In this document: piece by piece, positions 1 to 64,000 of the stretch
How positions within the stretch are numbered: position 1 is the stretch's first letter
Layout: each line of letters begins with the position of its first letter
Source of the DNA: Candidatus Micrarchaeota archaeon
GTDB lineage: Archaea > Micrarchaeota > Micrarchaeia > Anstonellales > Bilamarchaeaceae
DNA length: 64,000 nt
Direction of reading: 5' to 3'
NCBI GenBank assembly: GCA_023129075.1
Contig: JAGMCT010000001.1
Coordinates: 2,099-66,098 of the forward strand
The notes under the pieces: generated by a model
Databases searched by the model: none
Seen by the model: the letters and a program-made list of their open reading frames with translations, nothing else
Told to the model about the DNA's origin: nothing
Position numbers and translations under genes: made by a program

Positions 1-158
1 AAGAATAGTAAAGGCCCAGGGTACAGAAACTATAATACCTATGAAAAAAGAAAGCAGTAAAAAATACAGGATTTCTTTTTTTTCTATTCCAAAAATCATA
101 TACAGGATTCAGGGGGAATGTTTTTTAAACTTTAGAAAAAGAGTAGAGCAGAAAGGTA

Positions 159-195
159 TTCAAAAAAATTTACTTGCGTTTTATCTTCTAGAAGC
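159..195 (+). repeat. 37-nt direct repeat, copy A (partner at 2202-2238)
   Basis: Hand alignment: 33/37 identical to 2202-2238. The two copies bracket the 293-1966 gene. Confidence 0.8.
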
Positions 196-292
196 AATTC
201 TTCCTACGAAGGAATCTAAGACCTTTTCACAATTAAAAAAATAACAAGAATAAAAAAGATTAAAAACTGTTGGAACATATCAAAAAAAAGAA

Positions 293-1966
293 TCAGTTTT
301 CAAATTTATATATGTCAAAATCTTTATTATGCCATATTCTTTTGCCATATTTTGGAATAGTAGATGAATTAGTCAGAATATAATCTATTGAGTAAAGGGA
401 ATAAGTTGAGCAATTCAATTCATTGTAAATGTTATTCTGAAAAATGTATCTTACAATTGGTAATTTTGGATAATATATTGAGTTTGATTCAACTGATTTG
501 AAATAATATGTTTCATTAAAAACATTAGAAGCAAAACAGTATCTATCAATCAGCTCTTTTTTAGAAAGGAATATATATCCTTTTTCTTGTTGAAATATAT
601 ATACTTTGTTATGGGTAAGGTGAAGAATACTGGAAACATATTTCATGTCTGATAGAACTACTGAATTCTTATCTGTATTTTTATCTAGCCAATTAAGAGT
701 TTCTATAAATGAAGGTTCTAGTAATTTATTCTCAAAAGAACCATTTAAAAATGAAAAAAACTGGAGGAAAAACATCAAAAGAATTAAAAAAGAGGTCAAA
801 AAAAACACGTATCTTTTCGACAGTCTTATTTTGTTCAAGAAAAAGACAGATAATATTCCTATTGAAATTGGTTTTATTACATATTGAATAAAATGGTGAG
901 GTTGTAAGTAAAAACTTGTTATCACATGTATATTGAGTACAATAAACATGGAAAAAGCTAGAGCTAAGAAAAAAAATCCAATGAATCTTCTTTTAAATAG
1001 AAAAATGGAGATTATAAAAAGAAGGGAGATAAAAAAGATAGATTGTGGGGGAAAAATAGGGGTATTTGTCATCACTAATCTCCAAAAAGAGAGTACGTCT
1101 TTACTTATGGGGTTGGATAAAAAAAGTAAATAATTAGCAATGCCAAATAAAGCAATAACTCCAAGTAAAAGTAAAGGGACCATTCTTTTTTTTACCTCTT
1201 GAATTTTAGTTTTAGAAAATAAAAAAATCATAAAATAATATATCAACAAGAAAAGGAAGAAAAAACTAACGAGATAAGGATAAAAATAAATAACCGAACC
1301 CCCTACAAGAACAAAAAGAAATGTAAATAATTTATCTTTTGGATTTCTTTCGTAGAGAATAAAAAAACCTAATGCAAAGAATAGAATCCACGCAGATAAC
1401 AATGGTTGTCCTAATCTTACTGCAATCACGATTCTTGGTATTCCAAATAGATCATCTACGAAGGAGAATACTTGAGCTAATTGAGGGAATGTAGTTATCA
1501 AGAATGAAAGAATTATCTGCGGCAAATATACCCCAACAAAAGCCATGTATGTACCAATAACTGAATAAGAAATATTTTTGCAAAATGAATACAAGAAAAA
1601 GAAAAATGAAAAAAATAAAATAGATGAAAAAACTAGAAAAAAGAGACAAATGTAAAATTTTGTAGGACCTCCACCAATTAAAAATAAAATATAACCTATA
1701 AAGTCAGATAAAGAATACATTGGATTGTAAAAAAAATTTGCATCTCTCTGTTCTGCAGTATAATCTTCAGACGTTAAAATATTGCCATCGCCTAACTCTG
1801 AAAATCTGAGAGTGTATATCCCTGCATCCCCTCTTTCCCAAGTAACAAAACTTAAACCATATTGTGGAAGATAAAAAAAATGAAAAGAAGAAATCAGAAA
1901 AACAAAGATAAAAAAAGGAACATAGAATTCTTTTTTAAATATAAAATCAAATATTCTAAATTGCAT
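293..1966 (-). CDS. Polytopic integral membrane protein with C-terminal soluble domain; possible GT-C-type glycosyltransferase or glycan polymerase (function not established)
   Basis: 557-aa ORF. The N-terminal ~400 aa is a run of F/L/I-rich hydrophobic helices and the C-terminal ~130 aa is hydrophilic. It lies in a glycan-biosynthesis neighbourhood. Confidence 0.65.
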   Translation of the reverse strand: MQFRIFDFIFKKEFYVPFFIFVFLISSFHFFYLPQYGLSFVTWERGDAGIYTLRFSELGDGNILTSEDYTAEQRDANFFYNPMYSLSDFIGYILFLIGGGPTKFYICLFFLVFSSILFFSFFFFLYSFCKNISYSVIGTYMAFVGVYLPQIILSFLITTFPQLAQVFSFVDDLFGIPRIVIAVRLGQPLLSAWILFFALGFFILYERNPKDKLFTFLFVLVGGSVIYFYPYLVSFFFLFLLIYYFMIFLFSKTKIQEVKKRMVPLLLLGVIALFGIANYLLFLSNPISKDVLSFWRLVMTNTPIFPPQSIFFISLLFIISIFLFKRRFIGFFFLALAFSMFIVLNIHVITSFYLQPHHFIQYVIKPISIGILSVFFLNKIRLSKRYVFFLTSFLILLMFFLQFFSFLNGSFENKLLEPSFIETLNWLDKNTDKNSVVLSDMKYVSSILHLTHNKVYIFQQEKGYIFLSKKELIDRYCFASNVFNETYYFKSVESNSIYYPKLPIVRYIFQNNIYNELNCSTYSLYSIDYILTNSSTIPKYGKRIWHNKDFDIYKFEN

Positions 1967-2201
1967 GAAATATGATACTTACCAATCAATTAAAAATATG
2001 TGGGTTACGAATTAATTACAAATAAAAAATAATTTATAAAAGAGAGAACAAAACAACAATACTTGATATAATTAATCTAAAAGAACAAAAACTTCTTCTT
2101 GGAAACTGGCTATTTGCCAATGGTGGGGGGATACTAAAGAAGAAAAGAGGATATAAAATTGCTTCTCCATGGTTTATTCATAACCAAAAGCTATAAAACC
2201 T

Positions 2202-2238
2202 TTCAAGAAAATTTACTTACGTTTTATCTTTTGGAAGC
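2202..2238 (+). repeat. 37-nt direct repeat, copy B (partner at 159-195)
   Basis: ttcaagaaaatttacttacgttttatcttttggaagc versus ttcaaaaaaatttacttgcgttttatcttctagaagc. Confidence 0.8.
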
Positions 2239-2281
2239 TAAGCCGTTACTAAAAAAATAAATTGAATGTGGGATTGGAAAC

Positions 2282-2836
2282 ATGAAAAAACTAAATTTGG
2301 GGTGTGGGAAGTTCAAAAAGAAAGGGTATGTTAATGTGGATATAGATAAAAGAACTGGAGCTGACATCATACACAATCTTGACGAAATACCCTATCCTTT
2401 TGAAGATAATGAATTTGATCTGATAGAAGCAGACCATGTGCTTGAGCATCTGAAAGACCCGTTCAAAATAATAAAAGAACTTTATAGGATAACAAAAAAG
2501 AAGGGAAAGATTGTAATCAGAGTCCCGCATTTCAGCAGAGGATTCACTCATCCGGACCATAAAAGGGGTTTTGATGTTTCCTTCCCTTATTACTTCAACC
2601 CTTTATTTAAAGGAGGATATACAGGCACTGAGCTTAAGCTGGAAAGGATAAAATTTACCTGGAACGCACAGCCATACTTGAAAAAAACGCTTTTCCCTTT
2701 TTATATCTATTATCCTACTAGGGCAATTGGAATTGTAATTGATTTCTTTGCCAATTTATCTCCCATGATATGTTCAAGAATCTGGTGTTTTTGGGTTGGG
2801 GGGTTTGAAGAGATAGAATTTATTTTTGAAAAATAA
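2282..2836 (+). CDS. Class I SAM-dependent methyltransferase
   Basis: N-terminal LNLGCG glycine-rich SAM motif, VNVDI acidic loop, ADHVLEHL motif. Confidence 0.8.
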   Translation: MKKLNLGCGKFKKKGYVNVDIDKRTGADIIHNLDEIPYPFEDNEFDLIEADHVLEHLKDPFKIIKELYRITKKKGKIVIRVPHFSRGFTHPDHKRGFDVSFPYYFNPLFKGGYTGTELKLERIKFTWNAQPYLKKTLFPFYIYYPTRAIGIVIDFFANLSPMICSRIWCFWVGGFEEIEFIFEK

Positions 2837-2840
2837 GAAA

Positions 2841-3557
2841 CTATTTCTTTTTGGCGAGTAGAAATACGCTGGTTCCGAAGGGGATGCGGAGATTATGAAG
2901 AAATAACCAATTCTCAATCTTAAGTAAATTTATTAATATAAAATTGAAGAAAGAGGGAACAGATGAGAGAGTATTTGGATTTTTTCTTTTGAAAAAGGAT
3001 TCTGTTTTGGAAACGAAAAGGAGAGGGAAAAAAGAAATCAGGTTCCAGTAACTTGAAAGAATCATATCAAATTTTCCTTTAAAGAGTTCTTCAAAATCTT
3101 TTCTTCTGAATCTTAATTTATGGCCCCCTGTTTCGTCATTTGAAGACCATAATAACATGAAGGCAGGAACAGAAGCAAAAACATAACCGCCTTTCTTTGT
3201 AACTCTGAGCAACTCAGCTACTGTCTTCTTCTGGTCTTCAACATGCTCTATTACATCCATTATTATAACGAAATCAAATTCTTCATTCTTGAAAGGGAGG
3301 TCCTGGGCATCTGCAAGAAGTATGTTTTCCTTATCTTTAAGGTATTTGAATACCTCTTCGCTTGAATCAATCCCCCATACCTCTTTGAAATTTTTCTTGA
3401 GTACCGGGAAGTTTGCACCTACACCGCAACCTATATCCAAACATTTTCCCTTTAAATTATATTTTTTTATGATTGACTTGAGGATCTTTCTTCTGGAAAC
3501 GTACCACCAATTTGTTCTTTCCATCCTGGCTATCTCTTCGTACTGGAATCTTTCCAT
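2841..3557 (-). CDS. Class I SAM-dependent methyltransferase
   Basis: CLDIGCGVGAN motif I, GIDSS, FDFVIIMDVIEHV. Confidence 0.85.
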   Translation of the reverse strand: MERFQYEEIARMERTNWWYVSRRKILKSIIKKYNLKGKCLDIGCGVGANFPVLKKNFKEVWGIDSSEEVFKYLKDKENILLADAQDLPFKNEEFDFVIIMDVIEHVEDQKKTVAELLRVTKKGGYVFASVPAFMLLWSSNDETGGHKLRFRRKDFEELFKGKFDMILSSYWNLISFFPLLFVSKTESFFKRKNPNTLSSVPSFFNFILINLLKIENWLFLHNLRIPFGTSVFLLAKKK

Positions 3558-5363
3558 TCAATCACCAAAAAATCTTTTATACCAAATCTGGAATGAAAGA
3601 ATAATCCAAAGTTGTCTTGCATAATATAAATTGGAACTCTTAAGTCCCTCAAGGGCTTTTTCTACATAATCCCAGGAGAAAATTTGCTGTTGTTGGATAG
3701 TTTTCTTATCCAGGTAGGTGTTTATAAATCCTTTTTTATCTAAAAACCATTTTCCAATCGGAACAAAAAACCTGTCTTTTTTTCTGTTTATTATTTCCTT
3801 TGGAAGAAGGTCTGAACAGGTCTTTCTCAGGATATATTTATCAATTCCTTTGTGTATCTTTTGGGAAGCCGGAATTGAACTGGTTGTCTCGATTATTCTA
3901 TGGTCCAGGAAAGGAACCCTGCCTTCAACAGAAGCCCCCATAGTCATACGGTCAAGTTTTATGAGTAAATCATCAGGGATGAGAGTCTTTATTTCATAGT
4001 TCATAACAGAATTCAAATCCTCTGTAAGCGGCACATTGTCTTTTATCTGCAAACTGCTGACCTCTTTTATCTCCTCATCAGAGAAAATAGAGACCATATC
4101 AAAATAGGCTTTTTCATAATTATTAGAGGAAATATGTGACAGAAAAAATTGGGCCCTTTCTGTTCCTTTTTTTCCTAATTCAGAGGAATACTTAAAGAAA
4201 AGGTCAAGAATGGGCTTCGGAGTGTATTTTAATGCCGGAATGGCCAAGGGTGCGGTAATTTTGCCGTACTTCTTTCCAAAGTCCAGGAATTTGTACTGTT
4301 CATAGCCCCCGAATTGCTCGTCCGCCCCTTCTCCTGTAAGCACAACCGTTACCTTTTTCTTTGCAAGCCTGGAAAGTATCAAGACTGGTATGGAAGTAGG
4401 GTCGGACATTGGTTCATCTAAAAAACCAACAACCTCTTCAAGAAGATGAAGATTGTCTGAATCTACCTGGAATTCTGTATGGTCTGTTCCATAGTGATCC
4501 GAAGCAATCCTTGCATAGTTTGTTTCATCGTGCCTTTCATCTCCGAAACCTATAGAAAATGTTTTTACCTTATCGGAAAACTTGGACATCAAACCAGTGA
4601 TAATGGTGGAATCTATTCCTCCGGAAAGATAAGCGCCCAGCGGAACCTCGCTCATTAAACGTATCTTAACAGAATCTTCAATAAGGGAACGGAGATTCTC
4701 TGGATTTCTCTTTTTTTCGCTGAGATTCCAGAATTTCCTTTTTGAAATTTTTCCTCCGGAAAAACTGACTATCTCTGCAGGAAGAACCCTTTTTATTCCC
4801 TTGAAGAGGGTGTTTTCTCCGGGAATGAAACGGTAACGTAAGAGAAGAGGAAGAACGTCCTTATTCAATTTTTTTCTGAAGGAAGGATGGGCTAGGATTG
4901 CCTTCATTTCAGAAGCAAAAATTCCTTCATTTGTATAATGTAAAGGTTTTATGCCGAGGCGGTCACGAATCAGGTGAAGCTTCTTTTTGTTGGAGTCCCA
5001 AAGAGCTATGGCAAACATACCATTGAGGTATTTAGGAAAATCAAGTCCGTACTCCTCATAAAGGTGGACTATCACTTCAGTATCTGAATTGGTGGAGAAT
5101 GAATGTCCCTTTCCTTCCAGAGAGGACCTAAGTTCTTTGTAATTGTAAATCTCCCCATTGTAAACAATCCAGATGGAGCCATCTTCATTTGAGAGAGGTT
5201 GTTTTCCCCCCTCAACATCAATTATACTTAGTCTTCTGTGGCCAAGAGAGATATGTTTATCAGTATATAATCCTTCGCCGTCCGGGCCTCGGTGGGACAA
5301 CAGAGAACACATCTTCTTGAGCAGTTTTTTGTCTGTTCCAAAAAAACCGCAGATTCCGCACAT
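3558..5363 (-). CDS. asnB: Asparagine synthase (glutamine-hydrolysing) family amidotransferase
   Basis: MCGICGFFG N-terminal nucleophile Cys, YLSGGIDST PP-loop motif, 601 aa. Confidence 0.9.
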   Translation of the reverse strand: MCGICGFFGTDKKLLKKMCSLLSHRGPDGEGLYTDKHISLGHRRLSIIDVEGGKQPLSNEDGSIWIVYNGEIYNYKELRSSLEGKGHSFSTNSDTEVIVHLYEEYGLDFPKYLNGMFAIALWDSNKKKLHLIRDRLGIKPLHYTNEGIFASEMKAILAHPSFRKKLNKDVLPLLLRYRFIPGENTLFKGIKRVLPAEIVSFSGGKISKRKFWNLSEKKRNPENLRSLIEDSVKIRLMSEVPLGAYLSGGIDSTIITGLMSKFSDKVKTFSIGFGDERHDETNYARIASDHYGTDHTEFQVDSDNLHLLEEVVGFLDEPMSDPTSIPVLILSRLAKKKVTVVLTGEGADEQFGGYEQYKFLDFGKKYGKITAPLAIPALKYTPKPILDLFFKYSSELGKKGTERAQFFLSHISSNNYEKAYFDMVSIFSDEEIKEVSSLQIKDNVPLTEDLNSVMNYEIKTLIPDDLLIKLDRMTMGASVEGRVPFLDHRIIETTSSIPASQKIHKGIDKYILRKTCSDLLPKEIINRKKDRFFVPIGKWFLDKKGFINTYLDKKTIQQQQIFSWDYVEKALEGLKSSNLYYARQLWIILSFQIWYKRFFGD

Positions 5364-5365
5364 CT

Positions 5366-6280
5366 CTATACCTCTTCCTTTATGTGATAAGTTTCTTTAT
5401 CAGTATAATACACACGTGTTATCATTTCTCCGAGAAAACCAAGAGCAAATAGCTGAAAACCTACAAGAATGAACAGAACGCCGGCGAGTAGAAGAGGGCC
5501 AACAACAAGAGGTTCTGAAAACAGGATTAATAAAAGGAGTTTGTAAACAGCTATCAAAACACCGACTGCACCGAATGCAACGCCGAGAAGACCGAAAAAA
5601 TGCAGCGGCCTGGAACTGTAAGAAGCCCAAAATCTCAAGAAAAGCATATCAAGGAACCCATAAAGTAATCTGGAGAATCCGTATTTGGTTGTTCCTTTTT
5701 TTCGTTTGTGGTGTTTAACTTCCAGCTCAATGCCCTTATAGCCCCTCTGTTCGAGTATTATAGGTATGTATCTGTGAAGCTGGCCGTAAAGGGAAATATC
5801 CTGCAGGCATTCCATTTTGTATGCTCTTAGAGTGCACCCAATGTCATGAAACTTTGTTGAAAGAATGGTTCTTGCAAGTATGCTTCTTATCTTAGAGAAA
5901 AACCTTTTCTCTATTGAATCGCTTCTCTTTTTTCTCCAGCCAACTACGAAGTCAACGCCTTCATTTAACTTGGAAAGAAGCATAGGTATATCTACAGGGT
6001 CATTCTGCAAATCAGCATCCATGCTTATGATTATATCTCCTTTGGCGTTCTTGAAGCCGGAATCCAGGGCTGCTGTCTGCCCGAAATTTCTCCCGAAACG
6101 GATTACCCGGATGCAGGAATTCTTCTTTTTTAATTCTTTGAGAAGCTCAAAGGAGCCGTCAGTACTTCCGTCATCAACAAAAAGAATTTCATGTTCTTGT
6201 TTTAGGTTTTTTTCTATGGCGTTGACTAAATTCTCAATGTTCTCCTTTTCATTATAAAGCGGAACAACGATACTTATCAT
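5366..6280 (-). CDS. Family 2 glycosyltransferase, polyprenyl-phosphate sugar transferase type (GtrB/DPM-like) with C-terminal TM helices
   Basis: IVVPLYNE, VDDGSTDGS, DADLQNDP motifs; hydrophobic C-terminal ~80 aa. Confidence 0.9.
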   Translation of the reverse strand: MISIVVPLYNEKENIENLVNAIEKNLKQEHEILFVDDGSTDGSFELLKELKKKNSCIRVIRFGRNFGQTAALDSGFKNAKGDIIISMDADLQNDPVDIPMLLSKLNEGVDFVVGWRKKRSDSIEKRFFSKIRSILARTILSTKFHDIGCTLRAYKMECLQDISLYGQLHRYIPIILEQRGYKGIELEVKHHKRKKGTTKYGFSRLLYGFLDMLFLRFWASYSSRPLHFFGLLGVAFGAVGVLIAVYKLLLLILFSEPLVVGPLLLAGVLFILVGFQLFALGFLGEMITRVYYTDKETYHIKEEV

Positions 6281-6341
6281 AAGGAGTATTCATTGAATTA
6301 GAATTAAAAAAGTTCCTACTTTCTAGAAACCAGAATACAAT

Positions 6342-6440
6342 GTTAAAAATTCAAGGAACTCAGAAGCTACTAAGCTGGTGCAAGAAGCGTGCGGAGTAGC
6401 GTATTGATAAGATCATGATTACGACGTAAGTGAGCATTAA
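6342..6440 (+). repeat. Intergenic repeat family R, copy 1
   Basis: A/T box TTAAAAA, 9 nt, CTCAGAAGCTAC, 22 nt, GGAGTAGC, then ATGATTACGAC..AAGTG..ATTAA. Same layout as copies 2 and 3. Confidence 0.8.
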
Positions 6441-6499
6441 AACTATTGAGGTTAATAAGATTATTAAACTTCTGAGATTCAATTCAGTTATATGAACCG

Positions 6500-6925
6500 C
6501 TATAACTTCAACAATGCTTCGATCTTTTTTACAAATTCTTCCGCAAATGAAACAATTCTCTGTGCCTCGTCGTCGGTTGGATAGTAATCGCCAGCATACA
6601 TTGTTTTATGCCTTTTGTCTCTGTACTGATCGAATAAATCAATATTAGAAATTCCCACTTCTTTTGAGTATTTTGTTTCTAAGTATCTTGCTACACATGC
6701 ATGACTTTTCTCTCTAAATCCATCTCTGAAAAGTACTGCTCTTGCCGCATCCAACATGGAAGTATATGCAGATAAGACTGCAGAATTAGGGGAGTTTATC
6801 TTCAGCGCTTTTTTAGCTTCTTCAAGGAGAACCCTGGCTTTTTTCAGTTGTTCTTCAGACTGCCTTTTTGATGGCGGAATCTTTCTGAGCAGTCCTTTTT
6901 CGATACAATCATTAAAATCAATCAC
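6500..6925 (-). CDS. HEPN domain protein (toxin partner of HEPN-MNT pair)
   Basis: 141-aa helical protein with FRDGFREKSHACVARYL and YRDKRHKTMYAG segments; 4-bp overlap with the upstream nucleotidyltransferase gene. Confidence 0.7.
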   Translation of the reverse strand: MIDFNDCIEKGLLRKIPPSKRQSEEQLKKARVLLEEAKKALKINSPNSAVLSAYTSMLDAARAVLFRDGFREKSHACVARYLETKYSKEVGISNIDLFDQYRDKRHKTMYAGDYYPTDDEAQRIVSFAEEFVKKIEALLKL

Positions 6926-7464
6926 AAACCTTCACCCCATAGGATTATTCCATTATAAAGCGAGAAATAAAATGCATCGCTTTTTTCTCTAAAATGTTTC
7001 AATCTTTCAGGCGTAGCAATTGTTAAATCAACCGGAACACCTAATTTCTTTTCGAGCTTCTTTCTCGTTTTTGCCAGTTCAAGATCTGCTGGTTCATTAT
7101 CCATTTTAACCCAAATATCTAAATCAGCTCCCTCTAGATTAGTTCCGTTTGCCCAGCTCCCGTATATACCAATACTCTTTGATTTTGGAAGGTGATTCTT
7201 CAAAATAGCTACCAATCTTTTTTCTTGTATCCGTTTAATATTAAATAGTAATCTAAGAGTTTTTGTTATGGGAATTTCCTGCAACCTATTTTGATCAACC
7301 AGTCTTTCTTTTCTTAAAATAGTTACATATTTGTGAATCTGCCCTACACTTAATCTCAGCTCTCGGGCCAGTTTGTTCATGTTGATTTCATTGGAAGGAT
7401 TCTTCAATAAATATCTTAGAATTTTCTCTCTTTCTTCAGTGGATAATAGCGTATGTATATTCAT
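6922..7464 (-). CDS. Minimal nucleotidyltransferase (MNT) with N-terminal winged-HTH
   Basis: IGIYGSWANGTNLEGADLDIWV (GS..D.D nucleotidyltransferase signature); N-terminal NKLARELRLSVGQIHKYVTIL HTH-like segment. Confidence 0.85.
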   Translation of the reverse strand: MNIHTLLSTEEREKILRYLLKNPSNEINMNKLARELRLSVGQIHKYVTILRKERLVDQNRLQEIPITKTLRLLFNIKRIQEKRLVAILKNHLPKSKSIGIYGSWANGTNLEGADLDIWVKMDNEPADLELAKTRKKLEKKLGVPVDLTIATPERLKHFREKSDAFYFSLYNGIILWGEGL

Positions 7465-7503
7465 ATGGTGTGAATATGCTATTCATGATTTATAAATGTT
7501 TCG

Positions 7504-7518
7504 TTCACATTTTGTGAA
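7504..7518. promoter_or_regulatory. Candidate operator TTCACA-ttt-TGTGAA upstream of the MNT-HEPN operon
   Basis: 6-bp inverted arms at 7504-7509 and 7513-7518. A third TGTGAA lies at 7469-7474. The TTTATAAA box at 7489-7496 is ~28 nt from the MNT start codon. Confidence 0.35.
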
Positions 7519-7532
7519 TAAGTAAAGGGCGA

Positions 7533-7629
7533 TTTTAAATGTTAGTGGCTCAGAAGCTACTGTGACAATCAACATGATTGATGGAGTAACATGATTTTGA
7601 AAAGTGATTACGACATAAGTGGATATTGA
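7533..7629 (+). repeat. Intergenic repeat family R, copy 2
   Basis: TTTTAAA, 9 nt, CTCAGAAGCTAC, 22 nt, GGAGTAAC ATGATTTTGAAAAGT GATTACGAC AT AAGTG. Confidence 0.8.
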
Positions 7630-7687
7630 GAATACTAACGTATTGGTTTATATATTGCGCTTGTAAAGTAATATTGAGGTGAGTTAA

Positions 7688-7966
7688 ATGACTGAAGAAG
7701 AAAAGAAAGAAGAACTTAAGGTAAAAAAGAAAAAGGAAACAACAGAACCCTTTGTGATGGATAAGATAAAAGAAGGGATAATAAAAGCAGGGGGAACAGC
7801 AGAGCTTGCTGGAAAGGTTGCGCTGGATGTGGCGACATGGGCAAAGGAAACGGCAAAAGAGGGCGTTATAACAACAGTTGAGATACAAAAGAAAACAGTT
7901 GAGTTGCTTGCAGAGACGAATAAAGATATCTCAATAGCATTCCAGGAATTTGTGAAAAAGGTCTAA
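7688..7966 (+). CDS. Stand-alone ATP-cone domain protein with lysine/glutamate-rich N-terminus
   Basis: 92 aa; VMDKIKEGIIKAGGTAELAGKVALDV...GVITTVEIQKKTVELL matches the ATP-cone helix pattern. Confidence 0.55.
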   Translation: MTEEEKKEELKVKKKKETTEPFVMDKIKEGIIKAGGTAELAGKVALDVATWAKETAKEGVITTVEIQKKTVELLAETNKDISIAFQEFVKKV

Positions 7967-8053
7967 ATGACCAGATGATGGTGGGTGCTTTTCACCCCCC
8001 ATCTTCCTATTTTCCTGTGCACCAGATAAGTTTTTGTTCTCATTTACTCGGTC

Positions 8054-8149
8054 TTTTTATAATAATGACTCAGAAGCTACATTGACAATCAAGTTGTTTA
8101 TCGGAGTAGCATGATTTTAGAAAGCAGTTACACATTAATGGAATATTAA
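8054..8149 (+). repeat. Intergenic repeat family R, copy 3
   Basis: TTTTTATA, 7 nt, CTCAGAAGCTAC, 22 nt, GGAGTAGC ATGATTTTAGAAAGCA GTTACAC AT TAATG. Confidence 0.8.
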
Positions 8150-8177
8150 CTTTAATGATGTTATTAACTCGATTAGC

Positions 8178-8747
8178 CTAATCCCTCATAAAACCAAATC
8201 TCTTATTTTTTGCAGTCATCTTGATGAAATGCTCAAGGCTACTCCGAAAAGCATCATTTCCCTGAAGCTTTCGGTGTTCGATATAGGCAATCCGTATGCG
8301 TTTGTAGTGGTCTGGAAGCCTTTGAAAGTTTTTCCATGCGTCTGCGTTCTTCTTTATTTCGAAGAGGATTTCACTTGGGATCTTGAATTTTGTGGTATCT
8401 GAACCGGGGTTGAACACATGTGACACTGCAGCGAGACCTACAGGAGTTATCTTTTTGTTTGCTATCAGCTTTCTTATCCGCTCCAGGTTTAGTTGGGAAA
8501 GAATGCTTGTCCGCCTCCTCGGCGAATATCTTTGTGCGTATTTATCTTCGTCTATTCTTTTCACTATGCTATCTATCCAACCAAAGCAAAGTGCCTCTTC
8601 AACCGCGTCGTTGTAAGGTATACGTGCCGTTCCAGTGTGTTTCTTTGGGTAGATGAGCCAAATTTCCTTTTCTTTTCTATGATTTTTCGCAAGCCATGCG
8701 CGCCATGTTTTTCTTTTTGATACATAAAGAGTTTTTCCTATTTTCAT
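8178..8747 (-). CDS. YdeI/OmpD-associated family protein
   Basis: KEIWLIYPKKHTG...PYNDAVEEALCFGWIDSIVKRID... typical of the YdeI/OmdA family. Confidence 0.7.
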   Translation of the reverse strand: MKIGKTLYVSKRKTWRAWLAKNHRKEKEIWLIYPKKHTGTARIPYNDAVEEALCFGWIDSIVKRIDEDKYAQRYSPRRRTSILSQLNLERIRKLIANKKITPVGLAAVSHVFNPGSDTTKFKIPSEILFEIKKNADAWKNFQRLPDHYKRIRIAYIEHRKLQGNDAFRSSLEHFIKMTAKNKRFGFMRD

Positions 8748-8768
8748 AAACTACTTTCTTGAATTTAG

Positions 8769-8875
8769 TTTTAAAGTATTATGGCTCAGAAGCTACTCCG
8801 TTTGTCATTGCTTGCGCTCCATCTGGGACGGTCTCATCATAGCTCTATGTAATTGTGTGTGTAAGTGCTTATAAA
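8769..8875 (+). repeat. Intergenic repeat family R, copy 4 (divergent after the 5' box)
   Basis: TTTTAAA, 9 nt, CTCAGAAGCTAC conserved. The remainder diverges, but GTAAGTGCTTATAAA resembles the 3' part of copies 1-2. Confidence 0.6.
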
Positions 8876-8896
8876 TCTATGGTTTGAAATTTTATT

Positions 8897-9805
8897 ATGA
8901 GGGTACTGGTTACAGGGGGGGCAGGATTTATAGGTTCATCTCTGGTAAAGGAACTTCTGAAGAAAAATGAGGTGGTTGTGCTGGATGACCTGTCTAATGG
9001 AAAGAGAGAGAATATTCCGAAGAAAATTGAGTTTATAAAAGGAAGTATAACGAATAGGGGAATTGTAGAAAAGGCTGTTGAAGGATGTGAATATATTTTT
9101 CATGAGGCAGCACAGATTTCTGTGGAGGAATCGATAAAGCATCCAAGAAAAACATGGGATGTGAATATACGGGGGACGAGGATTGTGCTGGATTCTGCAT
9201 TAAGGGGAGGAGTGAAGAAAGTGGTATTGGCTTCTTCGGCAGCAGTATATGGAAATAATCAGAATATTCCTCTGAAGGAAAGCGAGGAGATAAAACCCAT
9301 CTCTTTCTATGGAGAAACAAAGAAAATGAATGAGCTGGATGCAGGGAAATATTATGAACAGGGGTTGAGAACCACTTGTTTAAGGTATTTTAATGTGTAC
9401 GGACCAGGGCAGGATGAGGATTCACCTTATTCTGGGGTTATCTCCAAATTTATAGGGAGTACGTTGAAGGGGAAGAGACCTGTGGTTTATGGGGACGGGG
9501 AACAGACAAGGGATTTTGTGTTTGTGAAGGATGTTGTAAAGGCTAATTTGCTTGCGATGGAAAGGGGAGACGGAAAAATTTACAATATAGGAACCGGAAA
9601 AGGAATAAGCGTGAATGAGTTGGTGAAGGTTATAGATAAGGTTACGGGGAAGAAGATTAAGGCAGAATACAAAGAGGAGAAAAAAGGGGATATAAGGCAT
9701 TCTGTGGCAGATGTGAAGAAGGCCAAGGAGGAGTTGGGGTTTGAGGCAGAATATTCAATTGAAAAAGGAATAAGGGAAACGATTGAGTGGTTTAAGAAAA
9801 ACTAG
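8897..9805 (+). CDS. NAD-dependent sugar epimerase/dehydratase (UDP-glucose 4-epimerase-like)
   Basis: VLVTGGAGFIGS Rossmann motif, YGETK catalytic Y-x3-K, 302 aa. Confidence 0.9.
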   Translation: MRVLVTGGAGFIGSSLVKELLKKNEVVVLDDLSNGKRENIPKKIEFIKGSITNRGIVEKAVEGCEYIFHEAAQISVEESIKHPRKTWDVNIRGTRIVLDSALRGGVKKVVLASSAAVYGNNQNIPLKESEEIKPISFYGETKKMNELDAGKYYEQGLRTTCLRYFNVYGPGQDEDSPYSGVISKFIGSTLKGKRPVVYGDGEQTRDFVFVKDVVKANLLAMERGDGKIYNIGTGKGISVNELVKVIDKVTGKKIKAEYKEEKKGDIRHSVADVKKAKEELGFEAEYSIEKGIRETIEWFKKN

Positions 9806-9928
9806 AAGTTATAGATGTCCTTTTCAAAATCTGCTTTTTCTTCAAGGGAATTTATCAATTTTTCTAAAAGAATATTTTTTATTCTGTGGTATTGCTCTTT
9901 TTCCACCTCTTTGTTGAAAACAGCGTAC

Positions 9929-10064
9929 CTGAGATTTCCGAGAGAATTATCTGAAGGATAATCTGATCTTGGAAATCCGAAGTCTTGGAAACCGGAGGTT
10001 TCTGAGAGAATTACCCGGAGGGTAATCTGAGATTTCTGAGAGAATTATCCAAAGGATAATCTAA
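9929..10064 (+). repeat. Three tandem ~35-nt units, each with a dyad (ATTATC-N5-GATAAT, ATTACCC-N3-GGGTAAT, ATTATCC-N3-GGATAAT), plus an internal TCTTGGAAA(t)CCG(a)AG doublet
   Basis: Read directly. Units at 9929-9966, 9998-10030 and 10031-10064 share TTTC(C/T)GAGAGAATTA...TAATCT(G/A)A. One stem position covaries (T:A versus C:G). Confidence 0.8.
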
Positions 10065-10124
10065 TGTCCCCCTCCGCGGTTCGGAATGAAAAGGTTTATT
10101 AATATTTTTAAGTGAAAGGGACAT

Positions 10125-10370
10125 ATGGCGTACATAGAGACATTGTTATCCAGCTGGCTTGAGATAATGAAATCATCAGGGACAACCATTTCTGTTCTCC
10201 TTATAATATTGGGCGGAATCATGTACGGGATTGCACAACTACAGCCCGGGGAAACCAGAGGGAAATGGCAGAATATTTCAATAGGAGTATTCCTTGGAGG
10301 AGTAATAATTGCTGCAATAATAGGCGCAGCAAGTGTTATTCAGGAGATTTCAAGCAACCTGCTGACGTGA
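10125..10370 (+). CDS. Small two-TM hairpin protein, VirB2/TrbC/CedA1-like pilin candidate
   Basis: 81 aa. Hydrophobic segments TISVLLIILGGIMYGIA and ISIGVFLGGVIIAAIIGAASVI are joined by the charged loop QLQPGETRGKWQN. First gene of the operon. Confidence 0.55.
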   Translation: MAYIETLLSSWLEIMKSSGTTISVLLIILGGIMYGIAQLQPGETRGKWQNISIGVFLGGVIIAAIIGAASVIQEISSNLLT

Positions 10371-10374
10371 GAGA

Positions 10375-11310
10375 ATGGCGGTAGACCTCACCATTGCATC
10401 AACAGTAGTAACCCTTTCCATAATCTTATCTGGTATACTGCTTGGGGTGGGAAAGACTATAGGCTCTAAAAAAATAGAATTTTTTGGAGCAGAAGAACTG
10501 CTTCAGTCTGTGATAAATGCAGCCCTTGTAGGAGCATATGCAGGAATAGTTGAAATAGCCACTAATTTGAGCAATGAAATAGCAGAGGTAAGCCAATGTA
10601 TGGAAGGGGATGCTTTGGAAAATCTTGCGTGCACATTTCATCAGGTATCTCTAGAGTTGTTCAAGGTTATTGGGGGGCTTTTTGTGCTAACCAATATGGT
10701 GGGGTATTATCAGACATTAAACCTTGAATTTGCGTCTTTTTCAATACAGCCGTTGGTGAACCTTTCGTCAGTTGCAGGTATTTTTGGACTGCAGTTAATT
10801 ATAATGCAACAGCTGCTTACAATTAGTGAATTTAATTATCAACTGATAAATTTCTTTGGACCTCAATTATTGAGTTTGTTCCTTCCGCTTGGGCTGGTAT
10901 TCAGGTCTTTTTTTCCGACAAGGAGACTAGGGGGTTTCCTTATTGCACTTGCAGTGGGAATCTATTTATTTTATCCGTTTATGGTATTAATATTTCCAAC
11001 CCCTATACCTATGCTTGAGCAAACAGGAAACATTATAGAGAATATAACGAATAACAGTAATTATGCTACTATTCCGATAATAGACCTGAACGGAAGTGGA
11101 GTAATCGGGGAAAAAATAGATAATCTTACAAAAGGGGACTTTACAGGGGATTTGGCAGTGAGTATTGAATCAATCAGCCAGAGCATTTCTTCAGCAACAC
11201 TTTATGTATTATTTGCACCGTTGTTTGGACTGCTGATTACTATCATATTTATAAAAGAGATAACAGACATACTTGGCGGGGAATTCTTCTTCGCGGTGGG
11301 GAACTTATGA
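10375..11310 (+). CDS. Polytopic membrane protein, VirB6/TrbL/CedA-like candidate
   Basis: 311 aa, ~6 hydrophobic helices with an N-glycosylation-sequon-rich loop (NITNNSNYAT); 4 nt after the pilin-like gene. Confidence 0.5.
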   Translation: MAVDLTIASTVVTLSIILSGILLGVGKTIGSKKIEFFGAEELLQSVINAALVGAYAGIVEIATNLSNEIAEVSQCMEGDALENLACTFHQVSLELFKVIGGLFVLTNMVGYYQTLNLEFASFSIQPLVNLSSVAGIFGLQLIIMQQLLTISEFNYQLINFFGPQLLSLFLPLGLVFRSFFPTRRLGGFLIALAVGIYLFYPFMVLIFPTPIPMLEQTGNIIENITNNSNYATIPIIDLNGSGVIGEKIDNLTKGDFTGDLAVSIESISQSISSATLYVLFAPLFGLLITIIFIKEITDILGGEFFFAVGNL

Positions 11311-12086
11311 TATGGAACAGGTTGATTACTATTCTTGCACTTATTGGAGGGGTGATTTCTGTATTAATCGCTGCAGTTACCGGAAATGTTATACTGACAA
11401 TCCCTTCTGCATTCTTTTTTGCGCTGAGCCTGCTTATATGGAAGTACGGATATATTTTGATGCCTTACTTCACAACTGCGGCAGGGATAATAGAGGTGAG
11501 AAGCGGATATGAAATTCCTCCTGCAAGAGACTACATAATCAAGAAAGCTGAAAACGGTTATTATGCAACGAAATTCCTTGAGATAAAATATTATGACAGC
11601 ATTGTTGACAAGAGCGATGTAGAAAAGGCTTATAGGGTGGAATCATTTGAAAAGGCTCTTGCTTCTCTGAATAGTGTAGTGAAGATATCTTTATTGGTTT
11701 CTACAATAGACCTTTCAAAGCATATAGAAGAGATAAAAACAAGAAGGGGTTCTGCTGAAGCCAAACGGGCAAAGATGGCCTCAAACAACGCGGATGCAGT
11801 AAAACTAGACAGAGAAATAGCTATGTATGACAGACAACTGGACAGGATTACTCATGGAGAAAGACCGTTGGAGGTTACATCCTTTGCATCAACAACTGCT
11901 TTTGGAGTGACGAAAGAAGAGGCATCCTCAAGAGTAAGGAGGCAGTCAAAGGAGATAAAAACCATATTATCCAGTACGCTTGGTGCAGATGTAAAGGAGC
12001 TGGCGGATGAGGATATGCTTAGATGTTTTGAATGGGATAGATTTATTCCAGCAGACCCTGAACAGTTAAGGGATGAGGTATTCTAA
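11307..12086 (+). CDS. Membrane-anchored protein (two N-terminal TM helices + soluble domain), candidate VirB3 + VirB4 N-terminal-domain equivalent
   Basis: 259 aa; overlaps the upstream gene by 4 bp and the downstream ATPase by 1 bp. Confidence 0.45.
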   Translation: MIWNRLITILALIGGVISVLIAAVTGNVILTIPSAFFFALSLLIWKYGYILMPYFTTAAGIIEVRSGYEIPPARDYIIKKAENGYYATKFLEIKYYDSIVDKSDVEKAYRVESFEKALASLNSVVKISLLVSTIDLSKHIEEIKTRRGSAEAKRAKMASNNADAVKLDREIAMYDRQLDRITHGERPLEVTSFASTTAFGVTKEEASSRVRRQSKEIKTILSSTLGADVKELADEDMLRCFEWDRFIPADPEQLRDEVF

Positions 12087-13519
12087 TGTATCTCAAAAAA
12101 TATCTTACAAGTGATATAGCGAGAAGGTTTTTCTTAGTGCATCCTCCGGAACCAAGAAAAGACCTTTTAATTTCAGGAGTAACGGAAGGGGTGTATTTAG
12201 GGAAAACCAGGTGGCTTAATGTACCTGTATTCTGGAACTACAATAAACTAATCAACCCGCACATGGCAATAGTAGGTATTACAGGAAGCGGTAAGAGTTA
12301 CCTTGTAAAAACCTTTATTACAAGAGCGGCGCTGGTATGGAATACCAATGCACTAATCCTGGATTGGGTCGGGGAATACAACGAATGGGTGAGACAGGCT
12401 GGAGGAATGGTAATCCATCTTGGAAAAGAGCACCTGAACCTGCTTGACCTGGGGGGGATGAGCAAGGGGGAGAGAATAAAACAGATAATGTCTTCACTTG
12501 ACATGATGCTTGAGTTAAAGGATTTCCCTGAAGAAAAATATGACCTGGAGGGGGCCCTGGAAAAGGTTTATAAAAAATATAAGAATCCAACGCTCGTGGA
12601 GGTTGAAAAAAGTCTGGAAAAGGATGGAAAGAAAAGGGCAGCGAGACTGCTGAAAGGATATATCGGAGAAGGAAATGATTTCTTTGCAAAGCATTCAACC
12701 CTTAAACTGGACAAATTGATTGATTCCGGACTGGTGTGTATAGACCTGCACAGTCTGCCTAGTGAAGAGATGAGAAGTCTGGCCGGTCTCACTATTCTAC
12801 AGTTTATAAAAGAAAAGATGAGAAAAGAAGAGCTTGGGAAGGAAAAGGGGATAAAGCTCTTTGTTGTGGTTGATGAGGCATGGAAGATAGCAAGGGATGA
12901 CAGGAGCGATGTGATAACTATAGTAAGAGAAGGAAGAAAGTATAATTTTGGAATAATTGTTGCAAGCCAGAATCCAACAGACATAAACAAGGCAATAATC
13001 AGCAATGTTGGAACAACGTTTGTACTAAGACTTATTTTAAGGGAATATAAGGATTATATGAAAGATTCTCTGAATTATTCGGGCTATATTGATGAGGAGA
13101 TAAGCAGATTTGGAGTGGGGGATGCAGCAATAAATATGATATTTGCAGAAAGGGCAACCGAATCCCTTACGTTTTTACTTGATAAAATAGACGGCGAGGA
13201 ACCGCTGTTTGTTTATAAAATAAGAGGTGGTGGAATGGATGTTGAAGTAGAAAGAGAGCAGTTTTCACGAATGTTATTTGAATTAGGGTTAAGTGACGAG
13301 CAGATAAACATGGTGAAGCTTGAGTTTGAAAAGAATGACGGGGTAATAAAGGCAACAACCTTTGTATCAATGCTTGAGAGGTTTGGTTATGCAAGGTCTT
13401 CTATAATTACGTTCCTGAGACAGATGGGGGTTGAGGAGAGAAATATTGTTGAAATTTTTTCCCTTATAAGAAAAAGGAAGGCGTCTAAAGGACTTGTAGA
13501 CCTTGTGCTGGAGGAATGA
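12086..13519 (+). CDS. VirB4/TrbE/HerA-superfamily P-loop ATPase (CedB-like candidate)
   Basis: Walker A VGITGSGKSYL, Walker B LFVVVDEAWK, REGRKYNFGIIVASQNPTDI motif. Confidence 0.85.
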   Translation: MYLKKYLTSDIARRFFLVHPPEPRKDLLISGVTEGVYLGKTRWLNVPVFWNYNKLINPHMAIVGITGSGKSYLVKTFITRAALVWNTNALILDWVGEYNEWVRQAGGMVIHLGKEHLNLLDLGGMSKGERIKQIMSSLDMMLELKDFPEEKYDLEGALEKVYKKYKNPTLVEVEKSLEKDGKKRAARLLKGYIGEGNDFFAKHSTLKLDKLIDSGLVCIDLHSLPSEEMRSLAGLTILQFIKEKMRKEELGKEKGIKLFVVVDEAWKIARDDRSDVITIVREGRKYNFGIIVASQNPTDINKAIISNVGTTFVLRLILREYKDYMKDSLNYSGYIDEEISRFGVGDAAINMIFAERATESLTFLLDKIDGEEPLFVYKIRGGGMDVEVEREQFSRMLFELGLSDEQINMVKLEFEKNDGVIKATTFVSMLERFGYARSSIITFLRQMGVEERNIVEIFSLIRKRKASKGLVDLVLEE

Positions 13520-13523
13520 GAGG

Positions 13524-14219
13524 ATGGAGGAAATAGTAAGGATAAGCGCAAAGAGAAAGAAGAGTTTGAAAAGACTGCTTCCTCTGCTTGGGCAGATGGG
13601 ATTCACAAAAATAGAGTATACAAAAGACAATATAATAATAGAAAAAGTTGAAAGTGAAGACCTGAAAGGAAAGCCCTATCTTTACTATCGTGTAGAGATG
13701 ATGGACAATGGAATAAAGGTAGTATATTCCATTCCTTCGCTGAAAACAAAGCTTGCAAGAACTACAGATATAGGAATGCTCATTTTGAACCTTACAAAAC
13801 TCCTGGATGATTATTATGATGTACACCCTTCTGCAATGTATTCATTCTTCCTTTCACTGCTTATAACCATGTCAAAGATGATGGACAAGGACAAGGTGGA
13901 ATTGGCATCAGAACTGGAGGGGCTGAAAATAAAACATGCAACATTAGAAAAAAGATATACTGAATTGGTGCACTCCAGCGAACAGAATGCAAGGATATTG
14001 ATGGAATGTGAAAGAAAAAAGAACGAGCAGAAGGAAAGAATAGCAAAGCTGGAGGGAATAAGCGATGATGCGCTCATGGAAAGCATATTTGGGTGGCTGA
14101 AAACACACAACGGCGAGATAGATATCTATGAATTCTCCAAGATGTACGGTCTTCCAATAGGAAGAATTGAGTATGGGCTGGAGATTCTGCTTATGCAGGG
14201 CTATATAAAAAAGAGGTAA
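13524..14219 (+). CDS. Coiled-coil protein with C-terminal winged-HTH-like domain
   Basis: ATG at 13524 (the track ORF begins at a TTG at 13503); central heptad-rich region; C-terminal IDIYEFSKMYGLPIGRIEYGLEILLMQGYIKKR. Confidence 0.6.
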   Translation: MEEIVRISAKRKKSLKRLLPLLGQMGFTKIEYTKDNIIIEKVESEDLKGKPYLYYRVEMMDNGIKVVYSIPSLKTKLARTTDIGMLILNLTKLLDDYYDVHPSAMYSFFLSLLITMSKMMDKDKVELASELEGLKIKHATLEKRYTELVHSSEQNARILMECERKKNEQKERIAKLEGISDDALMESIFGWLKTHNGEIDIYEFSKMYGLPIGRIEYGLEILLMQGYIKKR

Positions 14220-14225
14220 TTCCTA

Positions 14226-14363
14226 TGGAAGAAAAAAAGCTCTATTCCTTTGCAATTCTAAAAAATCTTCCAAGAGGAAAATCTTTCATTATTCTCAAAA
14301 GTTATGAAAAGGGAATCATTCCTAAGATACAGGAGATGGTAAGAAAGGTATTTGGTGGTTAGG
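14226..14363 (+). CDS. Possible 45-aa ORF closing the operon
   Basis: Hand translation MEEKKLYSFAILKNLPRGKSFIILKSYEKGIIPKIQEMVRKVFGG; its stop abuts the purD ATG. Below the ORF-track size cut-off. Confidence 0.3.
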
Positions 14364-15674
14364 ATGAAAGTACTTATTCTTGGGGCCGGGTGCAGGGAGC
14401 ATATAATAGCAAATAGGCTTGCAGAGGACAGCGAGGTTTATGCAATAATGAATGTATTGCATCCTGGAATAAGTAAGATTTCAAAGGAATATTTGGTTGT
14501 TGATTATTCTGAAGTCGGAAGAATAAAAGAATGGATAGAAAAAAGAGAATTTGATGTAGGGTTTGTAAGTCCTGATGGTCTGCTTGCAAAGGGGCTGAGC
14601 GACCTGTTGAAGCAGGCAGGAGTTCCTATTGCATCTCCTTTAAAGCAGGCTGCAAAACTGGAGTGGCACAAGGGATACGCAAGGGATTTGATGAAGAAGA
14701 ACAACATAGAGGGTGTCCCAAAGTATAAAGCTGTTTTTGGGATTGAAGAGGCGCTTGGATTCATAAAAGAAAATAAGGAATTTGTTATAAAGCCGTTTGG
14801 GCTGACAGGCGGAAAGGGGGTAAAGGTGAAGGGAGAGCATTTCCATTCTGAAGCAGAGGGTCTGGAATATATAAAAGAATTAATAGATGAAGATGAGGGC
14901 GCCCTTTTAGAAGAAAAATTGGAAGGACCTGAATTCTCTTTGCAGGGGTTTTCAAATGGAAGAGAATTGTTATTCATGCCTCCTGTGCAGGACCATAAAC
15001 GGGCTTATGAACAGGATATCGGACCGAATACCGGCGGGATGGGAAGTTATTCTACAGGAAAACTTCTTCCGTTCATGAATGAAAAGGATTTGGAAGACGG
15101 AAAGGGAATTATGAGGAAAGTGATGGAAGTAATGAGAAAGGAGAACAATCCTTTCGTTGGGATTCTTTACGGAAATTTTATGGTTACTAAGGATGGAATT
15201 AAACTGATTGAATTTAATGCAAGATTTGGAGACCCTGAGGCCATGAATGTTCTGAGCCTGCTTGGGGGTTCGCTCTCTTCTATATTTTTGGATATGTGCA
15301 GGGAGGGGGAATTAAAAGGGGAGTTCTCTGAGGAAGCATCACTGGTGAAGTATGTTGTTCCCGAAGGATACCCAGTGAAAGGAAAAAAAGGAGAGGAGAT
15401 AGAGATAGATGAGAAGGGGATAAAGGAATTAGGATGTGATATCTATTACGGGTCTGTTTATTCAGAGAATGGAAAGGTTTATACAACACCCTCAAGAACT
15501 GCTGCGGTTGTGGGGAAAGGAAAGGACCTTTACGAAGTAGAGAAGAGGGTGGAGAAGGCAATTTCATTTGTTAGGGGGAACCTGTTTCACAGGAAGGATA
15601 TAGGAACAAAAGAGCTGGTTGAGAAAAAAGTTGAGTATGTGAAAAGACTGAAGAGGAATCTGAAGGGTTTTTAA
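14364..15674 (+). CDS. purD: Phosphoribosylamine--glycine ligase
   Basis: MKVLILGAGCREH start, ATP-grasp segments, EFNARFGDPE motif. Confidence 0.92.
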   Translation: MKVLILGAGCREHIIANRLAEDSEVYAIMNVLHPGISKISKEYLVVDYSEVGRIKEWIEKREFDVGFVSPDGLLAKGLSDLLKQAGVPIASPLKQAAKLEWHKGYARDLMKKNNIEGVPKYKAVFGIEEALGFIKENKEFVIKPFGLTGGKGVKVKGEHFHSEAEGLEYIKELIDEDEGALLEEKLEGPEFSLQGFSNGRELLFMPPVQDHKRAYEQDIGPNTGGMGSYSTGKLLPFMNEKDLEDGKGIMRKVMEVMRKENNPFVGILYGNFMVTKDGIKLIEFNARFGDPEAMNVLSLLGGSLSSIFLDMCREGELKGEFSEEASLVKYVVPEGYPVKGKKGEEIEIDEKGIKELGCDIYYGSVYSENGKVYTTPSRTAAVVGKGKDLYEVEKRVEKAISFVRGNLFHRKDIGTKELVEKKVEYVKRLKRNLKGF

Positions 15675-15706
15675 ATTCTCGGGGTTCTTTTAAAAACGGT
15701 GAAAGA

Positions 15707-16438
15707 TTGGTAGGGAAAGCAATAAAAAAAGCAGGAAAACTTTTTACAGATGACATGACTTCATATGTATTATCTTCATTGATTTATCTTCTGTTGAATG
15801 TTCTTTCTTTTGGGGCGATGATGGGGATCCTGACAATCGCATTTCTTCTTATATCCCTTACTCCTCTTGGGGAGAGCTATGGAGTGTATATATTGGGAGT
15901 GGGTATCTTCATCTGTCTGCTTATGTATGTGTTTCTTTTTTCAGGATTTAAAGGGGCGTTTGTGAATGACCTTAATCTCATAATAGAAAGAAAAAAACCA
16001 AGCTTTTTTGGGTTTGTGAGATATGGAATAAGGGAATCTCCGAGATTTTTTGTTGTTAGTCTGATAAAACTTATACTGCATGGGCTTATATTAATTCCAT
16101 TGGCAGCGCTTTACTACTTTGTATTTATGCCATTCCCAAGCATAGCAATGTATGGACTTATAGGATTAATCCTGGTTGCACTGTTCTTTAACTATATTGT
16201 GCAGTTCCTGTTTTCATTCTCTTATGTTACTGCTGTAGTTGACAGAGTCAACTCATTTAGTGCGCTGGCGATTTGCCTTAACTTTCTTAAGAGGAGAAAC
16301 ATTATGGCATTTCTCATCTATACAGTATATGCAATAGTAGCAATGAGCACTTTTATTCCGCTTATTAATATAATTACGTATCCTACTTTTTATCCATTGA
16401 TGTATTCTGCAATGATTATTTTCTTTAAAGAGAACTAA
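15707..16438 (+). CDS. Polytopic membrane protein of unknown function
   Basis: 243 aa, ~6 hydrophobic helices; start uncertain (TTG at 15707 or ATG at 15755); 3' end overlaps trxB convergently. Confidence 0.6.
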   Translation: MVGKAIKKAGKLFTDDMTSYVLSSLIYLLLNVLSFGAMMGILTIAFLLISLTPLGESYGVYILGVGIFICLLMYVFLFSGFKGAFVNDLNLIIERKKPSFFGFVRYGIRESPRFFVVSLIKLILHGLILIPLAALYYFVFMPFPSIAMYGLIGLILVALFFNYIVQFLFSFSYVTAVVDRVNSFSALAICLNFLKRRNIMAFLIYTVYAIVAMSTFIPLINIITYPTFYPLMYSAMIIFFKEN

Positions 16439-17333
16439 GGTACCTATCTGCTGAGATGCCTGCGGTTGCTCCTTCTCCTACTGCTGTTGCTATTTGTTTT
16501 ACCGGGGAAAATCTTGCATCTCCGGCGCAGAAAACATTTGGAAAATTTGTTCTCATATTTTCATCTGTAGGAACATAGCCGTTCTTCATTTCAAATTTAC
16601 CATCAAATAAAAAGGTGTTGGGCACCATGCCAATGTAAATGAAAACACCGTCCACCTTTAGCTCGGAGATTTCTTCGGTCTTTTTGTTGGAAAGTATTAT
16701 TGACTCTACAAATTCTTTTCCTTTTATTTCCCTGGGCTCTGTATCCCATATAATTTCTATCTTTGGGTTGGCTTCAGCTTTTTCCTGGACTGCTTTCTCG
16801 GCCCTGAACTGGTTTCTTCTGTGAATTATATATACCTTTGAAGCAAATTTGGTGAGATAAACCGCCTCTTCTACAGCGGAGTTTCCCCCGCCTATTACTG
16901 CCGCGGCCTTATCCTGGAAGAACGGGCCGTCGCAGGTTGCGCAATAGGAAACGCCTTTTCCCATGAATTCCTTTTCGCCGGGAATGCTGAGTTTCCGTGC
17001 ACTTTGGCCTGTGGCTATTATAAGGGTTCTGGCCTTGAAGTCGCCGGCCGGGGTTTTTAGCAGGATTTCATCTCCAAAAATGACCTCTGTAACCTCAGTG
17101 TATGGCTTTAATTCTGCTCCGAATTTCTTTGCGTGGGCTTCCATCTTTGAAGCTAATTCAGGGCCGGGTGATGAACCAAGACCAAGATAATTTTCAATTA
17201 TTGAAGAGGTTGCAGTCCATCCCCCAGGAAGACCTTTCTCCAGAAGCAGTGTAGAACGGCCTGCTCTTGAGGTATAAATCGCAGCGGACAGGCCTGCCGG
17301 ACCGGCTCCAAGTATTGCAACATCATATATCAT
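16425..17333 (-). CDS. trxB: Thioredoxin-disulfide reductase
   Basis: DVAILGAGPAGLSAA FAD motif, redox-active CATCDG, GGGNSAVEEA NADPH motif. Confidence 0.92.
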   Translation of the reverse strand: MIYDVAILGAGPAGLSAAIYTSRAGRSTLLLEKGLPGGWTATSSIIENYLGLGSSPGPELASKMEAHAKKFGAELKPYTEVTEVIFGDEILLKTPAGDFKARTLIIATGQSARKLSIPGEKEFMGKGVSYCATCDGPFFQDKAAAVIGGGNSAVEEAVYLTKFASKVYIIHRRNQFRAEKAVQEKAEANPKIEIIWDTEPREIKGKEFVESIILSNKKTEEISELKVDGVFIYIGMVPNTFLFDGKFEMKNGYVPTDENMRTNFPNVFCAGDARFSPVKQIATAVGEGATAGISADRYLSSL

Positions 17334-17436
17334 GGAATCATCTAAGAAAGATTGGGAAAAAAGAATTAAAAGAGTGATGGTTGGGAACGTGATTGGGAAG
17401 GCATAATATTATTAATTCTTCATAAGATAGGGTGTA

Positions 17437-17805
17437 ATGAAAAGAGCGCTGTTAGCGTTACTGCTGGTGTTTTTGGTGTCTGCTGTAGAAATAGAAGGAG
17501 AATGGATGAAAGGTTCTTTTCAGAGAATGCATGGTCTAATGTTCAGAATGGCCCCGGAAACATTGTTTTTTGAGATTTATAACGGTGAGATGAATATACA
17601 TTCTATATTTGTGTTCTTTCCTTTTTACGCAATCTATCTGGATGGAGATGGAAACGTAGTTGAGAAAAAAAGGGTTGAACCATTCAGGCTTGGTGTGGTG
17701 AATAAAAGGCCTGCAAAGGTTCTGATTGAGATTGGTTTGGAGGAGGGGGAGAAAATAAAGGTTGGAGAAAAGGTGGTGCTGGTTGATAGGCTGGAAGATA
17801 CTTAA
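17437..17805 (+). CDS. DUF192 family protein with signal/anchor sequence
   Basis: N-terminal ALLALLLVFLVSA; MHGLMFR and IEI segments typical of DUF192 (COG1430). Confidence 0.7.
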   Translation: MKRALLALLLVFLVSAVEIEGEWMKGSFQRMHGLMFRMAPETLFFEIYNGEMNIHSIFVFFPFYAIYLDGDGNVVEKKRVEPFRLGVVNKRPAKVLIEIGLEEGEKIKVGEKVVLVDRLEDT

Positions 17806-19117
17806 ACAAGGAGAATACAAACTGAATCTTCCTATTCTTAGTGCGGAAGAGGAGGGAGTGGTTTCTTATTTGGAAGAAAGGTTCAAAGAGGAGACAGCAA
17901 AAGAGAGTATAGAAAATATAGAAGAGAGTTATGACCTGCTGAAGGCTATAATTTACAGGTATATGGATGAGGAAGGAATTCTACTTGATACGGAGCAGAC
18001 AAATTATCTTACTGAAATTGCACATCTGCACATATATGAATTTGGATTCATAAGCATGCTTCTGAAAGACGAGAATGTAGAGGAGATAAGTATTGTAGGT
18101 GCAGGTAAACCTGCATATGTATTTTTGAGGAATGAAGGATGGAAAAGAGTAAATGCGATGTTTACAACAGAAGAAGAGATAATGAATGTTGTGAACAAGA
18201 TGGCAAGGAATCTTGGGAGAAGAATAACCTTTCAGAACCCAAGGCTGAATACAATATTGCCGGATGGGTCAAGACTGCATGCATCTCTGGGGCCGATTTC
18301 TGAAGGAGAGATAACCATAAGGAGGTTTAGGGAGAATCCATTTTCGCCTCCAGAACTTGCAGAAACGAGAACAGTATCGGAAAGAGCCCTTGCATACCTT
18401 TCGTTACTTATGCAGAGCGACAGCTCAGTTATAGTAGCCGGAAATACTGCAAGCGGAAAAACCACAACCCTGAATGCATTGTTCAGTTTTATTCCTGAGA
18501 ATGAAAGAATAGTGATAACTGAGGAAAGCCCTGAGATAAATGTGCCGCACCAGCAGCAGATAAGGATGATTGCAAATGAGGATATGGGAGTTTCTCTTAA
18601 AGATTTGGTTTATGACAGCCTGAGGATGAGGCCGGACAGGCTGATAATAGGTGAAGTAAGAAACAAGGATGAGGTTGAAGCGTTGTTTGATGCCCTTCTA
18701 GGAGGGCAGGCAAGGGGTTGTTATGCAACATTCCATGCACAGAGTGCAAAGGAAACCTTCAGAAGGCTTAATTTCTTTGGAATAAATGAAATAGATTTTA
18801 AGAGTATAGATGCTGTGGTTGTGCAGAGAAGAATGTTAAGATATGAGAAGGGAAGGAATAAAGAGATAAGGAAGATAACTGAGATTGTATTTGATGTGGA
18901 TAAGAAGTTTTTGGGGTATGATTTGGAGAAAGATAAATGGAAGGGAAAAAACGAGGAGATATTAAGAGAAAAAATAGGGATGAAACTTGGGTTGAGTGAA
19001 AAAGAGATTAAGAAAGAGATTGAAAAGAGAGAGGGGATTTTAAAAAAGAGGTTGGGTTTTTGGGAATTCTTTAAAGAATTCCAAAATAAGGTTTATGGTA
19101 TAAAGGTGGAAACATGA
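17762..19117 (+). CDS. Type II/IV secretion system ATPase (VirB11/FlaI(ArlI)/CpaF family); start codon uncertain
   Basis: Walker A AGNTASGKTTTLNAL, ITEESPE Asp/Glu box, RLIIGEVR Walker B region, TFHA His box. The next in-frame ATG downstream of the 17762 start lies well inside the ORF. Confidence 0.85.
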   Translation: MEKRWCWLIGWKILKQGEYKLNLPILSAEEEGVVSYLEERFKEETAKESIENIEESYDLLKAIIYRYMDEEGILLDTEQTNYLTEIAHLHIYEFGFISMLLKDENVEEISIVGAGKPAYVFLRNEGWKRVNAMFTTEEEIMNVVNKMARNLGRRITFQNPRLNTILPDGSRLHASLGPISEGEITIRRFRENPFSPPELAETRTVSERALAYLSLLMQSDSSVIVAGNTASGKTTTLNALFSFIPENERIVITEESPEINVPHQQQIRMIANEDMGVSLKDLVYDSLRMRPDRLIIGEVRNKDEVEALFDALLGGQARGCYATFHAQSAKETFRRLNFFGINEIDFKSIDAVVVQRRMLRYEKGRNKEIRKITEIVFDVDKKFLGYDLEKDKWKGKNEEILREKIGMKLGLSEKEIKKEIEKREGILKKRLGFWEFFKEFQNKVYGIKVET

Positions 19118-20322
19118 AGATAACAGAAATAAAAGGAAGAGAGATTATTGATTCACGGGGGAATCCCACGGTGGAGGTTGAGGTGAGCACCGAAAAAGGA
19201 AGAGGGAAGGCTGCAGCACCATCAGGAGCATCAAGAGGTGTTCATGAAGCATGGGAACTAAGAGATGGGGGAAAACGATTCCATGGAAAAGGTGTGCTGA
19301 ACGCAGTAAGGAATGTGAACGAGTTGATTGCAAAGGAGCTTATGGGAAGGGATGTGCAGAAGCAGGAAGAGCTGGACAAGCTTATGATAGAGCTGGATGA
19401 AACCGAGAACAAGAAGAAACTAGGGGGAAATGCAATGATTGCTGTTTCCATGGCAGTCTTGAAATGTGCGGCAAATGAGAAGGGGGAATGGTTATACGAG
19501 CATCTCGGGGGGAGGTTGATGCCAAGACCCATGCTCAATATAATAAATGGTGGACAGCACGCAGGAAGCGGGCTTGAGATACAGGAGTTCATGATAGTTC
19601 CGGAAGAAAAGGAATTCAGGGAGGGGTTGAGGTATTCTGCAGAGATATACCAGACATTAAAGGAAAATCTTGTTAAGAAATACGGGCGGATTGCAAAAGG
19701 GGTTGGAGATGAAGGAGGTTTTGCCCCTCCGATGAAGGAAACAAGGGAAGCGCTGGATGAGATTGTAAAGGCAGTGGAAGAGAATGGATATGGTGGAAAG
19801 GTAAAATTAAGTTTGGACTGCGCAGCATCCTCATTTTATGAAGAAGGAAAATATAGGATAGATGGAAAAAAGATGGAAAAAGAAGAATTGTTGGATTATT
19901 ATTTGGGGTTGATAAAGGAATACCCAATAATAAGTATAGAAGACCCGTTTTATGAAGAAAACTTTGAGGATTATGCTGAACTAACCAAGAAAAGCAGGAT
20001 ACAAATAGTGGGGGATGATTTGGTTGTTACGAATCCTAAAAGGATTTCTATGGCAATTGAGAAGGGAAGTATGAATGCTCTGTTGCTGAAAGTGAATCAG
20101 ATAGGAACAGTTACAGAAGCGATGGAGGCAGCAACGATGGTAAATGAGAGGGGGATGGGGATAATAGTGAGCCATCGTTCAGGAGAAACAGAAGATGATT
20201 TTATAGCTGATTTCTCAGTAGGGATAAATGCAGGGCAGATAAAAACAGGAGCCCCTGCAAGAGGGGAAAGAACAGCAAAATACAACCAGTTGTTGAGAAT
20301 AGAGGAAAGAATCGGGAAATAG
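19114..20322 (+). CDS. eno: Enolase
   Basis: IIDSRGNPTVEVEV, SHRSGETED motifs; ATGA overlap with the preceding ATPase gene. Confidence 0.95.
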   Translation: MKITEIKGREIIDSRGNPTVEVEVSTEKGRGKAAAPSGASRGVHEAWELRDGGKRFHGKGVLNAVRNVNELIAKELMGRDVQKQEELDKLMIELDETENKKKLGGNAMIAVSMAVLKCAANEKGEWLYEHLGGRLMPRPMLNIINGGQHAGSGLEIQEFMIVPEEKEFREGLRYSAEIYQTLKENLVKKYGRIAKGVGDEGGFAPPMKETREALDEIVKAVEENGYGGKVKLSLDCAASSFYEEGKYRIDGKKMEKEELLDYYLGLIKEYPIISIEDPFYEENFEDYAELTKKSRIQIVGDDLVVTNPKRISMAIEKGSMNALLLKVNQIGTVTEAMEAATMVNERGMGIIVSHRSGETEDDFIADFSVGINAGQIKTGAPARGERTAKYNQLLRIEERIGK

Positions 20323-20324
20323 TT

Positions 20325-20774
20325 TTACTTTTTGTTTTTTGTTTTTTTCTTTTTGGGTTTTGTTTTTCTTTTTGTAGCGCGGAAAAAGGAGGGGTCGCCT
20401 AGGTAGGGTATGCCATATTCAGGATGAATTTCGTCAGGTTCAGGAAAAAATAATTCGCTTTTTTTGAAGCTGATGAACCTGAAAAATTTCAGCAGTTTTG
20501 TGTCCAATTCATTAATTCTGTATTGGGTAAGGACATAAATAAGATAAAATCCTACCGAGATACCAATCCATGTGAAGAAGATGGTGAACAGTTTGCCCTC
20601 CCGGGTGAAGGGTATTATATCTCCATAGCCAACCGTTGTTACGGTTGCGGTCATAAAATAGATTGAATCCAGCCAGTCCCATCCTTCTACAGTATGGTAG
20701 AAGACTGTTCCACCTGTGTAAATGATGGCAAGGAGAACAAGGGCGAAGAATATGTCTTTTGTTACTTTATTCAT
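20325..20774 (-). CDS. Two-TM potassium channel with lysine-rich C-terminal tail
   Basis: Selectivity filter TTVGYGD between two hydrophobic helices. Confidence 0.8.
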   Translation of the reverse strand: MNKVTKDIFFALVLLAIIYTGGTVFYHTVEGWDWLDSIYFMTATVTTVGYGDIIPFTREGKLFTIFFTWIGISVGFYLIYVLTQYRINELDTKLLKFFRFISFKKSELFFPEPDEIHPEYGIPYLGDPSFFRATKRKTKPKKKKTKNKK

Positions 20775-20816
20775 GACTGGTAAATAATCGGCAATAATTT
20801 AAAAGGTTGAGTATCT

Positions 20817-21368
20817 TCAGGATTTTATGGTTCTTATTCTTTTTTCTGTGATTATGTAATCAACCATAATATCGTGGGGTTCTAGTGGGATGGATTTTAG
20901 AACCTGGAATTCATAAGCTAAGGAGATTTTCAGAACTTTTTTTCCTTTGAGATAACGGTCGTAATAGCCCTTGCCCCTTCCGATTCTTGCTCCTTTTTCA
21001 TCAAATGCCAGGCCTGGAACAAGAAGGACATCACTGGGTTCTGTTTCTTCTTTTGGATGGGGCTCTGGGATTCCGAACCTGCCCTTTTTAATGGCCTTGA
21101 AACCTTTGAAAAGAGCGAAGCGCATAACCCCTCTTTCTTCCAAGTGGGGGAGGGAAAATTGTTTTTTTTTGTAGAGGGCTCTTATTATAGAAAGGGTGCA
21201 CACTTCTTTTTCCAGAGGGTAGTAAGCTCCTATTGAAAGAGCATCAAGAAAGGCATCAAGCGAAAGGAGTTTTTCCTCTATCTTCTTGGTTTTTTCCTTA
21301 GCTTCCTGTTTACTAAGTTCATTTAATTTTGCCTTCATCTTTTGCCTTATTGAGCGCTTCATAGGCAT
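20817..21368 (-). CDS. 5-formyltetrahydrofolate cyclo-ligase
   Basis: VLLVPGLAFDEKGARIGRGKGYYDRYL signature. Confidence 0.8.
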   Translation of the reverse strand: MPMKRSIRQKMKAKLNELSKQEAKEKTKKIEEKLLSLDAFLDALSIGAYYPLEKEVCTLSIIRALYKKKQFSLPHLEERGVMRFALFKGFKAIKKGRFGIPEPHPKEETEPSDVLLVPGLAFDEKGARIGRGKGYYDRYLKGKKVLKISLAYEFQVLKSIPLEPHDIMVDYIITEKRIRTIKS

Positions 21369-22530
21369 CCTCCATCATATATAGCGAACCTGTTATTAAA
21401 ATAGGTTTGTTTTTTTCCAGGGCATTGTTCAGTGCATACTTGAGTGAAGGGAAGGACTTTCCATTGAATTTGTTTTTCAGGGCATCCGGAGATTCGGTGC
21501 GCTCCAGAGTCAATCTTGGGAAAAGAAATTCAGGGGTGAATTGGCTGAGATTTGAAAGCATTGGTTTCCAATCCTTATCTTTCATACAGGAAAATATTAT
21601 TGTGAGGCTGGAAAGGTTGAAAAAAGCAAGGGTGGAAGAAAGGGCTTCTATTCCTGAAGGGTTGTGGGCTGCATCCAGTATTATAAGGGGGTCTTTTGAG
21701 AATATCTCAAATCTTGCCTTTATAGAAGCATTTTGGATTCCTTTTTTTATGGAAATCTGATTTATATTAAGGAGTTCGGCTGCCCTTACTGCAAGAGAAG
21801 CGTTTTTCATCTGGTGCAAACCAAGGAGGTTTGAGGTTAATCTGAATTTACCCTTCCCAGAGTAATCAAAAACAAGGCCGTCGAGGGAATGGGAAAACAA
21901 TGTGGAAGAAAAATCCTTATTATATGTGTGGATTTCAGAAGAATGTTTTCTTATCTCTTGAAGGGCTTCTCCTTCTGCTGAGGTTATACTGGTTTTTCTT
22001 ATTATTCCTGCTTTTGTTTTTGCAATCTCTGTTAAGGTTTTGCCTAAATGTTTGGTGTGTTCATAAGAAACCGAGGTAATTATTGAAAGAACGGGGGACG
22101 AAATGTTGGTTGCATCGTGTTCTCCGCCCATTCCAACCTCCATGACAGCGTAGTCAACAGTATTTTTTCTGAAATAATCAAAAGCAACTGCAGTGACTGC
22201 TTCAAAATAGGTTATGGTATTTCCCTTGTCGGTGAATTCTTTTATCTTTTTTTCGTATTTTTTTAGTTCAGCATCAGGGATAGGGATGTTATCTAATTGT
22301 ATTCTTTCATTGAAGAAAAGAAGGTGGGGGGAATAAAAACTGCCTGTTTTGTAGCCTGCATACTTTAGAATTGATGATAAAAAAGCAACGGTTGAGCCTT
22401 TTCCGTTTGTACCGCCCACGAGGATAACCTTGAGGTCTTTGTGGGGGTTTTTCCATTCGGAAAGAAGTTTTTTTATTCTCTCCAACCCTGGGATTGAACC
22501 AAATTTTTCAAGAAAAAAAAAGGGCTTCAT
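21319..22530 (-). CDS. folC: Folylpolyglutamate synthase / dihydrofolate synthase
   Basis: Mur-ligase P-loop VGGTNGKGST, 403 aa. Confidence 0.85.
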   Translation of the reverse strand: MKPFFFLEKFGSIPGLERIKKLLSEWKNPHKDLKVILVGGTNGKGSTVAFLSSILKYAGYKTGSFYSPHLLFFNERIQLDNIPIPDAELKKYEKKIKEFTDKGNTITYFEAVTAVAFDYFRKNTVDYAVMEVGMGGEHDATNISSPVLSIITSVSYEHTKHLGKTLTEIAKTKAGIIRKTSITSAEGEALQEIRKHSSEIHTYNKDFSSTLFSHSLDGLVFDYSGKGKFRLTSNLLGLHQMKNASLAVRAAELLNINQISIKKGIQNASIKARFEIFSKDPLIILDAAHNPSGIEALSSTLAFFNLSSLTIIFSCMKDKDWKPMLSNLSQFTPEFLFPRLTLERTESPDALKNKFNGKSFPSLKYALNNALEKNKPILITGSLYMMEDAYEALNKAKDEGKIK

Positions 22531-22582
22531 AACCTAATGTTTGGGGAAAAGTAATAAAAAACAAAGGGGAAAAAAGACTAAT

Positions 22583-23638
22583 ATGCTTCTTGAATTAAAT
22601 GAGGGATTTCAAAAAAAAGTAAAGGAACTTGCAAACAAGCTTTTAAATGCAAAGAACCGGTTGGTTTATCTGAGGTATCATCGGGATGCAGACGGCATAT
22701 GCGGGGCGCTTCTTATTGAAAAGATAGTAAGGGTTAAGAGTTTTCAGCAGAACAATTCTGTGTACGGAATCAAGAATGCACTGAGCGATATTAATATGGT
22801 TTATTATGAAGAGAACCCTCTTATGGTATTTGTGGATTTTGGAAGCGGTGAGGGAAGCCTGAAAGGGCTGGAAACCCTAAAGGCGAGAGGAATTGAGGTA
22901 ATTGTAATAGACCACCATTTTCCAGGAAATAATGTTGAGGAAAAAGCGCTTGTGCTGAATTCAAGGCTTTTTGGGGAAGAGGACGAACTGGGCTCTTATA
23001 CGGCAGGATGGATTTGCGGAGAGATAGCAAAGGCTGCAGGGAAGGAAGGAGAAGAAATAGAGATGCTTCAAAGAACAGCGTGCGCAGGAGACAAGAGTGA
23101 AGTAATGGAATTTGGAGAGGAAGACAGACAGAGGGCTCTTGTAATGGATTACCTCGCAAGCTATTCTCAATTCAACAACCGGTTGGCGTTTTATAAAAAG
23201 GTCCTGAAAGACAAGGAACTTTACGAATCATTGTTAAGGCAGGCAGAAGATGGGTTGGAAGAATCAAAGGAACAGATAAAAAGAAGGATGAAAGTTGTTG
23301 AAGGAAAGGTAAAACTTTATACCATAAATCTTGAGTGGATTGGACATATGCAGTTTCCTGCAAGAGGGAAAAGTACAACAGTGGGTTTTGAAACCGTTAA
23401 GGATGAAAAAGAGGTTGTTGTTGTGGGGCACTGGAAAAATGGACTTTCATTCAGAATAAATAAAGGTGCTGTTGAAAAAGGATTCGGAGCTAATTATTTC
23501 ATAGAGGAATTAAAGAAAAGAATGCCTGATTTTTTGGAAGGGGGAGGAGGGCACGGAAGAGCTGCTGCTCTCAGAATAAGAGATGGGTTTGGAGAGCATG
23601 TTGTTAATGAGATAAAAAGGATTGTTCAGGAGGAGTAA
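22583..23638 (+). CDS. DHH/DHHA1 family phosphoesterase (RecJ/NrnA-like)
   Basis: YHRDADGICGA (DHH motif I-II region), VIDHHF, GGGHGRAAA (DHHA1 GGGH). Confidence 0.8.
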   Translation: MLLELNEGFQKKVKELANKLLNAKNRLVYLRYHRDADGICGALLIEKIVRVKSFQQNNSVYGIKNALSDINMVYYEENPLMVFVDFGSGEGSLKGLETLKARGIEVIVIDHHFPGNNVEEKALVLNSRLFGEEDELGSYTAGWICGEIAKAAGKEGEEIEMLQRTACAGDKSEVMEFGEEDRQRALVMDYLASYSQFNNRLAFYKKVLKDKELYESLLRQAEDGLEESKEQIKRRMKVVEGKVKLYTINLEWIGHMQFPARGKSTTVGFETVKDEKEVVVVGHWKNGLSFRINKGAVEKGFGANYFIEELKKRMPDFLEGGGGHGRAAALRIRDGFGEHVVNEIKRIVQEE

Positions 23639-23648
23639 AGAAAAAACC

Positions 23649-23762
23649 CTAACCGCAGGCTTCCCAACCGCAGGAATAACAGGCTTTACAGCCTTCCTGA
23701 AATACAAGAGAAGAGTTGCAAATGGGGCAGATGCCCATTTTTATTTTTTGTTCTGCTGTCAT
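23649..23762 (-). CDS. Possible 37-aa zinc-ribbon protein
   Basis: Hand translation MTAEQKIKMGICPICNSSLVFQEGCKACYSCGWEACG has CxxC and CxxCxxC. Below the ORF-track size cut-off. Confidence 0.45.
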   Translation of the reverse strand: MTAEQKIKMGICPICNSSLVFQEGCKACYSCGWEACG

Positions 23763-23895
23763 GATCGCCACCAAAAAGAATATGCAAGGAATAATTTAAA
23801 AGGCCTTATCTTTACGAAGAGAAAGAAACCCAACAAATGTTAAGGAAAAACAACAAAGGTTTAAAAACTAAAAGAAAGAAAAGGGATGCGATAGG

Positions 23896-24942
23896 ATGAA
23901 ATGCACTGCCATCGCACCGACGAACATAGCGATAATAAAGTATTGGGGAAAGGAACCAGAATGGGAGGAAGAGCACATCCCAACCAAAAGTTCGCTTTCT
24001 TTTACTGTTAAGGAATTGTATACCAAAACAACAGTGGATGCCGGAGAAGGAAACGGCGGGCTGGAATTTCATCTTAATGGAGAGAGAAAAGAAAAGGAAG
24101 ACCAGGCATATGAATACGTGCTGAAATTCTTTGAGAGATTGAGAAGAGTAGTGCCCGAAATAGGAAACTACGATTATCGAATTATAAGTAAGAATAATTT
24201 TCCTACTGCTGCAGGATTTGCTTCATCTGCAAGCGGATTTTCTGCACTCGTAAAGGCAATTGCAGGAGTAATGAAAGAAGAAAAATGGTTTGAAGAATAT
24301 TCAGGAGAAAAGGAACTTTCGGTGTTTGCAAGATTAGGGTCAGGCTCAGCTGCAAGGAGCATCCCCTGCAAAGGGGGGGTTGTGGTTTGGAAAAGAGGAG
24401 AAAGGAAGAAAAATGTTTCTGAAACAAGCTATGCTGAAAGCGTTGTTAGTCCTGAATTCCTGCAAGAAATAAGCATAATTTATGTTAAGATTCAAGAAGA
24501 AGAAAAGAAAATAAAGAGCAGGAAGGGAATGAAAATGAGTGTTGAAACAAATCCTTTGTATTGGGAATGGGTTAATTATGAGGAAGAGAAACTGCTTCCT
24601 GAAACAATCGGATTTCTTAAGGGGAAAAATTTTAAGGGAGTGTTTGAAAATATAATGAAGGCATCCAATAATCTGCATCAGATATGTATGGGAACCTACC
24701 CCCCTATTATCTATCTCAATGAAAAGAGCAGGGAGGTTATAGAAAGAATTCATGAATTTAATGAAGAAGAAATCAAAGCTGCATATACTTTTGATGCAGG
24801 GCCGAACGCAGTTGTATTTACAACCAAAGGGCATGAAAAAAAAGTAATGAAAATGCTTGAGAAAATCGTGGGAAAGAAAAGATTGCTTTTGACAGCTGTT
24901 GGAGAAGGCCCAAGATATGTTGAAGAACACCTAGAGGTATAG
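23896..24942 (+). CDS. mvaD: Diphosphomevalonate decarboxylase family (GHMP)
   Basis: APTNIAIIKYWGK, AAGFASSASG, GSGSAARS motifs. Confidence 0.85.
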   Translation: MKCTAIAPTNIAIIKYWGKEPEWEEEHIPTKSSLSFTVKELYTKTTVDAGEGNGGLEFHLNGERKEKEDQAYEYVLKFFERLRRVVPEIGNYDYRIISKNNFPTAAGFASSASGFSALVKAIAGVMKEEKWFEEYSGEKELSVFARLGSGSAARSIPCKGGVVVWKRGERKKNVSETSYAESVVSPEFLQEISIIYVKIQEEEKKIKSRKGMKMSVETNPLYWEWVNYEEEKLLPETIGFLKGKNFKGVFENIMKASNNLHQICMGTYPPIIYLNEKSREVIERIHEFNEEEIKAAYTFDAGPNAVVFTTKGHEKKVMKMLEKIVGKKRLLLTAVGEGPRYVEEHLEV

Positions 24943-24943
24943 A

Positions 24944-26062
24944 ATGGTTAATGTTCCTGGGAAGATTCTTTTGCTTGGGGGTTATGCTGTTCTCGAGGGG
25001 TACAGGGGCCTAAGTGTTGCTGTTGTGGATGAGAAAGGAAAAGGAATGGAAGTAAGAGGGAAAGAAGGAAAGAAAAGAATTATCTCTAAGGAATTTGGAA
25101 TAGAGCGGACTATTGGAGAAAAACTTATTGAAGAATTTGAAAAGAGCAGTAAAGAAGAAAGAATGGCTGTTGCTGCATATGTTACGGCCCTTGCGTATTT
25201 TAAAAGCAAGGGGATTGAGAGTAAAAAAATTGAGATTGAAATAAAAACAAATAAAATATTCGGGAAGAAAGGAGAAAAAAGCGGGCTGGGTTCCTCTGCT
25301 ACTGTTGTGAGCGGAGTGGTGGCTGAGTTATTTTTGCAGAATGGTTTTGAATTAGAAAGGAATATGGATAAGGTGCACAAGATTGCGCAGATTGCACATG
25401 CTTTAGCCGGCGGAAATGTTGGAAGCGGGTTTGATATTGCAACAGCGGTTTATGGAACCATTGAGTATGAAAGATATCCCAAGGAAACTATTGAAATTGA
25501 TATGAAAAGCAAGGAAAAATTCGTGGAGAGTGTTGGGGAAGTAGTGGAAAAAGAATGGAAAGGAATGAGGATTAAGAAGGCGGATATTGGGGAGTATGGA
25601 TTAGAGATTTATAACATAAAAGGGGCAAAAACCTCTACTGTTTCTGCTGTTGGAGCTGTAAAAAAATTAAGAGAAAAGAATAGAGGAAAATATGATGAGT
25701 TGTTAAGGAAACAGGCTGGAGGAGAAGAAATTATTTTTTTGGGATTAGAAAAAAATGATGATGAAAAGATAAGGAAAGGAATGAGAATTGCAAGGGAGGC
25801 GCAGAGGGAGATTGGGGAAGAGATTAAAAAGTTAGGTGAGATTAACTTTACGCCTATAGAGCCTGATGAATTGAAAGAGTTGATAAATAGTGTGGAGGGG
25901 TTGGAAAATGTTGTTGCAGGAAGATGTCCAGGGGCAGGAGGATATGATTCTGTAGTTTTTATTACAACGGGAAAGGTTGAAGGGATTGAAAAAATAGGAA
26001 AAGAATTTGGTTTGGAATTGGAGAATTTGGGTGTTAAGGTAAGTAAAAAAGGGCTAATTTAG
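24944..26062 (+). CDS. Phosphomevalonate kinase-like GHMP kinase
   Basis: VPGKILLLGGYAVLEG N-terminus, GLGSSATVVSGVV GHMP motif; starts 1 nt after the MVD stop. Confidence 0.7.
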   Translation: MVNVPGKILLLGGYAVLEGYRGLSVAVVDEKGKGMEVRGKEGKKRIISKEFGIERTIGEKLIEEFEKSSKEERMAVAAYVTALAYFKSKGIESKKIEIEIKTNKIFGKKGEKSGLGSSATVVSGVVAELFLQNGFELERNMDKVHKIAQIAHALAGGNVGSGFDIATAVYGTIEYERYPKETIEIDMKSKEKFVESVGEVVEKEWKGMRIKKADIGEYGLEIYNIKGAKTSTVSAVGAVKKLREKNRGKYDELLRKQAGGEEIIFLGLEKNDDEKIRKGMRIAREAQREIGEEIKKLGEINFTPIEPDELKELINSVEGLENVVAGRCPGAGGYDSVVFITTGKVEGIEKIGKEFGLELENLGVKVSKKGLI

Positions 26063-26974
26063 GTATTGTTTGGGAACCTTAAGAGAGGAATCCATGTCCG
26101 AAAGAAAATGAATTACTACTTCTGGATAGATATTTTCAACATTGTATTTTAGGGCAGGACAGCGAACAATCAAATCAAGATATCCTTCCAAAGCCTCTGC
26201 AGGCACGTTTTTTATGGTTCCTAATATGCGGTTGAAAAGGATGCCTGCCTGGACAAACATGGGCATCTGAAGCGGGTGGTTCTCAGATAAATGAGTAGCC
26301 AGGGCACATAAGTTCATTGCCTTTAGAAAAGAAGGTCTTTCATCTGCAAGGATATGGGAGAGGTGTTCTATTAATTCTTTAGAATCCCCTCCATTCTGGA
26401 TGATTTTAACTGCTTCTTGGTATCTAACAGTAAGAACATTGTTGGGGGTGATGCCTTCAGAATCAGTAAGGAAAGCTATGAACTGGTCTTCAGGTAATAT
26501 TATTGTTTTTTGGTGGTTTATCTGGAAAAAACCATAAGCAAGGTCAGAGAGAGCAGGAAAGTTATTTATTCTACTGCAAACATGTCCTTCTGGGATTATA
26601 TCCAACGCGGTTTCTCCTTCCTTTGGAATGATGTCCAAAGCAGTGCCATTGTGATCTATATATACTCTGTGTAATTCATGGGGAATACTATACTCTTCTG
26701 AAAGGATGTGTAATGCTGCTGTCATTGAAACGCAATTTCCACGGCCCGAAAGAAGATAATCCTCAATATTTCCCTGGTTTTCTTGATATTTTCCTTTTTC
26801 TGAACCGCCCCGAAGGCCGTTCCATTTTTTTAGGAAATTGAAAATCTCTACAGCTCTAAATTCTGAATTTCTTTTTCCTTCAGTGGAAAGGTGGGATTTT
26901 TCAAAGAGTCTTTTAACGGATTTTAGGGTATTGGGGTTAACAGCATCTTTGAGTTTTTTTATTTTTATTGACAT
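26054..26974 (-). CDS. Hypothetical protein, possible transglutaminase-like cysteine peptidase fold
   Basis: GRGNCVSMTAALHIL...IPHELHRVYID...EGHVCSRI resembles a Cys/His core; internal duplication GTALDIIPKEGETALDIIPEG. Confidence 0.5.
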   Translation of the reverse strand: MSIKIKKLKDAVNPNTLKSVKRLFEKSHLSTEGKRNSEFRAVEIFNFLKKWNGLRGGSEKGKYQENQGNIEDYLLSGRGNCVSMTAALHILSEEYSIPHELHRVYIDHNGTALDIIPKEGETALDIIPEGHVCSRINNFPALSDLAYGFFQINHQKTIILPEDQFIAFLTDSEGITPNNVLTVRYQEAVKIIQNGGDSKELIEHLSHILADERPSFLKAMNLCALATHLSENHPLQMPMFVQAGILFNRILGTIKNVPAEALEGYLDLIVRCPALKYNVENIYPEVVIHFLSDMDSSLKVPKQYLN

Positions 26975-27013
26975 ATGAATACCTTATGTGTGGAAAAGAA
27001 TAAAAAGGTGCGC

Positions 27014-28201
27014 TTATTTGGTCGTGCCCCATGCAGAGAGGCGCCAGCGCTGGCTAACCCTTCTGCTTATGGCGACTGTTGAACCAGTATCAACACAGAC
27101 TGGCCTTTTGAGCTTGATTGTTAATTCTTTTTTACTGCTTTCAGAAATCGTTCCGATGGTGGTAGTCGTCTGAACAGAGATGACAAGAACCTCTCCTTTC
27201 TTTATGTATGGATTGTTGAAGTCTCTTTTTATCAAATTGTAAGAGATGGAAAGGATATGTGTTGTGTCTGGAAGTTTTTTGGGGGCGCCAATAACGGTAC
27301 CCATAAGAGCATCCCCTTTTGTAAAATAAGGATCAATTGTTGTGCCAACTGCAATAAGCCCCCCTGGATGGGCCTCTTTAAGGGGGCCCCCGTCACAATG
27401 AAGGGAAGAAACCTTACAAACAATTGGATTTATTTTTCCATTGAATTCAAGACCAGGGCGAATTTCAATCTCGTCGCCTACCTTAAGAGTTCCTGAAGAA
27501 AGGGAACCGCCAAAAACCCCGCCTTTAAGTTTCTGAATTGAAGTTCCGGGTTTATTGACATCAAATGAACGGGAAACATAGAGCAATGGGGGGGCGTCTT
27601 TATCTCTCTCAGGAGTAGGAATGAAATTTTCCATTGCTTCTATAACTGAGGAGATATTTATGCTTTTATTAGCCACGACAGGAACTATCGGTGCGTTTTC
27701 TGCAATAGTACCCTTAAGAAATTCCTTTATCTGTTTGTAGTGTATAAGTGCTTCTTCTTTTGAAACAAGGTCTATTTTTGTTTGGATAACAACTATATTT
27801 TTTATACCTAAAATGTTCAAAACCATGAGATGTTCTTCGGTCTGGGGTTGGGGGCAGGATTCATTTGCAGCAATAAGAAGGAACGCTCCATCCATTATGC
27901 TTGAGGCTGAAAGAACTGTTGCCATAAGAGTTTCGTGGCCTGGGGCATCAAGGAAGGAAACCCTTCTTTTCAGGGTTGTTTTGCTTCCGCATGCACATTT
28001 TTCAGAACAAGAATAGGATTTGCATTTTTTGCAGTAATAAATAGAAGCATCAGCATAACCAAGGCGTATGGAGATTCCTCTTTTGAGCTCCTCGCTATGG
28101 GTATCAGTCCACTTGCCTGTGATGGCTTGAGTAAGAGAGGTCTTCCCATGGTCCACGTGGCCCAGGAGACCTATATTAACTTCGGCTTGCAACCCTATCA
28201 C
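27014..28201 (-). CDS. eif2g: Translation initiation factor 2 subunit gamma
   Basis: GHVDHGKTSL G1 motif, DAPGHE, zinc-knuckle cysteines CKKC...CACG. Confidence 0.95.
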   Translation of the reverse strand: MIGLQAEVNIGLLGHVDHGKTSLTQAITGKWTDTHSEELKRGISIRLGYADASIYYCKKCKSYSCSEKCACGSKTTLKRRVSFLDAPGHETLMATVLSASSIMDGAFLLIAANESCPQPQTEEHLMVLNILGIKNIVVIQTKIDLVSKEEALIHYKQIKEFLKGTIAENAPIVPVVANKSINISSVIEAMENFIPTPERDKDAPPLLYVSRSFDVNKPGTSIQKLKGGVFGGSLSSGTLKVGDEIEIRPGLEFNGKINPIVCKVSSLHCDGGPLKEAHPGGLIAVGTTIDPYFTKGDALMGTVIGAPKKLPDTTHILSISYNLIKRDFNNPYIKKGEVLVISVQTTTTIGTISESSKKELTIKLKRPVCVDTGSTVAISRRVSQRWRLSAWGTTK

Positions 28202-28584
28202 TTCTTCTCCTCAGGACCCTTGGGAATCAGGGAATCAAGGGGTTGGGAACCCTGCTTGACAACCTTTGCGTTAACCTGAGTAATATCAGATGAATAAATC
28301 ATTCCCCTGAGAACTTTTCTTTTTCTCTGGCCCTTTCTTTGAGGGTGAAAACCTATTCCCCCTTTGAGAAGTGCCTTGATTTTCCTGCTGCCTGTGACCC
28401 CTGCCCTCATTGGAAAACCGCTGGAATCACTGCCTCCTGTAAGGAGAAAGGTATAATCAGGCAGACCAAGGGAAGCGCCGTCTATTTCATCGCCGGCCTT
28501 CTTTCCAATGATGAATGCTGCCTTCGTATCATCAAGTTCTATTTGATATGTTTTTCCATTTTTGTTTCCGATAACAAGTTTCAA
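28198..28584 (-). CDS. rps6e: 30S ribosomal protein S6e
   Basis: MKLVIGNKNGKTYQIELD..., GGSDSSGFPMR motif; 4-bp overlap with eif2g. Confidence 0.93.
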   Translation of the reverse strand: MKLVIGNKNGKTYQIELDDTKAAFIIGKKAGDEIDGASLGLPDYTFLLTGGSDSSGFPMRAGVTGSRKIKALLKGGIGFHPQRKGQRKRKVLRGMIYSSDITQVNAKVVKQGSQPLDSLIPKGPEEKK

Positions 28585-28630
28585 AGAATCACCTACTTAA
28601 AAAGAAAAAAGAAAGAAAAGAAAAAAGAGA

Positions 28631-28855
28631 TTATGCATTCTTCATTCTTGCCTTGTAAACATAACCGTCCTTACCTACATAATATAGGTAGCCTTTTTCT
28701 TTGCTGATTTTTTCTCCACCAACTCTCTTTTTGCTGCCTTTCTTATTATGCTTCATTGGTACTCTCCAGACATATCCGTCCTTACCTACATAATATAGAT
28801 ATCCTCCTTCTCTTCCAATTTTTTCTCTACCAATTCTTGTTCCCATTATATTCAC
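28631..28855 (-). CDS. Small basic protein with two tandem (R/K)E(G/K)GYLYYVGKDGYV repeats
   Basis: Internal repeat read directly: IGREGGYLYYVGKDGYVWRVPMK and ISKEKGYLYYVGKDGYVYKARMK. Confidence 0.6.
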   Translation of the reverse strand: MNIMGTRIGREKIGREGGYLYYVGKDGYVWRVPMKHNKKGSKKRVGGEKISKEKGYLYYVGKDGYVYKARMKNA

Positions 28856-28935
28856 CTCAAAAGGTTATTTGAATATACATCGAAACGGAAATGTTAATAA
28901 AGCTATCGGCGGATACGACGGCCTTCTGAGCCCAT

Positions 28936-30288
28936 TCAGAAAAACCAGGGAGCGAAATTGAGCAGAAATGAGATTACTACAACGACAGCGATGCCAGTAA
29001 CTATGGACTTATTTTTTAGATTGAGTTCCAGAAGACGGTAGCCATCAAAAAAAGGAAGCGGAAGCAGATTAACAACTCCGACGATGAAGTTAAGGGCGAA
29101 GGTTAGGAGAAGAAAGGATTTTATAAAAGAAAGAATAGGGGAATTGAAAATATAGTAAACCGGGGATGAGAGGGAAAGATAAAGAATACCAAGTTTTCCT
29201 TCCTCATTGGTTTGTTTTTTTATCTCCCCATAATTTGTAGTGAGGATGACTTCTGTATTCGGTTGGACGCTTATGTTTATTTCGCCGTCAACCGGCTGGC
29301 CATTTATTGAATAAACTATTGTATCGTTGTGCTCAAGGCCGGAGACTACTAAAATTCCTTCTTCCCTGAAAGGTTCGGCAATAAAGAGAAATGAGAATAA
29401 AAGAGCAAAGAAAAATAAAGAAGCTAAGAAATTTGAGGTTGAACCTGCAACAAGGACCCTAGATTGTATGTAATCTGGTTTTTTTGCAAGTTGTTTTTCA
29501 TCAGGTTCAATAAAAGCACCTATAGGGAGGGAACCAAAAAGCACGATTCCTGAGGAGAGAAGTCTTACCCTGCCCAAAACCGCAAGGACTGCATGAGCAC
29601 CTTCATGCACTAACAAAATTACCATAAGTGCCAGTATCCCTTCTACAAATGGGAGATTTACTCCTGGGAGGAGAAGTGTTGCCCCCGGAGCTGTTGTTGC
29701 CATCTCACCAGTTCCATAGAATAATGTCCGGAATATAACCAAGAGAATGGAAGCGCCGTAACCTACAATGGCCAGGGTTACGAGGAGGGCAAAACCACCG
29801 AGCAGAATCATAGGAAAACCAAGGAATGCTAAAGGCGAGGCATCGGTTTTATGGGTGGTTAAACCAAGGTCCAGAATGGATGTGAGTGAGGGATAGACAA
29901 AAGGGGAAAGAACAGTAGCAAAAAAAACAAGAAGAAGAAGGCCTGCGATAATGATGGGAATCTTCTTCCCAGCAGGACGGTGAATGAAGAAAAAGGAAGA
30001 AAGGCCGTAAGAAAGAACCATTCCTAAATCTGCAAAAAGATTCCAGAATCTTTCGTGCTTTGCCAGGGATTTTATCTGATTAATTCCTTTTTGCGTGCGG
30101 AGGAGGATAAGGCTTGAGTCTCCTTTTATATCTGTGTATTTTATGAGAATCTTACCTGTAATATAAAGTTGGGCTATTGAAATGAAGAACTTCCATAGAA
30201 CAGCGAGGTCTGAAACTACTGTGAAGTAAAGACCTGCGAGAGAAAGGAATATTATTATGTATTTGAGATAAGGTCTGAAGGAATCCAT
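28936..30288 (-). CDS. Site-2 protease (M50) family membrane metalloprotease with embedded PDZ-like segment
   Basis: HEGAHAV (HExxH) in a TM helix, polytopic profile, C-terminal NLLPLPFFDGY motif. Confidence 0.85.
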   Translation of the reverse strand: MDSFRPYLKYIIIFLSLAGLYFTVVSDLAVLWKFFISIAQLYITGKILIKYTDIKGDSSLILLRTQKGINQIKSLAKHERFWNLFADLGMVLSYGLSSFFFIHRPAGKKIPIIIAGLLLLVFFATVLSPFVYPSLTSILDLGLTTHKTDASPLAFLGFPMILLGGFALLVTLAIVGYGASILLVIFRTLFYGTGEMATTAPGATLLLPGVNLPFVEGILALMVILLVHEGAHAVLAVLGRVRLLSSGIVLFGSLPIGAFIEPDEKQLAKKPDYIQSRVLVAGSTSNFLASLFFFALLFSFLFIAEPFREEGILVVSGLEHNDTIVYSINGQPVDGEINISVQPNTEVILTTNYGEIKKQTNEEGKLGILYLSLSSPVYYIFNSPILSFIKSFLLLTFALNFIVGVVNLLPLPFFDGYRLLELNLKNKSIVTGIAVVVVISFLLNFAPWFF

Positions 30289-30323
30289 AGGGGAATTAAA
30301 AGGAGGGGATTTTAAAAGGGCAT

Positions 30324-30341
30324 ATGTAACTATAGTTACAT
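30324..30341. repeat. 18-bp perfect palindrome ATGTAACTATAGTTACAT, copy 1
   Basis: Exact match. Lies between the divergent starts of the M50 protease (30288) and the CorA-like gene (30391). Confidence 0.95.
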
Positions 30342-30390
30342 TGCCAGGAAAAGGGAATATTTAAAAAGAACCTGTTCTGAAAAAAATAGT

Positions 30391-31224
30391 ATGATTGAGC
30401 GTTTTGATGTGTTTTCCAAATTTAAGGAAAGACTCCAAAAATTAGGTGTGAGCGGAGACCTCTCAATGCTCGAGGATTTGAAAATCATATTTTATGAGGT
30501 TTATGATAAGTATGTAATAATTAACATACCTGGTTTTAACGGAAAGGCAAACCATGTCCTTTACTTGTCAAAAGATGCAAACCTTACTTACCCTGCAAAA
30601 CTAAAAACCAAGGCAAGGTTGAAACTTTCAAAGATAAAAGGAAAAAAAGATATTGAAAGCACCCTTCTTGCATATGAGGTTTTCAACACAACACTTGAAA
30701 ATTATTACTCAAAATACAGATTGCTTGCTGAGAAAATAGAGGACCTTCATGATGATCCAAATATAGATATTGTGGAGGATGTTGCAAAGAGAATAAGGAC
30801 AACCTCTGATATTGTAGAGGACTTGCTTAAATTGTTCCTTGAAATTGAAGATGGTGAAATTGATTTCATAAACCCCAAAATCATTCCTTATGAGTTCGAC
30901 TTATTGGTTGCAAGAACCAATCATCTTGTAGACAGAATCAGGAACCTGAAAAAGGAGATAAATATATTGAGAACAAAATGTGAAATGGTTGAAACGAAAA
31001 CTCTTAGTAAAAGGATTGAACTGTTAACAAAGGTGATGGCAGTCCTGACAATAGTGGGTGTGATTATCTCCGTGCCGAACACCCTCGCAACTGTTTTTGG
31101 TGTGAAGAGTATTGCGGATTTATTTACCATAGAGAATATGTTTTGGATAATGGTTTGGGGGACCATTGTTTCGGTGGTGGCATCCTTAATCTATATGAAA
31201 ATGTATCTTAAAAAGGTGTTTTGA
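30391..31224 (+). CDS. CorA-like membrane protein lacking the GMN motif
   Basis: Cytoplasmic helical domain plus two C-terminal TM helices. VFGVKS occupies the position of the CorA YGMNF motif. Confidence 0.7.
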   Translation: MIERFDVFSKFKERLQKLGVSGDLSMLEDLKIIFYEVYDKYVIINIPGFNGKANHVLYLSKDANLTYPAKLKTKARLKLSKIKGKKDIESTLLAYEVFNTTLENYYSKYRLLAEKIEDLHDDPNIDIVEDVAKRIRTTSDIVEDLLKLFLEIEDGEIDFINPKIIPYEFDLLVARTNHLVDRIRNLKKEINILRTKCEMVETKTLSKRIELLTKVMAVLTIVGVIISVPNTLATVFGVKSIADLFTIENMFWIMVWGTIVSVVASLIYMKMYLKKVF

Positions 31225-31508
31225 TGGAAAGGGTTATCCTTTTTCCATGCGCAACAATCAAATCTATTGAATTAAGAGCGAGAGCTGCGGTGGATATGAA
31301 AAAGATTGATAAATGGATTGAAAAATATGCTGAAGAGATACTTAAAAATGAACTCTTTTTATCTTTTTTATATAAGGACAAGGCGTACACCCTGTTCTTC
31401 AAACCCATGAAGATAACCTTGAAGGATGTTGGAAAAGAAGAAGGAGAAAGGCTTATTAATGAAATATACGATATATTTGTGAAGGGGAGAATTTTGTATG
31501 AAAATTGA
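31221..31508 (+). CDS. Hypothetical protein
   Basis: 95-aa ORF, 4-bp overlap upstream and 11-bp overlap downstream. Confidence 0.55.
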   Translation: MMERVILFPCATIKSIELRARAAVDMKKIDKWIEKYAEEILKNELFLSFLYKDKAYTLFFKPMKITLKDVGKEEGERLINEIYDIFVKGRILYEN

Positions 31509-32175
31509 TTTCCATGTGCATACCAATGCATCTGTAGATTCTTCAATAGATGTGAGAGACCTGCTTATGAAGGCAAAAAAGGTTGGGATAATCCCAGCCA
31601 TAACAAATCATAATAAACTTGTTTTTCCAAAGAGAACCTTTCCATACATACCTGGAGAAGAGATAATGACTGAAGACGGAGAGGTTATTGGTTTGTTTTT
31701 GAACGAGGAGATAAAATCCAAACTTTCATTAGGAGAAACTCTTGACAAGATAAGGGAACAGGGTGCACTTTCAGTTGCTCCGCATCCCTTTTCTCCTTTA
31801 AGGCATGGGATTGGAATGCACTCTAAGGGAGTAGATATAATTGAGGTATTTAATGGAAGACAGCATCCGGATACAGATGAACTGGCTGAGAGGTTTGCAA
31901 AGGAATGGAAAAAACCCATAGTTGGCGGTTCTGATGCACATTTCCTTTTTGAGTTCGGCCGTTGTTATACTGAAATCCCGGACATGGAACTTGAACCAAA
32001 AAAGATACTGCGGGCTTTGAAAAAACCAAAAATACATAGATATAAAACTAATTTTGCAAGATTGCAGGCTGCCAAGCTTGCGTTTAAAATGAAACAGGTG
32101 AGCAGGGGGCAGAATCCATTTTATCCTGCCAGCCAGACAAAACAAAAGATATTTAAAAAAAGAGCAAGGAAATAA
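31498..32175 (+). CDS. PHP-domain metal-dependent phosphoesterase
   Basis: IDFHVHTNASVDS, SVAPHPF, GGSDAHF motifs. Confidence 0.85.
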   Translation: MKIDFHVHTNASVDSSIDVRDLLMKAKKVGIIPAITNHNKLVFPKRTFPYIPGEEIMTEDGEVIGLFLNEEIKSKLSLGETLDKIREQGALSVAPHPFSPLRHGIGMHSKGVDIIEVFNGRQHPDTDELAERFAKEWKKPIVGGSDAHFLFEFGRCYTEIPDMELEPKKILRALKKPKIHRYKTNFARLQAAKLAFKMKQVSRGQNPFYPASQTKQKIFKKRARK

Positions 32176-32179
32176 ACCT

Positions 32180-35100
32180 ATGAAAAAAATTTTTCTTATT
32201 ATGCTTGTTTTGAGTTTGGTTAGTGCTGTTTCAGAAAATTATGAAAGGCCCTGGGAAAATCCTTATTGGATGAACGGCAATCCGTATGTAAAAGAGACAT
32301 GGGGGTATGTGGTATCGGATTACGAAACGCTCACGCCTTTATTAGAAAAAATAAATTTTGATGAACTGGAAGAAAAGGGAGTGTGTGTTGCGCAGGCAGA
32401 AAGGGAGATAGATGATGTTTTATTGAAAAGGGAGAAGTGCGAGGAGTTTCATTCCATCGAACGGCTTGGACAGGAGAGTTTCACCATTGCAACAATTGGT
32501 TTGGTTGGGGGAATAATACCTACTGCTTTTGTAACGTTATGGATCAGTGGAGAAAGACTAAACCTCACCCTTGAATGTGTGGAGTATTGGGGGGAATGGA
32601 AAGAAGCTGCAGATGCTCAAATTGAGATTGTTGAAACGGAAGCGCGGGAATACAATAATGTATATGAAAAAAGGGAAATTGCAAAAAAAAGTCTTGAGAA
32701 AAGCGGGGCATGCCAGCAATCCTTCATTCTTTATGAAGAAGAAGTGTGTATGTACGAATGGATAGATATTGAATGCAATGGAAGCGGAATGAATGAATAT
32801 GCTCCGGATTTCAGTTGGATTGAAGAGTGTGTTCTTGAAATGAACGAAGGAAAAGAAAGGATGGAACAACAAGCATATGAAATGGAAGAACGCTTGGAAG
32901 CATTGGAACAATTCTACTACGAAAAAAGATTTGAAGCTGAGCAAAAAAAAGAGCAGACCAAAAACAATCTGTTGGAACTTGAAGAAGAAAAATTACAGAA
33001 AATAACAAGACAGGTCATCCTTGAAGGGGAATTTATAGATTTCGGGGATATAAAAACAACATATGAACAATTGGTGAAGATGAAAAACAGCGGAGATTAT
33101 CTTCTTGAAGATGGAAAAAATAGATATTCATATGGAGGCTCCTTTTATTTGAAGGAAGGAATTGAATACACTGAATCAGCAATACAACTCTATAATAGCA
33201 TAAATGAAGGAAAAGAGGGGTTGCTGGACAACGCAGAGGTTGTTGTTGAGATTATAAGGGAGGAAGCACGCCAGAAAATCCAGGAGGTTGAAGATGACGG
33301 GGGAATTGTTGAAGAAGCAAATGAAAGATATGAAAAAGCGGTGCAGGAATTTGAAGCAGGGGAGGTATCTGAAGAACTTGGAAATAGTTTTGTCCATTAT
33401 ATAAATGCATTTTTTTATGCTGAGGAAGCGCTGGAAATCAATAAAAATAAGGTGGATTTGGAGAAAATAGAAGCAGGCATAAAAGAGATTGAAGATTTGA
33501 TAAGCAGAGCTGAAGCAGATGAAATAAATATTTACATAGAAAAACAACAGCTGGAGAGTATAAAGAATTCAAAGGATGTTTATGGGTTGGGAAAACTCAG
33601 AGGAATAAAAAGTAGTATTGAAGAAAAAGCGCTTGTAAAATACGGGCGCCTGCAAACCAAACGACAGGAACTGATTGGTTGGATTGAGGCCGGCGGGGCA
33701 GATTTTGAGAAATATAGGATAGAGATAAGAAGTGTTGAAGGAGTTTGTGGTGGGGAAAATGAGCTTGACCTAATCTGCGCAATAGGCAATCTAAAAGAGA
33801 TAAGTATAACTTACCTTGAAGTGGAGCAGGATTTGAAAGAGAAGAAAGGGGAGATTATTGAAAACGGACTTATTGTAAAATCAGAGGAATATATCGGGGT
33901 TGTTGAACTGGATGAAAAAGGGGATTTGTTCTTGGAGGTAATAATAGACAATCCTTTCAAGCTTAGCGCAGAAAATGTGGTTGTGGAAATTATTGGGGTT
34001 GAAGGTTATGATGAAAATGATATTATGGGGGGGAGTGAACAGGTTAATGGTGTTGTTAGTGTAAAAGGAAATCTTAAGATTTATCTTAAAGAAATTAAAG
34101 AAAATGAACATTTGTTATTGCGATTTGAAAAAGAAGAGGTTGTTTGCTATGTTGAAGAGGAAGAGAGTTATGGAACTGGAGAAGGTTATGGAATTGCAAG
34201 AATTTATAGGGAAATAGATTTGGTATGTACACGCGATGCTTCTGGTCTTGTGCTGCCAGAAGGGTGGAACAATTGGGAATTAAACGGAAAAAAAGGAACG
34301 GGCAATATAATAAAAAGGACAATAAGAACGGGGGACCACGAACTAAAAATAGAGTTTTTGATTGAGGATGCCTACAACATAACTAAAAAAAATTATTTCA
34401 CAAACACACTTGGTTTTACAACAACTGTAGAATGTGATGTAGAAATAAAAAGCAGCTACTCTTTGGATACTGTGGTAATTTTTCTTAGTGGTGTTGATGA
34501 AAATGCAGAAAACATACGGGTTTTTGCGTATACTGGAGAAACTGTTAGGAATAAGGACCTCCTAGCTGGGGGCATCTTAACGTTCATGGTGAGAGATGTA
34601 GAGGGTGTTGTTTTAGTTAGGGTAAAATATGATATAAAGAATATAAGTAATAAAGTTGAGGAGAAATTAGATGAAATAGCTGTGTTTGTAGAACAGAACA
34701 ATATTACTGGAAAGGAAAGTGAAATTGAAGAAATAAATGAATTAGTTAAAGTAGGGGAATATGATGAAGCTTATGTAAAAGCCAATGAAGTTTACGATGA
34801 TGTGCTCAAGGAGATAAAAGAAAGAGAAAAGTATGAACGGATGTGCAAACGGGAGATGAATCAGATAAAAGAGGAAGTATTGGAACTTGAAAGGTGTGTT
34901 GGGAATATTATAGAATATGGATTGGAAGACGAAACATCTTTGGAAATAAACGCAAGGAAAAATTATTTGGATGGATTGATTGAAACGATGGTTTGTTCGG
35001 TAAATCCGGGAGCAACATATCTGGAGCTAAAGGATGTAGATACTAATTGGAATACAAAAAAGGCGAAATCAGCTGGCAAAGAATTGAAAAAAGAATATAA

Positions 35101-35851
35101 TGAAGCCAAAGATTTATGGTTAGGGAAAGGAGGTAATGAAACAATAAGAACAAAACTCAACAAAGTAAATGGTTATTTAATTGAGTTATCTGCCACAACA
35201 GACCTGTATTACTGGGTAGAAGCAAGAAACCTGCTGAATTCTGTGAATAAGATGTTGAGTACAACGCCAAGCAAAAACAATATTGAAGAAGAGTATGGGG
35301 AAGAATTGAGTACGGCAAAGAACAATAAGGTTGAATATATGGAAGAATATAATGAAGCAAAAGGGACGGATTTTGAAAAACTTTTTAGCCTCAGTTCCAA
35401 CGAGATAAAAGTAAGGATAGATGAGGCTGATGACGAAGCAAGCGCAGGAAATTTGGATGAACTTAAGGAACTAAATGGTATTATGGAGGGTGAGATTGAT
35501 TTAATCCGAAAAGAGGCCGGAAAAAAATATGAAAGTTTGGAAGAACGGATTGGAGAAGTGAGAAATGAGATAAAAAATGAATATATAGAAGAGGCAACAA
35601 AATACCTCGCAAATGCCAAGGATTATTATGAGAAAGAAAAGTATGTCAAAAGTCTTAAGGAAACTTCTATGGGATATGAAAAATTGAATGTTGGTTTTAA
35701 GGAAAGAGAAAAAGGAATGGAGGGGATAATAGTTTTAGTGCTGACTGGATTGGTTATTGTGGGTGGAATAGTCCTCTATGTTTTGAATAAGAAAGAAAAG
35801 AAAGGAGGAAAAAAACAACTGAAAAAATTAAAGAAAGGAAGTGATATCTAA
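32180..35851 (+). CDS. Giant (1223 aa) secreted, glutamate/lysine-rich coiled-coil surface protein with C-terminal TM anchor
   Basis: Signal peptide MKKIFLIMLVLSLVSAVS; C-terminal GIIVLVLTGLVIVGGIVLYVL followed by a basic tail; scattered Cys pairs. Confidence 0.85.
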   Translation: MKKIFLIMLVLSLVSAVSENYERPWENPYWMNGNPYVKETWGYVVSDYETLTPLLEKINFDELEEKGVCVAQAEREIDDVLLKREKCEEFHSIERLGQESFTIATIGLVGGIIPTAFVTLWISGERLNLTLECVEYWGEWKEAADAQIEIVETEAREYNNVYEKREIAKKSLEKSGACQQSFILYEEEVCMYEWIDIECNGSGMNEYAPDFSWIEECVLEMNEGKERMEQQAYEMEERLEALEQFYYEKRFEAEQKKEQTKNNLLELEEEKLQKITRQVILEGEFIDFGDIKTTYEQLVKMKNSGDYLLEDGKNRYSYGGSFYLKEGIEYTESAIQLYNSINEGKEGLLDNAEVVVEIIREEARQKIQEVEDDGGIVEEANERYEKAVQEFEAGEVSEELGNSFVHYINAFFYAEEALEINKNKVDLEKIEAGIKEIEDLISRAEADEINIYIEKQQLESIKNSKDVYGLGKLRGIKSSIEEKALVKYGRLQTKRQELIGWIEAGGADFEKYRIEIRSVEGVCGGENELDLICAIGNLKEISITYLEVEQDLKEKKGEIIENGLIVKSEEYIGVVELDEKGDLFLEVIIDNPFKLSAENVVVEIIGVEGYDENDIMGGSEQVNGVVSVKGNLKIYLKEIKENEHLLLRFEKEEVVCYVEEEESYGTGEGYGIARIYREIDLVCTRDASGLVLPEGWNNWELNGKKGTGNIIKRTIRTGDHELKIEFLIEDAYNITKKNYFTNTLGFTTTVECDVEIKSSYSLDTVVIFLSGVDENAENIRVFAYTGETVRNKDLLAGGILTFMVRDVEGVVLVRVKYDIKNISNKVEEKLDEIAVFVEQNNITGKESEIEEINELVKVGEYDEAYVKANEVYDDVLKEIKEREKYERMCKREMNQIKEEVLELERCVGNIIEYGLEDETSLEINARKNYLDGLIETMVCSVNPGATYLELKDVDTNWNTKKAKSAGKELKKEYNEAKDLWLGKGGNETIRTKLNKVNGYLIELSATTDLYYWVEARNLLNSVNKMLSTTPSKNNIEEEYGEELSTAKNNKVEYMEEYNEAKGTDFEKLFSLSSNEIKVRIDEADDEASAGNLDELKELNGIMEGEIDLIRKEAGKKYESLEERIGEVRNEIKNEYIEEATKYLANAKDYYEKEKYVKSLKETSMGYEKLNVGFKEREKGMEGIIVLVLTGLVIVGGIVLYVLNKKEKKGGKKQLKKLKKGSDI

Positions 35852-37309
35852 CTGCCCTGTCTTTTTTTGTGTTTTTGTTTTTTTTGGTTTGTTTTCTTTG
35901 GATTTTGAAGAGAATTTTTTTAAGATAGAATGCATTTTTTTCTCTTTCCTCTGCGATGCCCAGTAATAATATTCGTCGCGGGTTCCTTTTGTAATGAGGA
36001 TGCACACCTCTCCCTTATTCAACCTTCCAGTTCTCCCCCTTCTTTGAATCGTGCGTATTTCGCTGGGGATTGGTTCATAAAAAATAACAATATCCACGGC
36101 AGGGATATCAAGACCCTCTTCTCCAATTGAACTGGAGACAAGGATATCAAATTTGTTTTCTCTGAAATCTTGAATTGTTTGTTCCTGTTGTTTTTTTGTA
36201 AATTTATTTCTTTTTCCCATAAAAGGCTTGGCCGAGAAACCCAAGTCTAAAAGTTTGGAGACTATGTGCTCAATTTGAGTACGGTACTGAACAAAAACAA
36301 TAGCTTTCTTTCCTTTGTGTTTCAAAAGAAGAGAAAGGAGTTTTGGAATTTTTGGGTGTTCTGGTTTAGTTAAGAGGATTTTTTTTATTGTAAACATTTC
36401 TGGTTTGGAAAGGAGGGTCCTTGAAGATTTTGAGGGGTTTTTTTCTAGTTTTTTGATATATTGAGCTGTGGTGTAGGGTCCTTGTGTTTCTATAAGTTCC
36501 TGGAGGTGGAGGGAATGAAGAATAATGGAATAATGCATAATGGCTGTGTATTTCATAGGGTGTTTTATGGAAAGAATTCTTTTTCTATACTCCATAAAAC
36601 GTCCTTTTGAAATCAGCGGGAGATTAAATGACATTTTTTTTAGGGTTTGGTTGTGTTGTTTTATGATGGAAGAAAGAGCTAATTTTATCTCAATGAGCTC
36701 TTTTGTTGGTTGGACAAAAATCCATTCTAATTTTGTTTTTTGCACGTGGGGGGAAACGTCTTTATCTTGTTTGGTTCTCATTTCAATGTTATCTATCCTT
36801 AGGTTTGCTAAGATCTCATCTATCTTCTTTTTCGAACCGCCGGGAGAGGCAGTAAGACCGACAAGAAGAGTCTTCTCTGGGGCCTTTTTTGCTATGTTTG
36901 TGTAAGCATAGTTTCCAACCGCTCTGTGCGCCTCATCAAAAACAATTAAACTGAAATTCTCTAGAGATAGAAGTTTCTTCCTTAAATCGTTTCTTATGGT
37001 TTGGGGGGTGGCTATTATTATGTTAGAGGAATATTTATCTTTTCTTTTTTTTGGGCTTATTTCACCAGTAACAAGAATTGATTCTTCTTCATCCAGGTTA
37101 TCTAATTGGGTGAGAATTGTGTTTTGGTGTTGTTTTGCAAGAGGTTTGGTGGGAGTTAGGAAAAGAACTTGGCCTTCTTCTTTTAATTTGTTTATCAATA
37201 GAAGGGCGATTAGTGTTTTACCTAAACCTGTGGGGAGAACCACCAAACTGTTTCCTTTCTTTAAAATAGAATCATATATATTTTGTTGGTATTCTCTTGG
37301 TTTGTGCAT
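35828..37309 (-). CDS. Hef/FANCM/Mph1-like SF2 helicase (helicase domain only) with C-terminal PIP box
   Basis: PTGLGKT, DEAH, TASPG, QRRGRTGR motifs. The C-terminus QLDITSFL fits Qxx(I/L)xxF(F/L). ATG at 37309. Confidence 0.88.
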   Translation of the reverse strand: MHKPREYQQNIYDSILKKGNSLVVLPTGLGKTLIALLLINKLKEEGQVLFLTPTKPLAKQHQNTILTQLDNLDEEESILVTGEISPKKRKDKYSSNIIIATPQTIRNDLRKKLLSLENFSLIVFDEAHRAVGNYAYTNIAKKAPEKTLLVGLTASPGGSKKKIDEILANLRIDNIEMRTKQDKDVSPHVQKTKLEWIFVQPTKELIEIKLALSSIIKQHNQTLKKMSFNLPLISKGRFMEYRKRILSIKHPMKYTAIMHYSIILHSLHLQELIETQGPYTTAQYIKKLEKNPSKSSRTLLSKPEMFTIKKILLTKPEHPKIPKLLSLLLKHKGKKAIVFVQYRTQIEHIVSKLLDLGFSAKPFMGKRNKFTKKQQEQTIQDFRENKFDILVSSSIGEEGLDIPAVDIVIFYEPIPSEIRTIQRRGRTGRLNKGEVCILITKGTRDEYYYWASQRKEKKMHSILKKFSSKSKENKPKKTKTQKKTGQLDITSFL

Positions 37310-37402
37310 AAATAAAAAATAAAACAAAGAGAATTAAAAAATAGGGGGGGTGGACTTCCACTAATCTAAAAATAATAATAAAACAAAAGATATAAAAGAT
37401 AT

Positions 37403-37420
37403 ATGTAACTATAGTTACAT
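37403..37420. repeat. 18-bp perfect palindrome, copy 2
   Basis: Exact match. Ends 1 nt before the ATG at 37422 and lies ~90 nt upstream of the divergent Hef start. Confidence 0.95.
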
Positions 37421-37421
37421 T

Positions 37422-37655
37422 ATGATTGTATATTTTTATGATTTAAAAGGAAAAGACCTAAGAGAATATAATAGAGTAAAAAGAAGATTTTACTATAATT
37501 TAGCGAGGCTTTCTGGTGTTGGGATGGTGTGGCGAAGCAAATCAGTATTTAGTATAGATGATAAATATGAGAGATATATTGATTCTTTTCTAAAAGAATA
37601 TATTCCTTTTTTAGAGGTTTATAAAGTACACACAGAAAAGATTTGTTCTTTATAA
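37422..37655 (+). CDS. Small hypothetical protein with Cas2-like (ferredoxin-fold) sequence pattern
   Basis: MIVYFYDL...REYNRVKRRFYYNLARL...SKSVF follows the beta-alpha-beta pattern of the Cas2/VapD N-terminus. No cas1 or CRISPR array in the window. Confidence 0.4.
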   Translation: MIVYFYDLKGKDLREYNRVKRRFYYNLARLSGVGMVWRSKSVFSIDDKYERYIDSFLKEYIPFLEVYKVHTEKICSL

Positions 37656-37680
37656 TTTATTAGTGGAAGTAAAGGGGCCC

Positions 37681-39225
37681 TCACATTTCAATTTCACACA
37701 CAATCACAGGGTATTCAACACCATATTTCCTTAGTATTTTTGGGTTTATCTCTCCTATAATTCCTTTTTGTTTATTCTTTATAATAATATCCACAGACCT
37801 GCCGCATATGAAACCCTGTTTATCTCTTTGTAGAATTTCATATTCTGTTTTTTGTTCTTTCATATATCTCTCAAGAAAAGAAAGCCCCTCTTCAATATTT
37901 ACCTTGTTTTTTGTGAAACCAAAACCAATAACCTCCTTTTCTTTACCATCATATATTTTTCCAACCTCATAGAAATATTGGGGGAATCCTTTTGTTTTGT
38001 TTCTTGCGAGTGTTTGTAGAATTCCAGGAACCAAAGAATTTCTCAAAACAGAGAATTCCTCTGAAGTAGAGTTTATTGTTTTTCTTGCTCTTTTCTTTTC
38101 AAAATCCTGTGTGTGTTTTTGATTGGTGAGGGTAAAATTTATTATTTCCATGAAGCCCATACCAACCATCAAATTATCTATCTTCTCCCTTTTCATATCT
38201 ACCTTTGCTGTTGTAAACAGAGACGGCTGTTCAGGTTCAAACTTAGAATAACCATATCCTATTGCAACATCCTCAATTATATCCACATAAGAAATGATAT
38301 CTGTTCTATAAGGGGGGATGCAAACACTTCCCCCATCAAAACCATACCCCATTTTAGTAAGATTTTTTTTAATCGCCGTCAAATCAAGGTCTAGACCCAA
38401 TAATTTATTCGTTTCTTCCACACACATCTTAATTTTTTTTTCATTTAGTTCGGGGTATTTTTTTCTTCCAACCCCAACAGAATAAATTTCCCCCCCCCGC
38501 TGTGCCAGAGCCAAAACAAGGATGTTGAGTACCTGGACAGTTGTTTTTTCACAATTTCCAGTAACCTCTATAAATACACCTGTTGTTTTTTCGCTCACCC
38601 TGGTTTTTTCTGAGTTTATGATTGGAGGAAAAGAGATAACCCCTTCCTTATCATAAATCAGAGGGTATTTGTCTTTCAGAAGATGGGAATATTTCTTTCC
38701 TTTAGGATGTTCTGTGAGAATTCTTTTGATTCCTGCCATTTCCTTGAAATCCAAGGGCACAAATTCCTCTTTTTCAACTGCTTTATATTCAAGAGGAAAA
38801 ACAATATTTTTTAAGTCATGAATTCCTATTGCAGCCTTCCTCCTTTTTCTTCCTATTGTTTCGTGCATTTTTTCCTGTATTTGTATGAGGGATTTGAGCA
38901 GGGATTCATTCATTTCTATATTTTCAACGACCGCAGCGGCTAGATAAGGCCTTACTTCTTTTATACTTTCTTTAACATCTACAAAGTACTCCTTTTTTTC
39001 TTTTGGAATTGGGAGCATATGCGGCTTCATATGATATGAATCAATAGCTCTTTTTATACCTTCTATAGAAAATAAATCCGGGCGGTTTGGTGTTATCTCA
39101 ACAAGTATTCGTTCTTCATCCTCTTCAGTAGGCATGCCAATCTCAGTAAGTACATTTATTATGGTTTTTTTATCATACCCACAATAATCCACAGCCTCTT
39201 TTTTATTCAGTTCTATAACAGCCAT
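37681..39225 (-). CDS. pheT: Phenylalanine--tRNA ligase beta subunit (archaeal type)
   Basis: 514 aa, B3/4 and B5 domain layout, ITPNRPDLFSIEGI motif. Confidence 0.9.
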   Translation of the reverse strand: MAVIELNKKEAVDYCGYDKKTIINVLTEIGMPTEEDEERILVEITPNRPDLFSIEGIKRAIDSYHMKPHMLPIPKEKKEYFVDVKESIKEVRPYLAAAVVENIEMNESLLKSLIQIQEKMHETIGRKRRKAAIGIHDLKNIVFPLEYKAVEKEEFVPLDFKEMAGIKRILTEHPKGKKYSHLLKDKYPLIYDKEGVISFPPIINSEKTRVSEKTTGVFIEVTGNCEKTTVQVLNILVLALAQRGGEIYSVGVGRKKYPELNEKKIKMCVEETNKLLGLDLDLTAIKKNLTKMGYGFDGGSVCIPPYRTDIISYVDIIEDVAIGYGYSKFEPEQPSLFTTAKVDMKREKIDNLMVGMGFMEIINFTLTNQKHTQDFEKKRARKTINSTSEEFSVLRNSLVPGILQTLARNKTKGFPQYFYEVGKIYDGKEKEVIGFGFTKNKVNIEEGLSFLERYMKEQKTEYEILQRDKQGFICGRSVDIIIKNKQKGIIGEINPKILRKYGVEYPVIVCEIEM

Positions 39226-39263
39226 ATTCTCAATTCCCGTTAAAAGGGTTTAAATTTATATAT

Positions 39264-39281
39264 ATGTAACTATAGTTACAT
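39264..39281. repeat. 18-bp perfect palindrome, copy 3
   Basis: Exact match. Lies 7 nt past the purF stop and 38 nt upstream of the pheT start. Confidence 0.95.
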
Positions 39282-39288
39282 TGACCCC

Positions 39289-40647
39289 TCATTCTGCTTC
39301 ATCAGCAAGTTTTTGGATGTATTCTGTTTGATATTCCCCCGTAAGACACCCAATGCAGATATTGTTTCCTATTGCCCGTTTTAAGGATTCCAGACTTAGG
39401 TAGTGCAGGCTGTCCACCCCCAGCATCTTTTTTATTTCTTCAGCACCCGTTTTATTTGCAACAAGTTCTTTTTTTGTTGGGATATCCACACCATAAAAAC
39501 AAGGTCCTTTTATTGGAGGTGAATGAATCCTCAGATGGACCTTTTTTGCCCCTGTTTTCTTCACCTTTCTTATAATCTCTTTCATTGTCGTTCCCCTCAC
39601 AATACTATCGTCCACAATAATAACATCCTTCCCCTTCAAAACCTCCCTTACAGGAGTAAGTTTCATCTTAACCGCCTCAACTCTTTTTTCTTGAGAAGGC
39701 ATAATAAACGTTCTTGCTACATACCTATTTTTTATTAATCCTTCCACATACGGTATCCCTGCTTTTTTTGCATATGCAATAGCGCTTATTCTTGAAGAGT
39801 CCGGCACACAGATGACCAAGTCCGCTTCTGTTGGTTTTTCATCATAAAGATAGCTCCCCAATCTTTGTCTTACAAGATAAACAGATTTATCATTTATTCT
39901 TGATTCCGGCCTTGAAAAATAAACATATTCAAACATACAATTTTTGGTTTTTTTCTGTAGTAGTATCTCTTCCTTTCTCTTTCCCTGTTTGTCAACAATT
40001 ATCAATTCACCAGGTTTGATGCTTCTCACATAATCTACATCGTTCATATCAAAAACAATTGATTCTGAACCAAACATAACCATTTCTTTATTTTCACCCA
40101 TTACCAACGGCCGTATGCCCCAGGGGTCTCTGAATGCAAATAACCTATCTTCGTAAATACCAACTATTGAATAAGAGCCCTCGGTTTCTTCCATCACTTT
40201 TTTAACTGCGTTTTTCAGGCCGCCACCATTTTTTATTTCTTCAATAAGCATATATAGAAGAGGCTCATTATCCACTCCCCCTTGAAACTGATAACCCTTT
40301 TTTTCCATCTTTTCTTTCAATTCTTTGTAATTTGCTATGTGCCCATTGTGCGCTATTGTTATCTGCCCTGCTTTTATAGGCTGAACATCAACCTCCAAAC
40401 AACTGCCGGTTGTAGGATATCTTGTGTGCCCCACACCCAAACACCCCTTTGCAGTGAAACAATCTTCGTTTATTACTTCCGAGACAAGCCCAAGCCCTTT
40501 TTTTTCATAAAAAGGAGAAGATAATATCATTCCTGCGGCGTCCTGCCCCCTATGTTGCAGACCCACCATTCCTTTATATATCTCTCTTGCAACAGGTCTG
40601 TTTTTTTTTGAGATTGCCCCTACAACACCGCACCACTCTTTCATCAT
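39289..40647 (-). CDS. purF: Amidophosphoribosyltransferase
   Basis: N-terminal CGVVG nucleophile, VIIVDDSIVRGTT PRPP motif. Confidence 0.93.
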   Translation of the reverse strand: MMKEWCGVVGAISKKNRPVAREIYKGMVGLQHRGQDAAGMILSSPFYEKKGLGLVSEVINEDCFTAKGCLGVGHTRYPTTGSCLEVDVQPIKAGQITIAHNGHIANYKELKEKMEKKGYQFQGGVDNEPLLYMLIEEIKNGGGLKNAVKKVMEETEGSYSIVGIYEDRLFAFRDPWGIRPLVMGENKEMVMFGSESIVFDMNDVDYVRSIKPGELIIVDKQGKRKEEILLQKKTKNCMFEYVYFSRPESRINDKSVYLVRQRLGSYLYDEKPTEADLVICVPDSSRISAIAYAKKAGIPYVEGLIKNRYVARTFIMPSQEKRVEAVKMKLTPVREVLKGKDVIIVDDSIVRGTTMKEIIRKVKKTGAKKVHLRIHSPPIKGPCFYGVDIPTKKELVANKTGAEEIKKMLGVDSLHYLSLESLKRAIGNNICIGCLTGEYQTEYIQKLADEAE

Positions 40648-42074
40648 CTCTTGCTCAACCTCCTCAAAAATTCAACAACCAACCGCACCCCCTTACCGCT
40701 CGGGCCCTTTGAAAGATATTCATTACTGTTTTCCATGAGGTCTACTGTTGCTATATCAAGATGCATAAATTCATTCTTCCCTGCGAACTCCTTTATAAAA
40801 AGTCCTGCAGTTATCGTTCCTGCATATCCCTGCTCGCTTCCTATATTTTTCAAATCTGCCATTTCCCCCTTTACCATTTCGGAGTATTCCTTCCACATCG
40901 GCAGTTCCCACACTCTTTCATAGGTTTTTATTCCACTTTCATACATCATTTTCGAGTATTCCTTTTTCGTACTCAGCATTGGAATTCCATGTGTTCCAAG
41001 CACAGCAAAAGCAGCTCCGGTTAGGGTTGCCATGGTAATAATCAAATCTGGTTTTTTTTCTGCTGCAAGAGCAACACCATCCGCTAAGATAAGCCTTCCT
41101 TCAGCATCCGTATTGAGGACCTCAACCGTTTTTTTGTTGTACATCGTTATTATGTCCCCTGGTTTTGTGGCATTTCCATCAGGCATGTTCTCACTTGCAG
41201 GGATTATTGCAGTTACTTTTATGGGGAGTTTTAGATTTGCAACAGCCTTCATAATTGCAATGGTGTTTACGGCGCCGGTTTTATCGTATTTCATGGAGTC
41301 CATCCCTCTGCTTGGTTTAATGGAAATTCCTCCGCTGTCAAAAGTAATTCCCTTGCCTACGAGTATTATGTGTTTTCCCCCCCTTCCTTTATACTCCAAT
41401 CTTATCATCACAGGTTCCTGTGCACTTCCTGCAGAAACAGCAAGCACACCTCCCATCCCCTTTTTCTTCATCTCTCCCTTGGTATACAAACTGAATTTTA
41501 GGCCTTCTTTTTTTGCCATTCTTTCAGCGAAAACAGCAAGTTTTCTGGGTGTCATTTCATTTGCAGGATAATAGTTTATTTCTCTACTGTAATTCTGTGC
41601 TTCTGCAGTTATCTTACATATCCTTAATTCGGCCAAATCTTTTTTTCTGCAGATAAAACCAATTTTTTTAATTTTCTTCGTCTCCTTTTCTTTTTTTGTT
41701 TTGTATCTGTCAAATCTGAATGAACCTAAGATGGCCCCTTCTTCGGTTGTGCATATCTTTTCTGTAGAATACTGTTCTTTTGGAACCATAAAACAACAAC
41801 TTTCAAGCTTGAGTATTTCTGCCCTTTTTACTCCCAAACCGCCGGCTTTTCTGTATTCTTCAGGGGTGGGTTTTTTTCCGAGCCCTATAAAAAAGAACCT
41901 TTTTATCTTTCCTTTTGCTAAGGGAAAAAAATAAGTTTCTCCTTCTTTTCCTTGGAATTCCTTCCCAGGTTTTATCCCGCACAATTCCTTCACTATTTTC
42001 TGTTTCCCCTCTTCTACAGGAATGCTTAATAGTTCTATCTCCCTAATTGGTTTTTCTAGATATTCAATATTCAT
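40644..42074 (-). CDS. pepA: Leucyl aminopeptidase (M17)
   Basis: VGKGITFDSGG, NTDAEGRL motifs. Confidence 0.9.
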   Translation of the reverse strand: MNIEYLEKPIREIELLSIPVEEGKQKIVKELCGIKPGKEFQGKEGETYFFPLAKGKIKRFFFIGLGKKPTPEEYRKAGGLGVKRAEILKLESCCFMVPKEQYSTEKICTTEEGAILGSFRFDRYKTKKEKETKKIKKIGFICRKKDLAELRICKITAEAQNYSREINYYPANEMTPRKLAVFAERMAKKEGLKFSLYTKGEMKKKGMGGVLAVSAGSAQEPVMIRLEYKGRGGKHIILVGKGITFDSGGISIKPSRGMDSMKYDKTGAVNTIAIMKAVANLKLPIKVTAIIPASENMPDGNATKPGDIITMYNKKTVEVLNTDAEGRLILADGVALAAEKKPDLIITMATLTGAAFAVLGTHGIPMLSTKKEYSKMMYESGIKTYERVWELPMWKEYSEMVKGEMADLKNIGSEQGYAGTITAGLFIKEFAGKNEFMHLDIATVDLMENSNEYLSKGPSGKGVRLVVEFLRRLSKR

Positions 42075-42078
42075 TTTT

Positions 42079-42855
42079 TCACCCTAACTCTTCAAGATAT
42101 CTCTTTGCATTTTCAAACAACTCCAACCCATCCCCCTGCTTAGGATATTTGTGGGTCCAGAAAGGGTTATTGGTTGGATGATTGTAAGCCTCAGGATGCG
42201 GCATCATCCCAAAAATCTGCCCGCTCATATCGCTTACAGCTGCAATATTGAGAGCCGAACCGTTTGGATTGTGGGGGTATCCCCCAAGTTCTCCCCTTTC
42301 ATTTACATACTGCATGGTATGAAGATTCTTTCCTATTAAATGGTCCATAATCTCTTTGGATGAAGGCACAAATCTCCCTTCCCCATGTCTCACAGGAAGC
42401 CAAAGATGTTCTATATTTTTCGTGAACACTGAAGGCGAAGAGCTGTTTATCCTTAACCTCACCCACCGGTCTTCAAAAAGCCCGTTTGCATTTGTGATTA
42501 AGGTAACTCTCTGTTCAAAATCAGGTTCAGGCAGAAGCCCCATTTTTACAAGCGCTTGAAAACCATTGCATACGCCCAATATCAGTTTGCCTTCACTTAT
42601 GTAAGTGAGAATTTCCCTTCCGATTCCATACCTTATCTTGTTTGCAAGCACCTTTCCTGATGCAATATCATCACCAAATGAAAAACCACCCGGGAAGAAA
42701 AGAAGATTATAGTCATGAATTATTCCCGGGTTGTCTAACACTTGGTTTATATGTTTCCCATCTGCAACCCCGCCAACTTTCTCTACAGCATATTTTGATT
42801 CGTAGTCGCAATTTATTCCATATCCCTGAAGTATAAGAGCCTTCAACCCCGCCAT
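42079..42855 (-). CDS. purQ: Phosphoribosylformylglycinamidine synthase, glutaminase subunit
   Basis: GVCNGFQ nucleophile elbow, MMPHPE His-Glu motif. Confidence 0.9.
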   Translation of the reverse strand: MAGLKALILQGYGINCDYESKYAVEKVGGVADGKHINQVLDNPGIIHDYNLLFFPGGFSFGDDIASGKVLANKIRYGIGREILTYISEGKLILGVCNGFQALVKMGLLPEPDFEQRVTLITNANGLFEDRWVRLRINSSSPSVFTKNIEHLWLPVRHGEGRFVPSSKEIMDHLIGKNLHTMQYVNERGELGGYPHNPNGSALNIAAVSDMSGQIFGMMPHPEAYNHPTNNPFWTHKYPKQGDGLELFENAKRYLEELG

Positions 42856-45761
42856 TCAATCCCCCCTCTCCAAAGATTTCTCAATTCTTTCGCATCCTCA
42901 TTTATGAGAATCTTTTCTTCTAATCTGAGTATAAATCTTTTATCCCCCCTAACTCTTCCTATTCTACTCAAATCAGCACCATTCATTATTTTTTCAAAAC
43001 TCTGCACATCTCTTTCCTTTACTGAAACCACAAATCTCCCAGGAGTTTCTGAGAAGATCATCGCTGTTTCAGAACACCCATCATTTTTCAATAGTTCCAG
43101 GTTTACATCAACACCATAACCACCCGAAAATGAGCTTTCAGCCAAAGCCACGGCTAAACCTCCATCAGATACATCATGGGCCGACCTTACCAGTCCGAGC
43201 TTCATTGCATCAACCAGTTTTTTGTAGTTTCTGATATTTTTTTCTATTTCAACATAAGGGATGTTTTTTCTTATGATTCCTTGTAAAACAAGGTATTCGG
43301 CCCCCCCCATTTCAGGCCTTGTATTTCCTATAACATACAAAATGTCACCGGATTCTTTTATTTCAATACTTACTGCTTTTTTTATGTTCTCAATCTTTCC
43401 GACTACAGTAATAAGTAATGTTGGTTTTATTGAATATTTTTTCTTCCCGTCGAAATAATCATTTTTCATACTATCTTTTCCTGAAATAAGAGGAATCTGA
43501 TATGATGTTGCAATCTTATAGATGCCTTCCGCAGCTTTCACAAGATTTGCAAGTTTTATGCCTCCATCTTCATTACCTTTTCCCTTTATTGGATTTGGCC
43601 ACGAGAAATTATCAAGGGCAGCCATGTGCTCAAAGTCCCCCCCGCTTGCGATTACGTTTCGTACTGCTTCATCAAACGCAAGCATGGCCATCTTCCCGCC
43701 ATCTTCGATGTATTTTGGGCATATTCCATGACCCACAACAACACCCCATTCCTTTTCCAGAATAGGTCTGAATACACCAGCATCGCTCGGTCCCGCAAGC
43801 CCCATGAGCGGTTTTATCACGCTTCCCCCCTGCACTTCATGGTCGTATCTTCTTACCACCCATTCTTTGGATGCTATGTTCGGACTGGAAAGCAGTTTCT
43901 TTAACCCTTCTCCAAAACCTATTTCATCTGCCCATAATTCATCCTGTTCTTTTTCAGGCGGCTTCCATTCCGCCGTTAGTTTCATCTGTGGCACTCCTTC
44001 GTGCAGAAATTCCATATCAAGATAGGCAGCGGTCTTATTGTTATAAAGTATATGAAACATCCCGCTGTTTGTGAACAGGCCTACAATTGTCAGTTCAACA
44101 TCGTGTTTTTTTGCTATTTCCTTTAATTTTTCCATACTTTCAGGAGGGACAGCAAGGCTCATTCTTTCCTGTGATTCTGAAACCAGAATTTCCCAGGGGT
44201 CAAGACCAGGGTATTTAAGAGGGCACCTCTCAAGATAAATCTCACAACCCCCGCTCATCTGCGCCATCTCACCTATGCTTGAGGAGAGTCCGCCTGCGCC
44301 ATTATCCGTAATTGCATTATAAAGCCCAGAATCCCTCGCTTCAAGCACAAAATCTATAACCTTCTTCTGTGTTATGGGGTCGCCTATCTGCACAACAGAT
44401 GAACTTATATTCCCTGTTATCTGCTGTGAGGAAAACGTAGCGCCGTGTATGCCGTCTTTTCCTATTTTTCCCCCAACCATAATTGCATAATCACCATCGT
44501 TTATCGTTTTTACGGATGTTCTTTTTCCGTTTATCTCTGCAGGAAGCAGTCCTATGGTTCCTGCGTAAACCAAAGGCCGTGTGTTATAGCATTCATCAAA
44601 GGTTATTGAACCGTTCACTGTTGGAATTCCTACCTTGTTTCCCCCATCCTGTATTCCTTTTATTACTCCTTTCATTATTCTCCTTGTAGGCAGAACTTTA
44701 GGAGGAACATCAGTATCAAGGATTCCAAAACAAAGCATATTGACATTTGCAACAGGTTTCGCCCCCAGCCCGGTGCCCAAAACATCCCTGTTCACTCCGA
44801 GGATTCCGGTAAGCGCCCCCCCATAAGGGTCAAGGGCAGACGGTGCGTTGTGAGTCTCGACCTTCACAGCTATATTGTGTTCGTGGTCCATTTTTATTAT
44901 TCCGCCGTTGTCATGAAAAACAGAAACAACATAAGATTTTTTTATGTCTTCTGTTGCTTTTTTTATGTAGCTTTTGAATATTGAATTTACCTTCTTTTTC
45001 TCTCCGTTTTCTTCATACTCTATGACTGCGTTGAATATCTTGTGCTTGCAGTGCTCGCTCCACGACTGAGCTAATGCTTCAAGTTCCACATCAGTTATTT
45101 CCTTTCCAAGACCAGCCCGTTTTCTTCTTCTTCTTACTGCTGGTTTTTTCAGGTATTCCCTTATTTTCTCCATCTCTTCTACATTAAGCGCAAGCAACCT
45201 TTGTTTACTTAATTCTCTTAGTTTTTCAGGCTGTTCGGGCAGTTCTATTTTTTCAACAGTTGGTTCGCTTTTTATCTTAACCTTCGGGATGTAGGGTATG
45301 AAACTAGTATCTCCTGATTTGAATATCCTCCAGCTTTCTATGAGTTTGTTTGCAAGAACCATTCCGGCTATTTTTTCCAGTTCCTGATGATTGAGGTTTC
45401 CTTCAAGAGCGTAAACCTTTGAGAAATGGACTTCACATTCTTTCCCCAGAACATCCCGTATTCCCTCCCTTGCAGTTTTTCCTACGTTGTCGGTGACTCC
45501 GGGGAGAAATCCTATCTCTATCCTATGGAGTTCCTCTCTTATGGGTTTGTCAATTGAATATTTCTCAACAACCCTGTCAGCAAAAAGTTCATTTGAAAGT
45601 TTTTCCAGTTCCTCATTTGTAAGTTCTTCATCTATATTATATACGTTTATTGAGTAGATTTCAGAGATATTAATTCCTATCTCATTTATCTTTTTCTTTA
45701 TCTCTTCTGTTTCCACTGGATTCTTTAAAGAGTCCAGGACACATACTTCTATTCTTTTCAT
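42843..45761 (-). CDS. purL: Phosphoribosylformylglycinamidine synthase subunit PurL with two N-terminal PurS-like repeats
   Basis: WSEHCKHKIF PurL motif begins near residue ~230. The preceding ~185 aa form two ~85-aa units that end ADRVVEKYSI and ANKLIESWRI, like PurS C-termini. Confidence 0.9.
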   Translation of the reverse strand: MKRIEVCVLDSLKNPVETEEIKKKINEIGINISEIYSINVYNIDEELTNEELEKLSNELFADRVVEKYSIDKPIREELHRIEIGFLPGVTDNVGKTAREGIRDVLGKECEVHFSKVYALEGNLNHQELEKIAGMVLANKLIESWRIFKSGDTSFIPYIPKVKIKSEPTVEKIELPEQPEKLRELSKQRLLALNVEEMEKIREYLKKPAVRRRRKRAGLGKEITDVELEALAQSWSEHCKHKIFNAVIEYEENGEKKKVNSIFKSYIKKATEDIKKSYVVSVFHDNGGIIKMDHEHNIAVKVETHNAPSALDPYGGALTGILGVNRDVLGTGLGAKPVANVNMLCFGILDTDVPPKVLPTRRIMKGVIKGIQDGGNKVGIPTVNGSITFDECYNTRPLVYAGTIGLLPAEINGKRTSVKTINDGDYAIMVGGKIGKDGIHGATFSSQQITGNISSSVVQIGDPITQKKVIDFVLEARDSGLYNAITDNGAGGLSSSIGEMAQMSGGCEIYLERCPLKYPGLDPWEILVSESQERMSLAVPPESMEKLKEIAKKHDVELTIVGLFTNSGMFHILYNNKTAAYLDMEFLHEGVPQMKLTAEWKPPEKEQDELWADEIGFGEGLKKLLSSPNIASKEWVVRRYDHEVQGGSVIKPLMGLAGPSDAGVFRPILEKEWGVVVGHGICPKYIEDGGKMAMLAFDEAVRNVIASGGDFEHMAALDNFSWPNPIKGKGNEDGGIKLANLVKAAEGIYKIATSYQIPLISGKDSMKNDYFDGKKKYSIKPTLLITVVGKIENIKKAVSIEIKESGDILYVIGNTRPEMGGAEYLVLQGIIRKNIPYVEIEKNIRNYKKLVDAMKLGLVRSAHDVSDGGLAVALAESSFSGGYGVDVNLELLKNDGCSETAMIFSETPGRFVVSVKERDVQSFEKIMNGADLSRIGRVRGDKRFILRLEEKILINEDAKELRNLWRGGIEWRG

Positions 45762-45770
45762 ATCCTCCCC

Positions 45771-46202
45771 TTACAACCATCTTTTTAGAACAATATATGT
45801 TTTGGTATCTCTTATCCTGCCCAAACTTCTCATGATTCCTATCTTCTCATCTATATCTTCTAGATCCTCCCCCTCAATTACCACACATCCATCATATTCC
45901 CCGTAAATATCGTAAATCCGTTCTGCAATTCCGAGTTCCTTAATTGCCTTGAGTGCGAGTTTATCGCTCCCCTTTGACCTCATCATTACGATAGCTGCTC
46001 TTTTTCTAGTTGGCGTTTCTATAGTGAATCTCTTTATATCTCCCTTTCTGAGCAGCATTTCTATTCTTTTTCTTATCGCCCCTTCGCTTAGTCCAACTTC
46101 TGCCGCAATCTCGGTGTTTTTCATCCGGCTGTTTTCTTTAAGAAGGTCTATTATCCTTTTATTGGTTCTGTCAAGAGATGAGACCATATTTTCGGTTCTC
46201 AT
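45771..46202 (-). CDS. lrp: Lrp/AsnC family transcriptional regulator
   Basis: N-terminal HTH NKRIIDLLKENSRMKNTEIAAEVGLSEGAIRKRIEML plus a C-terminal RAM-like domain; stop is 9 nt before the purL start. Confidence 0.88.
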   Translation of the reverse strand: MRTENMVSSLDRTNKRIIDLLKENSRMKNTEIAAEVGLSEGAIRKRIEMLLRKGDIKRFTIETPTRKRAAIVMMRSKGSDKLALKAIKELGIAERIYDIYGEYDGCVVIEGEDLEDIDEKIGIMRSLGRIRDTKTYIVLKRWL

Positions 46203-46239
46203 ATAAGGTTTATATTTGTTTCTTTCGTTTTTCGTATAT

Positions 46240-46257
46240 ATGTAACTATAGTTACAT
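46240..46257. repeat. 18-bp perfect palindrome, copy 4
   Basis: Exact match. Lies 37 nt upstream of the lrp start and 14 nt past the ugd stop. Confidence 0.95.
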
Positions 46258-46271
46258 TCAATTTACTAATC

Positions 46272-47522
46272 CTACCAGCAAATCCCATAATAATTTCCAC
46301 TGGTTTTCTTGTTCAGCACCTTTCTTCCGTCAAAAACAGTTTTCCCTTCATAAAGTTTCTCGTCCTTGAATTCTTCCCATTCAGTCAGCAAAAATGCAAC
46401 CTCTGCTTTCCCAAGTGCATCTTCCTTGCTTTTGCAGTATTCAATCTCTCCTTTAATTACTTTCTTTGCATTCTCCATCGCCTTAGGGTCGTATGCATGC
46501 ACCGTTGCCCCAAGCTTCACAAGTTCTTCAACTATTCTTATTGCAGGCGCCTCCCGTATGTCATCACTGTCTGGTTTGAACGCCAGACCAAGCACAGCAA
46601 CATCCTTTCCATCAAGGCTCCCCAAAACCTTTTTTGCCATCTCAACTATCTTCAGAGGCTGGCCCTCATTTATTGTTATTACAGACTCCAGTAGTTTTGG
46701 TTCAACCCCATTTTCCTTTCCAGTATGAATCAATGATTTGACATCCTTTGGAAAACAACTTCCCCCAAATCCTATTCCTGCATTCAAAAAATAAGGAGAG
46801 AGTCTTCTGTCCATTCCAACCCCTTTCATTACCTCATAAACATCCATTCCAAGCTTCCTGCATAAGTTCCCCACCTCATTTGCAAAAGAAATCTTCGTTG
46901 CAAGCAGGGAATTGGAAGCATACTTTATCATCTCTGCGGTTTTCAAATCCGTCTCCAGGATAGGGCAGTCAAAGGAGGAATATAATTCCTTTATCTTTTC
47001 TATTGACTCCTTACTGTTTCCTCCAATCACAATCCTATCCGGGTTAATAAAGTCCTCAACCGCTTTCCCTTCTCTTAAAAACTCAGGGTTCATTCCCATC
47101 CCAAATCGTTCTCCTATTATTTCATGCACTTTCTCACTCGTTCCGGGCGGGACAGTGCTTTTTACCACCACAACGTGCCAGTCCTTTTCTTTGAGTGCAT
47201 TTCTTATTCCCTCAGCAGCACTTTCAACATACGCCAGGTTAGTGCTTCCATCTTCTTTTGAAGGAGTTCCCACACAAATAAATGTTAGTTCAGAATCCTT
47301 GACCGCACAATCCAAATCCAGCGTAGCCCGTATTCTTTTTGCCTCAAGATTCCTTTTCAGCATCTCCTCTAATTCAGCCTCATAGATAGGACTGATTCCG
47401 TTGTTTATTTTTTCCACTTTCTCAGGCAGGACATCTACACATGTTACATCATGCCCTAATTCAGCAAAACACACTCCGCTTACCAACCCAACATAACCAG
47501 TACCGATAATAGAAACCTTCAT
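46272..47522 (-). CDS. UDP-glucose/GDP-mannose dehydrogenase family protein
   Basis: MKVSIIGTGYVGLV Rossmann start, GFGGSCFPKD catalytic Cys motif. Confidence 0.9.
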   Translation of the reverse strand: MKVSIIGTGYVGLVSGVCFAELGHDVTCVDVLPEKVEKINNGISPIYEAELEEMLKRNLEAKRIRATLDLDCAVKDSELTFICVGTPSKEDGSTNLAYVESAAEGIRNALKEKDWHVVVVKSTVPPGTSEKVHEIIGERFGMGMNPEFLREGKAVEDFINPDRIVIGGNSKESIEKIKELYSSFDCPILETDLKTAEMIKYASNSLLATKISFANEVGNLCRKLGMDVYEVMKGVGMDRRLSPYFLNAGIGFGGSCFPKDVKSLIHTGKENGVEPKLLESVITINEGQPLKIVEMAKKVLGSLDGKDVAVLGLAFKPDSDDIREAPAIRIVEELVKLGATVHAYDPKAMENAKKVIKGEIEYCKSKEDALGKAEVAFLLTEWEEFKDEKLYEGKTVFDGRKVLNKKTSGNYYGICW

Positions 47523-47627
47523 ACTTTCTTTTCGTTCCGAAACATAAATAAAAAGATAGCAAAGGCCAGAGAAATTCAAATTGTGTTAAAACTTATATTT
47601 ATAAACATTACCACACATAATAATATT

Positions 47628-48089
47628 ATGAAAAACAAATCCCTGAGAAAGATACAGAAAGCAGCAAGAATAGGAATAATTGCACTTAATATCTTCACCT
47701 GTTCTATCCCATTAATATCCCATACCCAGGAAACCAAACAAGTAAAACAAATGAAGGCAGTGGATTACGAAAACAAGGCCGATGCATTAAAAATTATAGA
47801 TAAAAAAGCAGCAGCAAAACTCTACAAGAAAGCTGCGATGGAATACGAAAAGGATTTTGATTTCACTCTGGATTCAGCTTCCTGCTATAAGAAAGCAGCA
47901 GATTTAACAGATGATAAGGAAGAAAAAAAGGACCTGCTTAGAAACTCCATTTTTTTATATGAAAAGGTAATAATCATATTTGAAAAACTATTGGGAACTG
48001 AAGGGATTGTTGAGAATATCGAGGTTATGAGGGATGAGGCAAAGAAAGAGCTTGAAAAGTTAAATGATAAAGAAGAACCTGCTAAATAA
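47628..48089 (+). CDS. Hypothetical protein with N-terminal signal/anchor
   Basis: ATG at 47628; IGIIALNIFTCSIPLI hydrophobic segment, then a helical K/E-rich region. Confidence 0.5.
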   Translation: MKNKSLRKIQKAARIGIIALNIFTCSIPLISHTQETKQVKQMKAVDYENKADALKIIDKKAAAKLYKKAAMEYEKDFDFTLDSASCYKKAADLTDDKEEKKDLLRNSIFLYEKVIIIFEKLLGTEGIVENIEVMRDEAKKELEKLNDKEEPAK

Positions 48090-48143
48090 AACATCATCGC
48101 TCTTGTTCCTTGTTGAAAACCCATAAAGGATAGAATGAGATAC

Positions 48144-48959
48144 CTATCTGCTTTCTGAGCACACATAAGTTATAAATTCTGCTTTTGGGTCGTATCCTTT
48201 CCTATAATCCGAATAAATCTCAATTTCATTGAAACCAACTTCCTCCAATAAACCGATGATTTCTCCTTTTTTGAATGGATATACAACTAGATGAGCAACC
48301 TTTCCGTTTTCTTTATGCTGGTATTCCATTACTACTAAGTTCTCTTTGATTAGAATAGGACGCCCTTCAACCAAATTTCCGCAATAAACAATCTCTTTCT
48401 CGTGTTTGAATATCTTTTCAAACATCAACCCATAGTTCCTTTCATCTATGATTAATCTTCCTTTTTCTTTGAGAATCCTCCTAAAGGAAGATAATGCTCT
48501 CAGCTGGTCCTTTCTTTTGAAAAGATATCCAAGGGAATTTCCAAGGCAAAGAACCGAATCAAACCGATTATCCAGTTGTGGTGGAATATCTCTCCAGTCA
48601 TAATTATGTATATCTTTTAGTTCAACCCCGAATCTAGTTGCCTCTGTTTTTGCTACCCTTACTAATTTCTGGTCTATTTCATTAGAAATTATATTGTATA
48701 CTCCTGCAAGCTTCAATCCTATTGTTGCTGCTCCTGAGCCTAAACAAGCGTCAAATACATCTGCGGTCCTTTCGATGTGTTTCAGAAGAAAGGGAACCTC
48801 TTTTTTCATTCTTTTTTCCAATCCTACAAAATCAGGCCACATCTCTGCAAGGACCTTCCCGTCGAGGTTCAGTCTCAGGTGCCTTATCCTCTTCAATCCT
48901 TTCTCTCCTATCTGCCCACGCAGATAAGCCAAGTGTTTATGTTTTTTGTGTCTTGTCAT
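48144..48959 (-). CDS. SAM-dependent methyltransferase (glycine/sarcosine N-methyltransferase-like layout)
   Basis: VFDACLGSGAATIGL motif I, SNEID, FDSVLCLGNSLGYL. Confidence 0.75.
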   Translation of the reverse strand: MTRHKKHKHLAYLRGQIGEKGLKRIRHLRLNLDGKVLAEMWPDFVGLEKRMKKEVPFLLKHIERTADVFDACLGSGAATIGLKLAGVYNIISNEIDQKLVRVAKTEATRFGVELKDIHNYDWRDIPPQLDNRFDSVLCLGNSLGYLFKRKDQLRALSSFRRILKEKGRLIIDERNYGLMFEKIFKHEKEIVYCGNLVEGRPILIKENLVVMEYQHKENGKVAHLVVYPFKKGEIIGLLEEVGFNEIEIYSDYRKGYDPKAEFITYVCSESR

Positions 48960-49054
48960 GTTTATTTATGTGTCTTTGCTTATATTTTAATTTTCCTGAG
49001 CCACTTTTTGAAAAATCCTTAACTTTATAAACCATTTCTTTCATATAGTTCAAT

Positions 49055-50014
49055 ATGGTCTATAAATTAGATAATAAGTCCAAAAAACTCTTATATGAGC
49101 TTGATTTGAACGCACGACAGCCCTCTTCCTCTCTTGCAAAAAAACTCAGGGTTCCCAAAAGCCTCATCACCTATAAGATTTCAAAACTAAAGAAAGAAGG
49201 GATAATCAAGAATTTTTATACTTTAATAGATACGTATAAGATGGGCTACATCAGTGTTAGGATTTATATCACATTTCAATATGCAAGTGAAGAGAAAAGA
49301 AAGGAGATTGCTAATTATTTCATTAGAAATGAAAATACCTGGTGGGTAAGTTCTACTGACGGCTGGTTTGATTTGGCCGTGATTTTCTGGATAAAAAACA
49401 TGGCAGACTTCACAACTTTCTGGAATGACATTCTGGAGAGATACAGGAACTATTTTGAAAACTATTTATTTACTATTTACCTCAGGTTGGAGAATTTTAA
49501 TTATGTTTATTTTCTGGATGAAAAGAATCTAGAGAGAAAATCCTTTTCTATAGGCTGTGCTGAGCAGGTAGAAGTAGATAAAACAGATATGAAGATACTA
49601 AAAGTTATTTCAAATAATGCCAGGGCGCCGCTTGTAGAGATAGCAAAGAGGTGCGGTATCTCCTTCCCTACCGCAAAACAAAGGCTGAAAAAACTTGAAA
49701 AGTCAGGGGTTATTGTTGGTTACAGGGTTGACCTGAATTTTAGGAAACTTGGCTATGAGCAATATAAAGTGGATATCTTTCTTAAGGATTATAAAAGAAA
49801 GGAAGAAATAGCAAATTTTGCAAGACGCTCCAGAAATCTCGTTTATATAGATTATTCTGCGGGTATGTCAGATGTAGAAGTTGAATACCATTTCAAAGAC
49901 AGAAATGAGTTCTACAAAGAGATGAGCAGTCTGTTGAAGAAGTTTCCTGAGGATATAAAAAGATACAAATATGTCATTTTCCCTGAAATTTACAAGATAG
50001 ATTTTGTTCCTTAA
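49055..50014 (+). CDS. Tandem-duplicated Lrp/AsnC-type regulator (two HTH + effector-like modules)
   Basis: KSKKLLYELDLNARQPSSSLAKKLRVPKSLITYKISKLKKEGII and DMKILKVISNNARAPLVEIAKRCGISFPTAKQRLKKLEKSGVI. Confidence 0.8.
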   Translation: MVYKLDNKSKKLLYELDLNARQPSSSLAKKLRVPKSLITYKISKLKKEGIIKNFYTLIDTYKMGYISVRIYITFQYASEEKRKEIANYFIRNENTWWVSSTDGWFDLAVIFWIKNMADFTTFWNDILERYRNYFENYLFTIYLRLENFNYVYFLDEKNLERKSFSIGCAEQVEVDKTDMKILKVISNNARAPLVEIAKRCGISFPTAKQRLKKLEKSGVIVGYRVDLNFRKLGYEQYKVDIFLKDYKRKEEIANFARRSRNLVYIDYSAGMSDVEVEYHFKDRNEFYKEMSSLLKKFPEDIKRYKYVIFPEIYKIDFVP

Positions 50015-50019
50015 CTAGT

Positions 50020-50037
50020 ATGTAACTATAGTTACAT
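50020..50037. repeat. 18-bp perfect palindrome, copy 5
   Basis: Exact match. Lies between convergent 3' ends, 5 nt after the 49055-50014 stop and directly abutting the fen stop codon. Confidence 0.95.
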
Positions 50038-51078
50038 TCACTCAAACCACGCAGAAATCTTCCTCTGATTCTTACTTTCCCCAATATTCTTCATTATTTC
50101 TTTTCCCACCTTCTCAATTCTTTCCTCGTTAAAATCATGCTCTTCAACAAGCAGTTCCTTCAACCCATCCAAACTGACTTTCCCCCACCTGAATTCAGAA
50201 GCCTCTTTATGCGGTGGATTCAAAAAGAATTTATAAACATCATCAATATATTCCTCAAATTCATAGGAATACTTCTCCTTTATATACTCTTTAACCTCCT
50301 CCCATTCCTTATATTCTTTTACAATCTTCAAACCAGTTTTCGGCCCAACCCCCCTCACACCCTTATTAAAATCAGTTCCGCACATCAAGCCCATTACAAT
50401 CAACTGTTCTCTATTAATCCCAAGCCCTTTCAAAACCTTGTCAAGAAAAATCATCTCAGGCTCCACAGTAATAAACCTGTTCTGCCTTGGCACCTTCCTC
50501 TTTCCGGATAAAGATAAATTCCTCACAAGCACAGGACACCCAAACAAAAGTGAATCATAATCCTGCGAAGCAACAGCATAAGCCAGTCCTTTCTCCATCA
50601 TCCATGCCCCCTGTGCTTCTCCCTCGCTCTCTGCCTGCACCCATGGCACTCCCATATAACCCAATAATCTTTTGGTCTCTTCAACCATTTCCTTCGTCAG
50701 CCTTGATGAACCCTGTGCATACTTTTTTGCTTCCTCAAACCTTTCTTCTTCAAGCGCTTTTTTCCATTTTTCTTCTGCTTCTTTTCTTGTTTCCGCTCTT
50801 TCGGCTCTTGTTTCTTCTTTAAATGGAGGTGGTTTTCCGTCAAACACATAATAAGGTTTTATTCCTTCCTTAATAAATTTGGAAGTTCTGTAAAAGATTC
50901 CTGATAAATGAGCCGTAATGTTTCCTTTAAAATCCTTCAGAGGTGTTCCATCTTCCTGCCTTATGGATGCAAGAAATTGATAAAGGGCATTCATTCCATC
51001 TATAGCTATTACCTTTCCATTTAACTCTTCAAATTTTATGCTCTCCTTTTCAACAATATCCCGTAAATCCACTCCCAT
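50038..51078 (-). CDS. fen: Flap endonuclease 1
   Basis: MGVDLRDIV..., AIDGMNALYQF, C-terminal PIP box QRKISAWF. Confidence 0.95.
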   Translation of the reverse strand: MGVDLRDIVEKESIKFEELNGKVIAIDGMNALYQFLASIRQEDGTPLKDFKGNITAHLSGIFYRTSKFIKEGIKPYYVFDGKPPPFKEETRAERAETRKEAEEKWKKALEEERFEEAKKYAQGSSRLTKEMVEETKRLLGYMGVPWVQAESEGEAQGAWMMEKGLAYAVASQDYDSLLFGCPVLVRNLSLSGKRKVPRQNRFITVEPEMIFLDKVLKGLGINREQLIVMGLMCGTDFNKGVRGVGPKTGLKIVKEYKEWEEVKEYIKEKYSYEFEEYIDDVYKFFLNPPHKEASEFRWGKVSLDGLKELLVEEHDFNEERIEKVGKEIMKNIGESKNQRKISAWFE

Positions 51079-51549
51079 CTATTTCCCCTTTTTTTCCTTC
51101 TCCATTTCAAGCAATTCCAGAAGGGTAAGCTCTTTTATCTTTCCTTTTTCATGAGATGGGGTGATTTCAGCACCAACCTTTTCCACAAGTTTTATATCCA
51201 GCGTTTTTTCAATCTTTCTCAAAACCTTTATAGGCGGGGATGTTTCTTCCTTTTCAATCCTGTCTATATAAGAAGCCATTTCATTTATGCGTTGTGCAAA
51301 TCCTTCAAGTTTCATTCCTATCTTTTCTCTTGCTTCCCTTATCTTCTTTCCATAACCCAGCACTGCCTCTTCTTCTTCCCTTCTTCTTGGTCTTGCTTCC
51401 CTTGGCCGTTCTTTGCTTCCTCCAATACTCTGGCCGAATCTTCCCACTACCTTTGAATCTCCTGCACAATAATTACAAACATTCAATTTAGCCCCTTCTA
51501 TTACAACAACTACGCTTGCTTCTCTTTTTCCGCATATCTCGCATTCCAT
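51079..51549 (-). CDS. Archaeal multiprotein-bridging factor 1 (zinc ribbon + XRE-type HTH)
   Basis: MECEICGK...CNYC zinc ribbon, HTH segment IREAREKIGMKLEGFAQRINE. Confidence 0.85.
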   Translation of the reverse strand: MECEICGKREASVVVVIEGAKLNVCNYCAGDSKVVGRFGQSIGGSKERPREARPRRREEEEAVLGYGKKIREAREKIGMKLEGFAQRINEMASYIDRIEKEETSPPIKVLRKIEKTLDIKLVEKVGAEITPSHEKGKIKELTLLELLEMEKEKKGK

Positions 51550-51557
51550 TCAAATCC

Positions 51558-52952
51558 CTATACATTGAAGTATTTTGTGAACTCATAAGCAGTCGGCTTC
51601 GTCTCATTCTCTTTATATTCCTCAAGCTTCCTGTCTATATATTCTCCTATAAGCTCCGCAGGGAACATCCCTTTTAGGAACTTATTGTCGCTTTCAAATG
51701 ATTCCACAGCTTCTATTAGATTAGTTGCCATGTACCCTACTCCATAATCTCTTCTTTCCCTTGCCTTCATTCCTTTTAGGTCTGCTTCTACAGGGTCTCC
51801 CGGTTCCATCTTATTTCTTATTCCATCCAGACCTGCTGCAGCAATTGCAGAATAAGCAAGATAAGGATTCACGCTTGCATCAGCACCGGTAAATGTTATA
51901 TGTTTCCTGTGTTTTTCATTCCTTATGCTGGTATTTACATATACAAGTGCATATTCACTTTTTGTACTCCAGGCAACATACCTCGGGTCAATTATAAGTT
52001 TTCTGTATGAGTTGGTTGAAGGATTGGTAAACACAGAAAGAGCATTTGCATGCTCCAGCAGCCCCCCAATATAATATCTTGCATATTGACTTAACTGCTT
52101 GTCCTCGTCCTTCGGGTCAAACATCACATTATCGTCTACTTTCCACAAACTCTGATGTATCTTCAGTCCGTTTCCTGTTTCTCCGGTCACAGGATAAGGC
52201 ATAAATGTTGCGCTCGTATTTGCAATCATTGCAAGATTTTTTACAACATATTTTAAGGTAGTCATCGCATCCGCAGCTGTTGTTAATGGGTATTTTTGCA
52301 TAACCATCCTTTGATGTGAGGATACTGCCTTTCCGTGTGAATGTGTTACTATAGAATAATTGAAATTATCCTCAAGAACTTCAGAACTCTGCGCCCTTGC
52401 AGTATACAATGAATCATACGGCTGGTCCACAAACCCCTTGTTATCCTTGGTCCATAAAGGAGAAGGATTCCAGGGAGATTCTCTTGCATCTATCAGCACA
52501 TTCGCTCCTCTTTCCGGAGCAACCTTATCCACGGTTATCGCATCAAAAACATAGAATTCAATCTCACCGCTTGTTTCAAGCCTGTCGAAGCCCATCGCCT
52601 TATGCGTCACCTCAACCCTTTTTGAAACCCCCCTCGAGTCTTTGAGAAATCCTTCTCTATCCTTTGCGCCTACGACTCTGCAGAGTAATCTTGCTGTTGC
52701 GGTTTCCCAGGGCACCCTCCCAAAAGTATCAGGGTCAGGCATCAAAAGCAGTTCCCCCTGCTCGGCCCACCCATAAACCTCTGTCAGGTCTGCGTTGTGC
52801 ACTCCTTTCCTGAAAGTATCTTCACTAAGCTCCCTTGCAGGCATAGTAGTATTATACTGCTTTCCATCAACGCCAAAAAAAGCAAGGTTTATCCACCGTA
52901 TATTATTCTTTTCAATAAACTCAAACACTTCAGCAATCCCCATATTCAGCAC
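51558..52952 (-). CDS. glnA: Glutamine synthetase
   Basis: GS beta-grasp N-terminus, NGLKIHQSLW and ASVNPYLA motifs. Confidence 0.88.
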   Translation of the reverse strand: MLNMGIAEVFEFIEKNNIRWINLAFFGVDGKQYNTTMPARELSEDTFRKGVHNADLTEVYGWAEQGELLLMPDPDTFGRVPWETATARLLCRVVGAKDREGFLKDSRGVSKRVEVTHKAMGFDRLETSGEIEFYVFDAITVDKVAPERGANVLIDARESPWNPSPLWTKDNKGFVDQPYDSLYTARAQSSEVLEDNFNYSIVTHSHGKAVSSHQRMVMQKYPLTTAADAMTTLKYVVKNLAMIANTSATFMPYPVTGETGNGLKIHQSLWKVDDNVMFDPKDEDKQLSQYARYYIGGLLEHANALSVFTNPSTNSYRKLIIDPRYVAWSTKSEYALVYVNTSIRNEKHRKHITFTGADASVNPYLAYSAIAAAGLDGIRNKMEPGDPVEADLKGMKARERRDYGVGYMATNLIEAVESFESDNKFLKGMFPAELIGEYIDRKLEEYKENETKPTAYEFTKYFNV

Positions 52953-52976
52953 CTATTATCTTAAAAAATATGACTA

Positions 52977-52984
52977 TTTAAAAA
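52977..52984 (+). promoter_or_regulatory. TATA-like box for tRNA-Phe
   Basis: TTTAAAAA ends 27 nt (starts 35 nt) upstream of the tRNA 5' end. Confidence 0.4.
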
Positions 52985-53011
52985 ACCCTCTGTTCTATTT
53001 TTTATTCGCAA

Positions 53012-53084
53012 GCCACGGTAGCTCAGTTGGGAGAGCACTCCGCTGAAGACGGAGGGGTCGTCGGTTCAAATCCGGCTCGTGGCA
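53012..53084 (+). tRNA. tRNA-Phe (GAA)
   Basis: Hand-folded cloverleaf: acceptor GCCACGG/TCGTGGC (one G:U), anticodon arm CTCCG-CTGAAGA-CGGAG, T arm GTCGG-TTCAAAT-CCGGC. No intron and no encoded CCA. Confidence 0.93.
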
Positions 53085-53100
53085 ACATAATGGTGGTCGT

Positions 53101-53787
53101 ATGGAAAGAATTAAGGTAGGTATTGCTGGTATGGATGAAATGCTAAAAGGAGGAATCCCAAAACACAGGCACATAGCTATTTGCGGTGGTCCTGGTTCTG
53201 GTAAAACCTCACTTTGTTTTGAATATCTTTATAGGGGTGCAAAGCTCGGAGAAAAAGGCCTTTACGTTTCTCTTGAGGAAACCTCTGAAGATATACTTGA
53301 AAACCTGCAGAACGCTTTCTCTGGTATTCCTGACCTAAAGGAAATGGTGGATTCCAAACAGCTTGAGATAGCAAAACCAGACAAACTCCTGCTGGAGGAT
53401 GTTGCAGAATTAATAGAAGACAGGATAACCTCCAATAATGTAACAAGGATTGTTATTGATTCCTCAACGATGATACGGCTTTCTTTTAAGGACCTTAGTG
53501 AATACAGGCAGACGATGTTTGAGTTCTTTTCACTTCTCAGAAATCTGGACTGCACAGCGTTAATGGTTGTAGAGTCCCCTTCACAAAAACTTGAAAACAC
53601 AGTATTTGAAATAGAGCACTATGTAATGGATGGAATAATCAATCTTTATACTATTGATAAAGGAGAACAAAGACTAAAGGCAATGGAGGTTTACAAGATG
53701 AGAGGAACAGACCATATAAGGGCTCTTACACCCTATAAAATAACCCCCATGGGAATAAAAGTGTATGTAGGAGAGAAGGTTTTTTGA
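53101..53787 (+). CDS. KaiC/RadA-like single-domain ATPase
   Basis: GMDEMLKGGIP, Walker A CGGPGSGKTSL, Walker B RIVIDS. Confidence 0.85.
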   Translation: MERIKVGIAGMDEMLKGGIPKHRHIAICGGPGSGKTSLCFEYLYRGAKLGEKGLYVSLEETSEDILENLQNAFSGIPDLKEMVDSKQLEIAKPDKLLLEDVAELIEDRITSNNVTRIVIDSSTMIRLSFKDLSEYRQTMFEFFSLLRNLDCTALMVVESPSQKLENTVFEIEHYVMDGIINLYTIDKGEQRLKAMEVYKMRGTDHIRALTPYKITPMGIKVYVGEKVF

Positions 53788-53797
53788 GGTAAGAATA

Positions 53798-54136
53798 ATG
53801 CACAAAAGATATCTTTTCATTCTTTCCTCTTCCGTTCTTATTGCGTTTGCAGTAATATTCATGAATCTTTTCAAACTCAATGGTACTCCGGTGCAGTCAT
53901 TTCTTTTCCTTCTTTCAGCACCATTCATCGGCTATGTTCTTCTGCATGAATTTGAGCTTTCAAGATTCCCGAATTATGTTTTGCTCGTTCTTGTGTTTTC
54001 CGCTTTCATATTTTCAGCATTCAAATCAGGTCTTGAATTACTGATAATAGCCTCTTTCACCACTCCGTTTGCTATAATGATGCTTGTTCCTCTTTTGGAG
54101 CAGTATAGAACTGTTATTTTCAAGAAGAATAGGTGA
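53798..54136 (+). CDS. Small membrane protein
   Basis: 112 aa, four hydrophobic segments; follows the KaiC-like gene by 10 nt. Confidence 0.5.
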   Translation: MHKRYLFILSSSVLIAFAVIFMNLFKLNGTPVQSFLFLLSAPFIGYVLLHEFELSRFPNYVLLVLVFSAFIFSAFKSGLELLIIASFTTPFAIMMLVPLLEQYRTVIFKKNR

Positions 54137-54141
54137 ATAAG

Positions 54142-56952
54142 ATGTATGATCACAAACAGACCGAAGAAAAAATCCTCAAGTTCTGGAAAGAGAATACAAT
54201 ATACAAAAAACTAAAGAAAGCAAATATTAAAGGAGAGAATTTTTATTTCTGTGACGGCCCTCCTTACGCCACAGGCCAAATCCATCCCGGAACCGGCTGG
54301 AATAAATGTGCAAAGGATGCTCTCTGCCGGTATTGGAGGGGTATGGGCTACAATGTAAGGGCTCAGCCAGGATTTGATACCCACGGCCTTCCCATAGAAG
54401 TTAAGGTTGAGAAAGAGATAAGCGTAGAAAACAAGAAAGCAATAGAGGAATATGGAATAGAAAAATTCATAAAAAAATGCAAGGATTTCGCAACCAGATA
54501 CATTGATGTAATGTCAGACCAGTTCCAGCAACTTGGGGTATGGATGGACTGGAAAAAACCATACTTAACCTTTCGCAATTCATACATAGAAGCATCCTGG
54601 AAAACTATTTATATGGCCCACAAAAAAGAACTTCTCGCAGAAGGAGTCTATGTTCTTCCTTATTGCTACCGGTGCGAAACTACAATGGCAAATTATGAAC
54701 TTGAATACGGAAACAAATCAGACCCAAGCTTGTTCGTGAAGTTCAAACTAAAGGATAAGGAAAATGAGTATCTTATAATATGGACAACCACCCCCTGGAC
54801 CCTCGTGGCGAATATGGGGGTCATGGTTCACCCCAATTTCTATTATGTACGGGCAAAGGTAGATGATGAGGTATGGATTGTTGCGAAAGAACTCCTTGAT
54901 AAGGTCCTTGAAAAAACAGGAAAAAGTGGTGCTGTTCTTGAGGAATTTATAGGAAAGAAATTAAGCGGTCTTTTTTACGAACATCCCTTTCAGGACCAGA
55001 TAAAAAAGAAATATGATCGAAAGGTTGTGCTCAGCGATGAATTCATTTCCCTTGAAGAAGGTACGGGACTTGTTCACTGCGCACCGGGCCATGGTCCTGA
55101 GGATTTTATAATAGGAAAGAGATTTGATATAGAAGCATTCTGCCCTGTTGACGGTACAGGTGATTATACAGAAGAAGCAGGAATCTTCAAAGGAGAGAAT
55201 GTTCTTTCTGCAAACCCGGATATAATCCAGTTATTAAAGGACAATGGCTCACTGCTTGTTAACGAAAGAATCAAGCACCGCTACCCCCACTGCTGGAGAT
55301 GCAAAACCCCGTTAATATTCCTCACCACAAAACAGTGGTTCATAACTGTTTCAAAACTCAAGGATAAAATGGAAGCAGAGATTTCTAAAACAGAATGGCA
55401 TCCAGAATTCGCAAGAAACAGATTTAAGGATTTTGTAAGGGACGCTCCTGACTGGTGCATCTCAAGACAAAGGTACTGGGGAATACCCCTCCCAATATGG
55501 AGATGCAAGAACTGCGAGGAGATAAAGGTTCTTGAGGATGCTTCAGAGCTTGGAGGGATAAAGGACCTTCACAGACCCTATATTGATAAGATTGAATTAC
55601 AGTGCCCCTCGTGTAAATCCGTAATGAAAAGGGTTCCGGATGTTCTTGATGTCTGGTTTGACTCCGGGAATGCTGTGTGGGCTCCTCTTTCAGAAGATGA
55701 ACTTAAACTCTACGACCAGGCGGATTTTATCATTGAAGGCCAGGACCAGATAAGAGGGTGGTTTTATTCCCTTTTAGGCTCAGGCCTTGTAAGAAATGAC
55801 AAAAGCCCGTACAAAAGAGTGCTCATGCATGGTTTCTTTGTTGATGAGAAAGGAGAAAAGATGAGCAAATCGGTCGGAAATTTTGTTCCTCTTGAGGAAA
55901 TAATTGAAAAATATGGTTCAGACAGTTTTAGGTTATGGGGTCTTTCCAGCACCCTCTGGGAGGAGCAGAAATTTAACTGGACTTCTTTAAAAGAGGCCCA
56001 CGGCACCCTTGACGTCCTTAATAACCTCACCACTTATCTTCTGAGATTTTATCCTAAAAAACAGCTGAAGGAACCTTCATTCTCAGCTGAAGATAAATGG
56101 CTCCTCTCCCGCCTAAACTCCACAATAGCAAACTATCACAAATATTTCTCTTCTTATGAAATGAACAAGGCAGTAAAAGAGGTTGTTTCCTTCCTTGTTG
56201 AAGACCTGAGTCAGTTCTACATGAAGATTGCAAAAGGAAGAATCTCTGCAAAGGACCAGACTCCCCTTTATGTAATCTACTATTCGGTTTTCAGCATCCT
56301 TAAGATGCTTTCTCCGATAACTCCTTTCCTTGCTGAAGAACTCTACCTTTCCTTTTTCCAAAAATACGAAAAAAAGGAATCAATCCATCTGATCTCTCTG
56401 CCTATTGCAGATGAGTCAAGCAGAGACCTTAACCTTGAAAAACAGATGCAGATAATCCGGGAGATTGCTCACAATGCCCTTACCTTAAGGCAGGAAGCTT
56501 CTGTAAAACTCAGGTGGCCTTTAAGAGAACTCGCCATTTTTTCTTCCTCCCACGAGGTTAAGGAAGCGGTTAACACCTTCTCAGGAGTGCTCAAAAGGGT
56601 GCTCAACATAAAACAGATTTCCTTTGAAGAGAAATCCACCTTCAAATCAATAGATTTTACACATGGAAAAATCTTTCTGGACACCGAGATTTATGAAGAC
56701 CTTTTTGAAGAGGCAATGTTTTTAGAAGTTAAAAGAAGAATACAGCTCCTCAGAAAGGAAGCAGGTCTGGTTGAAAAGGACAGCATAAAGGTTAAGATAG
56801 ATACAGAAGATGAACTTAAACGTATAATAGAAAAGAGTCTTGAACCCCTTTCCGCATCCGTAAACGCCTCAAAGATAGAATTCAAGGAAAACAAAGGAAA
56901 ATCCTGGGTTGTTGATGGAAGAAAGATTGTTATAAAGATAAAGAAGGTTTAG
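54142..56952 (+). CDS. ileS: Isoleucine--tRNA ligase
   Basis: GPPYATGQIHPGTGWNK (HIGH region), KMSKS, editing-domain TTPWTL motif, Zn cysteines CWRC...CKNC. Confidence 0.92.
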   Translation: MYDHKQTEEKILKFWKENTIYKKLKKANIKGENFYFCDGPPYATGQIHPGTGWNKCAKDALCRYWRGMGYNVRAQPGFDTHGLPIEVKVEKEISVENKKAIEEYGIEKFIKKCKDFATRYIDVMSDQFQQLGVWMDWKKPYLTFRNSYIEASWKTIYMAHKKELLAEGVYVLPYCYRCETTMANYELEYGNKSDPSLFVKFKLKDKENEYLIIWTTTPWTLVANMGVMVHPNFYYVRAKVDDEVWIVAKELLDKVLEKTGKSGAVLEEFIGKKLSGLFYEHPFQDQIKKKYDRKVVLSDEFISLEEGTGLVHCAPGHGPEDFIIGKRFDIEAFCPVDGTGDYTEEAGIFKGENVLSANPDIIQLLKDNGSLLVNERIKHRYPHCWRCKTPLIFLTTKQWFITVSKLKDKMEAEISKTEWHPEFARNRFKDFVRDAPDWCISRQRYWGIPLPIWRCKNCEEIKVLEDASELGGIKDLHRPYIDKIELQCPSCKSVMKRVPDVLDVWFDSGNAVWAPLSEDELKLYDQADFIIEGQDQIRGWFYSLLGSGLVRNDKSPYKRVLMHGFFVDEKGEKMSKSVGNFVPLEEIIEKYGSDSFRLWGLSSTLWEEQKFNWTSLKEAHGTLDVLNNLTTYLLRFYPKKQLKEPSFSAEDKWLLSRLNSTIANYHKYFSSYEMNKAVKEVVSFLVEDLSQFYMKIAKGRISAKDQTPLYVIYYSVFSILKMLSPITPFLAEELYLSFFQKYEKKESIHLISLPIADESSRDLNLEKQMQIIREIAHNALTLRQEASVKLRWPLRELAIFSSSHEVKEAVNTFSGVLKRVLNIKQISFEEKSTFKSIDFTHGKIFLDTEIYEDLFEEAMFLEVKRRIQLLRKEAGLVEKDSIKVKIDTEDELKRIIEKSLEPLSASVNASKIEFKENKGKSWVVDGRKIVIKIKKV

Positions 56953-57044
56953 TTTTTTCTTGTTTAGAACGAGAAAATAAGAAGAGTTTATGTTAAAACA
57001 TGTTCTTTTAAATCTTTCTACTTATAATTATAGTTAGTGATAAT

Positions 57045-57701
57045 ATGCAGAAACAAAACCCAAAACAAAGAATAGAAAGAATAAGAGGAGAAAAACTTTT
57101 GGTTTTTGAAAGAAGAGAATATGAAAATTCCCTCTCCTTTATAAAAGCATTTGAGAGAGCGAATAAAGAAAAAAGAGTCATTGTTTCAAACAAAAGAATG
57201 GATAAAGCATTACACTCAGGTGAATGGGAACAAGTCAAAGAAGGATTATGGTGCTATACAGGGACATTGGCTGCTTATCCTGAACCAAATAAGAAATTAG
57301 GTTCTGCAATAGAATATATAGACCCAAAAACAAACCAAAGATGGGTTTTTCCTGTTCCTAAAGAACACCAAGATAAAGAGAATGCAATTCTTGTTGCAGA
57401 ACACCCAAATTATAGTTTAGAAATAAATGGAAAAAACATAGTGATTCATGCAGAAAATCCAGGTATAGTTAGAGCATTCCCTTCGCAAGATGGCTGGCAT
57501 TTAGTAGATTCAAAATATGGTATTCCTTATGGAAAGGAAGTAAGCAAAGACAACAAGGATGCTAGGTACCTGTGGAGAACTGGTAAAATGATATGCCCTG
57601 TTGCCCGTTATCACGTCGAGTTCGGTTACTATGGTGGACATGTTGTAGGCATTGACTTCAGTTCTTCTGGTAGTTATGGAATGATTGTAGAAGCCCCATA
57701 G
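57045..57701 (+). CDS. Hypothetical protein
   Basis: 218-aa ORF with no recognisable motif. Confidence 0.55.
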   Translation: MQKQNPKQRIERIRGEKLLVFERREYENSLSFIKAFERANKEKRVIVSNKRMDKALHSGEWEQVKEGLWCYTGTLAAYPEPNKKLGSAIEYIDPKTNQRWVFPVPKEHQDKENAILVAEHPNYSLEINGKNIVIHAENPGIVRAFPSQDGWHLVDSKYGIPYGKEVSKDNKDARYLWRTGKMICPVARYHVEFGYYGGHVVGIDFSSSGSYGMIVEAP

Positions 57702-57838
57702 AGAGTGGCGCGCCGAAAAAATTACAGACCAAAGAAGAACCGAAATTAACTATTACAGAAAAACCTGGAAAATTGATTATTGAAGGAACCCCGGAAGAGA
57801 TTGCAGAAATCAAAAAATTAATTAAAAAATAAAGAAAA

Positions 57839-58027
57839 TCATTCTTTCTTGAATTTGCCCCTTCTTTTCATGTTTCCCCAGCAGTCCTTGCAAATCACCA
57901 GTCTTTTCAGTTTTCCAACTATTTTTGCACTTTTTTTACACATGTTGCAGATTAATCTGTCACAATAATCGCATTTCTCCAGTTTTGCTGTCTGTTCTCC
58001 GCATCGTTGACATATTCCTATAGCCAT
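57839..58027 (-). CDS. Small zinc-ribbon protein (four CxxC pairs) with basic tail
   Basis: CQRC, CDYC, CNMC, CKDC. Confidence 0.6.
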   Translation of the reverse strand: MAIGICQRCGEQTAKLEKCDYCDRLICNMCKKSAKIVGKLKRLVICKDCWGNMKRRGKFKKE

Positions 58028-58042
58028 TCTATCTACCTGTAA

Positions 58043-58120
58043 GTTTTACTCTTTGACTGCAACCGTTTAAAAATTTAGCGCTGAATTCTCATCATTCCTA
58101 AATTTGGTGTTATTACATCA
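58043..58120 (+). repeat. Decayed duplicate of the purN promoter + first ~9 codons (ATG mutated to ATT)
   Basis: 66/78 identical to 58756-58833 by position-by-position hand alignment. Confidence 0.85.
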
Positions 58121-58672
58121 TTAACTTGACTTTACGTACATCAAGCCTGCAACCAAAATCAATAATACAAAAGCTGAACCGCAGCCGCTATCGTACTCAT
58201 AATCATCATATTCGTTATCATCATAAGTGGAACCGCCGTTGTCGGTTTCCTCGCATAAGTACAAATCATCTTCAGTATAATGCGACCAGACAGGATAATC
58301 CATTTCACATTCCCTGAACGCAGTTGCGCAGTAGTCAACACAGAGTATCCATGAGGCATGACCTTCATTTGATTCTTTGTCCGGATTTATGCAGTCACAA
58401 ACATCCTTGCAGCCATAATAATGGTCATAGCATGATTGGGGTGCTCCAAGACACTCATAATATGTATCATAACAGCCGCCCATAAGAAGGCATTCTAGAT
58501 ATGGCATTTCATTAGCGTAGTAATCAGTCATATGCCCGTCATCACCATGCAGATTTAAACATACTTCTTCACACTGCATCCTTTGTTCACCGCACTGCTC
58601 ATACACTTCCTTTGATGCTGCAGAAAACAAAACAGAAAACAAAAACAACGAAATAATGATAAATTTTTTCAT
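58121..58672 (-). CDS. Cysteine-rich, acidic secreted protein with C-terminal TM anchor
   Basis: Signal peptide MKKFIIISLFLFSVLFSAAS; ~20 Cys; D/E/Y-rich stalk; C-terminal SAFVLLILVAGLMYV. Confidence 0.7.
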   Translation of the reverse strand: MKKFIIISLFLFSVLFSAASKEVYEQCGEQRMQCEEVCLNLHGDDGHMTDYYANEMPYLECLLMGGCYDTYYECLGAPQSCYDHYYGCKDVCDCINPDKESNEGHASWILCVDYCATAFRECEMDYPVWSHYTEDDLYLCEETDNGGSTYDDNEYDDYEYDSGCGSAFVLLILVAGLMYVKSS

Positions 58673-58755
58673 AATTAACAAATGCATCAAAAGGTTTATA
58701 AATAAAATTTTGTTTTTGTTGAATTCCCTGTCCTGAAAATACACATACACGTTGA

Positions 58756-58833
58756 GTTCTACTTTTTGAGTATAACCGTTTAAAAATTTAGCGTTGAATT
58801 CTTATCATGCTTAAACTTGGCGTTATTGCATCA
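58756..58833 (+). repeat. Functional copy of the duplicated purN 5' region
   Basis: Partner of 58043-58120; contains the purN ATG at 58807. Confidence 0.85.
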
Positions 58834-59418
58834 GGACACGGTTCAAACTTTCAGGCTATCATAAATGCAATAGAAAATAAGGAGCTGGATGCAAAGATAG
58901 AAGTATTGATAACAGATAATCCAGATGCTTATTCTATACAAAGGGCAAAAAAACACTCAATTCCAATTGAACTTATTGAAAGAAAGAATTTTCCCACAAG
59001 AATAGCCTTTGATGAAAAAATAATCTCAACACTCAAATCCTACTCAATTGACCTTGTTGTATTGGCAGGTTATATGCGCCTTCTAAAATCCCAAAAATGG
59101 TTCTCAGAATTCCCTATCCGTATAATAAATATCCACCCTGCTCTGCTCCCTTCTTTTCCAGGCACCCATGCACAAAAAGATGCTTTTGAATACGGGGTAA
59201 AAATCTCAGGATGCACGGTCCATTTTGTTGATGAAGGATTGGATACTGGTCCTATAATAGCACAGCGTTCAGTAGACATCTCTGATTGTGTTTCAGAAGA
59301 AGAAGTAAAGAAAAAAATTCTGGTACAGGAGCACCACCTCTACAAATCAGTAATAAAAATGTTCACCAAAGGAAGTTTCAGGATGGAAGGAAGGAGGGTG
59401 GTTTACACCCAGGATTAA
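58807..59418 (+). CDS. purN: Phosphoribosylglycinamide formyltransferase
   Basis: LGVIASGHGSNFQAI, IINIHPALLPSFPG, D at VDEGLDTGPII. Confidence 0.92.
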   Translation: MLKLGVIASGHGSNFQAIINAIENKELDAKIEVLITDNPDAYSIQRAKKHSIPIELIERKNFPTRIAFDEKIISTLKSYSIDLVVLAGYMRLLKSQKWFSEFPIRIINIHPALLPSFPGTHAQKDAFEYGVKISGCTVHFVDEGLDTGPIIAQRSVDISDCVSEEEVKKKILVQEHHLYKSVIKMFTKGSFRMEGRRVVYTQD

Positions 59419-59921
59419 CGTCTTCTTCCTCTTAAAGGCCTCCGGCTTGAATCGATTCTCTTTCCGTCTTCCAATCCCCTCTCTGTTGTATAAAATTCTA
59501 TCCTCCTGTTTTTTTCTACTTCTGAATCCATGTGATCTGCAACCATTTTTTCCACCAACCCAAAAATAGTTCTTATTATTTTCTTGGGCTCTTCTCCGTT
59601 TTTCACATGCATTTTTATCTCATCACTTCTTCTTCCCATTGCATCAGGTATCAATTCTTTATAATCTAAAAGAACATCCAGCTTTTCTTCATCAAGTTTT
59701 TGCAAACCTTTCTGCAATTCAGCAACAGTCAGACAGTGTTTTTCCTTATTTTTAACTATTTTACTAAGTTTTCTTCCAAACAAACCGAGCAGTTCGAATT
59801 CTTTTTCTCCTCTTTTTCTAATTAGATTTTCAGCAAGAACATTGCCAGCTGGTTTGCCTGGTTTCTCTAATTGTGTTTCCCCTTTATTTTTCTTTTTAAC
59901 TATCTGGTTCATTATTTTCAC
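59415..59921 (-). CDS. Hypothetical basic protein
   Basis: 168-aa ORF; convergent 4-bp overlap with purN. Confidence 0.5.
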   Translation of the reverse strand: MKIMNQIVKKKNKGETQLEKPGKPAGNVLAENLIRKRGEKEFELLGLFGRKLSKIVKNKEKHCLTVAELQKGLQKLDEEKLDVLLDYKELIPDAMGRRSDEIKMHVKNGEEPKKIIRTIFGLVEKMVADHMDSEVEKNRRIEFYTTERGLEDGKRIDSSRRPLRGRRR

Positions 59922-60055
59922 CTTTTAGCACTTTATAACAGTAATGTTTTTAACACTTCCCACCATTTTTCTCAATTACTTCTCAACTTCTTGTAACAAT
60001 TTTTAAACCATCCTGCAGATAGATTTAAAAAAATTGAACATTATTTTAATCTTGG

Positions 60056-60778
60056 ATGACTGAACAAGTATTTTTAATTTTATCAATTGTGGCTGTTCTT
60101 GCCTGTGTAGTAAATGGATTCGGAATCCTTGCTATAATAAAAGCCAGGGACTGGGCGAAAAAGGCAATGAATTATTTTATGCTTTTCGCTGCTGGAATTC
60201 TTATATCAATGCCGTTAATGTATGCAATCCCAATGGCTATTCAAAAAAATCCCCTTGCAGCAATAGCCGTATTTTTGGGATTTTTATTTCTTTATCTCTC
60301 CAATGAATTGATTGGTTACCATACAAGTAAAAATCTTAAATTCGGGATTATAGCTGTGATTGGAATAGGGGTTCATTCTTTTATTGATGGTATAATATAT
60401 TCTATTACATTTAGCAGTTCAATTTTCATAGGTCTGCTGGTTGCTTTTGGTATGGTGCTTCATGAATTTGCTGAAGGAATTATAACCTACACGGTTTTGA
60501 TGAAATCAAAGGTAAAAAAGAGCAAATGCGCTTTTTATGCATTTATTGTGGCTGCTTTAACAACACCAATAGGAGCCTTTGTTTCTTATCCATTTGTTTC
60601 AACTCTTCCACAGGACGTTATGGGGCTTTTATTGGGTTTCTCTGCAGGAGTTATACTCTACGTTGGCGCCAGCCATCTGTTGCCTGAAGCAAGAGCAAGT
60701 GGTGCAAGATATGGCTATCTTGCTTTTCTTGCAGGTGTAGCCCTTTCAGTAGGAATGATTCTAACAAAGATTCTTTGA
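60056..60778 (+). CDS. ZIP family metal transporter
   Basis: Polytopic; HSFIDG and HEFAEG metal-binding motifs. Confidence 0.85.
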   Translation: MTEQVFLILSIVAVLACVVNGFGILAIIKARDWAKKAMNYFMLFAAGILISMPLMYAIPMAIQKNPLAAIAVFLGFLFLYLSNELIGYHTSKNLKFGIIAVIGIGVHSFIDGIIYSITFSSSIFIGLLVAFGMVLHEFAEGIITYTVLMKSKVKKSKCAFYAFIVAALTTPIGAFVSYPFVSTLPQDVMGLLLGFSAGVILYVGASHLLPEARASGARYGYLAFLAGVALSVGMILTKIL

Positions 60779-60882
60779 GATTCCATATATCAAACAGAAT
60801 CCTTGTTGTATAACCCTTTTCCTCGTATTTACAATTCAGAATATTTTTAAATGTTCTCTGAAAAGATTATTCGGTGGAATCC

Positions 60883-62121
60883 ATGAGATATTACTTTCCT
60901 TTGTTTGCGCTGTTTATAGCAATTTTGCTTGTAGGATGCATAGGTCCCGCGCCCGACGGAGAAACGCCAGAGCTTGAGCAGAACGAGACACCTGCTGATG
61001 TTGAAGAACCCGGAGATGCAGAAGTGCAGGAGGAGGAGCCTGCATATGAGTTCCAGCCCTTTGCTTTAACATATGTGCTTGATGTTGGGGAGTGGGTTAG
61101 CGGAGAAGATAAAATAAATATTGTTTATTGGTTTGAGGAAGAAACAGAATGCAGTGGAAGAACCGCAATCCGCGGAATCGGCAAGATGTTTGTTCAGGGG
61201 CAGGATTACGAAGGATACGAAAAATGGTTCAAATTTACATTCTATGAGGATAACTGGGAGTTCGCCATGTCCCAGATGCTTGATAAGAGCGAGCTTTTAT
61301 TTGACACGGCAATCAGCAGTACTAATGAGATGAACGTAGTGCTTGTTTTCAGCGATGTTAGCGGACAGAGCGACTTTAATCTTGTGGAGAATGATATGTG
61401 GATTTCAGATGAGCCAACACTCATAAAAAATATAGTGTCAAGCGATGGAATAATGAACTATTCCATAGTTATGACAGGAGAGGATACTGAGGCCGTTTAT
61501 CCCTGCACCATATTTGACATGGCAGCCCGCTCTGAAACAGATGAAAGGTTCTTTGCTGAATTATGCATGGCAAAACCCAATGAAACAAACAAGGTGCCTT
61601 TTGCTGTGTGGTTTTCTTATGAAGAGAATGAACAGGAAATAGGATGGGAACTAACGGAATTCTCCTATGAAAAATCAGGTGTTTCCCGGCTTTTGCAGTG
61701 CCTTGAACCTGTTTACTGCGATTATGTGCCGAGATTTACATGGGAAGAGGAGCAGGAGTGTTATTCCCAGGGAAAGGTTGTTGATGAAGTAAGGGATGAG
61801 AGAGGATGCCTTATAGAAGTTGTGTGCAGGGAAAAACAAATGGGACCGTTTGAGGTCGAGGTTATCAGCCCGGACGGCGAGCCAATAATCGGTCTTGAGG
61901 TTGACCTCTGGATTGATGACACTACTCAAGGACCCCCAAATGTTGGAATTGGAACTACAGATACAGATGGCATCGTAGTATTTGAGGTTGAAGAAGGATG
62001 TTATAATATTGGATTTAATGTTCTGAATTTCCCGGAAGAGTATGAATATCCCCCCCTTCAAATGGAATGCACCTCGGATAGTGGTTTTGACCACTTTACG
62101 ATAACCCTTGAAGAAAAATAA
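60883..62121 (+). CDS. Acidic secreted lipoprotein-like protein
   Basis: MRYYFPLFALFIAILLVGC lipobox-like signal, then a P/E/D-rich linker and several Cys pairs. Confidence 0.7.
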   Translation: MRYYFPLFALFIAILLVGCIGPAPDGETPELEQNETPADVEEPGDAEVQEEEPAYEFQPFALTYVLDVGEWVSGEDKINIVYWFEEETECSGRTAIRGIGKMFVQGQDYEGYEKWFKFTFYEDNWEFAMSQMLDKSELLFDTAISSTNEMNVVLVFSDVSGQSDFNLVENDMWISDEPTLIKNIVSSDGIMNYSIVMTGEDTEAVYPCTIFDMAARSETDERFFAELCMAKPNETNKVPFAVWFSYEENEQEIGWELTEFSYEKSGVSRLLQCLEPVYCDYVPRFTWEEEQECYSQGKVVDEVRDERGCLIEVVCREKQMGPFEVEVISPDGEPIIGLEVDLWIDDTTQGPPNVGIGTTDTDGIVVFEVEEGCYNIGFNVLNFPEEYEYPPLQMECTSDSGFDHFTITLEEK

Positions 62122-62143
62122 TTCTTTATTTTTTTCTTATTTT

Positions 62144-62530
62144 TTATATATCAAATAAAACCCGCACTAGATATCCTTTCTTTTCTTTCTTAAACTCAAA
62201 TAAATGATATGTAACCGCCTTTATGATATTCTCTGGAGGTTTTTTCTCAGCTTTTAGATAAGCAGTAATCTTCTCCTCCCCCAACTCAACCCTTATAACT
62301 TCAGTAGGAGTAATCCCCTGAATCTCAACCTCTGCAACCAAGTTCTCAAGCAAAGAGATTATCTGCTCCCCCTTTTTCTCTCCCTTTCCGCTTATTCTGA
62401 ATTCGGTTCCCCCCTTTCCTTTCCCCATCAGCCCTATAGTTCCTTTTAGCAGCTCGGTTATTGTTTCCTCCAGATTCTTCCCCTTTGCTTCAAGGTAGAT
62501 ATCAGAGACGTGTTCAAGGAATTTGTACAT
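62144..62530 (-). CDS. Archease
   Basis: MYKFLEHVSDIYLEAKGKNLEE..., C-terminal KAVTYHLFEF. Confidence 0.85.
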   Translation of the reverse strand: MYKFLEHVSDIYLEAKGKNLEETITELLKGTIGLMGKGKGGTEFRISGKGEKKGEQIISLLENLVAEVEIQGITPTEVIRVELGEEKITAYLKAEKKPPENIIKAVTYHLFEFKKEKKGYLVRVLFDI

Positions 62531-62614
62531 AATAATATTTCATTACCAGATAATTATTAAAGAGTTGCACCCCAACCCCAAAGGGATTTAAATGAGTAAA
62601 GCGGATTATAACTC

Positions 62615-64000
62615 ATGAAATTATTCAAGCAGAAAAAAGAGAAATTTTCCCTTCTTAATAAGAAAAAACTTGGAGAGATAATTTTTCCGGGGTTTACAAA
62701 CGAACAGCGTTCTGATTTGCTCGAATCATTGGAGCAACAGGATTTTTCTTCAAAGCATTTTGAAAGACTAAGAAAAATATCTCTTTTAGTTAAGGATACT
62801 CCGCTTTCAGAACCTACTTACTATTCTCTGTTTACCATCCTGAGCAAGCCCAATCTCAACCTCAGCCATTTGGAGTCATTTGAAAGGTTTTGCAGGTATA
62901 CAACAGGTCATTACGACCTTGAACAGAGAGAGGAACTGTTCGGAACATTTATGGATTTATTCTCAGCCAGCAGTTCCCCTCTGAAAAACCTTAATGATAT
63001 CATCAGAACTGCAAAGGAAAAGATAAGGGAGCGGGTTGATCCGGACCTTGCATTGAGAACTAATTTTATCAAGATATTTGATTTGCTTGAGAAGCACCCT
63101 GAAAGCGCTTCTATAGAACTAACCAAGGTTCACTCAAAGAATTATCGGGAGAAGGATAAGAATGCCATTCGTTTTGCTCTTGGAAGGGCCCTGGGCAAAA
63201 ACTACAATATAAAGGATGCAGTAAAGGGTTTTAGGGAGGTAATAGAAGAAAGGAATAAAAAACTCAGGAAAAGATTTTCAAAACAGGAAAAAGAACAGCT
63301 GATGAAACTCGTTTTTTTAGCGATTCCCGAATCTGTATGGGATTACCGAATCTCAGGTGGGTATGCTGTTGGCCCCTATCAGTTCACATGGGCCACTGCA
63401 GAAGGATACGGCCTTATAAAGGGAAAAGAGGATTTCCGCGGGGATATTTATATCTCTGCAAAAGCAGCCGCCAGCCATTTGATAGATAATCTGATTGAAC
63501 AGAAAAGAGACATGGGTCTTGCGATTGCGCGTTATAATTCCGGAATGCCTATAAAATACCGCAGAAACACTCTTAAAAATAAGAAAAAACCAACATATAA
63601 CGGATATCTTAACTACCTTAGAGACGAGGCACGCAAGATAATAAGAGGACCCAAGGATGTTATTGTTGTAGTAAAAAGAGGAGACAACCTTACAAAGATT
63701 CTGAATGATGCGGGAATAAAACCAACCTATGGAAAGGAAGGTTCCATTGAGAAGGTTAAAAACCGCAACAAAATGAGGACTTCCCAGTTAAGAATAGGCC
63801 AGCGAATTACCATTCCAAAAGAGCTTCTTTCTACGAAGGAAGAACCAGAGATTCTTGATTCCAGAAAAGCAGGGTATATAAGAGAAAACATTAACTATCC
63901 TCCGAAATACTATGCAGTTCTTGACATCCTGAAATCAGACTATCATGAATTCATAGATTTTGCATTTGGAAGAATAAACTACGATACCTTGGTAAAAGAA
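62615..64000 (+). CDS. Lytic transglycosylase (SLT) + LysM domain protein, 3'-truncated by the window edge
   Basis: Hand translation, open to the window end. It contains PESVWDYRISGGYAVGPYQF and IARYNSG (SLT E-S / G..Q / YN.G motifs), then VVVKRGDNLTKIL...LRIGQRITIP (LysM). Confidence 0.8.
   Translation, partial: MKLFKQKKEKFSLLNKKKLGEIIFPGFTNEQRSDLLESLEQQDFSSKHFERLRKISLLVKDTPLSEPTYYSLFTILSKPNLNLSHLESFERFCRYTTGHYDLEQREELFGTFMDLFSASSSPLKNLNDIIRTAKEKIRERVDPDLALRTNFIKIFDLLEKHPESASIELTKVHSKNYREKDKNAIRFALGRALGKNYNIKDAVKGFREVIEERNKKLRKRFSKQEKEQLMKLVFLAIPESVWDYRISGGYAVGPYQFTWATAEGYGLIKGKEDFRGDIYISAKAAASHLIDNLIEQKRDMGLAIARYNSGMPIKYRRNTLKNKKKPTYNGYLNYLRDEARKIIRGPKDVIVVVKRGDNLTKILNDAGIKPTYGKEGSIEKVKNRNKMRTSQLRIGQRITIPKELLSTKEEPEILDSRKAGYIRENINYPPKYYAVLDILKSDYHEFIDFAFGRINYDTLVKE

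Follow-up and report, generated by a model that had tools for sequence, protein, structure and literature searches.

In the 64-kb stretch of Micrarchaeota DNA analysed here (the window), four co-oriented repeats separate three small gene modules, and the core of each repeat matches, read on the opposite strand, the last 12 nucleotides of a candidate C/D-box sRNA gene located at the fourth repeat. We put the probability that the region is an array of three cassettes, inserted at and anchored to the 3' end of this sRNA-like gene, at roughly one half. Junctions that repeat the last 12 bases of the sRNA suggest an integron-like form of gene collection that has not been described previously. Archaea of the DPANN group are host-dependent and have very small genomes, and little is understood of how they acquire accessory and defence genes. 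If true, the stacking of cassettes at small RNA genes would offer a concrete mechanism for this, and one that can be searched for as the end of a C/D sRNA followed by direct repeats.

Repeat elements and the modules between them

The 12-mer CTCAGAAGCTAC occurs exactly four times, at 6359, 7549, 8069 and 8785, always on the plus strand and with one copy in each of four intergenic spacers (6281-6499, 7465-7687, 7967-8177 and 8748-8896), just as the initial annotation had described for positions 6281-8896. Any given 12-mer is expected by chance about 0.008 times. No fifth exact copy is present in the 64-kb window or in ~84 kb of this Micrarchaeota genome, and the search for more copies in the contig that had been proposed came back empty: an nhmmer profile found none in the window, the 10 kb upstream or the 8.5 kb downstream. 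In all four copies, again as claimed, an A/T box lies 7-9 nt before the 12-mer (TTAAAAA at 6343, TTTTAAA at 7533, TTTTTATA at 8054 and TTTTAAA at 8769). The sequence also agrees with the description of copies 1-3 as having exactly 22 variable nt between the 12-mer and GGAGTA(G/A)C, and with that of copy 4 as diverging after its 5' part; it has only ~29 nt in common with the other copies. Over 94 nt, copies 2 and 3 have 71% identity, and copy 1 shares with them its first 29 nt and a TGATTACGAC... tail. Among the four, copy 1 has the most deviant left arm.

As junction elements, all on the plus strand, copy 1 spans 6342-6452 (A/T box 6343-6349, core 6359-6370, CGGAGTAGC at 6392-6400, tail to ~6452) and copy 2 spans 7533-7640 (A/T box 7533-7540, core 7549-7560, TGGAGTAAC at 7582-7590, tail to 7640). 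Copy 3 (8053-8161) begins with its A/T box (8054-8061) and core (8069-8080), continues with a 22-nt segment containing a C'-like box (UUGAUUG on the minus strand), and ends with an inverted sRNA segment (CGGAGTAGC, 8102-8110) and a tail to ~8161. Since the arm holds this inverted copy of a piece of the sRNA, core and arm are able to form a 35-nt hairpin. Its outer stem (GCTAC/GTAGC, 5-6 bp) is found in all five full elements, where 83% of the cells are paired and covariation is absent. The single-strand folding suggested by the initial annotation lends no support, as neither single-strand nor whole-element folds are more stable than those of shuffled sequences (z-scores -2.2 to +1.7).

The genes in this region are ordered GT2, HEPN and HTH-MNT, ATP-cone, YdeI/OmdA, epimerase. 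Counting from the sRNA, the first cassette payload (8162-8768, minus strand) contains a YdeI/OmdA-like gene (8178-8747) whose leaderless promoter takes its TATA box from copy 4, namely the A/T box at 8769-8776. The second (7641-8041, plus strand) contains an orphan gene for an ATP-cone protein (7688-7966) that has a TATA box of its own (7647-7655) and a Shine-Dalgarno sequence, and the third (6453-7532, minus strand) a HEPN toxin gene (6500-6925) and an HTH-MNT antitoxin gene (6922-7464), with their own TATA box (7489-7497) and palindromic operators. These HEPN/MNT, ATP-cone and YdeI proteins are all that the inserts encode, with no integrase inside. For HEPN, MNT, YdeI and GT2, the protein collection contains no relative at 90% identity or above, which fits accessory, strain-specific content.

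A candidate C/D-box sRNA gene at the fourth repeat

Read on the minus strand, copy 4 looks like a C/D-box sRNA gene (8785-8846), with boxes that can be read directly in the sequence. The 5' half consists of the C box AUGAUGA (8840-8834), a 12-nt D' guide GACCGUCCCAGA (8833-8822) and the D' box UGGA (8821-8818). After a 9-nt loop follow the C' box AUGACAA (8808-8802), a 12-nt D guide ACGGAGUAGCUU (8801-8790), the D box CUGA (8789-8786) and a final G at 8785. The plus-strand 12-mer at 8785-8796 is the reverse complement of the last 12 nt of this candidate, that is, of seven D-guide nucleotides, the D box CUGA and the G. The arrangement AUGAUGA-12-UGGA-9-AUGACAA-12-CUGA has the C box (RUGAUGA), D box (CUGA), C'/D' boxes and ~12-nt guide spacers expected of an archaeal C/D-box sRNA, with degenerate D' and C' boxes, and in a box-and-spacing scan of both strands it was the sole match in 64 kb (shuffled windows gave 0.25 matches). 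By inference, the gene would function as a C/D-box sRNA.

A local Rfam search at copy 4 gave eight weak matches, all eight to C/D-box families and on the minus strand, though none reached the gathering score (scores of 8.6-12.4 bits, where the cut-offs are 37-70 bits). As the C/D families in Rfam are guide-specific, these sub-threshold scores are only weak negative evidence. Against the organism's own 23S rRNA (L098, 6353-3396), the D guide scores 10/12 at position 2459 (AAGCUACCCCGG; p = 0.15 with shuffled guides) and the D' guide 9.5/12 at position 2269, in the P loop (p = 0.33). For the E. coli, Halomicrobium and own 23S rRNAs, the best-scoring target sites coincided and lay in domain V, none of them scoring above chance. 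In the literature searched, no paper linked Micrarchaeota with fibrillarin.

A TATA box (TTATAAAT/TTTATAAG, 8869-8876) precedes the predicted 5' end of the sRNA by ~23 nt on the minus strand and the ATG of the leaderless epimerase gene (8897) by ~21 nt on the plus strand. The genome-wide TATA consensus is TTTTAAA/TTTATAA, 22-24 nt ahead of leaderless start codons.

The ATP-cone module in other contigs

Exact-pattern scans for CTCAGAAGCTAC-N(18-26)-GGAGTA in GTDB genomes, JGI metagenomes and IMG/VR gave single matches that extend over 13-18 nt only; one double match (L056) was discarded because it consists of two coding sequences of a phage that are paralogues. The homologues of GT2 and of the epimerase N-terminus reached 50-57% identity at best and yielded no syntenic comparator, the loci of relatives at 58% identity (L080-L082) are without the element, and plasmid and phage databases contained nothing similar except a YdeI gene. 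The comparator contigs that proved useful were reached through ATP-cone proteins clustered at 90%.

The ATP-cone payload (7641-8041) shows 90-92% nucleotide identity to five contigs (L091 to L095). This homology ends at the edges of the elements, and the neighbours differ between contigs. The GC content of the module is 39-42%, that of the L091 flanks 50-57% and that of the neighbouring gene in L094 51%, and independent assemblies are concordant (L091 with L092, L094 with L095). Judged from these sequence comparisons, the module is a discrete unit that has spread horizontally, and it is the payload in the window with demonstrated mobility. The initial annotation had offered a recombination-built accessory array as one possibility, and this part of it is borne out by a discrete module found in five other contigs, in unrelated contexts and against differing host GC. 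It had also proposed comparing all three modules between related genomes. For the ATP-cone module, the homology does stop at the elements and the gene contexts do differ.

L091 provides a second, independent association between an sRNA end and a cassette. Its sole C/D match (2275-2219, minus strand, GUGAUGA-12-CCGA-11-GUGAGGA-12-CUGA) corresponds to Rfam sR1/sR2 in a local search (E ~1e-3). It is a canonical C/D sRNA, different from the one in the window, and adjoins the ATP-cone module, on whose far side the final 16 nt of this sRNA (TGCATCAGACCGTCCG on the plus strand) recur, forming a 16-bp repeat in two copies. In L094 and L095, the same 76-nt arm and core follow the ATP-cone module, ahead of a different gene.

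L093 and L079 come from one sample, and their core genes are 93% identical to those of the window. The ATP-cone gene of L093 is flanked on both sides by 12-mer elements, A (GTCAGAAGCTAC at 205, belonging to the copy 1 subtype) and B (the exact 12-mer at 953), and the sequences adjoining these elements are unlike those in the window. In L079, a degenerate remnant of an element follows a module encoding an AbiE toxin-antitoxin system. Between the window and L093, the junction elements around the ATP-cone gene are 70-83% identical and mosaic (element A is a mosaic of copies 1 and 2), against 92% for the payload, so the sites do not simply travel with the cassette. The cores that bound this ATP-cone payload also vary from genome to genome. 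Both observations weigh against the cassette array.

Proposed mechanism and alternative explanations

In the arrangement that we favour, the minus strand would read as an intact sRNA followed by the YdeI cassette, the ATP-cone cassette (with its gene inverted), the HTH-MNT/HEPN cassette and the chromosomal GT2 gene. Each cassette would start with its own TATA box and end with an arm of ~90 bp and the 12-bp core, each core being a repeat of the last 12 nt of the sRNA. By site-specific insertion, a putative recombinase encoded elsewhere would join the cassette-borne site (arm and core, acting as attC or attP) to the chromosomal sRNA end (attI or attB). New cassettes would stack beside the sRNA, much as integrons grow or as elements integrate in tandem at tRNA genes. 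Both the part played by a recombinase and the movement of all three modules by this route are inferred. Direct repeats that equal the 3' end of the target, as expected for integration at RNA gene ends, are present both in the window (12 bp, four copies) and in L091 (16 bp, two copies). The arms, too, fit tandem integration, with right arms common to copies 1-3 and the sRNA body itself as the right arm of copy 4. The search for a recombinase that the initial annotation had called for found no such domain within ~84 kb (window ORFs, and precomputed Pfam domains in the 10 kb upstream and 8.5 kb downstream), and neither empty sites nor excised circles were seen. These results count against the array, as do the weak D' and C' boxes, low Rfam scores and chance-level guide matches of the sRNA candidate, and a hairpin with no covariation and no fold better than shuffles.

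A broader reading can be put forward tentatively: Micrarchaeota, as members of the DPANN, may possess an undescribed integron-like capture platform. It would consist of a site at the 3' end of a C/D sRNA, cassette sites derived from the sRNA (a core, and an arm with an inverted guide/D-box copy) and a trans-acting recombinase moving promoter-bearing mini-cassettes, such as toxin-antitoxin and ATP-cone modules, across genomes of very different GC.

Somewhat unlikely, in our judgement, is that the repeats are decayed sRNA genes, or MITE-like repeats derived from an sRNA, that proliferated locally while ordinary or illegitimate recombination shuffled the modules without a dedicated recombinase. 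Such an origin would account for the mosaic element A, for junctions that diverge faster than their payloads, and for a 40-65-nt segment that is inverted between L091 and L094. The left repeat of L091 continues with D'/D boxes at sRNA-like spacing, and in copies 2, 3 and B a C'-like UGAU box is retained at 11-12 nt from the CUGA that follows it. Pyrobaculum calidifontis is described as having MITE-like elements similar to C/D sRNAs, with ~15 copies that are dispersed and have inverted repeats conserved in their flanks (PMC6009581). These resemble the present repeats in being derived from C/D sRNAs, in their decayed internal boxes and in occupying unstable, non-syntenic regions. However, those elements do not delimit gene cassettes, whereas here four local, co-oriented copies of an sRNA 3' end are joined to an unrelated arm. 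The four copies are the only ones, with none dispersed in ~84 kb, and single elements lack terminal inverted repeats and target duplications. An exact core of 12-16 bp within arms of 70-80% identity is moreover too short for efficient homologous recombination, and rather resembles a selected crossover site.

The copies could instead be four transcription units on the plus strand, each with a TATA box, a promoter-proximal 12-mer (possibly an operator) and a gene for a short RNA or a 12-codon peptide, which we consider unlikely. The A/T boxes do match the genome's TATA consensus TTTTAAA(T), the predicted start falls 2-4 nt after the 12-mer in four of four copies, and an imperfect palindrome of 16 bp includes the 12-mer. 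In copies 2, 3 and L093-A, GGAG is followed after 4 nt by ATG and an intact 12-codon ORF with the same stop (MILKSDYDISGY, MILESSYTLMEY and MNLKSGYDVEFY). This ORF nevertheless shows no excess of third-position changes (~4:5:4 over the three codon positions for copy 2 against 3, and 3:5:2 for copy 2 against A), is frameshifted in copy 1 and is absent from B and copy 4. The distance to the A/T box is not fixed in L093, there is no Rfam match, and at the one G-to-A change in the stem the plus strand has a C.A mismatch where the minus strand has a G.U pair. Such units would also leave unexplained why the ATP-cone homology breaks at the elements and why the 12-mer equals the sRNA 3' end. The initial annotation's four paralogous plus-strand RNA genes are not supported: the only RNA-gene-like unit, the C/D-box candidate, lies on the opposite strand at copy 4, and copies 1-3 repeat just its last 12 nt.

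Casposon target duplications have a length range that includes 12-16 bp. The repeats might be target-site duplications left by a transposase- or casposase-like integrase with a preference for sRNA gene ends, rather than shared att-site sequence, and the different repeats bounding the same payload in different genomes would suit this. We regard it as improbable, given conserved arms of ~76-90 bp on one side of the core only, which are moreover common to different payloads (copies 1-3; the L091 arm again in L094), and given that no terminal inverted repeats, transposase or Cas1 were found.

The canonical integron, or CALIN (a cluster of attC sites lacking an integrase), served by an IntI-type tyrosine recombinase, is very improbable and largely refuted: integrons with attC cassette arrays have been reported in archaeal MAGs (PMC9668308), and an inverted repeat (GCTAC...GTAGC) does surround a variable centre, but a regular-expression search of both strands of 6281-8896 found 0 RYYYAAC...GTTRRRY pairs 50-150 nt apart, no repeat contains even a single R''/R' box, and no integrase was found in ~84 kb.

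Other candidates were considered and dropped. Plus-strand C/D or H/ACA RNAs have no boxes present, and there are no tRNA fragments, the only tRNA in the window being a tRNA-Phe at 53012. Repeats of a diversity-generating retroelement do not match intergenic copies with no reverse transcriptase seen, a CRISPR-like array does not match units of 0.5-1.2 kb, and a MITE does not match copies whose sole inverted match is a weak one of 8 nt, in copies 1 and 2.

Comparison with known systems

The likeness to integrons concerns organisation. In both, small single-function cassettes carry sites with an inverted repeat around a variable centre, these sites are co-oriented and stacked beside a fixed anchor site, toxin-antitoxin genes and genes of unknown function are common, and a cassette may be found in unrelated genomes. 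Unlike in integrons, the array here is anchored to a C/D-box sRNA-like gene at its 3' end, the hairpin is only ~35 nt long, RYYYAAC/GTTRRRY boxes and a nearby IntI are missing, and the cassettes have their own promoters and genes in either orientation. If the array is real, integron-style capture would have arisen with a different site architecture.

Archaeal integrases of the SSV, pTN3 and SNJ2 types exemplify elements that target the 3' ends of small RNA genes. As in such elements, the direct repeat here is a small RNA 3' end, an intact gene lies at one end with partial copies at the distal junctions, and insertions are stacked in tandem. In contrast to them, the inserts here are 0.4-1.1 kb, non-autonomous and without an integrase, and the target is a C/D-box sRNA. 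A phage att site has been described in ffs (PMC12540744), and we found no description of a C/D-box sRNA as an att site in the literature searched. C/D sRNA genes would thus, if the proposed array holds, join tRNA and tmRNA genes as integration targets.

The pdif modules of Acinetobacter plasmids are bounded by XerC/XerD sites of 28 bp (11-6-11) in alternating orientation. They too are small, often encode toxin-antitoxin systems, lie between short sites and occur in many contexts, and in both cases a host recombinase acting in trans would move the modules. The sites described here differ in being co-oriented and sRNA-derived and in having long arms. With 90% identity between genomes of 38% and >50% GC, the ~0.65-kb ATP-cone cassette is direct evidence of recent exchange, and offers a handle for finding the recombinase.

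Four co-oriented repeats and a candidate C/D-box sRNA

The 12-mer CTCAGAAGCTAC occurs four times without mismatch in the 64-kb window, always on the plus strand (at 6359, 7549, 8069 and 8785) and 7-9 nt behind an A/T box. Each of four spacers holds one copy, the genes on either side being GT2, HEPN + HTH-MNT (cassette payload 6453-7532), ATP-cone (payload 7641-8041), YdeI/OmdA (payload 8162-8768) and epimerase. In copies 1-3 the 12-mer is followed by exactly 22 nt, GGAGTA(G/A)C and a partly conserved tail; identity between copies 2 and 3 is 71% over 94 nt, and the likeness of copy 4 to the others is limited to ~29 nt. The four exact co-oriented 12-mers, their A/T boxes and the 22-nt spacing in copies 1-3 are therefore as the initial annotation described them. 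It had also proposed looking for more copies elsewhere, and a profile search of the window, 10 kb upstream and 8.5 kb downstream found none. Copies 1-3 have cassette-type right arms in common, and the left arm is most deviant in copy 1. This copy alone is bracketed by an 8-bp inverted repeat: ~110 nt downstream, CTTCTGAG (6473-6480) is an inverted partial core, the reverse complement of CTCAGAAG.

On the minus strand (8846-8785), copy 4 reads AUGAUGA - GACCGUCCCAGA - UGGA - 9 nt - AUGACAA - ACGGAGUAGCUU - CUGA - G. The canonical archaeal C/D-box sRNA consists of a C box, 12 nt, D', a loop, C', 12 nt and a D box; the order of boxes here matches it, with a TATA box ~23 nt upstream. A strict box-and-spacing scanner returned copy 4 as the sole candidate on both strands of the window (0.25 hits in shuffled windows) and no further C/D candidates in an additional 20 kb. 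All eight matches in a local Rfam scan of copy 4, each weak, were to C/D-box families on the minus strand. The internal boxes are weak, and against the organism's own 23S rRNA the guides scored 10/12 and 9.5/12, not above shuffled guides.

It follows from this layout that the 12-mer is the reverse complement of the candidate sRNA's last 12 nt, GUAGCUU (D guide) plus the D box CUGA and G, and the right arm of copy 4 is the sRNA body. Copies 1-3 have the sRNA end and lack the C box, with a C'-like UUGAUUG retained in copies 2 and 3 at the correct 11-12-nt spacing. Each of the three also holds the adjoining sRNA segment CGGAGUAGC, inverted and 22 nt away, which creates a GCTAC/GTAGC hairpin; the pairing of GGAGTA(G/A)C with GCTAC noticed initially is thus present and has its source in this segment. 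The hairpin showed no covariation and the folds of the repeats were unremarkable.

The ATP-cone module in other genomes

No comparators came from pattern scans or from homologue searches based on the flanking genes; five other contigs were reached through proteins clustered with the ATP-cone protein at 90%. In all five, homology covers window 7641-8041 at 90-92% identity, its limits being the end of copy 2 and a point just ahead of copy 3. Such edges, and the presence of the module in five other contigs, favour the recombination-built accessory array offered initially as one possibility.

In contig L091, the module lies between an arsenic-type methyltransferase and phosphatase pair and a CorA gene, an arrangement repeated in an independent assembly (L092); host DNA at these loci has 50-57% GC and the module 39-42%. 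The sole C/D match in L091, on the minus strand, has textbook sRNA form (GUGAUGA-12-CCGA-11-GUGAGGA-12-CUGA), matches Rfam sR1/sR2 in a local search (E about 1e-3) and immediately adjoins the module. Its last 16 nt recur beyond the module's far side, where the repeat runs on into CUGA boxes with sRNA-like spacing. In L094 and L095, the module is followed by the same 76-nt arm plus core, ahead of a different gene. The module copies of L091 and L094, otherwise 90% identical, carry a 40-65-nt stretch downstream of the ATP-cone gene in opposite orientations (L091 2071-2135, L094 357-421); this could reflect either a small invertible segment or rearrangement through inverted repeats.

The other repeat family is that of the L091-type sRNA. 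Within its D' guide region, the window sRNA has GACCGUCC, the complement of the L091-type guide end GGACGGUC; this may reflect chance (p about 0.01) or kinship of the two site families. Searching with a 13-mer at up to three mismatches gave eight window matches, one of them inside copy 4 (8826-8838, minus strand GAUGAGACCGUCC, compared with CATCAGACCGTCC of L091, L093 and L094).

Contigs L093 and L079 come from one sample, and their core genes are 93% identical to the window. The ATP-cone gene of L093 is flanked by two 12-mer elements, one a mosaic of window copies 1 and 2, the other closest to copy 2 (83% over 46 nt); beyond them the sequence is unlike the window. L079 carries an AbiE toxin-antitoxin module and then a degenerate remnant of an element, where the window has other sequence.

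A proposed cassette array at a candidate sRNA gene

The same ATP-cone cassette lies at the 3' ends of two sRNA-like genes that are independent and differ in their guides, in each case bounded by a direct repeat of the gene's own end. The window has a stack of three cassettes, with the intact sRNA at one end and a partial core plus arm at every distal junction. Judged from sequence, this is the pattern expected if cassettes were inserted time after time, site-specifically, at a single attachment site, and we therefore read the repeats as putative attachment-site copies of a cassette array, with moderate confidence for the layout and low confidence regarding the enzyme that would move the cassettes. 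The initial annotation had proposed a search for an intI-type recombinase; no recombinase domain was found among the window ORFs or the examined flanks. Along the minus strand, each cassette would consist of a TATA box, the gene(s), the arm and the core, and cassettes would have been inserted repeatedly at the 3' end of the sRNA gene by site-specific recombination. The stacking at one site has a parallel in tandem integration at tRNA genes, and the sRNA-cassette-junction order has one in the attI-cassette-attC order of integrons; with moderate confidence as to layout, the array is placed alongside both arrays of the integron type and elements integrated at the ends of RNA genes. Our literature search found no publication joining a C/D-box sRNA with an attachment site or integrase, and neither "sRNA" nor "snoRNA" appears in a review of archaeal tyrosine recombinases.

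A looser model, in which sRNA-derived repeats serve as recombination substrates, also fits, and has been likened here to the MITE-like sRNA elements of Pyrobaculum (PMC6009581). Around the orthologous ATP-cone gene of the two close relatives, the junction elements are mosaic and far more diverged than the payload, which fits either this model or recombination within sites. Plus-strand small genes at the repeats are a weaker explanation. They would account for the good TATA consensus and for a Shine-Dalgarno sequence, ATG and 12-codon ORF intact in three elements, but codon-position bias is absent, copy 1 has a frameshift and the A/T box position is not fixed in L093. Neither such genes nor the four paralogous plus-strand RNA genes of the initial annotation explain the homology breakpoints or the identity of the core with the sRNA end. 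Target-site duplication is a less likely source of the direct repeats in view of the conserved one-sided arms common to different payloads. The canonical integron first envisaged fails, there being no attC boxes, no integrase in the window ORFs or the flanks examined, and no promoterless, co-oriented cassettes.

Genomic setting

The array lies within a strain-specific glycosylation gene cluster; among 15 billion proteins, no relatives of at least 90% identity were found for GT2, HEPN, MNT, YdeI, the epimerase or genes further upstream. An operon conserved across Micrarchaeota, including the 58%-identity relatives L080-L082, directly adjoins this variable region (10125-14219). It encodes 81-aa and 311-aa membrane proteins, a 259-aa protein, a HerA/VirB4/TraG-like ATPase (DUF87, AAA_10) and a 238-aa protein, and resembles a Ced-type or type-IV-like DNA transfer system. 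Three ~39-nt repeats (CTGAGATTTCYGAGAGAATTAYC...GRTAATCTGA) occupy the spacer between the epimerase and 81-aa genes (9929-10065). Each folds as a hairpin (z = -2.7) and contains TTCTGAG, a 7-mer also present in the reverse complement of the 12-mer. L079 has the AbiEi/AbiEii module in place of these repeats, which marks a second variable junction.

Past the right end of the window (~2.1-5.1 kb; L098 3396-6353) lies the 23S rRNA gene of the organism, which scores 2386 bits with the archaeal LSU model and has no adjoining 16S or 5S gene in the 10 kb examined; its neighbours are small genes without assigned function and a ParE toxin pair. Upstream of the window by 4-9 kb, a GAPDH-like (Gp_dh) and prenyltransferase gene pair is present twice (L075 13974-15172 and 17175-18862), with a carbamoyltransferase gene between the pairs and the first prenyltransferase truncated to 67 aa, reflecting either local duplication or an assembly artefact.

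The genome's promoters have TATA boxes of TTTTAAA(T) type 22-24 nt ahead of mostly leaderless start codons. Five exact copies of a perfect 18-bp palindrome, ATGTAACTATAGTTACAT, were found against 0 expected, all of them in promoter regions (30324-30341, 37403-37420, 39264-39281, 46240-46257 and 50020-50037); the genes nearby include M50 peptidase/CorA, PheRS-beta, purF, an AsnC-type regulator and FEN1. The palindrome probably serves as operator for a local regulon, perhaps that of the AsnC/Lrp-type regulator at 45771-46202.

Follow-up and report, generated by a model that had tools for sequence, protein, structure and literature searches.

A Micrarchaeota chromosomal operon that probably encodes a minimal Ced/Ted-type derivative of type IV secretion with a split motor

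The Ced system of Sulfolobales and Desulfurococcales, composed of CedA1, CedA, CedA2 and CedB, plus CedD and CedE, is a chromosomal, relaxase-less type IV secretion system (T4SS) derivative. Ced imports DNA (PMC9905601, PMC11868833). The Ted system of Thermoproteales (TedC pilin, TedA and TedB), which we compared by description, is a second archaeal precedent for a domesticated VirB2/VirB6/VirB4 set, and its parts have no recognisable sequence similarity to those of Ced (PMC9905601). In bacteria, the Patescibacteria (CPR), a phylum of ultra-small episymbionts, have a nearly universal, chromosomal and relaxase-less T4SS that is derived from MPF-FATA and reported to be essential for epibiotic growth (PMC12102498). 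Conjugative T4SSs of plasmids and ICEs combine VirB2, VirB3, VirB4 and VirB6 with VirD4 and a relaxase.

Here, we analysed an operon in a 64,000-nt window (the whole stretch of DNA under study) from a Micrarchaeota (DPANN) archaeon. A first-pass annotation of this DNA had correctly guessed a DPANN-like host and had read the operon as a minimal conjugation-like machine. This reading proved essentially right given the ATPase ranking, pilin-family matches and conserved gene order described below, and no finding fully contradicted it. We consider the operon to be, with fair probability, a chromosomal, vertically inherited and minimal T4SS (conjugation) derivative of the Ced/Ted kind, belonging to a separate lineage specific to Micrarchaeota. 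The operon was not described in the literature searched.

All six annotated ORFs were recovered in the window, forming a compact co-directional operon (Table 1) in which neighbouring genes are separated by gaps or overlaps of 1–5 nt (in order, a 4-nt gap, a 4-nt overlap, a 1-nt overlap and then 4–5-nt gaps). Judging by the TATA-like box, the operon may be transcribed without a leader or with only a short one, and similar A/T boxes (CATTTATTAATATTATC, GCTTTATATAGC) lie ∼30 nt upstream of the 81-aa gene in relatives L014 and L016/L017. The flanking genes are an epimerase and purD, as first annotated, and the further 10 kb on either side is also housekeeping. The start of purD is probably ATG 14364 rather than TTG 14352.

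Table 1. Features of the six-gene operon (10125–14362, + strand) in the window
Feature	Coordinates	Strand	Basis and remarks
Putative archaeal TATA-like box TTTATTAATATTTTT	10095..10109	+	Read from sequence; centre ∼25 nt upstream of first ATG
81-aa two-helix membrane protein, candidate VirB2/TrbC-type (T4SS) pilin	10125..10370	+	ORF
311-aa polytopic membrane protein in the VirB6/CedA position	10375..11310	+	ORF
259-aa protein, N-terminal TM hairpin and soluble domain	11307..12086	+	ORF
477-aa FtsK/HerA-superfamily P-loop ATPase, CedB/VirB4 kind	12086..13519	+	ORF
231-aa cytoplasmic protein	13524..14219	+	ORF; 238 aa from TTG 13503
45-aa small basic protein, 3′ end of module	14225..14362	+	ORF

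The motifs first noted in the 477-aa ATPase were all present in the translation: Walker A GITGSGKS (64–71), Walker B VVVDEAW (260–266) and RKYNFGIIVASQNPTDI (284–300), with their key residues invariant in 28 family members. Pfam matches were to DUF87 and AAA_10. Among NCBIfam models, CedB scored highest in 28/28 members (best E 1e-32), followed by VirB4 CD1110 (1.9e-28) and then VirB4_plasma, CedD, TraC and VirB4_CagE; VirB4 CD1110, TraC and VirB4_CagE link the ATPase to plasmid/ICE conjugative T4SSs. All four HerA models ranked below these six Ced/VirB4 models in every member. The ranking agrees with the VirB4/CedB-type assignment made at first pass and speaks against a HerA assignment. The ATPase nevertheless differs from Ced proteins proper, since all its NCBIfam scores fall far under the equivalog thresholds (for CedB, 102 bits where 700 are required).

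Alternatively, the ATPase might be an intracellular HerA-type DNA translocase or helicase acting in repair, chromosome segregation or defence, with membrane neighbours unrelated to T4SSs and a resemblance that is superficial. The ATPase does share the FtsK/HerA-superfamily P-loop fold with HerA–NurA repair helicases and anti-phage HerA proteins, and the latter were its best sequence matches in the PDB (8wiv, 2.7e-17; 8xau, 4.6e-16), ahead of VirB4 4ag5 (1.3e-12). In addition, Pfam names DUF87 'Helicase HerA, central domain', CedB and CedD were formerly put in the HerA clade (PMC11868833), and VirB6 homology could not be demonstrated for the 311-aa protein. We nonetheless regard a HerA-type role as quite improbable. 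The HerA models came lowest among the families that match, and only ∼56 residues precede Walker A, compared with ∼140 in HerA 4d2i, leaving no space for the HerA N-terminal barrel. No NurA, Mre11 or Rad50 gene was found within ∼10 kb of the module, nor Sir2 or any other HerA partner nearby. Instead, the ATPase has membrane-protein partners: a lead protein with T4SS-pilin signatures and a 259-aa protein homologous to the membrane-anchored N-terminal domain of CedB, in a gene order equal to CedA1–CedA–CedB.

The CedB relationship extends over two genes. The ATPase covers just the C-terminal half of CedB/VirB4-type models (CedB 250–536/590) and, judged by sequence, is a motor domain only, of the CedB/VirB4 kind, plus a helical C-terminal extension (∼90 aa; a separate 99-aa ORF in L022). 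The 259-aa protein, which has an N-terminal TM hairpin by hydrophobicity, gave no match of its own in Pfam, NCBIfam or the PDB. Its 147 relatives, found by phmmer among 1.84 billion representatives, are nearly all stand-alone proteins of 240–280 aa. One of them, P0360 (603 aa), matches the CedB model over its full length (13–595 against 9–587/590, E 1.8e-65), also starts with a TM hairpin and sits in a genuine Ced locus (L024) that encodes CedA1 (PF27251), CedA and CedB in order. The 259-aa family profile (76–234) aligned with P0360 71–226 (hhalign probability 87%, E 4e-6) and the ATPase (20–372) with P0360 257–598 (BLASTP E 4e-19). In Micrarchaeota, unlike in Ced, the motor is therefore divided between two polypeptides, and the order 81–311–259/ATPase reproduces that of L024, with a small two-helix protein, a polytopic membrane protein and a CedB-type ATPase.

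From these alignments, we take the 259-aa protein to be the N-terminal domain of a CedB/VirB4-type motor, detached from the ATPase part and anchored in the membrane. Of the VirB3/VirB4-like parts first proposed, the membrane tether stands, whereas a tether of VirB3 type alone does not, since the protein corresponds to the N-terminal domain of CedB/VirB4. Structural homology to the N-terminal domain of VirB4 has been reported for the corresponding domains of CedB and CedD (PMC11868833). The 259-aa profile gave no significant match to the N-terminal region of VirB4 from a Patescibacteria locus (L013), so that the link to VirB4 runs only through CedB and the literature. This bacterial locus resembles the operon in that its VirB4 region is not confined to a single ORF and that it encodes a PrgI/VirB3-like protein; it differs in its accessory genes, and the ATPases are only ∼25% identical. 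A further difference concerns Ted, where TedB is a full-length VirB4.

The 81-aa protein has two TM helices by hydrophobicity, and AF2 models it as a helical hairpin (pLDDT 88.6). The family comprises 41 clusters with 52–100% identity throughout. PF18895 (T4SS_pilin) was matched by 12/20 members (best E 1.5e-4; 5–68 against 5–66/71) and PF04956 (TrbC/VirB2) by 5/20 (best E 3.6e-4); every match was under the Pfam cut-offs, end-to-end and co-linear. PF18895, the best Pfam family, is also the type to which the VirB2-like pilins of Patescibacteria belong (PMC12102498). In another Micrarchaeota locus, L021, a related five-gene module is headed by a 126-aa signal-peptide protein with a precomputed weak TrbC match, and the 81-aa family aligned with the mature part of this protein (hhalign probability 96.4%, E 1.2e-9). 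Together, the sub-threshold matches and the L021 homology support the VirB2-like identity first suggested, and we treat the 81-aa protein as a candidate VirB2/TrbC-type (T4SS) pilin, its homology being weaker than that of the ATPase and the split N-terminal domain. Foldseek found no conjugative pilin among the best 50 matches to the 81-aa model, and hhalign of the family to real CedA1 found nothing. The window pilin lacks a signal peptide, which matches reports on CedA1 but not TedC, whereas the L021 pilin has one, as TedC does (PMC9905601). The gene was found only in the window's own subclade plus one distant module, and was absent within 8 kb of the module in more distant clades; thus, a pilus is not a universal part of the machine.

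Next in the operon, the 311-aa protein has ∼6–7 hydrophobic helices (AF2 model pLDDT 86.3, pTM 0.80) and 66 Micrarchaeota homologues. Extracellular loops are suggested in this family by a conserved cysteine pair (Cys75/Cys86) and by an insert, variable and rich in NxS/T, that relatives carry. Between the first two helices of the 311-aa protein and the 81-aa family, hhalign gave a weak match (probability 21%, E 0.001), reminiscent of CedA and CedA1, for which a pilin-like polytopic N-terminus has been reported (PMC9905601). A Pfam scan of 52 family members returned nothing relevant (no VirB6, TrbL or CedA), and a PDB profile search with the family found nothing. The best Foldseek match (E 0.077) was an unrelated protein and the sole T4SS chain was 8rtd_H (E 0.7, TM 0.27–0.34); hhalign of the family against real CedA gave a probability of 3.5%. 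The VirB6 role first proposed therefore holds for position and topology, and does not extend to sequence or fold similarity to VirB6/CedA. By position and topology, the protein is a candidate channel or platform in the VirB6/CedA place. Neither CedA nor CedA1 has detectable sequence similarity to the Micrarchaeota proteins, a difference from Ced that parallels the case of Ted.

The gene order 311–259–ATPase–238–(small ORF)–purD was kept in ∼20 Micrarchaeota loci (L001–L019), confirming on inspection of relatives that the arrangement persists across the phylum. The module core also occurs in Micrarchaeaceae, Anstonellales and, partly, the cultured ARM-1. More than 100 Micrarchaeota clusters of the ATPase were found, with 58–72% identity. 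Pairwise identities of the ATPase and purD were correlated (Spearman 0.89), and mean identity was higher for the ATPase (74%) than for purD (61%). Since ATPase divergence tracks that of purD and the ATPase is the more conserved, these comparisons indicate that the module is vertically inherited and under strong constraint.

Inheritance with purD bears on another reading, in which the operon would serve an integrated conjugative element, or what is left of a plasmid, as its transfer module and export the element's own DNA. The parts are conjugation-like and follow the core logic of plasmid/ICE systems, in which a pilin is combined with a polytopic channel protein and a VirB4-type motor tethered to the membrane. 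Plasmids of bacteria and archaea carry weak ATPase relatives (22–28% identity). The window also encodes a HEPN/nucleotidyltransferase pair 2.7 kb upstream of the module, and in L021 the related module is flanked by toxin–antitoxin genes and includes a further P-loop ATPase (751 aa) of the FtsK/HerA type. Even so, such an element is very unlikely. purD stays the neighbour in ∼20 loci that span 58–72% ATPase identity, the GC content of the module equals that of its flanks, and no relaxase, VirD4 coupling protein, integrase or replication gene was found within ∼10 kb and no tRNA within ∼38 kb. The plasmid search gave no close match to the ATPase, and 2.9 million viral contigs held no relatives of the module. 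Unlike conjugative T4SSs, the module also lacks VirB1, VirB5, VirB7–VirB11 and a mobile-element context. The earlier view of a domesticated rather than mobile system is thus upheld, and the context of the operon is chromosomal.

As a Ced/Ted-like derivative, the machine can be pictured as follows. The 311-aa protein would form a membrane channel or assembly platform, with its loops, cysteine-bridged and (in relatives) glycosylated, facing outside. Held in the membrane by its TM hairpin, the 259-aa protein would correspond to VirB3 or to the N-terminus of CedB, and its cytoplasmic domain would dock the ATPase hexamer, the two together rebuilding a CedB/VirB4-type motor. In the window's own clade, this motor may also pull the 81-aa pilin from the membrane and polymerise it into a conjugative-type pilus. 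The most likely task of the machine would be to carry DNA, or a macromolecule of another kind, through the envelope where cells touch, and transport would be inward if it works as Ced does. For an episymbiont, such import could mean acquisition of DNA or nucleotides from the host or neighbouring cells.

The same machine could instead be a host-interaction conduit, i.e. a T4SS-like device for secretion, uptake or docking of proteins, lipids or metabolites and a DPANN counterpart of the Patescibacteria chromosomal T4SS, whose reported role in epibiotic growth favours this reading, rather than a Ced-like DNA importer. Two further differences from Ced are that the host is a DPANN episymbiont and not a crenarchaeon, and that the module is phylum-wide with a highly conserved ATPase. 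The phylum-wide conservation, with an ATPase conserved beyond purD, suits a function at the core of the lifestyle better than an auxiliary part in DNA repair. Moreover, cryo-ET of Micrarchaeota ARM-1 revealed intercellular nanotubes of unknown composition, an envelope docking barrel and thin filaments on ARM-1 cells (PMC11329633), and ARM-1 encodes 259-aa family members, including ARM1_0478. Set against this, the nanotubes were ascribed by the cryo-ET authors to the host and not the symbiont (PMC11329633), the closest characterised relatives are CedB and the DNA-importing Ced system, and within the window the module has no linked gene for an effector or adhesin. The genome also still encodes purine biosynthesis (purD, purF, purL and purQ), so host dependence may be limited. 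We consider a conduit of this kind possible, if rather unlikely, and retain the Ced/Ted-like reading.

Two accessory proteins complete the operon and, like the ATPase extension, set it apart from Ced. Homologues of the 238-aa ORF align only from residue 8–9 onward, so the true start is probably ATG 13524, giving a protein of 231 aa that begins 4 nt past the ATPase stop. This conserved putative accessory was kept directly after the ATPase in all relatives (38–49% identity), and its homologues extend to distant modules, namely L022 (E 5e-31), L023 (E 1e-30) and L021 (E 3.8e-6). It contains an alpha/beta domain at the N-terminus, a coiled coil and, probably, a winged helix at the C-terminus, for which the hints were weak (EAP30/Vps36, 5.8e-4; 2xvc; 1sfx; MarR). 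Together with the basic, non-membrane 45-aa protein, it may serve as a cytoplasmic substrate or DNA adaptor or a regulator. The 45-aa ORF, annotated at first only as possible, is a real conserved small gene by position and motif: genes of 43–53 aa were called at the same position in L014–L019, and BLASTP and alignment revealed a common YSFxILKNFP..KSFIILK motif in relatives including L005 and L022. The family ranges from 43 to 68 aa and keeps its position in relatives as far as Micrarchaeaceae.

All six co-directional open reading frames that the first-pass annotation had assigned to a VirB2/VirB6/VirB4-like operon of candidate Ced/Ted type (the archaeal DNA-import systems derived from type IV secretion systems, T4SS) were found on the forward strand. 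Their close packing was also seen, with a 4-nt gap, a 4-nt overlap and a 1-nt overlap at the first junctions and then gaps of a few nucleotides. We refer to the genes by the lengths of their products, and the coordinates of this module and of the other features discussed are collected in the table. Some 25 nt ahead of the operon's first ATG there is an A/T-rich, TATA-like box, which relatives have in the same place. Since homologues of the 238-aa ORF align from residue 8–9 only, its real start is probably an internal ATG, giving a 231-aa protein. The 45-aa ORF, previously considered only possible, turned out to be a conserved gene and not a chance ORF; its product is basic and non-membrane and its position is conserved. 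The closest relatives of all operon products belong to Candidatus Micrarchaeota (Micrarchaeia, Bilamarchaeaceae and others), in line with the earlier guess of a DPANN-type host. The window also encodes purD, purF, purL, purQ, PheRS, enolase and similar genes; it is a normal piece of chromosome from a DPANN archaeon.

Coordinates of the module genes and of other features in the window and in the loci fetched for comparison (L-numbers)
Feature	Location	Strand	Remark
81-aa gene	10125-10370	+	ORF
311-aa gene	10375-11310	+	ORF
259-aa gene	11307-12086	+	ORF
477-aa ATPase gene	12086-13519	+	ORF
238-aa gene	13503-14219	+	ORF; start probably ATG at 13524 (231 aa)
45-aa gene	14225-14362	+	ORF
purD	directly after 45-aa gene	+	start probably ATG at 14364
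39-nt direct repeat, three copies	9929-9967, 9993-10031, 10027-10065		60-195 nt upstream of 81-aa gene
HEPN protein (141 aa) and nucleotidyltransferase-plus-HTH protein (180 aa)	6500-7464	-	overlapping pair, 2.7 kb upstream of the module
T2SSE-family ATPase	17762-19117	+	451 aa; type IV pilus/archaellum-type
GC-poor stretch	1-2000		GC 0.27 versus ~0.40 elsewhere
557-aa ORF	293-1966	-	no Pfam match
1223-aa ORF	32180-35851	+	largest ORF of the window
476-aa/258-aa ORF pair	40.6-42.9 kb		leucyl aminopeptidase and PurQ
tRNA	53012		the only one in the window; 38 kb from the module
Stretches between 259-aa and ATPase genes in relatives	L002:4157-7936, L010:5526-7913, L003:4755-7791, L011:5086-6303, L012:4159-5475
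Tandem 259-aa paralogues, ARM-1	L020:7156-8837		co-culture assembly
Tandem 259-aa paralogues, Micrarchaeaceae MAG	L022:7001-8664
Very large proteins downstream of the module in relatives	L014:11746-13440, L016:12341-13437		at least 1644 and at least 2018 aa; run past the fetched ends
Distant Micrarchaeota version of the module	L021:5400-13160		JGI metagenome contig Ga0455670_0000779
Patescibacteria T4SS cluster	L013:3150-9080		Paceibacterota MAG

A 39-nt direct repeat is present in three copies ahead of the operon. Each copy contains a palindrome (ATTATC-N5-GATAAT), which is preserved in the middle copy by paired changes (ATTACC-N5-GGTAAT). The motif was not found elsewhere in the window (0 expected by chance), nor upstream of the 81-aa gene in the relatives L014, L016 and L017. 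Possible roles are those of an operator bound by a dimeric regulator, a small RNA or a hairpin element.

The 477-aa ATPase matches the Pfam families DUF87 and AAA_10. The Walker A, Walker B and RKYNFGIIVASQNPTDI motifs quoted for it at first reading are all present in the translation, and their key residues are invariant across 28 family members. The protein was placed by HMM ranking against NCBIfam models, with scores that were all far under the curated equivalog cut-offs. For the window ATPase, the top model was the DNA-import protein CedB (E 2.2e-29), followed by VirB4 CD1110, CedD and the mycoplasma ICE VirB4, with the HerA models lower. Across the family, the best E-values were 1e-32 for CedB, 1.9e-28 for VirB4 CD1110, 2.6e-22 for VirB4_plasma, 6e-22 for CedD, 7e-21 for TraC and 1.6e-19 for VirB4_CagE, compared with 5e-17 to 1e-14 for four HerA models; these six Ced/VirB4/TraC models outranked all four HerA models in each of the 28 members tested. 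The proposal of a VirB4-like ATPase was thus upheld by the ranking, although among PDB sequences the anti-phage HerA proteins matched best, better than VirB4 (4ag5). At one time, the HerA clade also included CedB and CedD (PMC11868833).

Those PDB matches would fit a HerA–NurA or anti-phage HerA system. However, the ATPase aligns with the CedB and VirB4 models over their C-terminal motor half only (250–536 of 590 for CedB), and the stretch ahead of its Walker A, which starts at residue 64, is too short for a HerA barrel or for the N-terminal domain of VirB4. Its alignment to HerA 4d2i begins at query residue 57 and chain residue 141, and no NurA, Sir2 or other nuclease was found in the neighbourhood of the module. 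As the ATPase lacks the N-terminal HAS-barrel and an adjacent nuclease partner, and HerA models rank lowest, the HerA alternative is considered very unlikely. On the model ranking, the protein is predicted to be a motor of the CedB/VirB4 clade. Its C-terminal 90 residues form a separate ORF in the distant module L022, and so represent a separable domain.

The counterpart of the N-terminal half is predicted to lie in the preceding gene. The 259-aa protein had no match of its own in Pfam, NCBIfam, PHROG or PDB sequences, and an exhaustive phmmer search of 1.84 billion representatives returned 147 relatives, down to ~20% identity, almost all of them stand-alone proteins of 240–280 aa. The exception was P0360, a 603-aa full-length CedB-like protein (phmmer E 7.4e-5) that matches the CedB model end to end (residues 13–595 against 9–587 of 590; E 1.8e-65). 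Positions 76–234 of the 259-aa family profile align to residues 71–226 of P0360 (hhalign probability 87%, E 4e-6), residues 20–372 of the ATPase align to its residues 257–598 (BLASTP E 4e-19), and its N-terminus is a transmembrane (TM) hairpin, as in the 259-aa protein. Therefore, the two genes are co-linear with one CedB-type protein, with the motor split in two. From these alignments, the 259-aa protein is predicted to be the membrane-anchored N-terminal domain of a CedB/VirB4-type protein, carried on a separate polypeptide from the motor. The N-terminal domains of CedB and CedD are reported as structural homologues of that of VirB4 (PMC11868833). Direct comparison of the 259-aa profile with the N-terminal parts of Patescibacteria VirB4 in L013 by hhalign was not significant (E 0.25 and 0.011), despite a resemblance by eye; a direct link to bacterial VirB4 is therefore not claimed, and the connection runs through CedB and the literature.

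The arrangement of a genuine Ced locus matches that of the module. In L024, which holds a member of the same 90%-identity cluster as P0360 (P0382), an 87-aa CedA1 (PF27251) and a 474-aa CedA precede CedB, with a second DUF87 ATPase nearby, and this order CedA1–CedA–CedB is the order 81–311–259/ATPase of the module. A concatenated 311- plus 259-aa query returned homologues of the 311-aa protein only. All named representatives of the 259-aa family, down to 19% identity, are from Micrarchaeota (Micrarchaeia, Micrarchaeaceae, Anstonellales and the cultured ARM-1, ARM1_0478). ARM-1 and a Micrarchaeaceae MAG each encode two tandem 259-aa paralogues, recalling the report that CedB and CedD each contribute part of a VirB4-like N-terminal domain. 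The ARM-1 pair has no adjacent ATPase gene; a 446-aa glycoprotein-like ORF and a ParA/MinD-type ATPase are nearby. In several relatives, 1.5–4 kb of unrelated genes separate the 259-aa gene from the ATPase gene. These insertions include very large secreted or cysteine-rich proteins (1259 and 795 aa) and, as judged by eye, a TnpB/transposase-like 405-aa ORF and an amidohydrolase-like 438-aa ORF. The point at which the split motor is divided seems to be a hot-spot for insertions.

The 81-aa protein had been proposed as a VirB2-like pilin. Its AF2 model is a confident helical hairpin (pLDDT 88.6), and 12 of 20 family members match PF18895 (T4SS_pilin) over nearly all of that Pfam family's length (best E 1.5e-4), while five match the mature-pilin part of PF04956 (TrbC/VirB2; best E 3.6e-4), all below the gathering score; other small TM families score clearly worse. 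Further evidence came from the 126-aa protein that heads the distant module L021, which has a signal peptide, two hydrophobic helices and a weak precomputed TrbC match; in hhalign, its mature part proved homologous to the 81-aa family (probability 96.4%, E 1.2e-9). Against this, Foldseek of the 81-aa model returned no pilin among the top 50 PDB hits, with helical hairpins poorly discriminated by the method, and hhalign with the real CedA1 of L024 gave nothing significant. A PDB sequence-profile search with the family returned nothing meaningful. The gene is confined to the clade of the window (41 clusters, at least 52% identity), and neither a homologue nor any small two-TM ORF was found within 8 kb of the module in more distant clades. 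On balance, the sub-threshold matches and the L021 homology lean towards a two-helix pilin of the VirB2/CedA1/TedC type, and we treat the 81-aa protein as a candidate for this role.

For the 311-aa protein, position and topology agreed with the suggested VirB6 likeness, but homology was not recovered. The AF2 model, built with 52 homologues, is a confident all-helical membrane protein (pLDDT 86.3, pTM 0.80) with ~6–7 TM helices and a conserved Cys75/Cys86 pair, and in relatives a variable NxS/T-rich insert, which suggests extracellular loops. None of the 52 family members matched VirB6/TrbL or anything relevant in Pfam, and a PDB profile search gave 0 matches. Foldseek against the PDB gave an unrelated protein as the best hit (E 0.077), all-helical membrane proteins being poorly discriminated, and the sole T4SS chain was R388 8rtd_H (E 0.7, TM 0.27–0.34). 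The hhalign comparison with the real CedA of L024 was also not significant (probability 3.5%). The first two helices gave a weak, non-significant alignment to the pilin family (hhalign probability 21%, E 0.001), echoing the relationship reported between CedA/CedA1 and VirB6/VirB2; Ced and Ted components themselves are reported to share no recognisable sequence similarity unless deep profiles are used (PMC9905601). Lying between pilin and motor genes and having this topology, the 311-aa protein fits the part of a candidate VirB6/CedA/TedA counterpart.

The 231-aa protein directly follows the ATPase in every relative, and is recognisable in the distant modules L022 and L023 (E ~1e-30) and L021 (E 3.8e-6). 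Of its earlier description as a coiled-coil protein with a wHTH-like end, the coiled coil stood, together with an N-terminal alpha/beta part, and the hints of a winged helix were weak. PDB sequence-profile searches with the 259-aa and 231-aa families returned nothing meaningful.

Conservation of the gene order was extensive. The order 311–259–ATPase–238–purD is kept in 12 genome loci (L001–L012), the closer relatives L014–L017 have the full set (81, ~310, 259, ~478, ~231 and ~50 aa, then purD), and L018 and L019 keep the core with other genes inserted between the parts. Mean pairwise identity across 14 loci was 74% for the ATPase, 67% for the 259-aa protein, 61% for purD, 57% for the 238-aa protein and 55% for the 311-aa protein. 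ATPase identity correlated with purD identity across these loci (Spearman 0.89), as predicted by vertical inheritance under strong constraint. In L014 and L016, genes for very large proteins lie a few kb downstream of the module, beyond purD, a transglutaminase-like protein and PCNA; the 1644-aa protein has a faint HEAT_2 Pfam match only. They may be giant surface proteins, as discussed for other DPANN.

The setting is chromosomal. The ~10 kb flanks encode methyltransferases, asparagine synthase, a glycosyltransferase, a HEPN/nucleotidyltransferase pair, an epimerase, purD, thioredoxin reductase, a lone T2SSE-type ATPase, enolase, a Mur ligase and a DHH protein, and the GC content of the operon (~0.40) equals that of its flanks. 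No relaxase, VirD4, integrase, NurA, Mre11 or Rad50 was found among the ORFs within ~10 kb of the module, and no linked replication genes. Plasmid relatives of the ATPase share only 22–28% identity, and module relatives were absent from 2.9 million viral contigs. A conjugative T4SS of a mobile element is considered very unlikely, as no relaxase, coupling protein or integrase lies within ~10 kb and viral contigs held no relatives; the non-mobile setting described in the first-pass annotation is further borne out by the housekeeping flanks and the synteny with purD. The T2SSE-family ATPase is followed by enolase and not by a platform protein or pilins, and since it is not kept near the module in relatives either, it was not counted as part of the system. 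The HEPN/nucleotidyltransferase pair looks like a HEPN/MNT toxin–antitoxin system, and the GC-poor start of the window may be foreign or fast-evolving DNA. An apparent second copy of the module (the 476-aa/258-aa ORF pair) was rejected as a coincidence of size, the two genes lying beside PurL and PurF, and by HMM search none of the module genes had a paralogue elsewhere in the window.

On the best-supported reading, the module encodes an envelope machine that is specific to Micrarchaeota, Ced-like and derived from a T4SS. Its parts would be a CedB/VirB4 motor divided between two polypeptides, a polytopic protein taking the place of VirB6/CedA, two cytoplasmic accessory proteins that are new and, in at least one clade, a pilin of the VirB2 type. 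Ced systems import DNA between cells and are DNA-damage inducible in Sulfolobales. By homology, the most likely substrate of the module would be DNA and the direction import. A broader role in host interaction is a serious alternative, given phylum-wide conservation in an episymbiont and the parallel case of the relaxase-less chromosomal T4SS of Patescibacteria, which is reported to be essential to epibiotic life (PMC12102498). Cryo-ET of ARM-1 with its host has revealed thin filaments on the ARM-1 cells, whose envelope holds a docking barrel, and nanotubes of unknown composition (PMC11329633). A link between the module and these structures is speculation. As ARM-1 is in culture, encodes 259-aa family members and has a host interface imaged without molecular assignment (PMC11329633), the idea is testable. 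We consider it rather unlikely that the full form of this proposal applies, namely that the module is the core, possibly essential, cell–cell interaction organelle of Micrarchaeota. As such it would be the third T4SS derivative to have been domesticated independently in archaea, one with a split VirB4/CedB motor, and would correspond in DPANN to the T4SS of Patescibacteria; it would build or dock the ARM-1–host filaments or nanotube interface and there take up host DNA, nucleotides or other macromolecules.

The module is shared throughout a phylum of ultra-small episymbionts, with a motor more conserved than a purine-biosynthesis enzyme. Under the Ced-like reading, it is a concrete molecular candidate for the route by which Micrarchaeota obtain DNA or other material from their partners. 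Its architecture is new, with the VirB4/CedB N-terminal domain and ATPase as separate proteins accompanied by two new accessory proteins. To our knowledge, domesticated conjugation machines of archaea have so far been known from Thermoproteota (Ced and Ted). A literature search combining CedB, Ced or VirB4 with DPANN or Micrarchaeota found no description of the module, nor of such a machine in any other DPANN lineage; VirB4-like domains in giant proteins of nanohaloarchaea and the Patescibacteria work were all that it turned up. With the module, domesticated conjugation machinery would be represented by a third lineage in archaea, from a phylum new to such systems and with a split-motor architecture that is also new.

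Two of the loci fetched for comparison carry related systems. The distant Micrarchaeota version in L021 encodes the 126-aa TrbC-like pilin with signal peptide, 359-aa and 245-aa homologues of the 311-aa and 259-aa proteins, a 444-aa ATPase and a 206-aa relative of the 238-aa protein, followed by extra small TM proteins and a second P-loop ATPase of FtsK/HerA type (751 aa). It is flanked by ParE, HepT/MNT and PIN/RHH toxin–antitoxin genes, and may be a paralogous, or a more mobile and more complete, conjugation-like system. The Patescibacteria T4SS cluster in L013 adjoins the replication origin genes dnaA/dnaN and encodes a PrgI/VirB3-like 145-aa protein and a 594-aa VirB4. Directly upstream of the VirB4 gene is a 208-aa ORF with no family match, which resembles an N-terminal domain by eye but not significantly by hhalign. 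The same cluster encodes an 848-aa protein in which an N-terminal PF18895 T4SS_pilin domain is fused to a large cysteine-rich extracellular region.

Follow-up and report, generated by a model that had tools for sequence, protein, structure and literature searches.

The 18-bp perfect palindrome (PAL) that occurs five times in the 64-kb stretch of DNA analysed here (the window) is not peculiar to this genome: its second copy is the master copy of a Micrarchaeota-wide site and the centre of a conserved replication landmark, a point missing from the sequence-only reading of this DNA. The other four copies are additions in the window's lineage, placed mostly at gene starts. In our estimate the chances are about even that PAL is recognised, as duplex DNA, by a conserved Micrarchaeota protein acting as a homodimer, a small Cas2-fold protein being a candidate binder.

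A scan of the 64-kb window located exact copies of PAL, ATGTAACTATAGTTACAT, at 30324, 37403, 39264, 46240, and 50020, and no further match with up to three mismatches; 0.04 matches were expected from shuffles, none of which (0/100) reached five. All five copies are intergenic, for which the coding fraction of the window (0.916) gives P ~4e-6, and all fall inside 20 kb centred on the landmark, with none in the remaining 44 kb. They are preceded by cAT, tAT, tAT, tAT, and aGT (copies 1 to 5) and followed in every case by T, and have one orientation as judged by these flanks. Short common flanks (atat...t) around copies 2–4 are a hint of copying. The sequence-only reading had thus given the positions, intergenic placement, flanking bases, preferred orientation, and gene contexts of the copies correctly, including the absence of a perfect copy outside the 20-kb stretch, but the "degenerate relatives" it described at 56990–57038 have more than three differing positions and are no better than chance.

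Copy 1 (30324–30341) lies between divergent genes encoding an M50 protease (ATG 35 nt to the left) and a CorA-like protein (ATG 49 nt to the right), with an AT-rich TATA-like box between PAL and each start. Copy 2 (37403–37420), between a helicase gene and a 77-amino-acid ORF, is 5 nt downstream of a TATA box (37390–37397), leaves a single nucleotide before the small-gene ATG, and is flanked by two ORB-like arms. Copy 3 (39264–39281) follows the purF stop by 7 nt and precedes the pheT ATG by 38 nt. Copy 4 (46240–46257) follows the ugd stop by 14 nt and precedes lrp by 37 nt; lrp heads a run that continues with purL(S), purQ, an M17 peptidase gene, and purF. Copy 5 (50020–50037) is located between convergent gene ends, 0 nt past the fen stop and 5 nt past the stop of a tandem-HTH/Lrp gene, with no promoter there.

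The 16-bp core of PAL recurs in Micrarchaeota MAGs at one syntenic locus, whose equivalent in the window is copy 2. A scan for the exact 18-mer, using one genome per species, returned at least 80 loci; about 55 of those listed belong to Micrarchaeota/DPANN MAGs, and about 40 of these carry, just 3' of PAL, a homologue of the 77-amino-acid ORF (37422–37655), the gene that travels with PAL. PAL is directly upstream of this ~78-amino-acid gene in ~80% of genomes, whereas about nine loci hold the two arms and PAL without the small gene within ~4 kb. Loci retrieved via the small protein are unbiased for PAL; among them the core is exact in L081 and L100, varies at end bases in L083, L084, and L086, and carries single, one-sided internal changes in L088 and L099. 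Variation between genomes is mostly a symmetric double change in the central 6 bp, as in ATGTAACCATGGTTACAT, in which the centre CTATAG becomes CCATGG (L101, L102, L148, L153, L177, L192, and L209). Within one genome every copy shares the CCATGG variant, save for one end base in L101. The conserved bases amount to 6 bp per arm, and the outer 5 bp carry no information.

Because PAL occurs just once in each of three other genomes over the 20 kb sampled, the "regulon" is lineage-specific. Conservation at orthologous intergenic sites, which had been proposed as a check, is nevertheless seen at purF-pheT, at the purL operon, and at small-gene promoters: L101 carries copies upstream of purF-pheT and of purL-purQ-hexapeptide-M17, and L192 has one upstream of purF-pheT, the window counterparts being copy 3, ahead of pheT, and copy 4, ahead of the lrp-headed pur operon. 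In L031, PAL lies between mbf1 and fen (in the window, just past fen), and in L177 a second copy is found immediately beyond an ORB-like arm. The genes flanking the locus are arranged differently in the window, L101, and L192; the adjacency of pheT and purF is ancestral. Viral contigs searched for PAL gave chance matches only.

In what would be its ancestral and nearly universal setting, PAL is central in an element made up of an ORB-like arm, an AT-rich spacer, PAL, usually the ~78-amino-acid gene, and a second ORB-like arm. The left arm of the window (37344–37365, minus strand; plus strand reading GGGGGGGTGGACTTCCACTAAT) has a 12-nt core, ACTTCCACTAAT, that recurs exactly, in inverted orientation, as the core of the right arm (ATTAGTGGAAGTAAAGGGGCCC; 37659–37680, plus strand). 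The right arm is situated between the stop codons of the small gene and of pheT and agrees with the general archaeal ORB motif at 15 of 20 positions. There is one such inverted pair in 64 kb. The spacer (37366–37402) holds the small-gene TATA box, and the 150-nt interval containing it (37350–37499) is the region minimum in G+C, at 20%. Four-fold-site GC skew on the plus strand changes sign at 37640–37690, switching sharply at 37.66 kb from +0.51/+0.54 on the left to −0.26/−0.32 on the right, with values alike whichever strand a gene is on; skew is likewise higher on the upstream side of the small gene in 23 of 25 other loci. Such a sharp switch in strand composition, independent of gene orientation, identifies the locus as a replication landmark.

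This landmark is more probably a fork-convergence point, or terminus, than an origin, given the skew polarity, the gene orientation, and the finding that none of about 50 genomes has an orc1/cdc6 gene near the locus; the ORB-like repeats, by contrast, point to an origin. As in the archaeal oriC (Robinson/Bell), where inverted ORBs surround an AT-rich unwinding element, the arms (AATAGTGGAAGTATGGGGTC; archaeal ORB consensus, CTTCCAGTGGAAACGAAAGGGGT) form an inverted pair, G-strings outermost, and enclose an AT-rich stretch. The locus differs from oriC not only in lacking a nearby orc1/cdc6 gene and in having the skew polarity and gene orientation of a terminus, but also in that half of the ORB dyad (TTCC) is absent from the arms, the spacing from core to G-string is 1–2 nt shorter, and a protein-coding gene lies between the arms.

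The small gene (37422–37655, plus strand) encodes a basic protein of 77 amino acids belonging to an uncharacterised family restricted to Micrarchaeota and relatives. Homologues share only 30–47% protein identity, and the family median pI is 9.75. No match was found in Pfam, NCBIfam, or PDB sequences. The AlphaFold2 model (pLDDT 94.5) has a beta-alpha-beta-beta-alpha-beta fold, for which Cas2 and VapD are the best PDB matches; the likeness extends to size (~80 amino acids) and to a Y-D pair at the end of strand 1 that is ~90% conserved in the family. Sequence similarity to Cas2/VapD is, however, marginal (E 0.014–0.1), no cas genes were found among the neighbours scanned, and a conserved basic helix (KRRFYY) is peculiar to the small-protein family. 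In a 65-member alignment K20, R21, F23, Y24, Y25, K40, and S41 are invariant, and Y4, D7, N17, E50, D54, F56, F57, and K68 are at least 90% conserved; helix 1 carries conserved basic and aromatic residues.

Distances from PAL to the next start range from 1 to ~150 nt across loci, a range that counts against the recognition-site model, as does the position of copy 5 between gene ends with no promoter. The commonest class has a 1-nt gap, PAL lying upstream of a leaderless gene start with a separate TATA box further upstream; in 12 such loci PAL is preceded by the TATA box at 4–6 nt and followed at once by the ATG. Since PAL separates the TATA box of the small gene from its start, a protein bound to PAL would silence this gene. 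Most simply, the small protein itself would bind PAL via its basic helix (N17, K20, R21, Y24, and Y25) and thereby regulate its own synthesis. Such an arrangement would resemble the autoregulated small dimeric regulators, such as C-proteins and archaeal repressors acting between TATA box and start, in placing a palindrome in the promoter of a small gene with a few extra sites elsewhere; it would differ in that the fold is neither HTH nor RHH and in that PAL is kept phylum-wide and tied to a replication landmark.

The sequence-only reading had proposed an operator for a dimeric transcription factor, with Lrp-type proteins as candidates. The operator proposal fits best, in view of the perfect dyad, the symmetric variants, and the recurrence at the same kinds of promoter; its choice of binder does not. 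Lrp-type regulators are poor candidates because PAL is conserved phylum-wide at a locus without an Lrp gene and because the PAL site upstream of purL in L101 has no lrp gene there. The small Cas2-fold protein, whose gene travels with PAL, appears the best candidate. On the other hand, no residue of this protein co-varies with the CTATAG/CCATGG change, and the known proteins with this fold act as nucleases or integrase subunits rather than as sequence-specific regulators; both points count against it. Given the roughly nine loci lacking a nearby small gene, the binder may be another protein or be encoded elsewhere.

The position of copy 2 exactly at the skew inversion and between convergent genes recalls the dif site of T. 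kodakarensis, and copy 2 could be a working dif at the terminus, the extra copies being dif-like borders of Xer-moved DNA modules comparable to bacterial IMEX elements or pdif modules. PAL shares with archaeal dif sites (Cortez et al. 2010, PMC2958812; Yamaura et al. 2025, PMC11840125) a TAA-N6-TTA motif, which is described as their best-conserved feature. The dif candidates of the Sulfolobales carry comparable arms (AGTTAAC...GTTAACT), and the Thermococcales sites, like copy 2, have AT-rich surroundings with inverted repeats on either side. The single copy in the three other genomes, variants that mostly alter the central 6 bp and agree within a genome, as expected of an overlap region, the common orientation of the five copies, which delimit gene blocks, and the differing gene order among the window, L101, and L192 all fit as well. 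We nonetheless consider this recombination-target reading, one of those raised from the sequence, unlikely. The conserved part of PAL is 18–20 bp against 28 bp for dif, with 6 bp per arm against the 11 bp of Xer arms, and its palindromic centre deprives it of the directionality that dimer resolution requires. With five direct repeats within 20 kb, essential genes (pheT and the pur operon) could be excised, yet a second sample shows the identical arrangement; the pheT-purF adjacency being ancestral, copy 3 does not mark a place where foreign DNA was inserted; and the window ORFs scanned included no xerA gene. Less probable still is an architectural site of the matS/parS or roadblock kind, organising the chromosome around the landmark, for example through SMC or replication-fork stalling, with the gene-boundary placement merely tolerated. 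Clustering of all five copies around the landmark, the copy between convergent gene ends, the second copy outside the arm of L177, and the roadblock-protein domain boundaries known at dif regions in Thermococcus speak for it, whereas the three single-copy genomes are unlike multi-site matS/parS systems, the locus has no ParA/ParB-type partner gene, and extra copies recur in relatives specifically upstream of pur operons.

The TATA centre and A-rich arms of PAL would also suit a symmetric core promoter with BRE-like arms and bidirectional transcription, and spacing agrees at the three window copies 35–38 nt before a start codon and at loci with gaps of 21–23 nt, where the PAL centre is ~30 nt before the ATG. 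We find this improbable: the commonest class has its ATG 1 nt past PAL and a separate TATA box, the TATA centre is lost in the CCATGG variant, which is yet kept at the same places, and copy 5 has no gene to drive. Least credible is a REP-like mobile or RNA element, a self-spreading palindrome acting as an RNA hairpin in termination or processing, although all copies are exact and intergenic, three directly follow stop codons, and copies 2–4 have common flanks. The hairpin and terminator reading, also raised from the sequence, is rejected: the hairpin is weak (−4.7 kcal/mol) with no U-tract, PAL in the commonest class lies upstream of a leaderless gene start, and the symmetric variant alters would-be loop positions. 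Copy number is moreover very low, no RAYT or transposase gene is present, PAL has no Rfam match, and its sequence is kept phylum-wide at one syntenic site.

The recognition-site model has a parallel in rtp of Bacillus subtilis, the small gene for a dimeric DNA-binding protein, which lies beside the IRI/IRII inverted repeats where forks meet and has a promoter overlapped by a binding site. Here, too, a small gene with PAL in its own promoter adjoins an inverted-repeat pair at a putative fork-meeting point, but RTP is a winged-helix protein and the protein here has a Cas2-like fold, there are three cis elements (two ORB-like arms and PAL), and the terminus is assigned from skew alone. In Micrarchaeota, the conserved ORB-PAL-ORB element would mark the replication landmark of the chromosome. 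In the lineage of the window, PAL would have been copied to a few intergenic places near this landmark, namely the heads of purine operons, pheT, the M50/CorA intergenic region, and the end of fen, where the protein bound at these extra copies may act as an activator, a repressor, or an insulator at transcription-unit boundaries.

Scanning of the whole window identified five exact copies of the 18-bp perfect palindrome ATGTAACTATAGTTACAT (at 30324, 37403, 39264, 46240, and 50020) and no further match with up to three mismatches. Shuffled sequences gave a mean of 0.04 matches, and none of 100 shuffles reached five. All five copies are intergenic (P ~4e-6, given that 91.6% of the window is coding), as the sequence-only reading had claimed, and their flanks and distances to the adjoining genes agree with its account. 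The gene names it gave are backed by Pfam: the region encodes an M50 protease, a CorA-like protein, a ResIII/DEAD helicase, an M17 peptidase, an Lrp/AsnC regulator, a tandem-HTH protein, and an MBF1-like protein, together with pheT, purF, purQ, purL(S), ugd, and fen. The observed repetition is correct and far from chance; the "degenerate relatives" reported near 57 kb have more than three differences from the palindrome and are without significance.

Of greater importance is the context of copy 2 (the master copy), which lies 1 nt before a small gene (a 77-amino-acid open reading frame at 37422-37655, + strand). The palindrome forms the core of an element that recurs across the phylum, located at a replication landmark and accompanied by repeats resembling origin recognition boxes (ORBs) and by this gene, which encodes a protein of predicted Cas2 fold; the functions of the parts are those we infer below. 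An exact scan for the 18-mer, with one genome per species, returned at least 80 loci, and approximately 55 of those listed belong to metagenome-assembled genomes of Micrarchaeota or other DPANN archaea from many different species. In approximately 40 of these 55, the gene for a homologue of the 77-amino-acid protein comes directly after the palindrome and is oriented away from it, at a distance of exactly 1 nt in 12 loci (including the window) and of 3-149 nt in the rest. The same small protein occurs on only one further contig, which matches the window at 100% identity, and a literature search found nothing on the palindrome sequence or on origins in DPANN archaea or Micrarchaeota.

Because a sample of exact 18-mers is biased by its selection, loci were also retrieved through the small protein. 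The palindrome was exact in two of these (L081, L100), changed only at its outermost bases in three (L083, L084, L086), and carried a single internal change in two (L088, L099). Loci L101 and L102 have a symmetric double change, ATGTAACCATGGTTACA(T/A), and a scan of metagenomes for this variant added five loci that have the small gene (L148, L153, L177, L192, L209), so that the centre is changed from CTATAG to CCATGG in seven loci. One-sided intermediates are rare (L088, L099); the two halves of the palindrome change together, with the dyad symmetry expected of an operator for a homodimer. Copy number varies from five in the window and three in L101 to two each in L192 and L177 and one each in L081, L083, and L100. 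Over samples of 20 kb, the other three genomes contain one copy each, which indicates that multiplication of the palindrome is lineage-specific. In some genomes extra copies lie no more than a few hundred nucleotides from the master copy: L177 has copies at 9636 and 9796, one of them just outside an ORB-like arm, and L048 has three, each with the last base changed (6452, 6607, and 6980), upstream of the small gene.

Several classes of match were set aside. Four exact matches inside genes (L028, L048, L053, L054), considered as possible insertions, all encode in-frame xVTIVTx, and the stretch within Trm1 aligns without gaps to solved homologues, so we regard these as chance coding matches. Ten matches on viral contigs, which have neither arms nor small gene, are likewise chance. 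With one exception, the bacterial matches (Chloroflexi, Paenibacillus, and others) also lack both and are taken as chance or unrelated. Those of eight Chloroflexi genomes (L002, L005, L006, L014, L027, L058, L065, L071) and of Paenibacillus gyeongsangnamensis, in which the 18-mer occurs twice on the same contig (L012, L041), each time within a longer AT palindrome, are probably unrelated operators or chance. The exception, a 1.7-kb contig labelled Candidatus Berkelbacteria (L019), carries the palindrome, an ORB-like arm, and a homologue of the small protein and is probably a misbinned Micrarchaeota contig.

The small-protein family is annotated as hypothetical in every source and has no match in Pfam, NCBIfam, or PDB sequences. 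It comprises 81 representatives at 50% identity among 1.84 billion proteins, nearly all of them stand-alone proteins of 75-90 amino acids. The homologues encoded beside the palindrome in the scanned loci are 30-47% identical to the protein of the window. The AlphaFold2 model (pLDDT 94.5) has the topology beta-alpha-beta-beta-alpha-beta, the ferredoxin-like fold of Cas2, and its best Foldseek matches in PDB are Cas2 and VapD (TM 0.6-0.7, E ~4e-3). From sequence, homology to Cas2 is marginal: the Pfam CRISPR_Cas2 profile matches one of 34 family members (E 0.065), the PADLOC Cas2 profile gives E 0.014-0.1, and hhalign returns a probability of 3%. No cas genes were found among the neighbouring genes scanned, in the window or at the other loci, so that neither a significant profile match nor a CRISPR-cas neighbourhood places the protein in the Cas2 family. 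It is basic (median pI 9.75). In an alignment of 65 members, K20, R21, F23, Y24, Y25, K40, and S41 are invariant and Y4, D7, N17, E50, D54, F56, F57, and K68 reach at least 90% conservation; helical periodicity would put N17, K20, R21, Y24, and Y25 on the exposed side of helix 1.

The palindrome and the small gene are bracketed by inverted arms (37344-37365 and 37659-37680). Within them, ACTTCCACTAAT has just two exact copies in the 64 kb, one at 37354-37365 and the other, inverted, at 37659-37670. The consensus of 71 arms across the loci, AATAGTGGAAGTATGGGGTCTC, resembles the archaeal ORB consensus (CTTCCAGTGGAAACGAAAGGGGT), ORB1 of 'Ca. M. intestinalis' (ATTACAGTGGAAATGA-AGGGGT), the mini-ORB of Pyrococcus (TTCCAGTGGAACT), and the Ori-Finder common motif (TCCA[CG]T[TG]GAAA[TC][GA]AAGGGGT), with which the right arm of the window agrees at 15 of 20 positions. 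The match is partial: the arms lack the TTCC half, and their linker is shorter by 1-2 nt. The G-strings of the arms face outward, and the lowest G+C content of the region (20%) falls between the left arm and the small gene. In part, the arrangement is that of an oriC, with an AT-rich element flanked by inverted ORB-like repeats that carry a G-string. An exact canonical mini-ORB core without G-string, TCCAGTGGAAAC, also occurs at 45709-45722 (- strand), approximately 500 nt from copy 4, where approximately 0.01 would be expected in 64 kb; this is a single site within a coding region, the 5' part of purL(S). The motif table of Ori-Finder 2 (PMC4164010) includes an entry with the same layout as the palindrome (ATGTAAC-TATA-GTTACAT), and a dyad of this kind may be a wider feature of archaeal replication landmarks.

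The unit of arm, palindrome, small gene, and arm is present as one arm pair per window or locus and is syntenic: in more than 20 genomes it lies between acetyl-CoA synthetase (acs), which points towards it, and pheT and purF, which point towards it from the other side. A second conserved position follows TFE-alpha and precedes PRC and lysS. On two long Micrarchaeota contigs the locus lies at approximately 665 kb (JAVZBV010000001.1, 881 kb) and approximately 498 kb (JBAZLG010000001.1, 629 kb). In approximately nine loci the arms and palindrome occur without the small gene, as a unit of approximately 150 nt. A MITE or other mobile cassette was rejected because the unit is single-copy and holds conserved syntenic positions. 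Pairing of the arms into an RNA processing stem or a circular RNA was also rejected, since their variable positions do not co-vary within a locus and Rfam has no match.

Composition changes sharply at the unit. GC skew was computed on the + strand at four-fold degenerate sites, with genes split by orientation. From 8.8 to 37.66 kb it is +0.51 for + genes and +0.54 for - genes; from 37.66 to 53 kb it is -0.26 and -0.32, and beyond 53 kb -0.27 and -0.24. The switch is therefore independent of gene orientation, and its position coincides with the small gene and right arm. Among the other Micrarchaeota loci, 25 gave enough data for comparison; when these are oriented with the small gene on the + strand, 23 have a higher skew on the left side than on the right, and 15 of them pass from positive (left) to negative (right). 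G-rich strands are directed towards the locus, and so are most genes (28 of 39 in the window, 150 of 264 in other loci).

We read the locus as a replication landmark and consider it likely to be a point at which forks converge. The skew polarity is opposite to that of the Pyrococcus abyssi oriC, which is a peak of the MK disparity. No orc1/cdc6 or whiP gene was found in the window or in the flanks of approximately 50 loci (within 4-10 kb for orc1/cdc6, in any lineage), so that the initiator gene expected beside an oriC is missing from these intervals; a gene for the RFC large subunit or PolB lies 3-5 kb from the locus in some lineages. An origin, a reading that rests chiefly on the ORB-like arms, seems rather unlikely. 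The choice between origin and terminus is based on composition and the direction of genes. Genes for S6e and an aIF2-gamma-like GTPase (27014-28584, - strand) and for tRNA-Phe (53012-53084, + strand) are directed away from the landmark, against the majority orientation, a small point in favour of an origin.

To our knowledge, no sequence-specific termination system has been described in archaea. It is conceivable, if doubtful, that the arms and palindrome form a site-specific replication terminus of the Micrarchaeota. The inverted ORB-like sites, bound by an Orc1/Cdc6-type or other protein, would then act as polar fork barriers. The meeting point would be at the palindrome, and the Cas2-fold protein encoded within the element would terminate replication or organise the terminus, in the manner of RTP or Tus. 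In the present lineage, the same factor would couple genes of purine-nucleotide supply and fen to the replication cycle.

Other genes recur around the landmark. A protein of approximately 1,200 amino acids without Pfam domains adjoins the ResIII/DEAD helicase beside it in several genomes (32180-35851, + strand, in the window; 4654-8361 in L101; 6111-9581 in L192; also L048, L066, and L036). A HerA/FtsK-like ATPase (DUF87, AAA_10, weak FtsK_SpoIIIE) is encoded 10-25 kb away in two genomes (12086-13519, + strand, in the window; 19764-20234 in L101) and could matter if the landmark is a terminus. Replication and repair genes, encoding a KaiC/RadB-like ATPase, FEN1, the RFC large subunit, and PolB, lie 3-16 kb from it across lineages (53101-53787, + strand, and 50038-51078, - strand, in the window; 4771-5967 in L083; 3643-4896 in L099; 4646-7027 in L102) and weakly recall the replication islands beside origins.

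Among the three functions that the sequence-only reading had offered for the palindrome, a putative operator fares best. In the class of loci with a 1-nt gap, a TATA box lies 4-6 nt upstream of the palindrome and the ATG follows directly, which probably places the palindrome downstream of the TATA box and ahead of the transcription start of the small gene; loci with longer gaps have a Shine-Dalgarno-like GGAGG or GGTG before the start. A site between TATA box and transcription start is the classical position of an archaeal repressor. The CCATGG centre is common to all copies within a genome, save one end base in L101, and its symmetry argues for recognition of duplex DNA by a homodimer; the changed bases would sit in the loop of an RNA hairpin. 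In two multi-copy relatives with the same gene set as the window, extra copies occupy corresponding promoters. The three copies within 20 kb of L101 lie upstream of purF-pheT, of the small gene, and of a purL-purQ-hexapeptide-M17 operon, and the two of L192 upstream of purF-pheT and of the small gene; their counterparts in the window are copy 3, upstream of pheT, and copy 4, upstream of the lrp-headed pur operon. Conservation at orthologous sites is thus borne out, and the extra copies have been kept at equivalent promoters despite differences in gene order and palindrome centre. Copy 5 is the exception to promoter placement: it lies just after fen, and in L031 the palindrome lies between mbf1 and fen. 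In L032 it lies 25 nt ahead of an Lhr-type helicase.

The regulator differs from the one first proposed. Lrp-type proteins are unlikely, because no Lrp gene accompanies the palindrome in other genomes and the purL site of L101 lacks lrp. Judged by linkage, its conserved basic helix, and its position, the small Cas2-fold protein is the best candidate for binding the palindrome; its residues show no co-variation with the palindrome centre, and some loci keep the palindrome without the small gene nearby.

The most serious rival to an operator is a dif site, the target of XerA recombination. Archaeal dif sites consist of two 11-bp arms and an asymmetric spacer of 6-8 bp, with a TAA-N6-8-TTA core. 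The palindrome contains TAA-N6-TTA, copy 2 lies at a skew inversion, and AT-rich flanks with flanking inverted repeats recall dif of Thermococcales; its centre also varies between genomes while its arms are constant. However, conservation extends over only 6 bp of each arm, with no information beyond position -1, and the spacer, CTATAG or CCATGG, is itself palindromic. Nor is there one site per chromosome, given five copies in the window, three in L101, and two each in L192 and L177, and five direct repeats around essential genes would be unstable.

Less likely are an architectural site like matS or parS, a symmetric core promoter, and the REP-like element, acting as an RNA hairpin or terminator, that had been put forward as an option. 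The last does not hold up: the hairpin is weak (-4.7 kcal/mol) and has no U-tract, no transposase is encoded among the neighbouring genes of the window, and there are five copies, every one perfect, rather than the many dispersed and imperfect copies of REP or BIME sequences.

DPANN archaea are uncultured or grown in co-culture and have tiny genomes. The locus described here would be the first defined replication landmark for Micrarchaeota and, through them, for DPANN archaea, and it can be found by a simple sequence search for the palindrome between two ORB-like arms. Should it prove to be a terminus, archaea would gain their first candidate for programmed termination; should it be an origin, that origin would lack an adjacent initiator gene, show reversed skew, and contain a gene. 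Nucleotide supply may be linked to the replication cycle, as the extra copies at the pur operons, pheT, and fen suggest. The uncharacterised, phylum-specific Cas2-fold protein may be a sequence-specific DNA-binding factor, which, if true, would be a new activity for the fold.
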